64,000 bases of DNA. Origin: Octopus bimaculoides (Eukaryota). Below are positions 1-64,000 of this stretch, one piece after another. The position numbers and the translations under genes are program-made. Every line of letters begins with the position of its first letter. Position 1 is the stretch's first letter. The stretch lies in the NCBI RefSeq assembly GCF_001194135.2, contig NC_069008.1:12751279-12815278 (forward strand), written 5' to 3'. The notes below the pieces were generated by a model. That model saw only the letters and a list, made by a program, of their open reading frames with translations, was not told the DNA's origin and did no database searches.

Positions 1-60
1 CTGTATTTTAAGTAAAACTTTCGAAAATCCAGTGCATTTAACAGTGACTGCATATTTCGA

Positions 61-63
<3 letters not shown>

Positions 64-110
<47 letters not shown>
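64..110. repeat. (AT)n microsatellite (others at ~2315-2340, 4393-4463, 4676-4706, 11707-11737, 15580-15630, 23545-23572, 55090-55131)
   Basis: Directly visible dinucleotide runs. Confidence 0.95.
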
Positions 111-129
111 ATACGTCCATATTTTTTCT

Positions 130-296
130 TGGAGCTTCTAAACAGAAACTAAGTACAGTTCGTCGTTTGTGTCTCCGAGTCGGTTTTTGTAATTTCTGTT
201 GTGAAAGTTTACTTCGTGTTGAATGGCGCCTTGTAACAGACATTTGGTGTAATTGAAGACATGTCACTATGAACACAGATTTATGTTGCATAACAG
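130..296 (+). promoter_or_regulatory. Family-A ZNF promoter / non-coding exon 1 of ZNF1, ending in splice donor CAG|GTAAGA
   Basis: Block homologous to 19657-19830(-) and 23170-23317(+); conserved CCGAGTCGG (175-183), GAATGGCG (221-228), donor at 296/297; matching acceptor TTGCAG at 4881. TSS not determinable. Confidence 0.65.
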
Positions 297-1004
297 GTAA
301 GATGTAATAATTCAGATATTTTAGTAAATGTAGTTGGACACGGGCAATGTAAAACTTTTTGCTGTTGCGAGTCGGACATTGATATTGATTCTATTCTCCA
401 CCCCTATTATTAAACAGATTTATACATAACAACCCATGTGTGAAAAATTGCTATTTTGAACCCTCGTCGTTATTTTTGAAATACCTTCCATGCGGTGTAC
501 ATTACGATCCTATTGGAAGAAATTAGAGTGGCGATAATTCACTTTCTGAAATCAAATGCAGAAAGAAAGGTTTGTTTATTATCTGACTTCACCGTAAACT
601 TTGTCTTCACATTCAATTCCGACATAATCGTAATCTACACTATCAAAAACATGTTTATGGAAAGTATGTTGCTTTTTCTTTTGCTAATGTTACTGGAACG
701 TAAGTCGAGCTGTGAGGCGGAGAAAAACGCTAAGACACTAACAGATACGGGCATAAACATCTCTTTATCTTGTTTCAGTCGTTCGACTCCGGCTATGCCT
801 TCGTATTGACTTGCTGGGTTTTAGGCATACCTCCATATGTGTGTGTACGTCCCCACCGATTGTGTTTCTGAATAACTTTAAGAAAAATAGATATTTTTCA
901 ATGAAAGTTTCTACAAATACGCCTCAGATGGTGTAGATTTCGATTATATACATATGATCAAACTGACTACAAAGAGGCTAGGGTGTCTGCATTGGCAAGA
1001 CATC

Positions 1005-1310
1005 ATCATCGTTTAACATCCGCCTTCCATGCTGGCATGGGTTGGATGGTTTGACAGGAGCTGGCCAGGTAGAATACTACCTCAGGCTACTGTGTCTGTT
1101 TTGTCATGGTTTTTATGGTTGCATACCCTTCATAAGAGCAACCACTTTGCAGAATGCTTTTTACATGGTACTATACACAGGCAATGTCTGTTTTGGCATG
1201 GTTTTTACTGCTGGATGCCCTTCCAAATGCCATCCTCTTCACAGTGTGAACTGGGTTATTTTTACATGGCACCAGCACTGGCAGGGTTGCCAAGTAGCAG
1301 TGCAAGACAA
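1005..1310 (-). mobile_element. RTE-clade LINE 3' UTR fragment with (GAT)n tail
   Basis: Same tail (catcatcgtttaacgtccg...ggatgcccttcc) that is joined to RTE ORF C-termini at 35775-36600 and 55200-55790. Confidence 0.75.
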
Positions 1311-1689
1311 GGAATTTTTTAGAGGAATATTATGTAGTAAAGTCAAAAAGAATACAATGAATGAGTCTGAAGAAGGACACTGTCCAAAACGGATTTTGCA
1401 CCCCCCACAACTAGTTCGCTGTAATATTTTCATTGATTATTCATATGTGTGTGTGAAATAAACATCACAGATGCTTTGCCTCATGCAGAAGCTGCAGGAG
1501 TTACTCTGATATTTTGCAAGCTCTTCTGAATCCATTGCAATGCTGGAAACTCTATCGTGTCATCACCAAGTATCTTACGGTCATAAGCATTTTGCCCCTT
1601 TGCCTATACACTTCACCTCAGTGGGGTAACAAGAACTGAACTAGTCTTCACCTATAGAAGAGTTCCACTTGCAGTCTCTTATTAACCAT

Positions 1690-2300
1690 AGCTGCTGCCA
1701 TACTCGTCTCCTTAATGGCTTTTTTCAGTTGTCTGGGTTCCAGACCTATCTTCTGCAGGAAATAGCTCAGTGACCTGGATGGCTCTACAAGTTTGACCAC
1801 GAATTCCTGGAGAGCAGGAGCATGTCTGATCAGAGTGATGTTACCACTATCTTCTGGTTAGAATACAAAATAGAAAATGGGTCTCTTACCCTTTGGTGGT
1901 GGCAATAACTGGTGTTTATTAGCCTTCACCCTTCGCAGATCAGTCCACTTGGCAATTTCTTCAAGGACCTTGTCATGTCTCAATTTCTATTGGGCAGTCC
2001 CTAGTGCCTTTGAGTATCCAATCAAAATGTAGTTCAAAGTGCAAAGAATTGCTCTGCACTGCTTGCAGGATGGGTCTCTTTTTTTTTTGTTTTTGTATAC
2101 CCTACATTTTAATGTTATTTAGGATTGGCAAGCAGTCAGCAATAGTATGAAGGAAGGACAAACTCCTTTGTTGCTCCAGAGTTCCTTCCAGGACAGTGGG
2201 TGCTCAAGTGCCTGGTCCCACTATATCCATTGACCCTGGTGGGGTCCTACTGCCTTCACGCAGCTATCCTTCTCTGTTGAATCATGGGTCCTTTGCACTG
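1690..2300 (-). mobile_element. Decayed RLE-type (NeSL/HERO-like) non-LTR retrotransposon C-terminus
   Basis: Minus-strand translation KAVGPHQGQWI*WDQALEHPLSWKELW, DPSCKQC..TLNYILIGYSKAL..RHDKVLEEIA (CCHC-knuckle region), TSL*SDMLLLS (RPD motif decayed), SLSYFLQKIGL..AIKE. Confidence 0.65.
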
Positions 2301-2314
2301 CGAGCTCTCTCATA

Positions 2315-2345
<31 letters not shown>

Positions 2346-2574
2346 GAGTGTGTTTGAAGGATTCATTAAGAATCACGTCACATCAACATGTAAGACACCA
2401 CCAATTGGCTAGATAACAATACACAGCGTAGACAGTGAAATAATCCATCATCGTAGGCATCAATTATACCAACTAAATACTGTTGTTAGGTAATTCTCAA
2501 TTCCAATTATTTACCAATGATAAAATTCCTTGCATGTAAGTGAATGTATTTATTGCTAGTATGGACATGACAGA

Positions 2575-3600
2575 TCATCATCATCATCATCATCATCATC
2601 ATTTAACGTCCGCTTTCCATGCTAACATGGGTTGGACGATTTGACTGAGGACTGGTGAAACCGGATGGCAACACCAGGCTCCAATCTAATTTGGCAGAGT
2701 TTCTACAGCTGGATGCCCTTCCTAATGCCAACCACTCAGAGAGTGTAGTGGGTGCTTTTACGTGTCACCCGCACGAAAACGGCCACGCTCGAAATGGTGT
2801 CTTTTATGTGCCNNNNNNNNNNNNNNNNNNNNNNNNNNNNNNNNNNNNNNNNNNNNNNNNNNNNNNNNNNNNNNNNNNNNNNNNNNNNNNNNNNNNNNNN
2901 NNNNNNNNNNNNNNNNNNNNNNNNNNNNNNNNNNNNNNNNNNNNNNNNNNNNNNNNNNNNNNNNNNNNNNNNNNNNNNNNNNNNNNNNNNNNNNNNNNNN
3001 NNNNNNNNNNNNNNNNNNNNNNNNNNNNNNNNNNNNNNNNNNNNNNNNNNNNNNNNNNNNNNNNNNNNNNNNNNNNNNNNNNNNNNNNNNNNNNNNNNNN
3101 NNNNNNNNNNNNNNNNNNNNNNNNNNNNNNNNNNNNNNNNNNNNNNNNNNNNNNNNNNNNNNNNNNNNNNNNNNNNNNNNNNNNNNNNNNNNNNNNNNNN
3201 NNNNNNNNNNNNNNNNNNNNNNNNNNNNNNNNNNNNNNNNNNNNNNNNNNNNNNNNNNNNNNNNNNNNNNCAACTGTTAGGGTGTGGCACTTTTTCACGC
3301 AGCTATCCTCATCCATTCTCACCACATGTCCATACTAGCGCAATCGTCTCTCTTGCACACCACAACTGATGCTTCTAATGTTCAGCTTTTCTCTCAAGAT
3401 ACTTACACTCTGACGGGTATTCACATTGACATTACACATCCAACGGAGCATACTGGCTTCATTCCTTGCGAGCTTACGCATGTCCTCAGCAGTCACAGCC
3501 CATGTTTCACTGCCATGTAGCATGGCTGTTTGTACGCATGCATCATACAGTCTGCCTTTTACTCTGAGTGAGAGTCCCTTAGGACAATATTTCTAGCTAG
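2575..3600 (-). mobile_element. 5'-truncated RTE LINE (ORF C-terminus + 3' UTR + (GAT)n), spans gap 2813-3270
   Basis: ORF track MLHGSETWAVTAEDMRKLARNEASMLRWMCNV..QERRLR and MDEDSCVKKCHTL; tail at 2575-2812. Confidence 0.85.
2813..3270. other. Assembly gap (others: 11754-11923, 25483-25672, 33314-33860, 54578-54800)
   Basis: N runs. Confidence 1.
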
Positions 3601-4390
3601 ATACATATTGTTAAGAAGACATTGAAATTTAATTCTACAATTGCATAATGCAGGAGGTGAATGGATAATATGGGTATCAGTAAAAGGAATGTTGTATGTA
3701 GGTAGCATCACTACATTCATTAATTTCACTCCTGTTATCCATGATCAAATTAGAGGCAAAGGGATCATAATCATTTTGAATACTATAGTTATTACTGGAA
3801 TACCAAGTGTTTGTTACCACCAATGCTATCAATTAACCTAGTAGTCTCTAATTCCCACCAATATTGTCATTGTTGCCCCTATTACTATCACCATTATCAG
3901 TATTTCTGTTGTCGGTGTCATTGTTGATTTGATTCATGCCATTATCCCTGTTAATAATTGCTAGCACTATATTATACACTAGCTTTGGTGTAGTAGAAAC
4001 AGAAATTCTTGTTTTACATTTATTAAAAATGCTATAATATGTATATGACATTAGACAATAAATTAAATATTTTTCCCCTCCATAATCTGCACCTTAGTTG
4101 ATTGACAGCTCTTGAACACACCCACTTGTTTATATATTCATATTCCACCTTTAAAATCCCACTAGCTGCTCTACCTGAAATGTGTGTGTGTATACATACA
4201 TACACACACATGTACATATATATCATGAACTAACTATTACTTTCTCAGATGCAGCACAGAATTTTGTCAGTGAACAGGTCGCGGTCTCAAAGCGACGAAA
4301 ATATTTTGACAAATCAAATTTAAATGTTGAAGTGAATCTAACGGATTTTGTGTGTTATTTTAAATGGCTTATAAACACCTTCCACGCTGC

Positions 4391-4467
<77 letters not shown>

Positions 4468-4534
4468 TGTATATGTGTATGTATAAATATGTGTGTGCAA
4501 TTACACACACACAACATGCTTCCACACAGATACC

Positions 4535-4660
4535 ATCTGCCCAATCCACTCACAAGGCTTTAGTCAGTCCGAGGCTATAGTAGGAGACACTTGCCCAAGA
4601 TGTCAGACAATGGAATTAAATCCAAGATCAAATAGTTGGAAACTAAGTTTCTTAACCACC
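4535..4660 (-). mobile_element. 5' fragment of abundant octopus tRNA-derived SINE
   Basis: Matches head of fuller copy at 49708-50071. Confidence 0.65.
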
Positions 4661-4671
4661 CTCCCACATCT

Positions 4672-4708
<37 letters not shown>

Positions 4709-5283
4709 CATATATATCTACACTATTATAATTTACATCTTCCAAAGAGAGGAAAATAGTTCAGTTGTCCAGGTAAATGTTTATTTCTACAGCTTATCTC
4801 TATAAGAAATATACTAAAATTTATTCTGTTATATTTTAAGACTTCCCTATATCTTACACTGTTGTTTCTCTACTATTGCAGAATAACAAATGACATTGGC
4901 ATCAAAGAATTGTATCATTTAAAGACTAAAGGAAAATGTTATACAGGACAGATATGAATCTTTTTATATAAATCTCTGACAAATTACAGGCAAATATTTT
5001 TTTCTAAATTGAGATTATTAATTATAATTCTTTACTTGACTGTCCAGAATGTGTACAAGATTATATTGAATGTGAATTAAACTTGGATGGATTTCAAAAG
5101 AAGTTTGCAACCTACATCATATACCAGCAAAGATCACAGTAGTATAAGTGTTTATTAGCAAGAAAATATATGTCAAAAGAAGATAAACATTCCGAAATTG
5201 TGGTGAAAAAAAGTGAAGATGAATAATGTGTGAATAAGTTTAAATATAAAAGACTGTTTAAAAGTATTGATTTTCCTGGTAAA

Positions 5284-6654
5284 ATGAATAAAAAGAAACA
5301 AAAAACATCATCATACCACTGTGATATTTGTGGGAAATCATTCTCTGGAAGTGCTAACTTAGCAAAACACAAATGTACTGGTGCAGGAGAAAAACCATAC
5401 CACTGTGATATCTGTGGAAAATCATTTTCTGAACGTTGTAACTTAAGAACACACAAACGTATTCATACAGGAGAGAAACCATATCGCTGTGATATTTGTG
5501 GTAGATTATTCTCTGTAAGTAGTGTCTTAACTAATCACAGACGTATTCATACAGGAGAGAAACCATATCAGTGTGATATCTGTGGCAAATCGTTCTCTCA
5601 GAGAGGTATCTTAACTAATCACAAACATATTCACACAGGAGAGAAACCATTTCAGTGTGATATTTGCAGTAAATCGTTCTCTGAAAGTCGATTCTTAACG
5701 ACACACAAACGTATTCATACAGGGGAGAAGCCATATTGCTGCGATATCTGTGGTAAATCATTCTCTGTCAGAGGTACCTTAACTAATCACAAACGTATTC
5801 ATACAGGAGAGAAACCATATTCTTGTGATATCTGTGGTAAACCATTCTCTGAAAAAGGTACCTTAACTAAACACAAACGTATTCACACAGGAGAGAAACC
5901 ATATAAGTGTGATATCTGTGGTAAATCATTCTCTGGAAATAGTTGCCTAACTGAACACAAACGTATTCACACAGGAGAGAAACCATATTACTGTGATATT
6001 TGTGGTAAATCATTCTCTCGAAATGGTTACTTAACTGAACACAAACATATTCATACAGGAGAGAAACCTTACCGTTGTGATATCTGTGGTAAGTCGTTTG
6101 CTCTTAAAGAACACTTAACTAAACACAGACGTATTCATACAGGAGAGAAGCCATATTGCTGTGATATCTGTGGAAAATCATTCTCCCGATGTAGTGATTT
6201 AACTAAACACAAACGTATTCACACAGGAGAGAAACCATATTGCTGTGATATCTGTGGCAAATCATTCTCTCGAAATTCTCACTTGAATGAACACAAACGA
6301 AGTCATACAGGAGAGAAGCCATATCACTGTGACATCTGTGGTAAATCATTCTCTCATGGAACTAACATAGCTATACACAAACGTATTCATACTGGAGAAA
6401 AACCCTATCACTGTGATATCTGTGGTAAGTCGTTCTCTCAAAATGGTGAATTAGCCTCTCACAAACGTATTCATACTGGAGAGAAACCCTATCACTGTGA
6501 TGTCTGTGGTAAATCATTCTCTCAAAAAAATCAGTCAACTACACATAAACGTATTCATACTGGAGAGAAGCCATATCAGTGTGATATGTGTGGGAAATCA
6601 TTCTCTCAAAGGATCCATTTAATGAAACATGTTGGTATTCATGTACGGCAGTAA
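5284..6654 (+). CDS. ZNF1: tandem C2H2 zinc-finger protein, 456 aa, 15 canonical + 1 degenerate finger (family A)
   Basis: Intact ORF from ATG 5284 ([18 protein letters not shown], aligns with paralog starts MNKEKGKTS); TGEKP linkers; first finger lacks second His (HKCTGA); ends [12 protein letters not shown]. Confidence 0.93.
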
Positions 6655-7089
6655 CTGTATCAGTATAAAAGTTCTGGTTGTCAAGGATAATTTCACCCTC
6701 CCTCTGACTGGTTAACCATGTATCTCCTCTATAACAACACACCTATTCTGGCCTCAGTCTTGATCACTCTCTTTGATCTGGTAACCATTTATCTCTTCTC
6801 TGTCACACACTAACCTTTCATCACATTACCTGGTCACCTGGTACAAGATCACCTTCTCCAATGCCCCCTTCTTGCCATCACCTACACCTGCATTCACACC
6901 TTCTCACCATGCCTGGCCTCCATTCCTTCCTTCTGCACCTCTACTTTCTTCTCTCCCATTTTCTTTCCAACTTTCTTCCCCGGTGCCTGCAACCCTCTAT
7001 ACAACTCTCTCATTCTCTTTTTAAATAAAACCCGCCACTCCAGCTATCTCTCTTTCCATCACCGTTGCCTCCATCATCATGTCACACCC

Positions 7090-8710
7090 CATAGCTTCAA
7101 GGGACCTATACAGGGAGGAAGCGCTCAGTCAACTTTTTGAACTCCCTCTTCTATTGCCTTCTCCTCTCCGACCCCACCCTCTCCAACCAGCAGCACGTGT
7201 CCTCCACCATCCATGACCTCATCTCATCTTCTGCCTCCCTTCTACTGCCACCAACCTCATTGTCCAAACACCCCATATCTCCACCATGTATTTCCTTCCC
7301 AAAATACACAAACCCAACAACCCAGGCTGCCCCATTGTTTCCGCCTGTAACTGCCCCACAAAACTCATTTCAAAATATCTCAACCTCATCCTGTCCCCTT
7401 TAGTTGCTGATCTGTCTCATTAACGACACCAACCATGCCCTTTGCCTCTTCAATTCCTTCTCCTTCCCTCCCAGCCCTTCATGCTTCATTTTAACCTGGG
7501 ACATAAAATTACTAGATACTATGATCCTCCACAACGACGGTCTCTTAGCCCTCGAATACTTCCTCGACTGTTGCCCCGACCACACATCCAGCACCTCCAC
7601 CCTTCTCACCCTCAACTGCTTTATGTTCACAGGAGAGATTTATCAGCAGGTCTCTCGTGTTGCTATGAGAAGAAGAATGGGCCCCAATCTTGTCAACTTA
7701 TTTGTTGGTTACACTGAGACCCAAATCTTCTCACAATTCTTTGGACCGACCCCAGAGCTGTGCGGTTGCTATATAGATGACTGTATAAGTGACACCTCCC
7801 GCTTCTGCAAGCAGCTCTCCAGTTTCATCTCCTTCATTTCTAACTTCCACCCTTCTCTTGAATTTACCTCTACCTTCGCTGACACTTCTGTAAACTTCTT
7901 GGATATCTCTCTCACCACCTATGCCTTCCATCCTATGGACTCCCACCTCTGCCTCAACTTTTCCTCCTCCCATCCCTCCCACACCAACTGGGCCATCCCA
8001 GTTCCTCTGCCTCTGACACCTGTGCAGTGGGGACAAGGATTTCAAAACCTAGTCTGAATACCTGGCCCACTTGTTCATACGTTGTGGATACCCATCCACC
8101 CTTGCCTAAACTACTCTTATCCATGCTTGTCAAATCGATCGCACTCTCCTTCCCCACACTGATCCCCTTTTCCATCCCTCCACTCTACCCCTTCGTCAGA
8201 GGATCCTGCAGGCCTTCCGTCGCCTCCAGCTAAATCCCACCACCCGCCCTTGCCCTCCTTCAAACTCGCCCGTAACCTACGCGATCTTCTGGTCTGTAGC
8301 ACCCTCCCCCCTCCATTCCAATCCCACCCAGATCCTTTCCTTGCTCCAAATCCCATTGCCACCTCTGTCACTTCATCACTAACACCTCCTCCTTCACCGT
8401 ACCCAACTAGCACACCCTCTACATTAGGAACTCCTCCTGCACTTCTTCCAGCCTTATTTATTGCATCAGGTGTAATCTCTGCAACAAACTTTACATTGGC
8501 CAGACAGGCCACCGGCTAGCCAACCGGTACATCAGACATCTACGAGATATTTGTCTACGTACAAACACCCCTGTTGCCCGTCATTTTCGCTTGGCCAACC
8601 AGTTCACTTCCAATAACACCGTCTTCAGCCTTGCCCTTCACAATGGACCCACCAGTTTTCACTCTACATACCCAAACTCCTTTCTGACTCAACTCAACCT
8701 CATCCTCTCA
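7090..8710 (+). mobile_element. Decayed Penelope-like element (Neptune-like) RT + GIY-YIG endonuclease
   Basis: FLPKIHKPNNPGCPIVSACNCPTKLISKYL (~7292), GPNLVNLFVG, YIDDC, FHPSLEFT, FLDI; SCTSSSLIYCIRCNLCNKLYIGQTGHRLA (8435-8520); frameshifted. Confidence 0.85.
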
Positions 8711-9357
8711 GTGACTGTTCCTATAAACTTTTAAAAAAAACTTTTTACCTTGTCTTATTTTTTTATTATTTCGTTTATCTCTTATTCAGTTTTTTTGATT
8801 TTTTTATCATTTATTCTTTTATTTGGTTATTTATTATTGGTTTATTCTGATTTTTTTATCTTTTAAAAATTTAGTTATTTTAACTTTCATTTATTTATTT
8901 CTCTTACTGATTTGTTCACATAATCTTTTTCCTTTGTTTTTATTTTATCAACTTTTATTTATTGTTTATCATTTTTTATTAATAATTGTATTTTCATATT
9001 TTATATTCCCATACCACACACCACATACCCTGCTCACCACACACGTGCACACACTCATCCATATTCACCCATTCACACAACCTTCAGACTACCCCAACTC
9101 ACTATTGACCATTCCATCTATACACACATGCTAAAACACACACACACACACACACACCTGTCGCTATAGCTCCTGACCTCTCACTACAACATTACACACA
9201 CAGACACACACCAACCATTCTTCACACTCTCCTGTCCCAGAAAGTACTTTCTCTTTGTCCTACTTCCAGTCATTTGAAAAATGTAATTACACATGGACTG
9301 TCTGTGACTTTTTTTTCCTCCTTCCTTTTCTTGTGGACTTTCCTATGTTTTCTGTTT

Positions 9358-9381
9358 CTGAAGAAGAGCTGTGTTCAAAAC
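9358..9381 (+). ncRNA. Degenerate hammerhead-ribozyme core in PLE terminal region
   Basis: CTGAAGA-A-GAGC-TGT-GTTC-AAAAC; GAAA mutated to AAAA (consistent with CpG decay); lies downstream of PLE ORF. Confidence 0.45.
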
Positions 9382-9479
9382 ATAAGTTTCCTTCTCTAAG
9401 CATCGTATTAATACTTACATGTGCTATGTCTTCATGTTATTTTTTTCTTGTCTTTTTCTCCGTTTTTTTTTTTTTTTCA

Positions 9480-10250
9480 ATTAAATATGTATAAACTTAA
9501 ATCTTAAATGTGTAGAAGATGGTATTTTTAGAATATTAAATAGTATTTTTAATAAAAGATATAAATGTATATCTTTAAAGAATGGTAATGGTTTCTTGTA
9601 TAAGGGATATACTAATATAAGTAAAAGAAAAATGAAAGGAACGGTTAGTTTTATTATTAATAATTCCTTTGTAATGTTTGCGGGTAGGGTATTTGAGCAG
9701 GTTAGGGGGATTCCAATGGGTGGCAATTATTGGTGGACCTTTATCTTTCTTCATGCGAGTTCCTTTTATTTAAAGACCTATGTGCTAGGAAATGTATGTA
9801 GTGTTTTATTATTAACTTTTGAATGATGAAATAATGTATTTCACACATAATTGTTATTAGTTAAATTAATTTCAATTATGTTTGTTTTGTTTTGGAGAGA
9901 TTTATATAAAGCTTTAACTTTCATTATATTAGTAACTATGGAAGACTGGTGGGATTATTATTTGTATGGACTTATAGATTGGTCCAGATTTAGTATATAA
10001 TTTAGTTATTGCAGTTTGATATTAATACCGATACAATGTACATTGGTTTATATGTTTTTTATTGTAGTTTATTAAAGTTTAATCCTGCCTATAAATTGAT
10101 TTATTGAATGAATGTGGTTGTTAAGCTTTCACTTTTTATATTATACTACGGAAGACAGTAGGGATTATAATTTTTGTATGACTTAATAGATTTGTTGCTG
10201 TTTAATTACGTATTTAGGAGTTGGTTGTAATTTATTTATTGAATTTATTT
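9480..10250 (+). mobile_element. Second, AT-rich Penelope-like RT remnant
   Basis: SFIINNSFVMFAGRVFEQVRGIPMGGNY (Q.xGIPMG motif); ~210 bp internal tandem duplication at ~9905-10230. Confidence 0.6.
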
Positions 10251-10504
10251 ACTGATACTGTTGTACATAGGGTAAATGTATTTGAAAGTTGTAATTTATT
10301 TGGTTTGTTTGTTCCCAAACAACACTTATCTTATTGTTGTTGACACTGCCGGATTGAATGGTACTGCCCTGGTGTTGAAACCATAATGATATCTGTGGGG
10401 CAGCTGATGATGGAGGTATGTTGCATTGTTGGTATGGCTGTTTTTGTATATGTGGAATAGTATTATAACACATCCTTTTGATATATACACACATGCATAG
10501 TTTG

Positions 10505-10760
10505 ATATGATGATGATGATCATCATCATCATCGTTGTTTAACGTCCGCTTTCCATGCTAGCATGGGTTGGACGATTTGACTGAGGACTGGTGAAACCAG
10601 ATGGCTACACCAGGCTCCAATCTAATTTGGCAGAGTTTCTACAGCTGGATGCCCTTCCTAACGCCAACCACTCTGAGAGTGTAGTGGGTGCTTTTACGTG
10701 CCACCGGCATGAAGGCCAGTCAGGCGGTACTGGCAATGGCCACGCTCAAATGGTGTTTTT
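10505..10760 (-). mobile_element. RTE LINE 3' UTR fragment (near-identical copy at 11490-11690)
   Basis: High similarity to 2575-2812 tail. Confidence 0.8.
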
Positions 10761-11704
10761 ATATTTTGTTAATCTGTCGTATTATTGACAGGCATATACT
10801 CAACGAATTGACGTGTCTAGCTGCTCTCTCCTTAATTAATCTACAACATTCTCACCCATTCATTAGTTTTATCTATCCTTCTTTTCCTCTGGATAATGTC
10901 TGTATCTTAACTATCTTAACAACATCAATGAACTATTGTGTATCATTTTGGCACAAGCAAGGATGTGTTGAACATGTTTATTTTTGTATATACATAGCAA
11001 TGATGGTTTCTACAGAATGCTTTCGTTAAAAAAACTAACACTTCTGAGTTTATCACAGGTTAGCCTACATGTTGTTAAATAACTTCCTTTCGAAATTCTC
11101 CCTGGGCATATACCCAATTCACTGGTTTTGAATATGGAATTTTATTTCTGAAATTAAAGAATTTTGTATGCAAACAGCTGTAGGTAGAAATTTCTATGTA
11201 TGAATTCGAATGTCTTTGAATAAAAATATCTGTACGTAAATTTTTATCCATTTTCTTCATTTCCGTATTTAAAAAGATTTATTTAAATACGTATATGTTT
11301 TGATGATAAACTAATATACTTGGTTTTCTCTGAACGCTGGTATAAACTGGTAAACTAGGATGCTTGCTTCCTTTAAGGGACTTTAGTTCCTTGACTAATT
11401 AAATGAAATATATATGTACATGTATATATACATAAATGTATATATATATATATATATATATACATAGTTATATGTACACATGTATATACATCATCATCAT
11501 CGTTTAACGTCCGCTTTCCATGCTAGCATGGGTTGGACGATTTGACTGAGGTCTGGTGAAACCAGATGGCTGCACCAGGCTCCAATCTGATTTGGCAGAG
11601 TTTCTACAGCTGGATGCCCTCAGAGAGTGTAGTGGGTGCTTTTACGTGCCACCGGCACGAAGGCCAGTCAGGCGGTACTGGCAGCACATGTGTATATACA
11701 TACA

Positions 11705-11741
<37 letters not shown>

Positions 11742-12834
11742 TATATACTTTTANNNNNNNNNNNNNNNNNNNNNNNNNNNNNNNNNNNNNNNNNNNNNNN
11801 NNNNNNNNNNNNNNNNNNNNNNNNNNNNNNNNNNNNNNNNNNNNNNNNNNNNNNNNNNNNNNNNNNNNNNNNNNNNNNNNNNNNNNNNNNNNNNNNNNNN
11901 NNNNNNNNNNNNNNNNNNNNNNNAGAAACAACCACAATAAGCCAAACCTATGCACATTTCAATAGGGTATCCCGGATAAATAAACCACATCATAAGATGT
12001 CTCGTAAAATATTGTAACAAATTACAACATATTACAAATTTCTGGATACTCCATCTCATCAGGGTCGCATTATTGCCATCACCAATACTACTATTATTAG
12101 CAAAACACACACATCATCCAAGAGGGTGAAAGAAATGTGCATAGGTTTGGCTTATTGTGGTTGTTTCTGTTATTATAATTGTTGCTGCAATAAAGTATCT
12201 TCAATGCATTGATTTTGAGCTCTATCCTTTAAGAGACATGTATACATATATATATATACATACATACATACTAGCTGGAAAATGCAATTCCATGAGTGAT
12301 AATATTCCTAATTAATTGAAAAAGTGGAAGCTTAAAACTTTTGTAGCCGAAGTTGGAATTGAAATAAAAATATACATTGCTTTTAGTTTCCTTCAAATGT
12401 GAAAGTATACCTCTTGTTTAGGTTCTAACCCTCCCAAAGAAAGAAATGCTATATGGGAGTGTCATATATTTATTCCTTATAAAATAAAATGTGGTGGATG
12501 ATGGGAGAGTGGTGGGAGTGAAGTACTCTTATATGATTGAGATGTAGTCTGTCTTAAAAAAATTTAGAAATTTTAGCTACTTCTCATGTTTCTCCAAATA
12601 TAGCTAAGTGGGTGCAGTGGTAAAGACAGACACAAGCGTGTATGTACACATGACAAGCTTCTGCACAGTTGCCATCTACCAATTCCACTCAGAAGGAATT
12701 AGTCAGCCTGCTGCTTTAGTTGAAAATACTTGCCCAAAATGATGATGATGATATTTCTTCTTAAATTTCAGTGTTCCAAATCTGGTGCTAGGTAGTTTTG
12801 TTTTATTATTTTAATTAGTAATTATTTGTTGCTT

Positions 12835-12960
12835 AGCTGTCAAGTATTGTTAGCATCTGACAAAACACTTCACAGTTCTGAGTTTAAATTCTGCCAACCT
12901 CAACTTTGCCTTTCATCCTTTTGGGTTTGATAAAATTATGTTCTGGTCAAGTACTGGGGT
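12835..12960 (+). mobile_element. CORE-domain SINE, degraded (others 37880-38030+, 45135-45300+)
   Basis: ttctgagttcaaattc..actttgcctttcatccttttgggg..ataaaataagtacc; matches 22341-22510. Confidence 0.7.
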
Positions 12961-13194
12961 CTTTACCCCATAAAATTGCTCACCTTGTGCTAGAAATTTG
13001 AACATTATTTGTATTGATAAATTTTTATTGTTTGGTTAAAAAATAAAATGAATAAATCATTCTTAGCCGAACAATGAAAAACAATATATCATGTGACAAT
13101 AGGAAATCTGTTTTCTACCTTAATTTAGTGATATTAGCAGAGAAACAAACAAGCCATAATTCTAACGCTTCATGAAAACACCTCTATGACTCAT

Positions 13195-13390
13195 CAATAG
13201 ATTGCAAACTATGTAGAAATGAACGAAAGCAGTGTTACACAAATTATTATTCAGTACAAAAGCACAGGAAGTGCAAACACTTGATAATAAAATTACGGTG
13301 GTCACAGTTGGGCATTTGATGAACATAGCTTTCATTATGTGAGGTGAATTTCAATCAAAAGACCTCAAAATACTTCAAGCGATGTTAAAT
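13195..13390 (+). mobile_element. Tc1-like transposase N-terminal (HTH) remnant
   Basis: IANYVEMNESSVTQIIIQYKSTGSANT resembles Tc1 IA..L...STV..II.RYK.TGS; multiple stops. Confidence 0.4.
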
Positions 13391-14250
13391 CCAACATGGA
13401 CCAAAAGGTTTCTACACCTGGATGCCCTGCCTCATGTCAACCACTACAAGAGTGTAGTGGGTGCCTTTTAACATGTCATTGGTATGGATGCTTTTATGTC
13501 ACCGAAACCAGCTACAACTATGACTTCACTTGATGAGTCTTCTCAAGCATAGCATATTGCCAAAGGTCTCGATCACTTGTCATCGCTTCCATGAGAGTCA
13601 GCTTTCGAAGATCGAACTTCAACACCTTGTCCCATGTCTTGCTGGGTCTACCTCTTCCACAGTCAGAGATTGGCACTTCTTTACACATCTACCCTCATCC
13701 AATTGCATCATATGACCATACCAGTACAGTTGTTTCTCTTGCAACATCTGATGCCTCTTATGCCAAGTTTTTCTCTCAAAATACTTACACTCTGTTGTAC
13801 ATGCACACTGACATTGGACATTCAGCAAAGCATACTAGCTTCATTTCTTTCAAGCTTTTGCATGTCCTCTGTGGTCACAGCTCATGTTTCACTGCCAAGT
13901 ATTATGACAGTTTGCACACAGGCATCATACAATCTACCTTTCACTCTGAGGGTGAGGTCCTATATTACCAACAAAGGTAGAAGCTTTCTGAACTTTGCCC
14001 AACCTATTCTTATTTTAGCAGTTATGCTCTCAGAGCATCCATCTGTTGCTGATTTGGTCACTTAGATAATGGAAGTTATTAACTACTTCTAGGTATCCCC
14101 ACTAGCATTTGATGGAGTTTATTTTCTGTACATTTCTAGTGTTTTTTGCACCTGCACATCTGCCACACACAAAGATTATTTTCCCTGTTAACCTTCCCCT
14201 GATAATGCTGCACCTCTTATGTGTCCTCATATTTGAAATAAAAATAATAC
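13390..14250 (-). mobile_element. Decayed RTE LINE 3' portion incl. Cys/His motif and RT C-terminus
   Basis: HKRCSIIRGRLTGKIIFVCGRC, LEVVNNFHYLSDQIS, IRIGWAKFRKLLPLL, KGRLYDACV, LYWYGHMMQLDEGRCVKKC. Confidence 0.8.
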
Positions 14251-15169
14251 TTTTCACATATAATAATTTGGCAATCCTGTATCTTTTACTTGTTTCAGAC
14301 ATTGAATTGTAGCCATGCTGGATCACAACTCTGGAGGGTTTAAGTTGAAAAAAAATGTACACAGTATATATATGTATTAAGTCTGGTACTTATTCTGTGC
14401 ATCTGCTTTATTGAGACTTTAAGTTACAGAGACAGAGAGAAACCAGCATGCCAGGTGTTGGTGATACAAAGACACATACACAATCTGCTGGGCACACAAG
14501 CCCGATTAACTTCTTTCTCCTTCTGCATATCCTTCCTCTTGATTCCTCCTCCCCTACATAATCTCTACCCCACTTACTCATCCCATAACCATACTTTTAT
14601 TTATTCATTTTTTTTTTTTTTTGTTTCCTCCTGATATAAGCCAAAAAATAAGGTCTGGAAGACGCACAATGTAAGAATACACCTTCGATGCAAGTCTTAT
14701 GAAGTGCCTCTCCAATGCCTAAAATCACAAACATTATGTAAATTTTTGTTTCGAATTTTTGTGTAAATAGGCCTTGCAAATAGAGTTGGTTTAGAAAAAA
14801 TTGTAATGAGCCTTTCTCTTCCTAACATTTCCTCTTCATAAACTACGATTGTTTTCCAATCCCCTTCCTGCTCTCACTGTATTGCTGCTCCCCACCCAGG
14901 TTCTATGCTCAAATCCTTGTTACTTGTGAGTATATCCTTGCACTACATCATCTCTCTTCTACTCTCTTACACCTTTGCTATTTACTACTCTCTCTCTCTC
15001 TCCTTCTCGTTTTTCCTGACTAGGTAACCAAGTATTTTCTTTACATCAACATACTTGTTTCTCTCTCACTGGGTGACCATGTACCTCCTCTATAGCAAGA
15101 CACCTATTTCTCTAGGTTAGACTAACCTTTCATCATCTGATACTGGGCCACCTCCTCTAATGCCGCCTC

Positions 15170-15575
15170 TGTTGTGGCAAGACACTTGCCTTGTCACACT
15201 CTAACCTTTCATCCTCTGACACAAGTTCCCCTCCTCAAATGCCCCTACCCTTCTCATAATTCCTTGACTTGTGAGTTACTTGGCGACCCTGCCAGTGCTG
15301 GTGCCATGTTAAAAGCACCCAGTCCTCACTGTAATGTGGTTGGTGTTTGGAAGAGCATCCAGCTGTAAAAGTCATGCTGAAACTAACCTCACCTGTGCTA
15401 GTGCTACATAAAAAGCACAGAGTCCACTCTGCAGAGTGGCTGGTGTTAGGGAGGGCATCCAGCTGTAAAATCCCTGCCAAAACAGACACAGTAGCATAGG
15501 GTAGTTTTCCTAGCTGGCCGGTTCCTGTCGACCATCCTACCCATGCATGGAAGAGGGACGTTAAATGATGATGAT
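15170..15575 (+). mobile_element. RTE LINE 3' UTR with internal duplication and (GAT)n tail
   Basis: Two copies of gggcatccagctgtaaaa; ends ggacgttaaatgatgatgatg. Confidence 0.75.
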
Positions 15576-15578
15576 GAT

Positions 15579-15634
<56 letters not shown>

Positions 15635-15789
15635 TTTAAGTTCGTTTATAAGAAACGTTTTGAATATTCATATAAAAGCTCCCATGAATGCATGTCCATG
15701 AGCTACACAATGTACATGGAGACTATGGACTACACAGTAATCATCCCAGGAATACAAACTATGATCTTAAAAAACATGAGACTTCTGGA

Positions 15790-16052
15790 AACACATATGG
15801 CAATACATTATTTACAATTGACGGATATTTGTCCTCATCTTGTTTGTAGTTAACACAATGTTTCGGCTGATATACCCTCCAGCCTTTATCAGGTCTCTTG
15901 GGGAAATTTCAAACCTGGGTTCTCATTCTTAAGGTATTTTTTCGATGTTTTTTTTGTTGTTGTTCTTATTATTATTCAGGTTGCTGCTTGGAATCGAACT
16001 CGGAATCTTGGGGTTAGTAGCCCGTGCTCTTAACCACTACGCCATACGTGTC
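15790..16052 (-). mobile_element. tRNA-headed short element carrying a hammerhead-ribozyme-like module (retrozyme/SM-alpha-like)
   Basis: A-box TGGCGTAGTGG (16044-16034), B-box GAGTTCGATTCC (16001-15990), anticodon-like GGG-CTACTAA-CCC; CTGATAA-A-GGCTG-N10-CAGCC-GAAAC (15892-15860). Confidence 0.65.
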
Positions 16053-16185
16053 CATTGCTTGTACTGGATATACTGTATCGAATTTCTACCTACACCTTTC
16101 TAACATATTGAGCAGGTCATTTCCCTGAAGGGATTAGTAACTTGTCTGCTTTCTTACATATTGGGATTTTGGTCTTTGCTTAATT

Positions 16186-16446
16186 CAGGGGTTTTCAAAC
16201 TGTGGTCCACAAGGACAAGACAGGGGTTTGGACAGCAAATACTTTTTATGGGCAATTTGATTTTATATATGCTTTTTAATTGAAATCTTTTAATTGACAA
16301 TAAACCTATTTTGTTAAATAGTTAAATAAATAAATGTAAAAATATGTTATTTTAAGCAAATATTTATGTATAAATTTCATAAGCGTCCCCAAGGTAAAGC
16401 CTGAAATATAAAGGGGTCCGCAAGTCAAAAAGTTTGAAAACCCCTG
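16186..16446. mobile_element. hAT (Charlie-like) MITE
   Basis: 16-bp TIR CAGGGGTTTTCAAACT / AGTTTGAAAACCCCTG; flanking 8-mers GCTTAATT / GTTTAGTT (6/8). Confidence 0.8.
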
Positions 16447-16831
16447 GTTTAGTTAACTCTAAAGGTCCCTTGATTCCAGGCTTTGCTTCTACACCTGAAA
16501 TTTCTTCTTTAATTCCATTCAATGCTATCTATGTTACTGACTTTGGTATCCCTGACAGCATCATTGGATGGTTCTCACCAATCATTCATCTACCCCAAGA
16601 TTCTACAGCAACTGCCAGATACCAGACAGAAGTTAGCTGTCGAGTAATTTCTCCATGCTGACATATATACAATAACAAACACAAAAGATCTACAAAAAAA
16701 AAAATAGCTGAGTAAACAATACCATGAATTTGGATCATAAAAATGAATAAATTTATATAAAATACCATACAAGAGAACTTCATCATTTATTGAAACTGTC
16801 GACAACCTGAATTTTCATACTGATAGAGTTA

Positions 16832-17944
16832 CTATAGTATATGAATAGCTACATGTTTTGTTAAGTGAATCCTTTGAGGAAATGATTTGCCACAGATATA
16901 ACATTGGTATGGTTTCTCTCCTGTATGAATACGCACATGTGTAGTTAAATGGCTTGTTTTAGAGAAAGCTTTGTCACAGATATCACACTTGTATGGCTTT
17001 TCTCCTGTATGAATACGTATGTGTGTAGATAATTGGCTTGTTTTAGAGAATGCTTTACCACAGATATTACAGTGAAATGGCTTCTCCCCTGTATGACTTC
17101 GTTTATGTTCAGTTAAGCGATCGTTTCGAGAGAAAGATTTACCACAGATACCACAATGATATGGCCTCTCTCCCGTGTGAATATGTTTGTGTTTAGTTAA
17201 ATCACCACTCTGAGAGAATGATTTCCCACAGATGTCACAGTGATATGGTTTCTCTCCTGTGTGAATACGTTTGTGTATAGCCATGTTATTTCCCAGAGAG
17301 AATGATTTACCACAGATATCACAGTGATATGGCTTCTCTCCTGTGTGAATATGTTTATGTACAACTAAATGATCATTTCGAGAAAATGATTTACCACATA
17401 TATCACAGTGATATTGTTTCTCACCAGTGTGAATATACTTGTGTTTAGTTAAATCACCACTTTGAGAGAATGATTTACTACAAATATCACAATGATATGG
17501 CTTCTCTCCTGTATGAATATGTTTGTGTTTAGTTAAATCACTGCTTCCAGAGAATGCTTTACCACAGATATCACAATGATATGGTTTCTCTCCTGTATGA
17601 ATACGTTTGTGTTTAGTTAAGGTACCTCTCACAGCGAATGAATTACCACAGATATCACAGTGATATGGCTTCTCTCCAGTATGAATACGTTTGTGATTAG
17701 TTAGGACACTACTTACTGAGAAAGATTTACCACAGATATCACAATGATATGGTTTCTCTCCTGTATGAATACGCTTATGTGTTGTCAAGTTAGAATTTTC
17801 AGAGAACGATTTACCACAAATATCACATTGATGTGGTTTCTCTCCTGCATGAATACGTTTGTGTGATGTTAAGCGACCAGCTTCTGAGAATAATTTTCCA
17901 CAAATATCACAGTGGTATGATGTTTTCCCTTTCTCTTTATTCAT
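16832..17944 (-). CDS. ZNF2: tandem C2H2 zinc-finger protein, 370 aa, 13 fingers (family A)
   Basis: Intact [20 protein letters not shown]...QRIHLTKHVAIHIL; acceptor at 18297, donor at 19656; AATAAA at 16791-16786. Confidence 0.94.
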   Translation of the reverse strand: MNKEKGKTSYHCDICGKLFSEAGRLTSHKRIHAGEKPHQCDICGKSFSENSNLTTHKRIHTGEKPYHCDICGKSFSVSSVLTNHKRIHTGEKPYHCDICGNSFAVRGTLTKHKRIHTGEKPYHCDICGKAFSGSSDLTKHKHIHTGEKPYHCDICSKSFSQSGDLTKHKYIHTGEKQYHCDICGKSFSRNDHLVVHKHIHTGEKPYHCDICGKSFSLGNNMAIHKRIHTGEKPYHCDICGKSFSQSGDLTKHKHIHTGERPYHCGICGKSFSRNDRLTEHKRSHTGEKPFHCNICGKAFSKTSQLSTHIRIHTGEKPYKCDICDKAFSKTSHLTTHVRIHTGEKPYQCYICGKSFPQRIHLTKHVAIHIL

Positions 17945-18767
17945 ATCACCAGGAAACTTTTTTTTTTTTTACCACAACATTGAAATATTTATCTTCTTTT
18001 AATTAATGTATTTTATTCCTGATAAGTATTTTTACCACTGTAATTTTTGTCAACAACTGGATTGAGTTGTAAACTCCATGTTATATTTGTATATGTGCAA
18101 ATTTAATTCAAATGTAAAATCTTGCTCACATTCCAGTCAGGAGAGAACAGAATTTTTGTTATAAATCTCAGTTCAGAGAAAATATTTGCATGTAATTTTC
18201 CACAAAGGTATATCTATTCAGCGCAACATTTTCTTTGTATCATTAAAAGATAAATATTGATGATGTATATAATTGTTTGGTACCAATGTCATTATTCTGA
18301 AAGAGTAGAGAAACAACAGTATAAGATACAGGGAAGACTTAAAATACAACAGAATAAATTTTAGTATATTTCTTATAGAAACAAGCTGTAGAAATAAACA
18401 TTTACCTGGACAATAGAACTGTTTTCCCTTATTTTCAAGATGTATATACCTGATCTGAATGTTTTTATGTAAACTATTTTCTGACTCATCACAGAGGATA
18501 CACAAAACCTCAAACTTTTCTTATCATTATCAAAGACTATCACTTGATTTGAATACGTTTATCTAGACTAATTTTTGACACCACAGAGGATAGACAAAGC
18601 CTTTTTTAAATCAGTGAAACCAGTTAAGTTAATGATTACTTCTAAAAAAAACTCCTGCATTTTCAGATTCTATTCTTTATATTTTAACTCGTGTGATAAC
18701 CCCCCAATTGTGTATATTGTGTGTGTATTTGTCTGTCCCCACCCTCACTCCACTGGTTGACAACTGG

Positions 18768-19040
18768 GGCGATCTTACGGTACGAGTCCTAAATATCGGC
18801 CTTTTCAGTAAAAAGTGTCTTCGGCGATCTTTACCAAAGATCGCCCTTTTCCGTAACACCCGCACGATCTTCACTACGGTGTTAGGGTTAGTGTTTAGGG
18901 ACGGAATTCCCAAACCTAAACCCTTCAAAATAAATCGCGCTCTCTGTATGTCTTTCGCTTTTATGACGTCGTTTCCCTGTTTCTCTCCAACCCTTTTTAC
19001 GGAAAAGGCCGATATTTAGGACTCGTACCGTAAGATCGCC
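18768..19040. mobile_element. Young MITE with 48-bp TIRs and 9-bp TSD (Mutator-like), inserted in a SINE within ZNF2 intron
   Basis: TIR GGCGATCTTACGGTACGAGTCCTAAATATCGGCCTTTTC(A/C)GTAAAAAG, 1 mismatch; TSD GACAACTGG at 18759-18767 and 19041-19049. Confidence 0.85.
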
Positions 19041-19656
19041 GACAACTGGTGTGGGGTTGATTGCACCCCTGTAAATTAGCAGTTCGCTGAAAAATAGAAC
19101 GTGCTCGTGACTTAAAAAGTAAATGCGTAGTAGGGTACACTTTAAAGTGTTGCCCCAGCATGGTCACAGTCCATTGACTGAAACAAGTAAAAGATGTGAG
19201 TGCGAGTGTCTGTGTTTCCTCATCCACAGCTCGACAACCGGTGTTGGAATGTTTATATCCCAGTAACATGGGTAGCTCAGCAAAACACACTGATTGATTA
19301 AGAACCATAATTGCTGCAACTGTTTCCAAAAGAGTAGATTACGATTATGAAGGAACTCGATGTGAACAAATTTGGAATGCGGTCGGATAATTCACAGACC
19401 TTTGAAGTGTGTGACTTATCGCTAACATTATTCCTCCGCCCCCTACATCAAATTCCGATAGAATCACAACGTATACCGTCTGAAAAGTATTTGTTGAAGA
19501 TTTTATTTTAAAATACCCTGTTTTCACACGAGTGTAGCAGTTATCAGTTTAATCATTCCTTTTAGACAAAAGTGGTGGAGAATGTTTTACCTCGTAATAT
19601 TAAAGGGTTTCGTATTACCAATGTCCAACTATTTTACTAATATCATTATATCTTAC

Positions 19657-19830
19657 CTGTTATGCGTCATAAATTTGTGTTTATAATGAAATAGCTTTAA
19701 TACACCTTCTTTAATGTCTGCTTCTTGACGCCATTCCACCAAAAGTAAACTTTCACAATAGATTTTATAAAAACCGACTCGGAAACATAAACGACGACAT
19801 GTATTTAGTTTCTGTTTATAAGCTCGTATA
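19657..19830 (-). promoter_or_regulatory. Family-A promoter / non-coding exon 1 of ZNF2
   Basis: CCGAGTCGG (19782-19774), GAATGGCG (19736-19729), donor CAG|GTAAGA at 19657/19656. Confidence 0.65.
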
Positions 19831-20733
19831 AAATTACATATGTATTATTTCTCAAAGTTGTATTTAAAATATACAAACAGTCATTATGAAATGTACTAGA
19901 TTTACGAAAATTTTACTCGAAATTTTAGAAAAAGTGGAATTCTGTAAATCTTTCTGCAATATCCAATAGACTTGGATGGTACAATATAATTTGATACCAT
20001 TAATCTGAATGTTTCTGAAGAATAATAAAGTATCGAGCTAGCTTTAAATGTATTAAAAAGAACAAATGAAGCATCATTCTCACTTTAAATGCATTTCACA
20101 AATGAAGAACGCGATATACCAGGTGACAATGGTGAAATGTTTTAGTACGTTTCGTTTTCTCGATATCGGTGTTTTAAGTTGTGTTGTGAAAAGTTAGTTC
20201 CAGATGAATGGCACCTTGAAATATTTAGATTAGCTATAATAAACATGGATTGAGGATGGGAGATAAAAATAATAAATTTATGGTGAATTACAAAGGAGTA
20301 TTTTAGCTAGCAGTGGGGGAAGTAATAACTGATTTCTTTGATTGATTGTATAATACAACTAGCATTAGATATGTAGCCTTCGCTATTTTTACTGAAGTAT
20401 AAGTGAATAAATGACGATGTAAATCAATACAGAAAATTATACATTTATTAAAGTGGGATAACAAGGATTGCTGAAATATTAAATAATTCATCCATCATCT
20501 GTATGAAAAACAATACGTATATTATTGTTAACGTATCGAATAAGTGAAATATTTAAAAGTTAATAAATAAATTTTACAGTGAGAAAACATATTGTTAAAA
20601 GACTAATATTGTTTTATTTTTCCTCTGCAAATACAGAATACAATTTCAGACATCGTTCAGCCTTACTTTTAATCTGTAATTGCTTACGAGCATCTTCAGG
20701 GAAACAGGAAGGAGTTTGGTTATACAAATAAAG

Positions 20734-21095
20734 TGGAGGCGCAATGGCCCAGTGGTTAGGGCAGCGGACTCGCGGTTTCGATACCCAAACCGGGCGTTGT
20801 GAGTGTTTATTGAGCGAAAACACCTAAAGCTCCACGAGGCCCCGGCAGGGGATGGTGACGAACCCTGCTGTACTCTTCCACCACAACTTTCTCTCACTCT
20901 TACTTCCTGTTTCTGTTGTGCCTGTAATTCAAAGGGCCAGCCTTGTCACGCTGAATATCCCCGAGAACTACGTTAAGGGTACACGTGTCTGTGGAGTGCT
21001 CAGCCACTTGCACGTTAATTTCACGAGCAGGCTGTTCCGTTGATCGGATCAACAGGAACCCTCGACGTCGTAAGCGACGGAGTGCCAACATCAAC
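20734..21095 (+). mobile_element. Full-length tRNA-derived SINE with 12-bp TSD
   Basis: Head ggcgcaatggcccagtggttagggcagcgg; TSD ATACAAATAAAG at 20722-20733 and 21096-21107; CpGs intact. Confidence 0.85.
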
Positions 21096-22340
21096 ATACA
21101 AATAAAGATATGTTAAAACAACCTCTCTAATACTACTTTGATAACAGTATGTCTTCCGTAATGGAAAAAGTTGTCAAGAACTCCCTCGTTTATCATCCGC
21201 AGTGTGTATCCTTTCTCTGTGACCATTACTACAGTTTTGTTGAATCGGATCTACCAGAGAATTACACTCAAACGTCATATACTTGTCTCCCGTCATTCTA
21301 CCAAGTCTGGACTGAGAACTCCTTAGTCAAGACATTGAGTTTTATAACGGGGAAAGTTAAAAGATCTGTATACTCATATCTCATTAAGTGTAAGTCCAGT
21401 TGGCTTAGAGATTATTTCCTTCATGACAATATGAGCACGTCATTTGAATTGTAAAATAAAATATCAGCTTTAAATCAAAAACGTCTGGTTATTACGGTCA
21501 GTTATATCTTTGTGTGGTATCTTTTACAAGTAACTTGGTCGCTGACAGCTACGTTTCTTGGTTGTGGGCATAACTGACATTTTAAACTACATTAAACATG
21601 GAGTTGTACTTTAAAAAGTGAATGTCCCCGATTGTTTTTTGTGCATGTTCATCTACAGATTCTCTCTCTCTCTTCGGAAATCAAAGAGAAAGAGGATAAC
21701 TATGGACAACAACTTTGAAACCTTCTGCTTCTATACCCAACAGTAATAGGTCTTTCAACTTTTTCCATCACATTCTTATAATAGTGTACATTTTCAGAAC
21801 GTGCTCCTCCACTACTATAATTTAAGTCACCTAGATAACAGAAACTATCTGCTACCTCGAAAAATCTACTTAGCGTGTACCCTCTGTGTTTATAGCTCCA
21901 CCCTATCTTTCAGAAACACTCATTTTTCTGGTAGCCTTCCTGCTTATTCCACAGCACCTTGTGTGCCCATTCGCTGCTCTGGATACACTGTATGCAGCGT
22001 TGGATTAACTATTAAGCAAAATAAGCACGTGCTTAGGGTATCAAGAGAAGGGGAAAGCGCCTTAGAAATGGTAAATGGTTTACGGCACAAAAGAAATCAC
22101 TTTAAACTTATTGAAATATTCGGTATGCTTTTATCTCTACGAAGTGTAAATGCAGATGTGTTGCCCGCAAAGAACGCAATAGATAGATATCACGTGCCAA
22201 GGGAGCTGGAGAACTCGCGCTTAATCGGGAAAATTTTCCTTGTAGTGTCATTCATGCACTGCTGAGGTACGATACATGACAATGTTAGCCGTGGAGAATA
22301 GAATATCCTCCCTACTGAAGGCACCACCCTGAAAGGGAGG

Positions 22341-22510
22341 GGACTAGTCGATTACATCGAACCCAATGTTTCACTGGTACTGAAATTATCGACCCCAAAA
22401 GGATGAAAGGCAAAGTCGACCTCGGCGGAATTTGAACTCAGAACGCAGCCACGGGCGAAATACCACAAAGCATTTTGCTCGGTATGCTAACGATTCTGCC
22501 AGCTCGCCGC
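22341..22510 (-). mobile_element. Young CORE-SINE (tRNA head + CORE domain)
   Basis: ggcggcgagctggcagaatcgttagc..gagttcaaattccgccgaggtcgactttgcctttcatccttttggggtcgataa..gtaccag. Confidence 0.8.
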
Positions 22511-23169
22511 TTGATAATAGAATTGATATGGGCGGAGCGTGAGCTACACTACCCAATTTTCTATATTGATTTACATCATGATTCATTCAACACTACAGTA
22601 AATATAGTGAAGGCTACATAACATATAATCAATTAATGAAATCAGTTATTACTGTCTCACTGCTGGCTAAAATATTTACTTATATTTCTCCGTAAAATTA
22701 TTATTTATGTTTCCCATCCCCAATCTATGCTTGTTGCGGCTAATCTGTACATTTCATGGTGTCGTTCAACTGGAATTAAAATTTCACATCACAGCTTAGA
22801 ACATCGATATGGACGAAAACGAAACGTACTAAAAGCATCTGGACATTGTCACCTCAATATCCTCATTCTTCATCTGTGTAATTACTTTTGAGACACACAT
22901 TTAAAGTAATAGTGATGATTCATTTGTTCTTCGAACACACATGAAGCGATATCGATGCTCCGTTCTTCTTCAGAAACATATTAAGAAACAAGACACCAAA
23001 CAAGATTGTACCTTCAGTCACTGTACTACATCGGTCATATATTGCAAACAGAAAAAAATTATACAATTCCATTGTTTCTGTATTTTTAGTACAATTTTCG
23101 TAAATACAGTACATTCAACAGTGACTCTTTGCGTATATTAAGTAAATTTTTTTAGAAATAATACATATT

Positions 23170-23317
23170 GGCTTTTCCAGGTGCTTATAAAGAGAAGCTA
23201 AGTACATGTCGTTTATGTTTCCGAGTCGGTTTTTATAACTTCTGTTGTGAAAGTTTACTTCAGATTGAATGGCGTCAGGGAACAGGTGTAATTCGAGATA
23301 TTTGTGTAGCATAACAG
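23170..23317 (+). promoter_or_regulatory. Family-A promoter / non-coding exon 1 of ZNF3
   Basis: CCGAGTCGG 23221-23229, GAATGGCG 23267-23274, donor 23317/23318, acceptor TTTCAG at 23865. Confidence 0.65.
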
Positions 23318-23538
23318 GTAAGATATAATAATATAGATGTTTTAGCAAAAGTAGTTAAACTTGGTTAATGTGAAAATGATTTGGCGTTGCTTGTTAGACA
23401 TCGTCATTAATTCTATTCTCTACCACTTGATCTAAAATCCATGGTTTAAGACATAAGTGTATTCTACTATAGCCTCGGGCCGACCAAAGCCTTGTGAGTG
23501 GATTTGATAGACAGAAACTGAAAGAAGCCCGTTGTATG

Positions 23539-23576
<38 letters not shown>

Positions 23577-24099
23577 CGTGTGTTTGTGTTTCTGTGTTTG
23601 TACCCCTACCATTGCTTGACAACCGATGCTGGTGTGTTTACGTCCCCGTAACTTAGAGGTTCGGCAACAGTGACCAATATACTATACATATATTTATTTG
23701 TATTAACCATTATAATATACATCTTAAAAGTAGCATGAAACATTTCACTTGTTCTGGTAAATATTTATTTCTACGGTTTATCTCTACAGGAAATATAGTA
23801 AAGTTTATACTGTTGTATTTTAAGTTTTCTCTATATCTTATACTGTCATTTTTGTACTATTTCAGAATAACAAATGACATAGGCATCAAAGAATTGTGAA
23901 ATCAGAAACATCATAACTATCTTTTGGCAAAACACAAGCAAATATTTTTTCTGAACTGAGGTGGATAAAAGTAATTCTATTCTCAACTGTCTGCGTACAA
24001 GAGGATTATGAATTCAAATTAAACTTGGATACTTTTAAAAAGGAGTTTGCAACCAGCTTCAGATACTGAAAAATATTACAATTGTAGAAATATTTCTTT

Positions 24100-24455
24100 A
24101 GCGTGGCTGTGTGGTAAGAAGTTTGCTTCTGAACCACATGGTTCTGGGTTCAATCCCACTGCGTACATCTTTGGCTAGTGTCTTCTAATATAATGTTGGG
24201 CTGACCAAAGCCTTGTGTGTGGATTTGGTAGACAGACACTGAAAGAAGCCTGTTGTGTGTGTGTATATATATATTTATGTGTGTATGTCTCTATTTGTCC
24301 CCCCGCCACCATCACTTGACAACTGATGTTAGTGTGCTTATGTCCATGTAACTTAGCAGTTTGGAATAAGTACTAGGATTGATTTCTTTGACTAAAATCC
24401 CTTGAAGGCAGTGCTCCAGCATGGCCACAGTCAAATGACTGAAACAAGTAAAAGA
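24100..24455 (+). mobile_element. Octopus tRNA-derived SINE inserted in ZNF3 exon-2 leader (partial copy also 23450-23680)
   Basis: gtggctgtgtggtaagaagtttgc..microsatellite..ccagcatggccacagtcaaatgactgaaacaagtaaaaga. Confidence 0.8.
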
Positions 24456-24717
24456 ATAAATGGAAAGAAGATAAACATGGAAAATGAACTACATGAACCT
24501 GAGTTTAGGTTTAACCCTTCAGCATTCCAACTAGTTGTATCCAGCCCAGATATTCTATCTGTTTTATGTTCAAAGCAGCCGAATCCAACCTCACACACAT
24601 ATCTTACAATGATATTCTAAAAATAATGAGTTATGAGACAATGCATGATTAATTTAAAACAATGTGAACAAATAAGCATTAGATTTAATAGAGTAATTTG
24701 AATGCTAAAGGTTTTAA

Positions 24718-25330
<613 letters not shown>

Positions 25331-26284
25331 ACAAGAAAGACTGTACCAATGTCAAAATTCTGGTTGTTAAGCATAGTTTCAATAAATCCCAAATCTATTT
25401 TGTATAGTATTTAATATAACTTTATTAGTCTTTATTGTCCAAAGACATGCTGTTGCCCACTCTGAACTCATTGTTTATATATNNNNNNNNNNNNNNNNNN
25501 NNNNNNNNNNNNNNNNNNNNNNNNNNNNNNNNNNNNNNNNNNNNNNNNNNNNNNNNNNNNNNNNNNNNNNNNNNNNNNNNNNNNNNNNNNNNNNNNNNNN
25601 NNNNNNNNNNNNNNNNNNNNNNNNNNNNNNNNNNNNNNNNNNNNNNNNNNNNNNNNNNNNNNNNNNNNNNNNATCTCTCTTATTTATTTCTCTCTATCTG
25701 TATATATATTATCTCACATGCATTGCTTTCATTTTGCTTAAAACTTTGTCTCCTGTTTACTTTCATTTTATCACAACTATTACACACAAATCCTGTTTTC
25801 TGAATGGGTAAAAATGATCAATCTTTAAACCTCTGTAACATTTATCTATAATTTTTCTGGAATAAATGGATCACACACTTGAATTCAGCATGAGAAAGGG
25901 CATCAATATACCAAATTTGAAAATTTTCACTTAATTTTAAAATTTCAAAATCTGTGACAGCAACAGAAAAGATGTCTATCTTCTTTCATTTTTCGCTATT
26001 TTCATGTTAAAAAATTTTCCTCTCTCTATACATTTTTACCACACTCTCCCACTCACTACTGTGTGTGTTTGTCTATATAGTGTATGCATGTGTGTGAAGA
26101 ATTTCAATAGGCCAACAGACTGATTTAAAAAAAGGTGTGTAAAAGATAATTTATTTTAATAGCATACTTTTGTTAGTAAATATGTTTTTTCATACATACA
26201 CATGGACTTGGTTGATGCAGGGTGGGGGTTCAAAATTTAATAAGAATTTTTGGTTTGTTGTTACTTATATCCCAACAATGGATA

Positions 26285-26745
26285 CCACATCATCATCATC
26301 ATCATCATCATTTAACGTCCGTTTTCCATGCTGGCATGGGTTAGACGGGTTGACTGAAAACTGGTAAGCTGGGAGGCTGCACCGGGTTCCGATTTGATTT
26401 GGCAAAGTTTCTATGGCACAGTATATCACCAACCATCTTGGTCACCTGTCACTGCCTCCATGAGGCCCAACACTTAAACAGCACTTTTTATGCGTCACCA
26501 GCACAGGTGCCAGTCAGATGGCACTGGCATCGGCCATGACTACAGTTTTACTTGGTTCAACAGGTCTTCACAAGCACAGCATATCAGCTAACGACTGAAG
26601 CGTGCTTTTAACAGGCCAGTTATGTGACACTGGCATCAGCCATGACTATGATCTCACTTGGCTTGATGGTCCTTCTCAAAGGTCTCAGTCACTTGTCATT
26701 GCCTTTGTGAGGCCCAACATTTGAAGATCATGCATCACCACTATC
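26285..26745 (-). mobile_element. RTE LINE 3' end
   Basis: (CAT)n tail, 3' UTR repeats, HDLQMLGLTKAMTSD. Confidence 0.75.
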
Positions 26746-27529
26746 ATCATTCCATAAAATGTGCTTATGCGGAGAAAAATATTGTAAAACATCAATACAT
26801 GTGAGAGTAACAAAGAAACGAGGTAGCAGGTGGTCGTGGGATGTGCTAGAACAACAACTAAATGTTCTACACATATGTATGGTGAAGGATAGGAGAGCAG
26901 GTGATGCACAATTGTATGTAAACTGTTTTGCAAAATTTAAAAATTTTAGTTACTTTCCACTCGTGTTTTACCAAATATATCTGAGCTTACTTTTAGGTCT
27001 TCAGAAATACAAGCTCATATAGTGGTGAGGAATAGTGACTAGGATGTACTTCCAATCCCTTATTAACAGTGAAATAGGATATAGTATCTTGTCAGCTCAG
27101 AAATTGTGAGAGATAAATGTTATGGTGGTTTTTGAAGGTTTACTTACTCGCACTAAAGAAATGAAATCTCTCACAACTAAAGTTTGGAATCTATGCCTGT
27201 TAATATCTGGAAATCCAATGCTTTTGGGCTCGTATCTAGAAGCACAAACATACACACACACAATGTTCATGACTTCTATAAAGCTGGACCAACAAACCTC
27301 TCATCCACAAAAGAAAGAAATTTAGTTCATCATCCTCAGACACAGCATAAAGCATTGGGTATGATTTCAATATGACATGCTATGGGGGAGAGGAAATAGA
27401 TACCAGGAACACCCTGCTTTTTCTTTTAATCTTTTCTCAATTTCCCTTTAGAGCTTATTCAAATTTTAATTCCAACTTCAGCTGTAATATTTTTAAGCTT
27501 TCACTTATGTACTTTAACAGGATCAATTA

Positions 27530-28625
27530 ATTGATGCAATGTTATTACCAGTTCAAATGTGCCAGTAGCTTGTTTGGACTTGTAAACAAGGCATTCACTG
27601 TGTTTTGTCATGGAGAAATTTCTTTCTCACTGTAGACAAATGCTGTAAATACACCCAAATCAGCACATAGTGCCACCTATCCTGACTGTGAGCTACAAGC
27701 ATTTCAGAGTGGTTCTCTTCTCTTCAGTCACAGAAACTGAATGTTATGCTATTCCAGTCAACATATGTTGGCTGGTTGTGCAGATTGACGGCTCGTCGAT
27801 TAAATTATGGATTGGGAATGCTAAGCAATGATATGTATAAATGCAATATTATGACCAGTTTGGATATGTGAATAGCACGTTTGGACTCATAAGCAAGCTA
27901 TTCACTGTTTTGTCATGGAGAAAATGTTTTGCTGTAGATGAACTGTGTCTACAAATAGCTTGTTTACAAGTCTGAATGTGCTACTGACATATTCCAACTG
28001 GTAATAACATTTCATTTATACACATCACTTGTTCGCACTCCCACCCTATAATTTAATTATGATGAACCATTGATTTGTGCAACCAGCTGATGTATGTTGA
28101 CTGGAACGACATAAACTATCTCTCTTACCTGCTTGTGCCACTGTCCAGTTTCTGTGACTGAAGAGGAAATGACCATTCCAAGATGCTTGCATCTTACAGT
28201 CTGGATAGATTGAGCTGCGAGCTGACTTAGGTGTGTTTTTACTGCATCTGCAGTTATACATATAATTTGAATTAAGAATTTCTGATTGAAAATAAAGTAA
28301 AATAAATAGTTGATATATGCAGAAGGTTATATAATTGGTTTTTTGGTAAAATTTAAAAAATTTGTTCTTATTTGGCTTCTTTATCATTGATACTTTGAAA
28401 TTTTAAAAGTAAACAAGGATTAGACACCCCATTATTTTTTTAGTGTTAAAGTCGATTTATTTTACCTGATATTATAATGATAATTAATTGTTATTAGTTA
28501 TTGACCATTTGTCTATAGTGAGAAATTTTCTCCATGACAAAACACAGTGAATGGCTTATTTACAAGTCTGAATGTGCTATTGGTATATTCAAACTGGTAA
28601 TAACATTATATTTATACATATCACT
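27530..28625. repeat. ~1.1 kb imperfect palindrome (U-M-U | U'-M'-insert-U')
   Basis: Exact inverted matches: 27593-27618/28527-28552 (26 nt), 27720-27739/28146-28165 (20 nt); centre ~27947. Confidence 0.8.
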
Positions 28626-28884
28626 ACTTAATGCTCCCACTCAGCAATTAATTAATATCTTTCCTGTGCAAGCATTTTTCTTGCTAGTCCAGATAAAGAA
28701 AAAAATGTATTTGTTATTGAGACAAAACTTAGAAATTATAAAATCTAAAACAGTTGATGTTTTTTTTTCCACCCGTATAAATTGACACAAAAATAAACTA
28801 CATAAAAGAAAATTTCCAATGCCAAATCCAAGATGAAGGAGAAAAATACCAATAAAGCAGCAGTAGAGAAATTAAATAATGTCA

Positions 28885-29139
28885 GTTAGAAAGCTGTACA
28901 ATATATATGAGTCAACCAGTTTGAGGCAGAAGAGGTCGTCACATTCATATTCTTGTGAAACGCATTGAGCACAGCACAAATCTCTTTGTAGATGAAGCCC
29001 AAGATGTACTCAACGAATGACAAACTAAGCATCAGGTGGCCAACTGGGTGATGTCTTGGAGTTTGTCATGTAGACTCTTGTGATTAAGCTTGGTGTCTTC
29101 CTTGTCCAGTTCTTTGCTGCTCTTGCTTCATCCAGACAT
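28885..29139 (-). pseudogene. H4: Histone H4 pseudogene
   Basis: MSG*SKSSKELDKEDTKLNHKSLHDKLQDITQLAT*CLVCH then (frameshift) ILGFIYKEICAVL aligns to H4 [54 protein letters not shown]; LYSF remnant of TLYGF near 28895. Confidence 0.8.
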
Positions 29140-30343
29140 GATGATCAGGAGGAGAGTGAGAGAAAAACAAGTAGTAAATAGCTATGTTGAGAAATGTTTT
29201 TTATAAAGAATAAATTACCAAAAAACAAAAACAGTTTAATAAAATTTGTAATTTCAAAAAAAAATGTTTTGAAATGCAAATAATACGTTTAACCAGTATT
29301 GCTTCATAATTTTCAGATTTTCAGTTCGATGCTAAGAAGTCACATTGTCTTACTTATTTGTTGGTAAGCTGGCTAAGTCACTGAATTTGAACCGTTTAGC
29401 TTGACTGTGACTGGAACTCGACTTTTACATGTAACTGACACTTAACTCCAACTGAGAACTTGTACGACTGACATACAACTCCCTTTACTGGCTGATGTCA
29501 TGTCACTTTATAGTGGCTACATCATACCACTTGTCCCATTGCTACTACAACACTTTCCTTTTGGATCTTTCGATTATCAATTCAAATTCTGCTAAGACTA
29601 ATGTGGCCTTTCATCCTCTCATAGTTGTAACATCTTGACATTTTTGTCAAATGAGGTACAGGCATACAAGTGAACTATCAGCTATGTGGACACATTTCTC
29701 TCCTATGACAGCAATATTCTCTCAGTGTCCTGCAATTTAAAACACTTCAAGTCTCTAGTCCTCATATTGCAGAACGTTGGCAAACCTCATCTGTGCTTCC
29801 CCACTGGCTAAATATACCTGTCTCCTTCATAACAGTAACATATAGTTTGAAGTAGATAAGCAAATACTCTTTTAGCCATCATCTAACCTCTCTTCTGAGG
29901 ATCAAATACTCGATCTGGCTAATTACTGTGCCAGCAACTACAACTCTTTACATAGAAAACAAACAAAATGAAAATACATGCATCTTAAATGCTTTGACAG
30001 AGCTTTTTCTAAATCTTCCAAAATATCATGGAGTAAAAATAATGGAAATATGTTAATTTGCCCTTAATTAAATTAAGTAGTTTGAACATTTTTATATAAA
30101 TCTTTTGATATTTACACCTATTTATTCAATTTTTTGCTGAGATGCTAGTTTCAGTTTTTTTCTTTTACTTTTAATTAGCATTTCGAAAACATCAGGAAAT
30201 ATAACTATTATTCTGCTATGTGTAAAACTAACCACAATGAGGATGTTTTGAAATGTTGATTATTGTGTATTAAAAATCTACGTGAGAGAGGATGCAATCC
30301 ACTATTAAACCCAAAATCCCTTTTCTGTCGACTAGTTTAACTA

Positions 30344-30603
30344 CAGGATGCCCCCCCCCCCCCAAAGGACATGGCAACAAGATGGAGCAAAGGCCCATAG
30401 AGCCAAGGACACTATTACCTGGCCCAGAGCCAATACTCCTGACTTCATTGAACCTAACGAATGACCCTCAAACACTTCAGATCTCAGCGTAATGGATTTT
30501 ACTATGTGTGGCTTACTACTACATCAACTTCAGTTAGAGAGGAGAGAGGTGAGACATACAATACTTAAAAACTATGTTGGTGGAAGCTTGGAACTATATC
30601 CTG
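30344..30603 (+). mobile_element. Tc1/mariner DD37D (maT-type) transposase catalytic fragment
   Basis: WQQDGAKAHRAKDTITWPRANTPDFIEPNE*PSNTSDLSVMDF: 37 residues between QDG Asp and MDF Asp; absent from paralogous upstream blocks. Confidence 0.7.
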
Positions 30604-31269
30604 TTTGCTGTTATTCAAAGGGCGACTGGAAGTTGGCTAGATCGTCTACGTCGTTGTGCAATAAAAGTCCTCGTCTACAGTTTGTCTCTTGCAAATTAAC
30701 GGGCAGGCGTAGTAATCTGCCATCTATGTCTGAGGTAGCTAGTGTGCGGTCAATCGTACTGCCTCGCTCATAGATGTGTAGCGTACGCTACAGACGTACG
30801 GACTCACCACTGCAGAAGAGAAAAGAGTGTGCCCTTTTTGCAATCAGTCAGTCAGCCAGCCGAAAACTTCGACGTCATTACCGTCAGCAAACAGATACCA
30901 TGACCGCCGGCGAACAGATCTTCACATTTCACACCAGCCTTTGTTCCACCGGTTACAGCTTGTTCGTTTTTCTTACATCCTTAGCACTGTAACTTCTGAC
31001 CTACTTGTGCAATTGTAAGTTTTTATGGCTTCGCTCTGACTCTCTCTCTCTCTATATATATACGCTCACTTTGCTCAGCACTTGTCAACAATCCCAAATA
31101 AATTACTATGCTATGTTAACAAAATCCGAAATTTTTTTTAAAAAAATGCATTTTTCAAGGAGAGGTTCGATTCTGCATTAGCCAGTCTTCTGACATTTAT
31201 TCCTGCATACACTTTTTTCCACGTTATATTCGGAAATTGTTACATTCGAAGACTCGGTTTTAATTTATG

Positions 31270-31434
31270 CCTTTTGCAAGTTTCAATTGGCAACTCTTTC
31301 CTTCTACCGGAGAATTTAAGAAATACACAGCATATAAAGGGGGACAACTTCATTCTTTGTCCGATGTATATGATAGGCAAGAGGTCGATTGAATTGTTGC
31401 TGATAGCGCACTGACTAATTGCATGTGAAGAACG
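31270..31434 (+). promoter_or_regulatory. Family-B promoter cassette and short exon 1 (ZNF4)
   Basis: Inverted CCAAT (ATTGG 31286-31290), TATAAA 31333-31338, donor AACG|GTAAGT at 31434/31435; conserved at 39560-39723 and 50545-50693. Confidence 0.6.
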
Positions 31435-32539
31435 GTAAGTTGACAAAGATTTACTTGAATAATCTGTAATAATGTATGTGAGAGAATTGTTATACAGTGA
31501 ATCCTTCAACAAGTGAAAAACACCTGACAACATTGATACAAAGATATTTGCTCTCGGAAGTCCTCGTTTTGTTGACTTTTACAGGATAATACTTCCAGAC
31601 TGAAATATCGATCTGTTATTCTTAGACGCATGCCATTGTTACATGTGAAATAATATAACGAGATAAATATTTGATAGATTATTTTTATATTCCGAAATCA
31701 TGGTTTAAGCAGCTCATATAACTCCTTATAACTCTTATTTTTTGGAATTCCTGAGAAAATTTTTGCGAGTTTGTATTCTCATGGAAATCGATATGGTTAT
31801 GCGACAATCAAAGGAAAAAGAATTGCTGGAGAGTGATTTAAGAACAGCTATCTGCTGTTCATTTTAGCCCATCTTCCCCTTCTACTTCTTGTTTGTCAGT
31901 CTTATTTTTCAATGTCTTCTTCCCATAAACACATTTAGGCATAACTACAGCTGTGGGTACTCCGAGAGGATCATTAAGAAGAGTGGACTCGCGCTAGTCA
32001 CATGGCTGCGAGTATACAGATGTGTAACCGCACCGACTTTGTTGCCTCATAACTTCCAGAAAAATGGATATTTTAAACGAAATTTTCAACAAATACCGTT
32101 TAGATGCTGTGAATTCAGAGTATATAGAGATTCATGGGAAATAATTTTTGGGAGGGGTGGAGACGAATTTCGGAAAATTCACGTTCCGACTTGTTTTTCT
32201 CATAACTTTCTGGAAAATGGCGAGCTTTTTAATGAAATTTTATACAAATATCTTTCAAACGGCATAGATTACGATTATAAAGAAATTTGCGTGGAGTTTC
32301 GGATCAGGAAGACCAAATTAGTTGGAACTACTCCGTTTTGATGGAGATTTTCCCCAGTTTTTTTTCATTTCACCTCTGCCTTCGAAATGACCTGCTAAAC
32401 TTGCTGCAAAACCCTTATTTTTGTTCGGAAAAAGGGGGTGGGTGGAAATCTGAACCCCCACCCTATCTCGGAATCATTGGAAATTTTTTTCTTTGAATGA
32501 TTTCCGGTGACCTCCTAATATGCCACAAAACCCTAGCTG

Positions 32540-33270
32540 TGGCCAGTGCCCCAGACTGGCTCCTGTGCCAGTGGCATGTAAAAAGCACCCACTACACTCT
32601 TGGAGTTGTTGGTATTAGGAAGGGCATCCAGCTGTAGAAACATTGCTAGATCTGATTGGAGCCTGGTGCAGCCTCCTGGCTTGCCAGTCCCCAGTCAAAC
32701 CGTCCAACCCATTTCAGCATGGAAAGGGGACGTTAAACGATAATGATGAGGATGATGACTTTCTTTCTAACTTCTTCCCTGTTTTCCACCACCCTTCTTC
32801 ACTCATATATTCTGATGGAGAACAGAGACCTGAATGACTCATTCCTGTTCAAGCAGGAAAACGTGTCCCTCTAGTTGTGTTTCTGACTTTTTCTATTTTT
32901 CATTATGCATGTTCAGTACATATTTTTCTCTGTCTGTCTGTCTGTATGTATGTATCATCTTCACCAGCATTTAACGTCTGTTGTCCATGCTGGAAAAGGG
33001 TGGACAGTTTGACCAGGGCTGGTAAGCTGGAAGGCTGCACCAGACTCCAGTTTCATTTGGCATTGGTTTTCTACAGCTGGTTGCCCTTCTTAATGCCAAC
33101 CATTCTGAGAGTGTAATGAGTGCTTTTATGTGCCATTTGTGTGACACCAGTATCTGTTACGACTGTGATTTTGCTCGGTTTGATGGGTCTTCTTCTCAAG
33201 CACAATATAATGCCAAAGGTCTTGGTCATTGCCCAACACTCTGAAGGAGCTCAGCTGCTTTGCCTCCATA
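32540..33270. mobile_element. Two RTE 3' ends in opposite orientation (32540-32760 +, 32960-33270 -) in ZNF4 intron
   Basis: aagggcatccagctgtagaa..cgttaaacgat on +; catttaacgtc..ttctacagctgg on -. Confidence 0.75.
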
Positions 33271-33860
33271 TACAATATCATATATGTATATACACATATA
33301 CATGCATGCACACNNNNNNNNNNNNNNNNNNNNNNNNNNNNNNNNNNNNNNNNNNNNNNNNNNNNNNNNNNNNNNNNNNNNNNNNNNNNNNNNNNNNNNN
33401 NNNNNNNNNNNNNNNNNNNNNNNNNNNNNNNNNNNNNNNNNNNNNNNNNNNNNNNNNNNNNNNNNNNNNNNNNNNNNNNNNNNNNNNNNNNNNNNNNNNN
33501 NNNNNNNNNNNNNNNNNNNNNNNNNNNNNNNNNNNNNNNNNNNNNNNNNNNNNNNNNNNNNNNNNNNNNNNNNNNNNNNNNNNNNNNNNNNNNNNNNNNN
33601 NNNNNNNNNNNNNNNNNNNNNNNNNNNNNNNNNNNNNNNNNNNNNNNNNNNNNNNNNNNNNNNNNNNNNNNNNNNNNNNNNNNNNNNNNNNNNNNNNNNN
33701 NNNNNNNNNNNNNNNNNNNNNNNNNNNNNNNNNNNNNNNNNNNNNNNNNNNNNNNNNNNNNNNNNNNNNNNNNNNNNNNNNNNNNNNNNNNNNNNNNNNN
33801 NNNNNNNNNNNNNNNNNNNNNNNNNNNNNNNNNNNNNNNNNNNNNNNNNNNNNNNNNNNN

Positions 33861-34737
33861 AGAGAAACCACAATCAAGATATCAGTGCAATATCTGTAAA
33901 ACGTTTTTCACTTACAAACATAGTTTAACTACACACAAACGTATACATACAGGAGAGAAGCCATTTCACTGTGATATCTGTGGTGAATCATTCTCTGTTC
34001 GAAGTGACTTAACTAATCACGAACGTATTCATTCTGGAAAGAGGCTATTTCACTGTGATATCTGTGGTAAATTATGCTCTTGTGGGAGTGCCTTAATATC
34101 TCACAAGCGTATTCATACAGGAGAGAAACCATTTCACTGTGATATCTGTGGTAAATCGTTTCTTTTCAAAAGTTCTGTAGCTCCTCACAAGCGTATTCAT
34201 ACTGGAGAGAAGCCATTTCAATGTGATATCTGTGGTAAATCATTCACTGTTGGAAGTGCCTTAATAACTCACAAGCGTATTCATACAGGAGAGAAACCGT
34301 TTCACTGTGATATCTGTGGTGAATCATTCTCTCGAAGTAGGAATTTAACTGATCACAAGCGTATTCATACTGGGGAGAAGCCATTTCACTGTGATATCTG
34401 TGGTAACTCATTCTATCGAAATAGGACTTTAACTGATCACAAGCGTATTCATACAGGAGAGAAACCATATCAGTGTGATATCTGTGGTAAATCATTCTCT
34501 CAAAGTAGGACTTTAACTGATCACAAACGTATTCACACAGGAGAGAAACCATATCAGTGTGATATCTGTGGTAAATCATTCTCTCAAAGTAATGTTTTAA
34601 CCAAACACAAACGTATTCATACTGGGGATAAACCATATCAGTGTGGTATCTGTGGTAAATCATTCTCTGTAAAAAGTAAATTAATTATGCACAAACGTGT
34701 TCCCACAGGGGAGAATCTTTATGATTGTGCTATCTAG
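33861..34737 (+). CDS. ZNF4: C2H2 zinc-finger protein, 9 fingers + 1 degenerate (family B); 5' end hidden in gap
   Basis: [25 protein letters not shown]..; start codon expected ~33853 by alignment to ZNF6; last finger H->P (HKRVP). Confidence 0.88.
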
Positions 34738-35094
34738 GGTAAATCATTCTCTTGAAACTGTCTCTCAAATAGACATGTATGTGTACAAAAGTGTGACTAT
34801 ATTGTCAGAGATCATTGCATCTCATAACAACCAACGTTTTCAGATCTGTTTCTCTGATAAATCAGGAAATGGCAGTGTGATTTTTAACAGTAATCCATAA
34901 ACTCTTCACTATAATCATACTCATTGTTCTATCTTTGAGGTTGTATTTTATTCCATATTCTTTGTAGCACTTTTAGAAACCTCTTACAACATACAAGGAA
35001 TGTGGTATTCTATCTGTATCTAGTTTTAAAATAAAACTGCATAGAAATACTCTGTCAAAATTGATTCTAAAAATACTTATTAAATGTAACTAAA

Positions 35095-35402
35095 GTGGAG
35101 GCACATGGCCTAGTGGTTAGAGCAGCGAACTTGCGGTCAAGGGATCGCAGGTTCGAATCTCAGACCAGGTGATGCGTGTGTTTATGAGCGAAACACCTAA
35201 ATTCTAAGCGGCTCTGGCAGAAGGTAATGGTGATCTTCTGCTGTCTCTTTCGCCACAACTTTCCCTCATTCTTTCCTCCTGCATCTAGCAGCTCACCTGC
35301 GACAAACCGCGTCCCATCCAGGTGGGAAACCTATTCGCAAATGAAACCGGGAAACCAATCCTTATGAGCTGAGCATGGCTCAAGAAGGAACAAACAACAA
35401 CA
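35095..35402 (+). mobile_element. Full-length tRNA-derived SINE, (CAA)n tail, TSD AATGTAAC
   Basis: A/B boxes tggcctagtgg, ggttcgaatc; empty site in ZNF6 paralog at ~57780-57800. Confidence 0.8.
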
Positions 35403-35774
35403 ATGTAACCATAAATAAAATTATATAACCACAAATGTATTCACACATAACAGAAAATCTAACAGAATGTCAGAACAACCACCCAACGATATATCTTATA
35501 TTTGGAGGTATCCTCCATGTTACAGCCACCTCAAATTTTGCCCTAATGGTAATTTTAAAGTATGACCACTAATTTTGGGATAGGAACTGTAAATTTGCTC
35601 TTAAGGAAACTCATTGCGTAGTTTAAAACTGCACTTTTCGCATAGCTCAGTGGCCACTTGCACTTTAGTTAAAATCAGCGTATAATAGCTAGGAATTTGA
35701 AAAACTAATATTATATTAACACACACATATGCATAGGTATATATAATGAACATAAAATGAGTGTGTGTGTGTGT

Positions 35775-36600
35775 ATCATCATCATCGTTTAACGTCCGCT
35801 TTCCATGCTGGCATGGGTTGGACGGTTTGACTGGGGACTAGTGAGCCAGATGGCTGCACCAGGCTCCAATCTGATCTGGTAGCATTTCTACAGCTGGATG
35901 CCCTTCCTAACGCCAACCACTCCGAGAGTGTAGTGGGTCCTTTTACATGCCACCGGCATGAGGGCCAGTCAGGTGGTACTGGCAAAGGCCATGCTCAAAT
36001 GGTGTTTTCCATGTACCATCAGCACAAGTGGCAGTAAGGCGACGCTGGTAACGATCACGCTCGAATGGTATTTTTTACGTGCCACGCAGCAGCTCTGGTC
36101 ATGATCACGCTCGGATGGTGCTCTTAGCACTCCACTAGCACGGATGCCAGTCATGCGGTGCTGTCATCGAATTCGATTCCGATTTCACTTGCCTCAACAG
36201 GTCTTCACAAGCATAGTTTAGTGTCCAATGAAAGAAAGGTATGCCTAAATGGGCTGGTTACACCACCGGCATAGGCCACAAGTTATGGTCTCACTTGGCC
36301 TGGCCACAGGTTATGGTCTCACTTGGTCTGCTGGGTCTTCTCAAGCACAGCATATTTCCAAAGGTCTCAGTCACTAGTCATTGCCTCAGTGAGGCCTAAT
36401 GTTCGAAGGTCATGCTTCACCACCTCATCCCAGGTCTTCCTGGGTCTACCTCTTCCACAGTTTCCCTCGACTGCTAGGGTGTGACACTTTTTCACACAGC
36501 TACTATCATCCATTTGCACCACAACCATACCAGTGCAGTCGTCTCTCACACATCTGAGGCTTCTTAGATCCAACTTTTCTCTCAAGGCACTTATACTCTG
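35775..36600 (-). mobile_element. 5'-truncated RTE LINE (ORF end + repeat-rich 3' UTR + (GAT)n)
   Basis: MDDSSCVKKCHTLAVEGNCGRGRPRKTWDEVVKHDLRTLGLTEAMTSD. Confidence 0.85.
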
Positions 36601-38079
36601 TCTACATCATCATTTAATGTCCATTATCCCTGCTGGCATAGGTTGGATGGCTTGGCCTAACCTGGCAAGCTGGTGAGTTACACCAGACTCCAGTGTGATT
36701 TGGCATGGTTTCTACAGCTGGGTGCTTCTATGTGACACAGCATGCATGCATTTATGTGACACCACACACAACATGGGCGCTTTTCTGTGGTACTGCCATA
36801 AATGCTTTACACCACCAGAATGATCGGTCTTAACAATTCTGTGGATTACTGTATGGCAAGATCCATGAACTGAATGGCCTAACCACTAATCCATGCACCT
36901 TCACAATAGTTTGAAATAGATAAGTGAATATGTTTCAAATAAAAGCATATAATGTGGTGTCCTAATGTATTTTGAAAGTTGAATGAAATGTCTTTGATGT
37001 TAGGTCTATGGGGATTGATTTAGATTGATGAGATAGCCACAATAATATAATTTGCAACAACAATATGACCACCACACCTGCCCACCATCACATGTAGACT
37101 AATGTAACCGACATCATTGACGCAACAACTTTTGAGTTCAACTGAATATCAGACTGTATGCCAAGATGTGTGTGTATGTGTATTTGTTTTAAATCAGAAG
37201 TGCAAGGGTTGAATTGCCTATAAAATCTGGTAACCCCGCATATAGTATTTTCTCTTCCTGAGTCATCTTATTTCTATTATTACTTCCGTAGAAATAAGAA
37301 AATGTTTTACTCCCACATAGTAAATCTTTTCAAATTTTTTTTACTATATATTTGATTTGGATAATCAATTGCCACTGCTATTGGATCTTCTTTCAATATG
37401 AAATATTTGGAAAGGAGCTATCAAGTAGGCCTGAAGGTAGTAATGCGGGAAGGAACTGGAAAGCGATTACACTGGTTATTAAACTTGATGTTTCTAAAAA
37501 GATTTGGAGCAGAAGTAAAACTCAGTTTGGCAAAACATTATATTTTGAAATGTCACACCAGGATTGATATTTGACTACTGAGTGAATACTATGCTGAAGA
37601 AGCTCCTCCATTAATTGTGAGAGCTTATTTTTCCATACATGTAATCAGCATCGTTTAACGTCCGCCTTCCATGCTAGCATTGGTGGGTGCTTAAAACACA
37701 CGAGTATATGGATGGAGGATCAGAATTGGTGTAATGTGCCTATAAACAAGTAATTCAAAAGAGCCAAAAGTTTATATGATGATTTACTGTAAGAGGAAGG
37801 TGAAACTTGTAATGAAAACCCTTTTGTGTCTCATAAAAGCTGATTTGAAAGAAATATAATATGAGAAGAATCTAAGATGGTGAGCTGGCAGAATTGCTCA
37901 TGCCCTGAGCAAAATGCTTAGTAGCATTTCATCTGTCCTTATGTTCTGAGTTCAAATTCTACTGTGGTCAACTTTACCTTTCATCCTTTTGGGGTCCATA
38001 AAATAAGTACCAGTCAAGCACTGGGAATTGATGAAATCCCCAGAAATTATTGGCTTTGCATCAAAATTTGAAACTAATT

Positions 38080-38660
38080 TGCAGAGAACCTTTATGGCAT
38101 ATTATAAGAGAACTTTCAAAGTCTATATATGAAAAGAACTTTCAAACAACATATGAAAGCAATTGACAGGGAGGAGAAACCTACAATTAGAGATTTCTGG
38201 AGGAAGTTCAACATAATGGATGCTTTGGGTAATATAGCGGGATGATGTGAAACCTTCAACTTTGAATAGTTCTTGGAACAGTATATAGCCAGACTGTATC
38301 TGTGACATTACAAGTTTTCCTCAAGCAGAAAGTCTACATGGAATTGGGAAGGATATTGTGACACTTGCAAAGGATGTAGGATTTGATGTGATTGGGTTAC
38401 CAGTGTTTCAAAGAGAAAGTTTATCCATTGAAGAGGTGATACTCTTAGAGAAAGAAATGAATATACAGATGACACGACAGAAGTCCTAATGACAGTTAAA
38501 TTCACTAAAAATATTATTGTTGAAGGGTTGGCACGTATAGAGGAATGTTTGCAGGTTTATGCTGACAATTTGTGAACCTTTGACATAAATCATATTCATG
38601 GTTCTTTGTTTGAACAATTGTTTTATAGCCAGATTCTCTGTTTGTAGCCTTTTATAACAT
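38080..38660 (+). mobile_element. Tigger/pogo transposase C-terminal remnant (paralog 45960-46550)
   Basis: KRTFKQHMKAIDREEKPTIRDFWRKFNIMDA..VKPSTLNSSW..PDCICD..IVTLAKDVGF. Confidence 0.7.
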
Positions 38661-39559
38661 ACAAGGATTTGGTACATCCCCCCTGTGTTCAGTGGCTAGA
38701 CCTCAAAAGGTCTGGAACGGAAAAACATCGAGATGGTGTGAAGCTAGAGTTTTATAGTGAGCAGTCAGCTCACACTGAGGTTTAGAAGAGACTGTCTCAC
38801 GTGACCTTATTTGAAGGCTGCAACTGGTTGGGTTGCATATTGGTGCACAATAGAGCAAGAGACAAATTGCCCCAATACCAACCAATCAGAGTAGTGGACA
38901 CAACAGGGTCCAAAAGGGCGGCCGAAGACTAGCTGTTATCTACTACGTCCGTATTTATGTATATGTAACAGAGAGAGAGGAATTTCCCTCAAGCGTACGC
39001 TACACATGCAAAAAAAAAAAAAAATACATAACACACAGCCTCACTCTCTTTCTCCTCTCACTTCAAATCAAACGTCGCCTTCAAAACGTCATGAAAACAA
39101 AAGTAAATAGATAAAAAATCTTCTACGGAAATTAACGAACAATCATATAGTCCCATATGATTGAATTTTGACAGACATGAGGGGTATACCGAAAGAATGC
39201 CGCTTTTCGTACGCTATGCGTAAAAATAACTCCAAACGAGGATGTTTTGAAGTATAGATTATCGTGTGTTAAACATCTAAAGCGTGAGAGAGGATGCAAA
39301 CCACTAACTGAAGCCAGAGTCCCTTTTATTTCGCCCAGTTCGTTAACTGGTTTGCAATAAACGTCCTTGTCTTCAGCTTGTTTCTTGCAAGTTCACGGAC
39401 AATGTCGTACAGGAGTAAACATAAAAAGAAGAATGTTAGTTTGATTTTAATTGAAGTAGAACTGAAATTTGTAATATAAATCTTTAGATATTTACACCTG
39501 TTTATTCGCTTATTTGCTCACGTGCGATTTCAAAGTACCTTTCACTTTCAATTTGTGTT

Positions 39560-39723
39560 TTTAGCAAGTTTCAATTGGCAACCCTCTTTCTCCCTCTACC
39601 GGAGAATTAAAATAATACACATATAAAGGGGAATAACTTCATATTTTGTAAGATATACGTGATTAGGACGATGTCAGTTTAATTGTTGTTAATTGTGCAC
39701 CGACTAATTGCATATGAGGAACG
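39560..39723 (+). promoter_or_regulatory. Family-B promoter cassette / exon 1 (ZNF5)
   Basis: TATAAA 39622-39627, donor at 39723/39724, acceptor TTTCAG at 42248. Confidence 0.6.
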
Positions 39724-40999
39724 GTAAGTTGACAAAGATTTACTTGAATAATAAATCTGTAATAATGTAAGTGAGAGAATTGTTATTCTGTGAATCCTTC
39801 AACGGTACAGCAGCTCTTTTCAAGTGAAAACACACGACAACATTGGGACAAAGATATTTACTCCGCAACTTGAAAGGATAATACTTCCAGGCTGAAATGT
39901 CGATCTGTATTTTTAAAGACACACACTCCATTGTTACATATAAAGCGATATAACGAGATAAATGTTTTGTTAAATTATTTTATATTCCTTAATTCTGGTT
40001 TAAACACCCCATATAAGCTCCCATCACTTTTTTAGTTTTTGGAATTCTTGAAAATTTTTTTGCGAATTTATATTCTCCACATGAGAATTCATACGATTGT
40101 GCTAAAACCAAAGGAAAAAGGGTTGATGGTGCGTGATTTAAAGGCTATCTAGCTGTTATTTTTAGCCCATCTCTCCCTTATACCCTACTTGTTAGTGTTA
40201 TATATTGAGGTTTTTCAATACCCCCCCCCCAATTAAAATTTTTGATTTTATTTGCTTTAAAGAGATCGTAGCGAATTGACGAACATATACAAATCGAAAT
40301 TGAATACATACAAACACATTAAAGTGGAAAGAATTTGCGTTTTACTTGTGTTTGCCTTAATATATTTGTCAACTAAATGTGGCGGTCCTATAGAATTGTC
40401 CCTCATATTGACAAATGACTGAGACCTTTGTCGATATACTGTGCTTGAGCAAACCTGATGAAATTGTAGTCGTAGCTGATGCTGGTTTTACATAACTAGC
40501 ACCGATGCTGGTCGCACGTAAATGTCAACGACTACATACTTGGAGGAATTGATGTTAGGAAGGGCATTCAGCCAGAGAATCCGTGCCAAATCAGATTGGA
40601 ACCCGGTGCAGCTCCCCAGCTTACCAATTTTCAGTCAAACCATCCAATTCTTGCCAACAATTGAAAATGGATATTAAATGATGTGTGGTTGTTAATGTTA
40701 AGTCCTTTCTTTTTTCTTTTGTTGCCGTCCAGGTGCGTGGGGCTCTTGCTATCATATTTCTTTACGTTTTGCGTATGTGTACGCCTGGCATAAGATTCAG
40801 CGTTCTATGGTTTCTGCCATTATCTCCACTATACCTGATATTCCCTCTTGTTTGAATGTTTTTTGCTACTGTATAAACTGTATATTTTTTTGGTTGTATC
40901 CTGTGTATTCACCCCCACCACTTTTCTTGTTGTTTTCTCTATTCTGTTATGGGGGTGCATCTGGTTGTTATGGTTATTTTTTTTTGTGGGCGGGGGAGT

Positions 41000-41265
41000 A
41001 ATTTGCTATTCTACAGATTACCTTATTACATTTATCCATTTTGGTTTGGTTCACTGAGCTATGTAATATTTTATCTTTGTATCCTGCATCTTCTAAAGCT
41101 TTATTATAGCAATTATTGTTTTCTTTAAAAATGTCCTTATTACCGACAATCTGGATATGCAAGTGGAAATGTTTCTGACTATGGATTGAGTTATGCATTT
41201 GGGTTGAATGCTTTTGTAGTTTATGTATTTAAGGTTGTAGTTAGATTTATGGTATGGTTTGAATA
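41000..41265 (-). mobile_element. Penelope-like RT thumb fragment (Nematis/Naiad-like, clade unresolved)
   Basis: FKPYHKSNYNLKYINYKSIQPKCITQSIVRNISTCISRLS / NKDIFKENNNCYNKALEDAGYKDKIL. Confidence 0.65.
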
Positions 41266-41274
41266 CACTGGGAA

Positions 41275-41356
41275 TTAGGGTTTTAGGGTTAGGGTTAAGG
41301 TTAGTGTTAGGGTTAGGATTAGGATTAGGGTTGGTGTTAGGGTTAGGGTTAGAGTT
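41275..41356 (+). repeat. Interstitial degenerate (TTAGGG)n tract, ~13 units
   Basis: ttagggttttagggttagggttaaggttagtgttagggttaggattaggattagggttggtgttagggttagggttagag. Confidence 0.9.
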
Positions 41357-41672
41357 AACCTAGAAGGGACAGGCCCCTTATTTTTTGGTTAAGGGTGTTG
41401 GTAAGTTTTCCTAAGTTACTCCAATCCAGATCCCCAATGCAAACCTTCAGATCAACCTTTTCCTAGGCAGATCTCTAATGCAACTTTAAAAAAAAACAGT
41501 CAATGAGTGGAAATAACCAATAAACTGATTCCATATGGGATTTCCCAATCAAATTGCCAGCAAACCATTTTCAGCCAAACCAATTTCAACGGATTTTGCT
41601 CAAATCTGATGTCCATGTTACTTATTTTGGTTTTAAATAAAGCACTTGATCACTTAATAATCCTAGCTTAAT

Positions 41673-41701
41673 CCCGGGCAGCGCCGGGCTATACTGCCAG
41701 T
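41673..41701 (+). mobile_element. Helitron-like 3' terminus
   Basis: Hairpin CCCGG-GCAGCG-CCGGG followed ~8 nt later by CCAG|T (CTAG variant). Confidence 0.5.
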
Positions 41702-42643
41702 ATATATATATATATATATGTATATGTGTCTGTTTACAGTTTGGCAAAAGAGAATAAGGACTAGGCATACAAAGAATAAATCCTGGGGTTGATTTCTTCA
41801 ACTAAAAGGTGGTGCTCCAGCATGGCCACAGTCAAATGACTGAAACAAGTAAAAAGGAAGAATGAATATATATATATATATATATATATGTAATAATAAA
41901 GGATAAAAATGATCAAAGATTTTATCAGTGGCCAGCATATAATATAGACCTATTAAGGTAAATTCATATATAGAGAATTTATAATAGTATAAAATACAAT
42001 TATAATTAAGGGCATAGAAGAGACCATGACATATATATTTAGACACATACAAGATGATGATGATGATATATTTACATAGACACATTATGAGAAGCATAGC
42101 CTCTAGAATGATGTTGGTATTCCAAACCTGACATAATGTTAGAGTTGGTCTTAGTAACGGTGATGGTTTTAGTTGTAATCCACTGTTTCATCTCTGCTTT
42201 TAAAATGTCCTCTAAATCTTACACTGTTGTTTCTCTCTTTTATTTCAGAATATCAGATGACATTGGCATCACAGTATTGTTTCCATGAATATTTATCACC
42301 TTCTAAAACTGAAAGAAAATATTGTTCAGAATAGATTTTTAATAATCCTAGAGAATTACAGTGAAATATTTCTTCTGAAGTGAGATTGATAGCAACATTT
42401 CTCTTCTTAAATGTTTGGAATGTCTACAGAGTGATTTTATACAGAAATCAAACTTCGGTAATTTTGAAAAGAATCTTACAGCATCTTCAGATATTAACAA
42501 AGATTGCAGCCGAAGGAAAGAGAACAGTAATAAAGGAATAAACTGTGGAATTGAACAGGAAATGCTTTGGCATATATTGTGCTGATAAAAGCAAAATGAG
42601 GATTGTCTGAGAAAGCTGTAGAATATATTTTTATAAAGAGGTG

Positions 42644-43696
42644 ATGTCAAAAGAGAAACCACAATCAAGATATCAGTGTGATATCTGTAAAACGTTTTTC
42701 ACTTACAAACATAGTTTAACTACTCACAAACGTATACATACAGGAGAGAAGCCATTTCACTGTGATATCTGTGGTGAATCATTCCCTGTTCGAAGTGACA
42801 TAACTAAGCACAAACGTATTCATATTAGAGAGAAGCTATTTCACTGTGATATCTGTGGTAAATTATCCTCTTGTGGAAGTGCCTTAATATCTCACAAACG
42901 TATTCATACGGGGGAGAAGCCATTTCACTGTGATATATGTGGGAAATCATTCTCTCAAAGTAGCGTTTTGACTTATCACAAACGTATTCATACAGGAGAG
43001 AAGCCGTTTGATTGTGATATCTGTGGTAAATCATTCTCTGTTGGAAGTGCTTTAATATCTCACAAGCGTATTCATACTGGAGAGAAACCGTTTCACTGTG
43101 ATATCTGTGGTAAATTATTCTCTGTTGGAAGTGGCTTAACATCTCACAAGCGTATTCATACTGGAGAGAAGCCATTTCAGTGTAATATCTGTGGTAAATC
43201 ATTCTCTCAGAGTAGCACTTTAACCAAACATGAACGTATTCATACAGGGGAGAAACCATATCACTGTGATGTCTGTGGTAAATCATTCTCTGAAAATGGC
43301 AAATTAACCATGCACATACGTATTCACACAGGAGAGAAGCCATTTCACTGTGATATTTGTGGTAAATCATTTTCTGCAGGTAGCATATTAATTAAACATC
43401 AACGTATTCATACAGGAGAGAAGCCTTTTCACTGTGATATCTGTGGTAAATCATTCTCTCAAAGTGGCACTTTAACCAAACATGAACGTATTCATACAGG
43501 GGAGAAGCCATATCAGTGTGATATCTGTGGGAAATCATTCTCCGAGAAAGGTAAATTAAGTCTGCACGTACGTATTCACACAGGGGAGAAGCCATTTCAC
43601 TGTGATACCTGTGGTAAATCATTCCCTGCAAAAGGTAAATTAACTATGCACAAACGTATTCACACAGGGAAGAAGCCATATCATTCTGCTGTTTAG
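42644..43696 (+). CDS. ZNF5: C2H2 zinc-finger protein, 350 aa, 12 fingers (family B)
   Basis: Intact [22 protein letters not shown]...KPYHSAV*; ATG at 42644 (track used upstream GTG). Confidence 0.94.
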   Translation: MSKEKPQSRYQCDICKTFFTYKHSLTTHKRIHTGEKPFHCDICGESFPVRSDITKHKRIHIREKLFHCDICGKLSSCGSALISHKRIHTGEKPFHCDICGKSFSQSSVLTYHKRIHTGEKPFDCDICGKSFSVGSALISHKRIHTGEKPFHCDICGKLFSVGSGLTSHKRIHTGEKPFQCNICGKSFSQSSTLTKHERIHTGEKPYHCDVCGKSFSENGKLTMHIRIHTGEKPFHCDICGKSFSAGSILIKHQRIHTGEKPFHCDICGKSFSQSGTLTKHERIHTGEKPYQCDICGKSFSEKGKLSLHVRIHTGEKPFHCDTCGKSFPAKGKLTMHKRIHTGKKPYHSAV

Positions 43697-44354
43697 GGTA
43701 AATCATTCTCTCAAAACTGTCACTTGAATAGACATATATCTATGCATATAAAAAATGTGACTATATCTTTGTCAAAGTTCATTGCATCTGAAAACAACCA
43801 ATATTTTCATGTCTTTTATTCTGATAAATCAGGAAATCCATCAACTCTTCTCTATAATCATTGTTCTTTCTTTGAGATACATGTTATTGCCACATTCTGT
43901 ATGCGTAGGTATATATAATGAACATAAAACAAGTGTGTATATATATCATCATCATCATTTAACGTCCATTGTCCCTGCTGGTATGGGCTGGATGGTTTGA
44001 CCACAATCTAATTTTGCATGGTTTCTACAGCTGGATGGCCTTCCTAACACCAACCACTTTCCAGAGTGCTGGGTGCTTTCATGTGACACCACATGGGCAC
44101 CTTTACATAGGACTGTACGGGAACTTTTACATGACGCCACATGGGTGCTTTTCTGTGGCACTTTCATGAGAGCTTTTCACCACCAGAAGGATCAGTCTTA
44201 AAACTTCTGCAGTAGAGTATGTACTTTCTTGATTACGGCAGGGTGCTAGGTATGTCTGTCCTTTGTCATCTCGCCTCAAATATATGCATACATGAATGTG
44301 TGCATGTGTGTTTCTGTCATCATTACCAACACCAACAATAACAGGAACAATATC

Positions 44355-44688
44355 TGAAATGGCACTCTTGGTTACAATGACAAGGGTCCTAATTGATCCA
44401 GTTAATGGAACAGCCTGCTCATGAAACTAATGTGCAAGTGGCTGAGCACTGAAGAACTGCACAGACACAGACACACGTATCTTTAATGCAGTTTTCAGGG
44501 AGAGTCAGCAGGACACAGAATGTGACAATGCTGGCCATTTGAATTACAGGTACGACTTATTAGCCGAGTGAATTAGAGCAGTGTGAAATAAAGTGTTTGC
44601 CCCAAGGATACAGTGCACTGTTGGGAATCGAACTCACATACTCAGACACATGGGCTGAATGGCCTAACCACTAAGACACGCACCTTCG
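44355..44688 (-). mobile_element. tRNA-derived SINE with a different head/body but the same 3' module as 20734-21095
   Basis: Head gtcttagtggttagg..gagttcgattccc, body ccttggggcaaacactt, tail ctcagccacttgcac..gagcaggctgttcc. Confidence 0.7.
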
Positions 44689-45589
44689 CCATAGTTGGAA
44701 ATAGATAAGCAAATACATTTCAAATAAAAGCCTATAATAAGGTGTCCTGGTGTATTTTGGAAGTTGAATGAAATGCCTTCGATCTTAGGTCTATGGGGAT
44801 TGACTTGGGATAGCCAAAATGATATAACCACCACACCCCCAGCAGTACCTGCCCACCATCACATCTAAACCAATGCAACCCACATCATCACCACTATTGA
44901 CCCAACAACTCTTGAATACAACTACATATCAGCATGTATGCCAACACGTGTGTGTTTTTGTATGTGTATTTATGTCTTTAACTCAGAATTACTACATATT
45001 TGTTTTGGATAATTAATCATAACTGCTATTGGATTTTCCTTCAGTTTCCCTTGCCTGTAAAGAAGCTATCAAGTAGGCCTAAAGGCAGTAAGGCGAAAGG
45101 AAGAATATAGGGAATGTGATGTGTGTAGAACCTAAGGCGGTGAACTGGCTGAATTGCTACGGCACTGAGCAAAATGCTTAGTAGCATTTCATCTGTCTTT
45201 ATCTTCTGAGTTCAAATTCTGCTGTGGTCAACTTTATCTTTCACCCATTTGAGGTCCATAAAATAAGTACCAGTCAAGCACTGGGAGTTGATGTAATCCA
45301 AAATCTGAAGCCAGTACGAAAAGAACTTTGAAGGCGTTTTATAAGAGAGAGAGGGATGGAGAGAGAGGGACGGAGAGAGAGAGAGAGTAGATAGTGTGTG
45401 AGTAGTATGTTTGAGTAGTACAGAGTGCGTTCTGTCTCAACATATATTTCTGCGATAAGTTATTTTAGATAACCACAACCAACTATTTATTTGTATAATA
45501 GCATTTTTCACCAGACGTGTACATGCATGTTATAACAGTTCTGCACCATACAAATTTTAGATGGAAGCTATGGACTTCTTTTATATATG

Positions 45590-45900
45590 AGAGAAAATTA
45601 AGGATCTGATGAGGAGCTGCTATAACAATTTCAAAATGTGGTTCATGAGAGAAAATTTCACAACAGACTGGTATCATCTTGAGACTGGAATTGTTGTAGT
45701 TATTACAGCTCAAGAGAAATCACCTAAGAAGATATTCATGGATGACATAACAATACTAACAAAGAGACTAAAAGGATGTGCAAATAGTTCTGGATAGTAA
45801 ATTCGATGGACGAAGTACTTGGTCAAGAATGTGGTTTAAAGCAAATAAGTAATGCAGTCTATCATTTGTGAAAGGTCAGTGGAAACAAGTGAAGTTAAAA
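45590..45900 (+). mobile_element. RLE-clade (NeSL/HERO-like) RT core fragment
   Basis: IKDLMRSCYNNFKMWFMRENFTTDWYHLETGIV..IFMDDITIL. Confidence 0.6.
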
Positions 45901-46946
45901 ATAGCAGGAGAACCCATGCTAAAAGTTAAAGACGATGGTACACTATCTTGTTAACTGATAAGCATTGATGAGAACTTTCAAAGTGCATATATGAGAAAAA
46001 CTTTCAAACAACATATGAAAGCAATTGACAGGGAGGAGAAACCTACAATTAGAGATTTCTGGAGGAAATTCAACATAATGAATACTGTGTGTAATATAGC
46101 TGAATGATAAGATGAAGTGAAACCTTCAACTTTGAATAGTACTTGGGAAAGTATATGGCCAGATTGTATCTGTGACTTTACAAGTTTTCCTCAAGCAGAA
46201 AGTCTACATGAAATTCGGAAGGATATTGTGACACTTGCAAAGGATGTAGGATTTGAAAAAGTCAGAGAATGATGTGATTGAGTTGCTAGTGTCTCAGAGA
46301 GAAAGTTTTTCTACTAAGGAAAAGAACAATCTGAAAATACATATGAGACAACAGAAGTCTTACCAATAAACTTAAATTCAGTAAAAATATTATTGCTAAA
46401 CAGTTGGCATGTACAAAGGCAGATCTGCAAGTTTTTGCTAATAATCGACGGACATTTGACATAAATCATATGATCATGGTTCTTTGAGTAATTGTTTTAT
46501 AGCCATGTTCTCTCTTTGTAGCCTGTTATAACATACAAGGATATGGTACATTATATTAAAACTGGATATAAATACTGTCAAAATTGCTTCTAAAGATTAT
46601 TGTCTTATTTAACCATTAATAAAGATTATCTTATATAACTATAAATGTATTCACACACAACCTACGATGTAACAATATATAAGAGCAACTATTCGACTCT
46701 ATATTTTATATATATCCTACCATAACTTTATTTATATTTTAATAAAATCACACTTTCAAAATGTTCATCACTTGGCTGTGTGATAAAGAAGTTTGCTTTC
46801 AAACCACATGGGTTTGGGTTCATTCCCACTGCATAACATCTTGGATAAGTGTCTTATATACCCTGAACTGACCAAAGCCTTGCTAGTGTATTTGGTAGAT
46901 GGCAACTTGAGAAAAACCTGTGTGTGTGTATATATGTATGTATGTA

Positions 46947-47794
46947 TTGGGTCATCCCATAAATAATGCGTTTTTTTTTAATATTTATTTTTCAAAATTA
47001 AGATAAAGTTCTTTTTAATCTAAAACATACTCTCCTTCATTTTCTTCAATGCTCTGCCATCTAGCTGGTATATTTGCAATGCCCCTCTTCTAAAATCCAC
47101 TTGTGTGTGACGAAAAATACTCTTCTAGTACTGTTCTGACCTCATCTACAGAATTCATATTTTTCCTGTCCAAGTGATTTTGAAGTCTGCAAAATAAATG
47201 ATAATCAGATTGGGCAAACTGCTCCAGCTGTCGGAATGTTATCGCTGCATGTGGCAAGCATTATCCTGATGGTAGACCATCTTTCGTCTTGAAACCAAAG
47301 ATGGTCATTTTCTGATGTTATGCAGGTGTTGATGAAGTGTTGAATGACCAAATCCAAGCTTCTCTGCTGTCTTCTCAATAGTTACAATGGGATTTTGTTC
47401 CACCAGGGTTTGCAGGACCTCCTCATCGAGCTCTACAGATCTTCCAGGATGAGGCTCGTCTTCTAGGCTGTAGTATCCGGCTCGGAATTTCTGGAACCAC
47501 CGTTGACACTGGCTTATGCTTATTTTCCAATCCCCATATGCTGCATTAGTATTCCTTGCATTTTCCGTTGTGTTGTTGCCTTTATTGAACTCATAAATCA
47601 AAATATGCTGAATATGCTCCTTTGTCACTTCCACAATAGCTTTGAAAAAATAACTGTTAAAATCAAAGTGGACTCTTCCAAACTTGCACTGAGAATGAAA
47701 ACAAGGTAAAATTACATCCTGTTCCCTTCCAACTTCCCCTCTGACTTTTAGTTCATACAATTGAAAAAACCGTGTTATTTATGGGATGACCCAA
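46947..47794 (-). mobile_element. Internally deleted mariner transposon (848 bp)
   Basis: TIRs TTGGGTCATCCCATAAATAA.., TA TSDs; EVTKEHIQHILIYEFNKG..CQRWFQKFRAG..GRSVELDEEVL, HQDNA, SDYHLF motifs. Confidence 0.9.
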
Positions 47795-48619
47795 TAATTT
47801 ATGTTGTATTGTTTCAGCAAGTAATGTTTTGATGAGGTAAGAGAGTGAAGATAATCTTAAAATAAAAACTACTGTAGTAGTGCAGGTTACTTCTATTGTA
47901 CTGCACTTAACTGTGCAGGCTAAGCCTCGCCAATGTTTGAACGAATTTGTAATGGCCATGCCAGCCTGGAAGCAATAAATTATGTTGAAATTTGTCTTAA
48001 GATAGATGAGGCTTAGCCCATACAGTCAAGTACTCTATGCTACATGTGTCCTACAACACTATGATGGTTTTTATTTTGACATTATATACATATATTCATG
48101 CATGTGTCTGTGTTATATACATGTATGTCTGTATCTTCTTGTCTTGATATCACATGATTGTTGCATATGAATGTCATTAGGATTGCAAATTATATGAGTA
48201 AATATGGTATTGTGTGGGGTGGGGGCATGGATTGTGTTTAAGCATTGATTAATCCTGGATGAACAAACTTGCAATATAAAACGGGTTGATTACAGGGACT
48301 TTTATGACCTTTCAAATGGAAATAAAGATTGTATTGAACCAAGGAAAGATGTTTAAATAACAAAGAAAATTTACAAAATACCTTGTACATGTGGCTTCTA
48401 ACTACAGTTTGGTACCCCCACCACTGATTTTCATTTTATTTCACAATGACATCTCCTAGCATACACTAAACAGGTTTCCTTGTTTTACTTAGAAATCCAT
48501 CCACATTCTCTGGCCAGTACTTGTGGAAGGGTTGATGTGGGTAGGGACCTGAGATACCTCATTACAAGGGTACAATCAGAGACAATGATCATTTCAGTCT
48601 CCAGTTGGAATCTGAAGTA

Positions 48620-48900
48620 TAAGCAACTGAAATAATGACTATTATCCAATCATCTATTTCTTGGTCTATCCCTAGGACTGCCTTTTAGTTAGGCTTGAAG
48701 AATCTGCCTTGTGAGTCTTTTATGCAACTTTCTAACCACAAGTCTAAAATACAGGAGTTGTAATCTCTCAATGTAGAAAGAGTCCTTGATCTCCACAGTA
48801 GAGATCTTTTGGTGGAACCACATTTGGCCACTTGTATTCTTGATCATACTCTTTCAAACATCACCTAACCTTTCTTCTGCGAATTGAATGCTTGATGTGG
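48620..48900 (-). mobile_element. Old RTE ORF C-terminal fragment (different subfamily)
   Basis: IERLQLLYFRLVVRK..RLTRQILQA*LKGSPRDRPRNR*LD. Confidence 0.5.
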
Positions 48901-49707
48901 CTCATTACTGTACCAGCACCTATAATTCTTTGAGTAGGAAAATAAGGGAAAAGAAAATACATGTATCATAAATGCTTTGACAGAGTTTTTTCTAGATCTA
49001 AAATATTAAGGAATGAAAATAAATGGAATGTAGGAGTACTATTTCCCTTTGGCAGAACAGTTATCCATCTATGCATGATTTAGTTAGTGTAGCCAACTAC
49101 TTTAACTTGTGCATAAACACATGCTGCTGCCTATCACCAGACATGGGGAAGTTTTTTAGTCAGTTCTAGTCAGGCTTCCACTGAAGCAAGATGTATCATC
49201 ATGTCGCTGTCTGAACCCAACACCATGTGGAAAATATCTAATAGAGAAACATTCAGCACCTCACCTTGCACACCCAATCTCCAATGCACAGCTTTCACTG
49301 GGGGAGATTGCAAGAAATACTGCAATCGGTGTTGTTTTACAGTGCTTTCAGTTTTCAGTTTTTTTTTCACTTTTAATTAGTTCTTCCAGAACATTATGGA
49401 ATACAGCTTTTGTTATGCTAAACATAAAAATAACCGCAAACAAGGATGTTTTGAAGTGTTGAATATTTTGTGTTAAATAATTTGCAACGTATGAGAGGAT
49501 ACAAACCACAATTAAAGCTAGTCTCTTTTCTGTCGACCACTTCATTATCTACTTTGCAAGTCCTCGTCTACAGTTTGTCTCTTGCAAGTTCACCGAAAAG
49601 AAGAATGTTAATTAGATTTTATTGTTGTATTTCGGGACGGCCTTTTTTTTTTTTGCCAAATAAACACATGCACTATATATTTTTTCACTTGTTTATTACT
49701 CTCGTTC

Positions 49708-50071
49708 TCTCTTTTACTTGTTTCAGTCATTTGACTGCGGCCATGCTGGAGCACCGCCTTTAGTCGAACAAATCGACCCCAGGACTTATTCTTTGTAAGA
49801 ACCGCTAAATTACGGGGACGTAAACGCACCAGCATCTGTTGTCAAGCGATGTTGGGGGGGACAAACACAAACATATGCACACACACACATATATATATAC
49901 ATATATACGACAGGCTTCTTTCAGTTTCCATCTACCAAATCCACTCACAAAGCTTTGGTCGGCCCTGGGCTATAGTAGAAGACACTTACCCAAGGTGCCA
50001 CGCAGTGGGGACTGAACCCAGAACCATGTGGTCGGTAAGCAAGCTACTTACCACACAGCCACTCCTGCGCC
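49708..50071 (-). mobile_element. Full-length abundant octopus tRNA-derived SINE (another at 54547-55090 across gap; tail at 41725-41860)
   Basis: ggcgcaggagtggctgtgtggtaagtagc..gggttcagtccc..microsatellite..gactgaaacaagtaaaag. Confidence 0.85.
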
Positions 50072-50544
50072 TACTGTTCTTATTTTTAAAAACTTTAACC
50101 TATGTCCATTGTCTGGAAATCTTTCGTCACACATCTGTGACCTCTTCAGCAACACTTTCGTTTTCGTGTGTGTTCTGCTCAAGTGGAGCAAAAACTAACA
50201 TGAAAATGAAAAGTGTCGCTGAAGTGGTCGCAGATATGTTACGAAAGATTTCAGGACCAGGGACATGAGTTAAAATAATAGAATAAGAACAGTAATAAAC
50301 GAGTGAAGAAAAAATATATAGTGCGTGTGTTTATTTGGCAAAAAAAATTACCGTCCCGAAATACAATACCGGTTTCTACACACGATTTCACATCAGGAAT
50401 CTTGCAACACAAATTCATAACCGTAAATTTGATTTTAATTAAACCGAAATTTTTTTTAATAAATTTTTTTGATATTTACATCTGTTTATTCGATTTTTTT
50501 GCTCCGGTGTTATTTTAAAGTATTTTTCCCTTTTAATTTGTGCT

Positions 50545-50693
50545 TTTTAGCAAGTTTCAATTGGCAACTCTCTCCTTCTACCGGAGAATTTAAGAAATAC
50601 ACAGCATATAAAGGGGGACAACTTCATACTTTGTCCCACGAAGAGGTCGATTTAATTGTTAATTGTGCACTGACTAATTGCATGTGAAGAACG
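50545..50693 (+). promoter_or_regulatory. Family-B promoter cassette / exon 1 (ZNF6)
   Basis: TATAAA 50607-50612, donor at 50693/50694, acceptor TTTCAG at 56295. Confidence 0.6.
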
Positions 50694-51084
50694 GTAAGTT
50701 GACAAAGATTTCCTTGAATAATAAATCTGTAATAATGTGTGTAAGTGAGAGAATTGTTATTCTTCAACGGTACAGCAACTCTTTACAAGTGAAAACACCT
50801 AACAATGTTAGGACAAAGATATTTGCTCCCGAAAGTCGTCGTTTTGCTGTACAGGATAATACTTCCAGACTGAAATGTCGATCTGTTATTTGTAAATAGA
50901 TTCACTATGTGAAGTGATAGAAGGAGATAAATGTTTTGATCAAATATTTTGCAATCAATCGCTTTGAGTTTCTGAGTTGTCACTAACAACTTGTCAGTTA
51001 CCCTGTTTTAAACTATGATAAAAAAACAACAACAACAACAACAAAAATTACATTTTTTCGTAGCCTTGTGAATTCCTGATTGTA

Positions 51085-51296
51085 CAGGGTGTCCACAAAG
51101 TCTGGGTATATGGAGTAAATAAAATCGTAGCATAAACAATTAAAAATAAGAAATAATAATTTCTTAAAGTATGTGTTAATTCCCACATGAGTACACGGAG
51201 TAAATAAAATCATAACATAAACAGTTAAATATAAGAAATAATAGTTTCTTAAAGTATATGTTAATCCATATGTACCCAGATTTTGTGGACACCCTG
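51085..51296. mobile_element. Tc1/mariner-type MITE
   Basis: TIR CAGGGTGTCCACAAA.TCTGGGTA, TA TSDs, internal ~95-bp direct duplication. Confidence 0.85.
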
Positions 51297-51959
51297 TAGA
51301 ATACAAATTCGTTAGAATTTTCAGAAAATTCCAAAAATATAAACTATGAGAGTTTATATGCTGAGCTTAATGCAGATTTCCTAGGAATTTTAAAATAAAT
51401 ATCGTGCACGAGTATGATTTTGTTGTGCAACGATTATGATCAACTTATTAAATGGTTTAAAAGATTTATAATTCTAGCTTAACTTTGTGCGTGTGATTTT
51501 GGCCATAATTGTTGATCTGTAAAATTTATCTCTAATCGCAAGCTGGCTGCTCTATTACTTTGAACTTTCCATCAGCTTCTATCACACGTTGCTCAGCACG
51601 ACTATAATTACCATCATCTCGGACAAATGCCGCACTTCAGTTCTCAACGAAAGAATACCTGAAAAACATTTGAATTGACATACAGTTTACAGTCCCAAAA
51701 TAGTGGAAATAAATTGTTTAGAATATGAAAGTGAATTGCGATAGAAAGTAAAAGTGACGACATTGAGATCCCGTAATTTGTGACTTTTATATAATGTTGA
51801 CACATGGTATATTCGGTATGTGATGTGCCAGCGTATCCAATACATAAATGTGTGTGTACGTATGGCTGTGTGAAAAGAAGCTTGCTTCCCAACCAGGTGG
51901 ATCTGGGTTCTGTCCCACTGCTTGGGCAGCTGTCTTCTTCCATAGACTGAGAAGTTATT

Positions 51960-52560
51960 TTGCATCTATTCACTAGTTTCTTTGTCAAATATCTAGAGTT
52001 TAAGGTGCATACTTTATTCCTAGCACAATTACAGAGACCGTGTACCCTGTTCCTATTATTTATTGCGTTATAGTTCCTGCTACATGACTCTGCTGCGCTT
52101 GTTTCTAACAATCTGCCGTATTTTGTAAGCTTTCAATCCATAGGTGTTTGTGGTCTGCTATTTCTAGCGATTCACACTTCCTGTCTTCCCTCATTTGCTG
52201 GCTCTTAGTTTATTACCCCCCACCCCCACCCCGTAGTGTGTGTTATATTGGTATTAGCATTCGAGTCCCTTCTGTTATTAACTATTCTTGTCCTGTCAGC
52301 TAGTTTAATATTATCAATATTGCCGTCAATGAGTTCATTTTTCTGGTCTATTCTAGATTCATTAGTCTTTCGGAAGTGAGATGTAGTCTTCTTGCGTTGC
52401 GTGTCCCTATTATCTGCACTAGTGGAAAAAGTGAGCTGGACATTGCGGGTATTTGGTATTTGGTAGACTTGAAAAAGTGTTTCTCGATCGTAGTGTAGGA
52501 CTGCTTCAGAATGTTGGAAACTATTTGTCCCCCAAATCCAACATTGTACCATAGTCCTTG
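51960..52560 (-). mobile_element. Penelope-like linker/GIY-YIG N-terminal remnant
   Basis: WYNVGFGGQIVSNILKQSYTTIEKHFFKS, NTRNVQLTFS, CNCARNKVCTLNSRYLTKKLVN (CNC..CPL.G.CL motif decayed). Confidence 0.55.
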
Positions 52561-54010
52561 AATTCCTATTACTATGTATTGTGTACAATATGTTGTACTT
52601 GAGAAGACTCATCAAGTCAAGTGAAATTGTAGTCGTGGCTGATACCTGGGTTGCATAACTTTCACCTGTGCCATAAAAAGCACCCTTTGAATATTGGGTG
52701 ATATGCCGTACTTGAGAGGACCCTATTACTTTGGGCATTATTATGTATTGTGTACAATATGCTGTGTATGAGAAGACCTGTAAAGCGAAGGGAAATCGTA
52801 GTTGTGGTTGATTCCAGTGTTGTGTAACTTACATGTAAAAAGCACCCTTCAAATGTTGGGCCTCACAGAGGCAGTGAGAAATGACTGAGACCTTTGTTGA
52901 CATACTGTGCTAGAGAAGACCTTTCAAGCCAGGTGAAATCGTAATCGTGGCTGATACCAGTGTTACATAAGTGGCACCCATGCTGATGGCACGTAAATAT
53001 CACCCACTATACTCTTGGAGTGGTTGATGTTAGGAAGGGTATCTCGCTGTAAAAGCCATACCAAATCAAATTGGAACCTGGTGCAGCTTACCAGTTTTCA
53101 GTCAATCTTTCCAACCCATGCCAGCATGGAAAACGGACGTTAAATGATGTTCATGATGTATGGTTGTTAATGTTAGAGCCTTTCTTTTTTCGGTGGTGGC
53201 TGTGTGGGTATGTGGGGCTCTTGCTATCATATTTCTTTGTTTTGTGCATGTGTACACCTAGGATAGCTTACTTCACTTCTAAGGTTTAGTGTTCTATGAT
53301 TTGTGCGATTATTTCCACTTGGTAGTTGCACCTGATATTACCTCTCGTTATAATAAATAAATAAGTTACAGTAACTTATATGTTGTAGTAAAAGCAACAT
53401 GTTCTTTGTCTATCTCCTTAACTTCTTGGAGACTTTAGGTATAATTATACTAATGTGTCCATCTGTTCTAATTTAATTAAATTCTATGTCTTTGTGCAGC
53501 TGAGGATTGCTCTGCATTTTAAATTGATGTAATGATTGCATTGTTCAATTAAATGGAGTTGCATGAAACGATCGTACTGCATTACCTCTAGATATCCTTG
53601 TTGCTTATTTTGTTGCGAAGACTTATTGGGGCAAGCGAAAGCAAAATCGGGATGGCACCTGTGCCCAGCGTCGCCTTTCTGGCACTTGTGCCCGTGACAT
53701 GTGCAAGGATTTTCAAGCGAGATCATTGCCAGTGCCCCTGGACTGGCTCTTGTGCAGGTGGCACATAAAATACACCATTTTGAGCGTGGTCGTTGCCAGT
53801 ACTGCCTGACTGGCCTTTGTGCCGGTGGCACGTAAAAACACCCACTACACTCTCGGAGTGGTTGGCGTTAGGAAGGGCATCCAGCTGTAGAAATGCTGCC
53901 AAATCAGATTGGAGTCTAGTGTAGCCATCTAGTTTCACCAGTCCTCAGTCAAATCGTCCAACCCGTGCTAGCATGGAGAGCGGACGTTAAACGACGGATG
54001 ATGATGATGA
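52560..54010 (+). mobile_element. Cluster of RTE 3' UTR fragments (52560-53160, 53630-54010)
   Basis: Tandem 3' UTR sub-repeats, gggcatccagctgtagaaa, (GAT)n tails. Confidence 0.75.
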
Positions 54011-55087
54011 CGATATATATATATATATACACACAAAGATATATATACTATTTGTCTTTCTGTCTTCTTCCCTGCTTTCCACGGCACTTCTTCATTCCTG
54101 TATTCTGATGGAAGAAAGAAACCTGAATGACTCTTTCCCTTCTACTGTTCAAGCAGGAAAACTTGTCCCTCTGGTCATGTTTTTGAATCTTTTCTTTTTT
54201 TCATTATTCTCATTCATTACATGTTTCTCTCTCACTCTGTCTCTCTATGTATGCTATCAATCAGTTTCATTTCTCTATTTCTTCTCCATAGAGAAAGAGC
54301 CGGACTCTAACATAGATTCAAGGCTCCTTCATTGGAACTTTTATCAACGTCATCTAGGTATTTGTGCATATGTGTGTGTGTGCAGTATTTGGTGTTAGTG
54401 TATGCGCAGATTTGTATGTTTGTTTTATGGATGCGTTTTTATGTCTAGATGCATGCATATGTATTTATGTGCTAAATTTTTGGAAAGTTTTACATATCTT
54501 TACAGTTCCATTGATGGCTTGAATCTGTAATGTATGTATGTATATACTCTTTTACTTGTTTCAGTCATTTGACTGCGNNNNNNNNNNNNNNNNNNNNNNN
54601 NNNNNNNNNNNNNNNNNNNNNNNNNNNNNNNNNNNNNNNNNNNNNNNNNNNNNNNNNNNNNNNNNNNNNNNNNNNNNNNNNNNNNNNNNNNNNNNNNNNN
54701 NNNNNNNNNNNNNNNNNNNNNNNNNNNNNNNNNNNNNNNNNNNNNNNNNNNNNNNNNNNNNNNNNNNNNNNNNNNNNNNNNNNNNNNNNNNNNNNNNNNN
54801 CTCTTTTGCCGAACCGCTAAGTTATGGGGACGTAAGCACACCGGCATTTGTTGTCAAGCGATGTTGGGGGGACAAACACAGACACACAAACATATACACA
54901 CACATTCATATATATATACATATATACGATGGGCTTCTTTCAGTTTCCGTCTACCAAATCCACTCACAAGGCTTTGGTCGGCCCAAGGCTATACTAGAAG
55001 ACACTTGCCCAAGGTGCCACGCAGTGGGACTGAACCCATAACCATGTGGTTGATAAGCAAGCTACTTACCACACAGCCACTCCTGCG

Positions 55088-55146
<59 letters not shown>

Positions 55147-55199
55147 AAGCATATATATATGTAAACATATACATATACGTGTGTGCACATACATAGGTG

Positions 55200-55985
55200 T
55201 ATATCATCATCATCATCTGTTTTCCATGCTGGCATGGGTTGGACGGTTTGACTGAGGTCTGGAGAGCCAGATGGCTGCACCAGGCTCCAATCTGATCTAG
55301 CAATGTTTCTACAGCTGGATGCTCTTCCTAACATCAACCACTCCACGAGTGTAGTGGGTGTTTTTTACGTGCCACTAGCACAGGCCAGTCAGGCAGACCT
55401 GGCACTGGCCACACCTATGATTGCATCGGCCATGGCTGTGATCTCACTTTAGTTGCTTGGTCTTCTCAATCCAAAGGTCTCGGTCTCCTGTCATTGCTTC
55501 TATGAGGCCTAACGTTCGAAGGTCATGCTTTACCACCTCATCCCATGTCTTCCTGGGTCTACCTCTTCCACAGTTAGGGTGTGGCACTTCCTCACACAGC
55601 TGTCCTCATCCATACGTAACACATGACTATACCAGCACAGTTGTCTCTCTTGTACACTACATTTGCTGCTTCTTATGTTCAACTTTTCTTTCAGGGTGCT
55701 TGCACTCTGTCGTGTATGCACACTGACATTACACACCCAGCGGATCATACTAGCTTCATTTCTTTCAAGCCTACACATGATCTCAAGAGTGTTGGCTCAT
55801 GCTAATTAAAAAGCACCCAGAACACTGGGTTGACATTAAGAAAGGTATCTATCTGTTAAAACCATGGCAGAGCAGACAGTAGAGCAGGGTGCAGTTCTCT
55901 GGCTTGCCAGCTTCTGTCAAATTACCCAACCCATACTAGCATGGATAACAGACTTAAATATTGATGGTGATGATGATGATGTCAT
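55200..55985. mobile_element. RTE 3' end on - (55200-55790) abutting RTE tail on + (55800-55985)
   Basis: RLERNEASMIRWVCNV..LCWYSHVLRMDEDSCVRKC on minus strand. Confidence 0.8.
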
Positions 55986-56702
55986 AGTCGAAGGGAAAAG
56001 GGGTAATGTCTATGATCTATTTTAGGGTCTCAAAAACTAGATGGTAGTGGTGGTGTGGAGGGAAAGTTTCAGATAGGAGACATCGCCTGGATTCTTGCAA
56101 TGAGGTGGATACTACTAAAGATGCCCAAAGCACCAGCGGTGGTGGGGGAGGGGTGTTAAACTGAGTGAGGGATTATGTTTGATACCAATAAAGCAATCCC
56201 AGATATACTATGGCTGAAAATAAGAGAGAGAGAGAGAGAAGTAAAAAAAAAATGTCCTCTATATCTTACACTGTCATTTCTCTCTTTTATTTCAGATGAT
56301 CGGACGACATTAGCATCATGGCATTGCTTCCATCATCAGTATTTATCACCTTTTAAAACTGAAAGAAAATATTGTACAGAAAAGATTTCATAACTGTAGA
56401 GAATTACAGTAAAATATTTCTTCTGAACTGAGATTGATAGCAACGTTTCTCTCCTTAAATATTTGGAATGTCTACAATGTGATATTGTACACCAATTAAA
56501 CTTGGATAATTTTATAAAGAATCCTACAGCATCTTCAGATATTACCAGAGATTGCAGTTGATGGAAATAGAGTTGTAAAATTATTTGTTAGCAATAAACT
56601 TTTGAATGAAAATAGGAAATGTATCCATGTGATGATAAAAGTAAAATAATGGACAAATGGATTGTGTGAGAAAACTGAAAAATATATTGTTATTGCAAAG
56701 AG

Positions 56703-57596
56703 ATGTCGAAAGAGAAACCACAATCAAGATATCAGTGCAATATCTGTAAAACGTTTTTCACTTACAAACATAGTTTAACTACACACAAACGTATACATAC
56801 AGGAGAGAAGCCATTTCACTGTGATATCTGTGGTGAATCATTCTCTGTTCGAATTGATTTGACTAAACACAAACGTATTCATTCTGGAAAGAGGCTATTT
56901 CACTGTGATATCTGTGGTAAATTATGCTCTTGTGGGAGTGCCTTAATATCTCACAAACGTATTCATACGGGGGAGAAGCCAGTTTACTGTGATATCTGTG
57001 GTAAATCATTCTCTCAAAGTAGCTGTTTAACTTATCACAAACGTATTCATACAGGAGAGAAGCCATTTGATTGTGATATCTGCGGTAAATCATTTCCTGC
57101 TGGAAGTTCTTTAACATCTCACAAGCGTATTCATACAGGAGAGAAACCATTTCACTGTGATATCTGTGGTAAATCATTCTCTTTTCGAAGTGCCTTAGTA
57201 TCTCACAAGCGTATTCATACTGGAGAGAGGCCATTTCACTGTGATATCTGTGGTAAATCGTTCTCTGAAAGAAGGAATTTAACTAATCACAAACGTATTC
57301 ATACTGGAGAGAAGCCATTTAATTGTGATATCTGTGGTAAATCATTCTCTCGAAGTAGCAATTTAACTGTCCACAAGCGTATTCATACTGGGGAGAAGCC
57401 ATTTCACTGTGATATTTGTGGTAAACCATTCTGTCAAATTGGGAATTTAACTGATCACAAGCGTACTCACACAGGAGAGAAGCCATTTGAATGCGATATC
57501 TGTAGTAAATCATTCTCTCTTCATAGCACTTTAACCAAACATAAATGTATTCACACAGGGAAGCAGCCATTTCACTGTGATTTCTATGGTAAATGA
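56703..57596 (+). CDS. ZNF6: C2H2 zinc-finger protein, 297 aa, 10 fingers (family B), followed by decayed fingers to ~57770
   Basis: ORF ends FHCDFYGK*; downstream finger-like sequence contains TGA, a 6-nt deletion and TAA. Confidence 0.88.
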
Positions 57597-57605
57597 TTCT
57601 CTTGA

Positions 57606-57731
<126 letters not shown>

Positions 57732-58423
57732 TAACACTGTGATATCTGTGGAAATCTTTCTCTCAAAATTGATTCTAAAAATCTTTGTCTTATGTAACCA
57801 CAAATAAAAGAAATATCTTGCCTAACTGTAAATGTATTCACACATGACCTACCATGTAACAGTATATAAGAGCAACTACTTGACTCTATATGTTATATAT
57901 ATCCTATCCACAATTGTATTTATATTTTAATAAAATTGCCCTTTCAAAACATTCATCACTTGGCTGTGTGATAAAGAAGTTTGCTTTCAAACCACATAGG
58001 ATTGGTTCATTCCCACTGCATAGTATCTTGGACAAGTGTCTTATATATGCTGAGTTGATCAAAGCTTTGTCAGTGCTTTGGAAGGTCCTTCGTGTGTTTG
58101 TGTGTGTGTATATATATATAGTATATGTATGTATGTATATACACTATGTTGTAATGTTTCAACAAGTAATGTTTTGATCAGATAAGAGAGTGAAGATAAT
58201 TTTGAAATAAAAACCACCATAGTGGTGAACATTACTTGCATCATATAGCACTCGACTGTGCCAGCTAAGCCTTGTTAATCTTAAGACGAATTTGTTATGA
58301 CCACACCAGCATGGAAGCAATAAATTATGTTATGATTTGTCTTTAGGCAAAGCTTCACCTGTACAGTTGAGTGCTCTATGACACAAGTGTCCTACAACAA
58401 TATATTGGTTTTTATTTTAAGAG

Positions 58424-58458
<35 letters not shown>

Positions 58459-60089
58459 TGTGTACCTGTATGTATCTTCTTGTCTTGATATCATGTGAGT
58501 GTTGTATATGAATATTGTTATGATTGCAAATTATGTATGAATAAATATGGTATTTTGTTGGGTGGGGGCATGGGTTGTGTTTAAGCATTGATTAATCTTG
58601 AATGAACAAGCTTACAATGTAAAGCATGTTCATTATGGATTTTTATGACATTTCAAATGGAAATAAAAATCATGTTGAACCAAGGAAAGATGTTTAAATA
58701 AAAAAGAAAATTTACAAAAATACCTTGTATATGGTGTCTAACTACAGTTTAGTACCCCACCACTGATTCTCATTTTATTTCAGAATGACATCTCATAACC
58801 TAGATTAAACAAGTTTCCTTGTTTTACTTCGAAATCCATCCACTTTCTCTGCCCAGTATTTGTGGAAGGGTTGATGAGGGTAGAGTCATGAGATATCTCA
58901 TCAGTGGAATACTATCAGACACATTGATCATTACAGTCTTCAAATTTTCTATGAAGAACTCCAAAATTGATTCACACACCCTGCACCACCTCATCTTGTT
59001 GTCTAAAACTGAAAATGAATTGCCGAGAAGAGAAAGTAAACAGAAATATATTTTACATACCTGTCGTACACGTCAGTTTTGTTTTTTGTTTTTTTTTTGC
59101 TTTAAAGGTAGACGATTCTCATAGAAGCAAACACGATATTGAATAATTCTCCGTCACTCGTCTATGACCCTACCACTTTTTTTTTTTTTTAAGTAAAGAT
59201 AAATACTTTTTACTTGTGATAATAAAACATTAATAAAGAAGATTAATAATGAAAAATTAATATCTCTTGCAAACGAGAAGGTGGCATTTTCTCTCTTTTT
59301 GAATATTTAATTAGAAAAGAGAATATGTTGTTACCAAAAAACTTTGAGATTAATCCAATGAGTTGACAGTAAGGTATGTAAAAGTACTTTTCTACACAAA
59401 ATTTCTGTGTACGGTCCTGTCGCGCACGCATTCACACCAACACTTTCACACAAAGGTTGGTTGTTAATAAACAATTGTGATGAGATAAACATTCGGTAAA
59501 TATTTACAATAACACCGTACTTGCTAACTCATAACCCTAACTGGCATTTTCTCTCTTTTATCCCTGTACTATAGCGTAAAACTTAAAATTCGATGTTGCA
59601 CGCAACATATGTAATTTTCAGAAGAAAAAGAAACAGTAAGGTTTCTAAATAACGAAAGGACTTCATATGGATGCACGCCCAAAGTCATTTATTCATTCGG
59701 TCCTTTACGCAATATACACTGTAGGATATTTTTCAGTTTATACGGTAAACTTAATAAAGTTTAAAGTTCAATATTCCCGTGACATAAGTTAGAGATATTG
59801 ACACGAATTATTCAAATTGTTCGTGGAATGGACCTAATAGAATTAGCTAGAGTACACTCGATATATCATATTTAAATCTGATGTCAATATTTCTACTTGG
59901 ATAGGAATTAGAAAATGTTATATCTTGATAAACTTCCAATACATATTTTGAATATTTTTGAAACAACTCGTCTTATCAGGATTTATTCGTGGATATGGAT
60001 TGAAAAATATTATATGCTGATATAATTACCTATTCTAAATATTCTTGGAGCAACTTGACTTATTAACACTGGATATTTATGTATGTATG

Positions 60090-60420
60090 TGTATATGAAA
60101 GATAATGTGTGTGTGTGAGAGAGTGACTGCCACTTACACATACATGCGAAAAATGCATACATGACAACACATCTTCACTCACTCACTCTCACACACACAC
60201 GCAAAAAAGATGTATGTATATGTATTTATGTAAGGATGTGAATATGAAAGATAGTGAGAGAGAGAGTGCCACTTCCAGATACATGACAACACACCTTCAC
60301 TCTCTCTCACACACATGCAAATATATAAAAGATGCATGCATCTACGTGTATATGAAAGATGTGTGTGTGAGAGAGAGAATGCCACTTACACATACATACA
60401 AAAAATATGCATAACAACAC
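60090..60420. repeat. Low-complexity minisatellite, ~3 degenerate units of ~100-130 bp
   Basis: Recurrent gtatatgaaagat..gagagag.gcca ctt.ca.atacat. Confidence 0.7.
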
Positions 60421-60619
60421 ACCCGAGTGAATGGCAGATTTGGAGGTATAGTAAAGTGAGGCGGTAATCTTTGAGATCGAAGGGGGGTGCATGTGAGGAA
60501 AGGGTTGCAATGTCAATAGTCAAGGGGCCTGACCAGAGCAGGAAGGGTGAGAGGAGAAGTGAGGGAAGGAAGGAAGGAAGGGCAGGGGGCGTTCTCTTTT
60601 GCCTTGGTGCATTTGCTAC

Positions 60620-61270
60620 TAAGGGCCTCTACTCAGGATGAAAGGTAGACTGTACGATGCATATGTGCGAACTGCTATGCTATATGGCAGTAAAACATGG
60701 GCCATGATTGCTGAGGACATGCATAAGCTTGATGGAAATGAAGCTGGTATGATCCACTGTATGTGTAATGTCAGTGTGCATACACAACAGAGTGTAAGCG
60801 CCCTGGGAGAAATGTTGGACGTAAGAAGCATCAAATGTGGCGTGCAAGATAGATGACTGCACTGGTATGGTCATGTGTTAGGTATGGATGAGGACAGCTA
60901 TGTGAGGAAGTGCCACTCCCTAACTGTGGAAGGAACCTGTGGAAGAGGTAGACCCAGGAAAACATGGAATGAGGTGGTGAAGCATGACCTACAAACATTG
61001 GACCTCACAGATGCAATGACAGGAGAGCAAGACCATTGGAGATATGCTGTGATTGAGAAGACCCGACAGCTGAAATGAGATCGCAGCCATGCATGTCTAT
61101 CCCAGTTATGAGTACCCCTGTTGCATCAGACGATATGATATGCTTGAGAAGACCTGTTGAGTCAAGTGAAACCAATACCGTATGTGTGGGCAGTGCCCCC
61201 TAATTGGCTCCCATGCCATTGACACGGAAAAAGCACCATCCGAACATGGTCAATGCCAGGTCCGCCTGAC
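60620..61270 (+). mobile_element. 5'-truncated RTE LINE
   Basis: KGRLYDAYVRTAMLYGSKTWAMIAEDMHKL..GRGRPRKTWNEVVKHDLQTLDL. Confidence 0.85.
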
Positions 61271-63693
61271 TGGCTCAGTTTTCCATAAACAACCTTGCCC
61301 GGACTTGTACCTGGGAGGGTAACTTTCTAGGTGCAATCCCATGGTCAGTAACGACCGAAGGGGGTCTCAGCATCTCCCTGATGTATGCAAAGTTACTCAA
61401 GGGATGTAATTCAGCAGTTAATGGTTAAAGAGATGTGTGGATTTTCTGAAGTATTTTTTATGTTACACTATTAATTTACCAACCAAACTGTCATATGAAC
61501 ACTATGGACTTCTTTCCTGCCTTATCCTGAGTGGCGGTTGTCTACCTGTTTACATCGCAACTATTAACATCTCCCCACAGTCGAAACTTTTCCCTATGTG
61601 CTCCATTATGTACTTGTTCATCTCTATACATTGTATAAGCATAAATATACCTTAATATTACCTGATATACATTTTGCCTGCCAGTTTATGTACATAGAAA
61701 CTTGATTAGTACATTGCCTATAGCCAGTCTTTATTTCAAAATCTATCACATCCCTACATTTGAAAACTGGACGTTTAGACACTAATTCGAACTGAGCACT
61801 GACTATGTATCCCCATTGTCTCATGTCATACAACGTCCTATTTTCTGTAATTTCTTTATGCATATAAGTTTTTATGTACATATTAATGTATGTATGTAGG
61901 GATCGATAGAGAGGAGAGATGAACATATATAATAAATAATCAGGGGAACTAACTCTCACCTATCAAAGAAAAAAACATTTTTCTCATGCAGTCTATCAGA
62001 CATCAGTTATGTCTATAATTACGGTACTTGGCTGTCAGTAACTATACCATACAACTGACTGTGTTAAGAAAAAGCTGTGTTGATTAACAAGTGATATGTT
62101 ATTTTGCAACGTTGAAATACAAATGACGTCTGTTATTATCTTGTCATGAAAGAAATAAAAAAACCAAGCTAACTAAAGCTACATATCTAATGGGATGGCC
62201 CCCTAGAAATTTCTAGACGCACAGATCCGTTGGCTTATTTCCCATTATAAAACACAATGCTTCAGACTGGAAGATCTCCGTCAGGATATGCTAGAATGAT
62301 GGGAGACGACAAATGAGTAATTTTCTATTAGATCTGTTGAAACAAAATAGTGATAGACACAGAGAAAGGTGACACACTGCAAGTGATAAATGACTTATGT
62401 TAAGACAAACAAAAATGCCACAAAGCATTTTGTCCAGCATGCTAACATTTCTGCCAGCCCACCATATTACAGAGTGCAATATTAATAAATTTTATTCCAA
62501 GGAACATAAAACCGATTTTCGTTTCGTTTCCCATGCACAGCGTTTTCTATTTTATACGTGCCCTCATATTTACACAGTTCACGCTGTTGGTATATAGTTG
62601 TTTACAGCTCTTTCCGTTGTTTCCGAAGCGATGGAAGTCATGTTGTTATGATAGTAGTATTAGAAGTTGGTATAAGATAAATTGTCTTTACTGGAATAGA
62701 CCAAACCATAACGGAATCATGATGTAAGCACCTGCTAAAACCCCTCATAACCTTTATTTTTACGAACTTTTACAATTTCTTTTCGATTCTGTCTTCTGCA
62801 TTGTGGAATTGATATGACTATGCAAAAAAGAAAAAAATTAAAATTCCCCAAACTCCTTTGTAAAAATAAAGTTATGAGGCTTTGATACGTGCTTACATAA
62901 TTCCGCCGAAATATTTTATGCAGGTGGGTGCGTATGTGATCTTTTGAAATTCTGAAACCTCAAATATCTATGAGTCGTTGCTAAGTTGAAATAAAGTTTA
63001 CTGTCCTCATTTTCTGCGAAAATCTAATGTAAAGGGATTGTCTCCATACTGCTAAATACACACGCATATATAGTAATAACGAAAATGACACGTGGATAGA
63101 AGATTTAGACTTTAATGTATTGCAACATAGAAAATATTGAACAAACAATGTGAGAGTAACAAAATAAGGTGGTCGTAAGATATGCTAGAAACAACAGCCA
63201 AATCATAAATCAATCACCTGGCTTAAGAATCCCATAAAACTAATTTTGTGAATGTATTCTCCACACCTGAGTGTGTACAATTACGAGAAAAAAGATTTGT
63301 TGCGTGACTTGGGCAATCTAGCTATCATCTCGAGCACAACTTACGACCTCCTGATTTAATGCGCGGTCCACTGCTGGGATTTATGGAAAATCTAAAAGAA
63401 AGGAAGTTTTAGGATTCATGGGAGGGCGGGGAGCTAAAATTCTTTCGTCTTTAGCAGCATAAATGGCAAATGCCGAACTACTTACGTAATCATATGAATC
63501 TTTCGCGAAAATTTCAAATGGGGTGCTAAGAATCGATCAGAAGATGAAAAAATAAAAATTTCAAAACTTATAATAAAAGAAAAGGTGCCATCATTTCGAA
63601 AGCTGTGGGAAAAAGGAAAAATTCCAGTCAAAACTAACGTGTGTCCTTCATCTTGACTATAGGTTTAAGTAGAACTTTACGAAAAAATTTAGA

Positions 63694-63709
63694 GGCCCTG
63701 AAAAGGGCC
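63694..63709 (-). terminator. Histone 3'-end stem-loop
   Basis: GGCCCT-TTTC-AGGGCC, 34 nt after the H3 stop codon. Confidence 0.9.
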
Positions 63710-63743
63710 GTTGGGCTAAAGCAGTAGCTTCATTATTTCCAAT

Positions 63744-64000
<257 letters not shown>

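What the first reader, a model, noticed from the sequence alone, without database searches (positions are those of the whole stretch)
33861..57000. Constant + variable architecture: three invariant N-terminal fingers in KRAB-less family-B ZNFs
Seen: ZNF4, 5 and 6 begin with (M)SKEKPQSR, finger 1 YKHS (identical helix), finger 2 VRSD/VRID and finger 3 CGSA, then diverge completely in helix residues and number (9, 12, 10 fingers). The constant part is atypical for DNA binding: finger 1 has KTFF instead of GKSF, linker 2-3 is SGKRL/IREKL instead of TGEKP, and finger 3 lacks the conserved Phe (GKLCSC/GKLSSC). ZNF4 and ZNF6 are nearly identical in DNA over these fingers. Known: vertebrate KRAB and insect ZAD ZNFs pair a constant effector with a variable array; cephalopod ZNF expansions have no recognised effector. 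Inference: the first fingers may be the cofactor-recruiting or dimerisation module, with variable fingers targeting TEs. Gene conversion or recent duplication is the alternative.
Basis: partly seen in the sequence, partly recalled or inferred. Interest (0 to 1): 0.72.

Follow-up and report, generated by a model that had tools for sequence, protein, structure and literature searches.

The report
Young tandem octopus zinc-finger gene triplet
Three neighbouring octopus zinc-finger genes are recent copies of one gene that keep two of their first three fingers unchanged under selection while the later fingers are reshuffled, which is a known way for such gene families to evolve and gives no evidence of a new effector module.

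Summary
The window is Octopus bimaculoides chromosome CM046628.1, about 12.75-12.82 Mb. ZNF4, ZNF5 and ZNF6 are real: three same-strand, single-ORF C2H2 genes with 9, 12 and 10 intact fingers. The flagged gap (54578-54800) is intergenic and touches no ORF. The gap that matters is 33314-33860, which hides ZNF4's start.

- Fingers 1 and 3 are nearly invariant, with dN 0-0.015 and dS 0.10-0.25. Flank divergence is 0.13-0.18. This indicates purifying selection.
- Finger 2 and its odd linker differ at 3-8 residues and have dN about equal to dS.
- Divergence after finger 3 is not complete. ZNF5 and ZNF6 stay colinear through finger 6 at 90-92% DNA identity. Finger 5 is shared by all three genes. ZNF4 and ZNF5 share their last fingers and 3' flank.
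- A significant mosaic signal shows that ZNF6 resembles ZNF4 up to mid-finger 3 and ZNF5 afterwards, indicating exchange between copies or finger replacement.

Best reading: young tandem paralogues with anchored array ends, a shuffled interior and diversifying recognition helices. No feature points to an effector or dimerisation domain, but that function was not testable here. Whether the module occurs outside this triplet also could not be tested. In passing: many other octopus ZNFs carry an intact 35-residue acidic leader that is decayed in the window's genes.

The parts
33861..34737 (+). ZNF4 ORF, 5' end unread because gap 33314-33860 abuts it. It has 9 intact fingers. Finger 10 has lost its last His (HKRVP). 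Finger units: F1 33880-33963, F2 33964-34047, F3 34048-34131.
42644..43696 (+). ZNF5 ORF, 350 aa, 12 fingers. F1 42671-42754, F2 42755-42838, F3 42839-42922. The stop lies at the second-Cys position of a degenerate 13th finger; ZNF4's stop lies at the corresponding position of its 11th finger.
56703..57596 (+). ZNF6 ORF, 297 aa, 10 fingers. F1 56730-56813, F2 56814-56897, F3 56898-56981.
57597..57770 (+). Decayed fingers 11-12 of ZNF6 after the stop ([19 protein letters not shown], then a shortened finger). This indicates a recent C-terminal truncation.
42249..42643 (+). Non-coding block upstream of ZNF5. It is homologous to the blocks upstream of ZNF6, ZNF1 and ZNF2. It starts after a pyrimidine tract plus cag (42246-42248), has stops in all three frames, and contains the decayed remnant of the acidic leader.
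56296..56702 (+). The same upstream block for ZNF6 (cag 56293-56295). JC divergence from the ZNF5 block is 0.169.
33314..33860 (.). Assembly gap that hides the start codon and upstream region of ZNF4.
54578..54800 (.). Assembly gap in intergenic repeats between ZNF5 and ZNF6. It is not in any gene.
34738..40852 (+). Downstream part of the ZNF4 duplication unit. It is largely colinear, in blocks, with 43697-53349 downstream of ZNF5 (one short segment, 35026-35501, is out of order). JC divergence is 0.13-0.18.
57760..58942 (+). ZNF6 downstream flank, homologous to 46575-46943 and 47800-48603 downstream of ZNF5 (K 0.16-0.18).

Best explanation
ZNF4, ZNF5 and ZNF6 are three young tandem copies of one effector-less C2H2 zinc-finger gene in an Octopus bimaculoides ZNF cluster. 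Neutral divergence between them is about 0.13-0.18 substitutions per site.

The shared N-terminus has four contributing causes:
1. Common descent.
2. Position at the edge of an 84-bp repeat array. Finger 1 is only 62-73% identical to any other finger, so it cannot mispair in unequal exchange.
3. Purifying selection on fingers 1 and 3.
4. At least one exchange between copies, covering leader to mid-finger 3 and joining ZNF4 with ZNF6.

Finger 2 and its non-canonical linker drift at about the neutral rate. Downstream the arrays change by finger duplication and loss and by rapid amino-acid replacement in the recognition helices. The last fingers stay anchored.

Inferred, not shown: the proteins act as ordinary sequence-specific nucleic-acid binders. 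In that reading finger 1 (with finger 3) gives a common subfamily-specific contact or spacer rather than a separate effector domain.
For: - Source and gene calls.
- Tandem units with largely colinear flanks, K 0.13-0.18.
- Per-finger identity falls gradually. F1-3 are 87-100%. ZNF5/6 F4-6 are 90-92%. ZNF4/5 F5 is 93%. Later fingers are at the background of 79 +/- 6%.
- F1+F3 have 2 nonsynonymous against 7 synonymous differences (ZNF4/5, P = 0.0003) and 0 against 4 (ZNF4/6, P = 0.0014). F2 has 9 against 0, 3 against 2 and 8.5 against 2.5.
- ZNF5/6 F4-6 helices have 10 nonsynonymous against 1 synonymous difference. Their framework has 5 against 7.
- Mosaic switch inside finger 3, p < 5e-5, and a 143-nt identical ZNF4/ZNF6 run.
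- Lineage-specific finger duplications: ZNF4 F6-F8 are 88-90% alike, ZNF5 F7/F10 are 94% alike, and F3 is 86-90% like F5/F6.
- Both ends are anchored in family B and in family A (ZNF1/ZNF2).
- Only C2H2 Pfam families match.
- Six ordinary fingers are modelled, with no extra structural element.
- Published precedents: polarised variability of PRDM9 arrays with ends more stable than the centre (PMC3890296), and finger gain and loss as a common route of ZNF divergence (PMC3126818).
Against: - The helices of fingers 1 and 3 show zero amino-acid changes over a tree on which about 5-8 would be expected neutrally. The constraint on them is therefore stronger than on the other helices and needs a specific function that I cannot name.
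- Finger 3 lacks the core Phe and has small residues (C, S, A, S) at the DNA-contact positions. Finger 1 has Y, H, S, T. Neither looks like a strong base reader, which fits a non-DNA role as well as it fits an anchor role.
- All counts rest on only about 50 synonymous sites and three sequences.
- The mosaic could partly reflect lineage-specific acceleration (ZNF5 finger 2) and finger replacement (ZNF4 fingers 4 and 6) rather than conversion.
- Expression is unknown.
Confidence: 0.6

Rival explanations
1. Fingers 1-3 are a constant protein-interaction module (cofactor recruitment or dimerisation) that replaces a KRAB/ZAD-type effector. The variable fingers target DNA such as transposons.
For: - Purifying selection with normal dS on fingers 1 and 3, and frozen helices, against diversifying helices in fingers 4-6.
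- A non-canonical finger 2-3 linker and a finger 3 without the core Phe.
- Weak base-contact residues in fingers 1 and 3.
- The ancestral acidic leader is lost in these genes, so another constant part could have taken over.
- C2H2 fingers are known to mediate dimerisation in other proteins (PMC12774644).
Against: - Finger 2, the middle of the supposed module, evolves at dN about equal to dS, and its linker differs between copies.
- The Phe-position residue of finger 3 itself varies between Cys and Ser.
- Finger 3 is a close copy of fingers 5/6.
- Finger 1 is a complete canonical finger joined by TGEKP to finger 2.
- The fingers are clustered, not isolated, and no extra strand is modelled. Known dimerising single fingers need such an element and are mostly isolated (PMC12774644).
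- The cassette was seen only in these three young copies, in all sequence I could reach.
Confidence: 0.13
2. Concerted evolution only. The N-terminal similarity is kept by repeated gene conversion among the three copies, with no selection specific to these fingers.
For: - Mosaic signal with a breakpoint inside finger 3.
- A 143-nt identical ZNF4/ZNF6 tract, where about 4 synonymous differences are expected.
- dS of leader plus F1-3 (0.11-0.14) is slightly below the flank K (0.13-0.18).
Against: - dS is not suppressed for ZNF5 against the others in fingers 1 and 3 (0.10-0.25), while dN is near zero. Conversion would lower both.
- Synonymous differences sit inside the frozen helices: 2 of 9 sites in two of the three pairs.
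- Finger 2 accumulates replacements inside the same tract.
Confidence: 0.12
3. Decaying duplicates. The three ORFs are non-functional or dying copies, and the similarity is simply youth.
For: - ZNF6 is truncated by stops inside still recognisable fingers. ZNF4 finger 10 has lost a zinc ligand. The ancestral leader is broken by stops.
- The neighbouring ZNF3 is a clear pseudogene.
- No transcript evidence is available.
Against: - All four zinc ligands are intact in every one of the 31 strict fingers counted inside the ORFs; only the degenerate 10th repeat of ZNF4 has lost one. My estimate from K/2 of about 0.08 per lineage and about 10.7 nonsynonymous ligand sites per finger is that only about 13 would stay intact under neutrality.
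- Framework dN/dS is about 0.16, and F1+F3 dN/dS is 0-0.15.
Confidence: 0.1

Closest known systems
KRAB-, ZAD-, SCAN- and FiNZ-type poly-zinc-finger families (constant N-terminal effector plus variable array)
   Same: - Tandem gene clusters.
- The whole array lies in one exon.
- Finger number varies between close paralogues.
- Fast change occurs at the recognition-helix positions.
   Different: - There is no non-finger domain here. The protein starts 9 residues before finger 1, and the upstream frame is closed by stops.
- The 'constant' part is itself made of fingers, and one of the three is not constant.
- Other octopus ZNFs do carry a short acidic leader, loosely reminiscent of the 28-residue Glu-rich FiNZ (PMC10547256). 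In the window's genes that leader is decayed.
PRDM9-type coding-minisatellite finger arrays with polarised variability
   Same: - 84-bp repeats.
- Repeat gain and loss.
- Non-synonymous change concentrated in the helix.
- Array ends carry stable signatures while the centre turns over (PMC3890296).
   Different: - These are paralogous genes, not alleles of one gene.
- There are no KRAB, SSXRD or SET domains.
- Divergence is far older than allelic variation.
Dedicated protein-interaction zinc fingers (Ikaros-family C-terminal finger pair; dipteran CGx-Phi single fingers, PMC12774644)
   Same: Some fingers are conserved in sequence while others specify DNA. Non-canonical features are present (odd linker, missing core Phe).
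   Different: - Those fingers are set apart from the DNA-binding cluster or isolated, and the dipteran type needs an extra N-terminal beta-strand with the CGx-Phi motif.
- Here the fingers are contiguous with the array. Finger 1 has a canonical TGEKP linker, and no extra element is predicted.
Effector-less 'array-only' duplicates of ZNF genes in mammalian clusters (PMC3126818)
   Same: - Local duplicates consist only of the finger exon.
- There are frequent finger indels.
- Intact and decaying copies occur side by side.
   Different: Here the lost part is a short leader inside the same exon rather than a separate effector exon. The copies still show purifying selection.

Membership tests
Effector-plus-array ZNF families (KRAB/ZAD/SCAN/BTB/FiNZ type) | A conserved non-finger domain N-terminal to the array | tested here: not met
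   - Pfam matches only C2H2 families.
- There are 9 residues before finger 1.
- In-frame stops lie 10-13 codons upstream of the ATG, and all frames of the upstream block are closed.
Effector-plus-array ZNF families (KRAB/ZAD/SCAN/BTB/FiNZ type) | The constant part is shared by many genes with unrelated arrays, beyond one local duplication | tested here: inconclusive
   The cassette was found only in ZNF4-6. It is absent from 391 retrieved proteins, from about 4 kb beyond each window end, and from about 125 kb (non-redundant) of other octopus ZNF loci. The tools cannot scan a whole octopus genome, and the window's own proteins are missing from the protein collection.
Effector-plus-array ZNF families (KRAB/ZAD/SCAN/BTB/FiNZ type) | The constant part recruits a cofactor or represses when tethered | not testable with these tools
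   This needs an experiment.
Protein-interaction or dimerisation zinc fingers (Ikaros type, CGx-Phi type) | The finger or fingers are set apart from the DNA-binding cluster, or isolated | tested here: not met
   Fingers 1-3 are contiguous with the array at 28-residue spacing, and the F1-F2 linker is TGEKP.
Protein-interaction or dimerisation zinc fingers (Ikaros type, CGx-Phi type) | An extra secondary-structure element (beta-strand with CGx-Phi) precedes the finger core | tested here: not met
   The AlphaFold2 model has residues 1-6 below pLDDT 50 and no strand before finger 1. The leader MSKEKPQSR has no such motif.
Protein-interaction or dimerisation zinc fingers (Ikaros type, CGx-Phi type) | Self-association or partner binding | not testable with these tools
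   No multimer prediction or assay is available here.
Krueppel-type tandem C2H2 DNA-binding array | C-x2-C-x12-H-x3-H with conserved Phe and Leu core | tested here: met
   Met by fingers 1 and 2 and by all later intact fingers. Finger 3 keeps the four ligands and Leu but has Cys or Ser for Phe.
Krueppel-type tandem C2H2 DNA-binding array | TGEKP-type linkers between successive fingers | tested here: met
   Met for F1-F2, for F3-F4 and for nearly all later linkers. The F2-F3 linker is the clear exception (SGKRL or IREKL).
Minisatellite-like finger-array evolution with polarised variability | Finger copy-number change and intra-array duplication between close relatives | tested here: met
   - 9, 12 and 10 fingers.
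- ZNF4 F6-F8 are 88-90% alike and ZNF5 F7/F10 are 94% alike.
Minisatellite-like finger-array evolution with polarised variability | Array ends more stable than the centre | tested here: met
   - The N-terminal fingers are colinear in all three genes.
- ZNF4 F10-11 match ZNF5 F12-13, and the 3' flank is shared.
- The same pattern holds for ZNF1/ZNF2.
Minisatellite-like finger-array evolution with polarised variability | Excess non-synonymous change at helix positions | tested here: inconclusive
   ZNF5/6 F4-6 helix has 10 nonsynonymous against 1 synonymous difference (dN 0.246, dS 0.068). The framework has dN 0.034 and dS 0.216. The direction is clear, but the counts are too small for a formal test.
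Gene conversion between paralogues | Mosaic relatedness along the alignment | tested here: met
   Maximum-descent permutation p < 5e-5. Longest concordant runs give p = 0.0015 (ZNF4=ZNF6) and p = 0.012 (ZNF5=ZNF6). Finger replacement and rate differences could contribute.
Gene conversion between paralogues | Synonymous divergence suppressed together with non-synonymous divergence | tested here: not met
   dS for F1+F3 is 0.10-0.25, against flank K of 0.13-0.18. Suppression is seen only locally, in ZNF4/ZNF6 from leader to early F2.

The most novel reading that the evidence does not exclude
Octopus ZNFs may have two kinds of constant part. Many genes in O. bimaculoides and O. sinensis carry an intact 35-residue acidic leader (ME.EL...), which I did not find described in the papers I read. 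This subfamily has lost the leader and may instead have fixed finger 1 (with finger 3) as a finger-based interaction or dimerisation module in front of a diversifying array.
Probability: 0.1. Interest if true: 0.6.

Novelty: new member of a known kind. Interest (0 to 1): 0.27.

Why it matters
Cephalopod C2H2 expansions are large, and no effector is described for them in the papers read here (PMC12513265, PMC10547256). A real constant module would therefore give a handle on how these proteins act.

The present data reduce the claim to a familiar pattern. These are recent tandem copies with anchored array ends, a shuffled interior and diversifying helices. Two fingers are held by selection for a function that remains unknown.

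The more useful lead for the effector question may be the short acidic N-terminal leader. It is intact in many other octopus ZNFs and decayed in the window's genes.

Tried and rejected
- **Protein search with the 93-residue N-terminus.** It returned only generic C2H2 hits at 65% identity or less, all short proteins.
- **Exhaustive representative search with the same query.** The ranking is by summed score, so giant poly-finger proteins fill the top 150.
- **Search with leader plus finger 1.** A 50-residue query gave a single irrelevant candidate.
- **Profile of the first six fingers.** It returned generic hits only.
- **Exact look-up of the window's proteins.** They are not in that collection, so the absence of relatives there says nothing.
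- **Sampling other octopus ZNF loci through retrieved proteins.** No further copy of the cassette was found, but this covers about 125 kb (non-redundant) of gigabase-scale genomes.
- **Extending the window by about 4 kb each way.** No further fingers were found.
- **Albertin et al. 2015.** The paper is not held in the library.
- **Rejected: haplotig or assembly duplication.** The copies differ by about 15%.
- **Rejected: an upstream coding exon supplying an effector through the conserved acceptor.** All frames between that site and the ATG contain stops. An unseen acceptor close to the ATG cannot be excluded without RNA data.

Full report
**Source and gaps**

The ZNF6, ZNF5 and ZNF1 products are called genes on Octopus bimaculoides GCA_001194135.2, chromosome CM046628.1. 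This places the window at about 12,751,279-12,815,278.

The window has five gaps. The flagged gap at 54578-54800 lies in intergenic, repeat-rich sequence. It is 1.9 kb upstream of the ZNF6 ATG and about 11 kb downstream of the ZNF5 stop. No finger ORF crosses it.

The gap that does matter is 33314-33860. ZNF4 becomes readable at 33861, inside the Lys codon before EKPQSR. Its start codon and upstream region are therefore unknown.

**What is there**

A six-frame scan finds six finger arrays.
- Family A: ZNF1 (+, 5284-6654), ZNF2 (-, 16832-17944) and the pseudogene ZNF3 (+, about 24784-25182).
- Family B: ZNF4 (33861-34737), ZNF5 (42644-43696) and ZNF6 (56703-57596), all on the + strand, with 9, 12 and 10 strict fingers.

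Pfam sees only C2H2 families.

**Gene structure**

About 400-450 nt upstream of the ATG is homologous between ZNF5 and ZNF6 (JC K = 0.169), and also with ZNF1 and ZNF2. The homology begins at a pyrimidine tract plus cag (42246-42248 and 56293-56295). I read this as a probable 3' splice site; that is inference.

All three frames of this block contain stops. In-frame stops lie 10-13 codons before the ATG. The proteins therefore start 9 residues before finger 1.

**Age and neutral baseline**

The duplication units are largely colinear well beyond the ORFs.
- ZNF4 34738-40852 corresponds, in blocks, to ZNF5 43697-53349; one short segment (35026-35501) is out of order.
- ZNF5 46575-48603 corresponds to ZNF6 57760-58942.
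- JC divergence across these flanks is 0.13-0.18.

These are paralogues, not haplotigs.

**Is the N-terminus constant and the rest variable?**

Per-finger DNA identity against a background among canonical fingers of 79 +/- 6%, 95th percentile 89%:

| Finger(s) | Comparison | DNA identity |
|---|---|---|
| F1 | all pairs | 96-100% |
| F2 | all pairs | 87-94% |
| F3 | all pairs | 93-98% |
| F4-6 | ZNF5/ZNF6 | 90-92% |
| F5 | ZNF4/ZNF5 | 93% |
| ZNF4 F6 vs ZNF6 F7/F8 | ZNF4/ZNF6 | 90-93% |
| ZNF4 F10-11 vs ZNF5 F12-13 | ZNF4/ZNF5 | 83% and 70%, each the best match |

ZNF4 and ZNF5 also share their 3' flank. The pattern is a gradient with both ends anchored, not a step after finger 3. Family A (ZNF1/ZNF2) shows the same layout.

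Inside the genes:
- Finger 1 is the outlier, at 62-73% identity to every other finger.
- Finger 3 is 86-90% identical to fingers 5/6 of the same gene.
- ZNF4 F6-F8 (88-90%) and ZNF5 F7/F10 (94%) are lineage-specific finger duplications.

**Selection versus conversion**

Nei-Gojobori counts:

| Region | dN | dS | Note |
|---|---|---|---|
| F1+F3 | 0-0.015 | 0.10-0.25 | 2 N vs 7 S (ZNF4/5, P = 0.0003); 0 N vs 4 S (ZNF4/6, P = 0.0014); no helix replacement in any pair |
| F2 with linker | 0.05-0.15 | 0-0.16 | 3-8 residue differences |
| ZNF5/6 F4-6 helix | 0.246 | 0.068 | 10 N vs 1 S |
| ZNF5/6 F4-6 framework | 0.034 | 0.216 | 5 N vs 7 S |

For F1+F3, dS is in the range of flank divergence, so wholesale conversion does not explain their constancy.

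There is nevertheless a strong mosaic signal. Up to mid-finger 3, ZNF6 agrees with ZNF4. That stretch includes a 143-nt identical run where I expect about 4 synonymous differences. From mid-finger 3 on, ZNF6 agrees with ZNF5.
- Maximum-descent permutation: p < 5e-5.
- Longest concordant runs: p = 0.0015 (ZNF4=ZNF6) and p = 0.012 (ZNF5=ZNF6).

At least one exchange between copies, or finger replacement combined with lineage-specific acceleration, has occurred. All of this rests on about 50 synonymous sites and three sequences.

**Are they alive?**

Every one of the 31 strict fingers counted inside the ORFs has all four zinc ligands; the exception is the degenerate 10th repeat of ZNF4, whose last His is now Pro. 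From K/2 of about 0.08 per lineage and about 10.7 nonsynonymous ligand sites per finger, I estimate that only about 13 would remain intact under neutrality. This is my own calculation. It indicates that the arrays have been under selection for most of their history.

ZNF6 is cut short by stops inside recognisable fingers 11-12. This suggests recent erosion at its 3' end.

**Does anything point to an effector or dimerisation role?**

- Finger 1 fits the full canonical pattern and is joined to finger 2 by TGEKP.
- AlphaFold2 (three-row alignment, mean pLDDT 75) models six beta-beta-alpha fingers.
- Residues 1-6 are disordered, and there is no extra strand.
- The lowest finger confidence (66-68) is at the F2-F3 linker and the finger 3 hairpin.

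Published dimerising single fingers need an extra N-terminal strand and are mostly isolated. Clustered fingers are the DNA-binding type (PMC12774644).

The middle finger of the proposed module is the least constrained part. On the other side, the contact residues of fingers 1 and 3 (Y/H/S/T and C/S/A/S) are poor base readers, and their helices are frozen. A non-DNA role therefore cannot be excluded.

**Distribution**

I could not scan an octopus genome. The protein searches were swamped by generic fingers, and the window's own proteins are not in that collection.

No second occurrence of KTFFTYKHS or [CS]SCGS was found in any sequence I could reach:
- 391 retrieved proteins;
- about 4 kb beyond each window end;
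- about 125 kb (non-redundant) of other O. bimaculoides and O. sinensis ZNF loci.

**A side observation that bears on the premise**

At least six of the sampled ZNF genes in O. bimaculoides (CM046628.1, CM046629.1) and O. sinensis start with an intact acidic leader. It is 35 residues long, always the same length, and ends at finger 1. Examples are MEKELCEDSVEYKMQLKRVNFPDDSKKGKDKTSYFC and MENELYRSEVECKRESEEIDFSNEEKNEKGKISYDC.

The window's genes carry the same stretch as a decayed remnant. In ZNF1 the ATG is now AGT and a TTA is now TAA. ZNF5 and ZNF6 have in-frame stops. All of them start at an internal Met (M[NS]KEK). The leader has no Pfam match.

The comparison with the 28-residue, Glu-rich FiNZ (PMC10547256) is only a resemblance.

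**Comparison and verdict**

The closest known behaviour is polarised variability of coding-minisatellite finger arrays (PRDM9, PMC3890296), together with finger gain and loss in clustered ZNF paralogues (PMC3126818). Defining features of effector-plus-array families and of dedicated interaction fingers were tested where possible and not met.

I file this as a new member of a known kind, of modest interest. A 10% reading remains open in which finger 1 (with finger 3) is a real finger-based constant module.

Noticed in passing
L002 10001-10105 (+); L008 about 2982-3087 (-) and 10001-10105 (+); L003 about 24814-24919 (-); L009 about 6254-6359 (-) and about 18830-18934 (+). Remnants in the window at about 5200-5283, 42560-42643 and 56620-56702.: Many octopus ZNF genes in two species begin with an intact acidic leader of 35 residues before the first Cys of finger 1 (ME.EL...(I/V)(D/N)F(P/S)..K..K(T/I).Y.C). 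It has no Pfam match. In all the window's ZNF genes examined it is broken (lost ATG, stops), and translation must start at an internal Met. It is a candidate family-wide constant part, and I did not find it described in the papers read.
   Followed up: partly
window 4834-5283, 17945-18447 (-), 42202-42643, 56249-56702: All intact ZNF genes of both families share a homologous, stop-filled block of about 400-450 nt upstream of the ATG. The block begins at a pyrimidine tract plus cag with a CTTAC-like branch site. This suggests that the finger exon is a 3' exon preceded by non-coding 5' exon(s).
   Followed up: partly
window 24784-25182 (+), next to gap 25483-25672: ZNF3 is a family-A pseudogene. 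It has stops inside fingers, and only four fingers fit the C2H2 pattern (one of them contains a stop).
   Followed up: no
window 47305-47760 (-): An ORF with a Mos1-type transposase HTH domain (PF17906, E = 5e-17). This mariner-like remnant lies inside the enlarged ZNF5-ZNF6 spacer.
   Followed up: partly
window 2573-2812, 10509-10762, 11434-11683, 15392-15636, 32542-32758, 32940-33135, 35775-36065, 40506-40683, 52981-53158, 53760-54053, 55197-55412, 55809-55981: At least 12 copies of a short interspersed repeat of about 190-290 bp (70-93% identity), in both orientations. Several copies lie within about 200 bp of assembly gaps.
   Followed up: no
window 7404-8057 (+): A 217-residue ORF with a YIDD-type reverse-transcriptase-like motif but no Pfam hit at E <= 0.01. 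It is probably a retroelement fragment.
   Followed up: no
window 34244-34663, 42825-43370, 56863-57234, 57319-57732 (all -): Long antisense ORFs run across the finger arrays (repeating [10 protein letters not shown]... units). They are a by-product of the 84-bp repeat composition, not genes.
   Followed up: no
L003 and L004 (O. sinensis CM016885.1, 10,051,814-10,079,777 and 10,407,928-10,435,891): Two 28-kb ZNF loci lie 356 kb apart with the same finger lists and a 9-nt offset. This is either a very recent large segmental duplication or an assembly duplication.
   Followed up: no
window 34306-34557 (ZNF4 F6-F8) and 43175-43258 / 43427-43510 (ZNF5 F7 and F10): Lineage-specific finger duplications inside the arrays (88-94% identical units, helices RSRNLTD/RNRTLTD/QSRTLTD and QSSTLTK/QSGTLTK). 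They account for part of the different finger numbers.
   Followed up: yes
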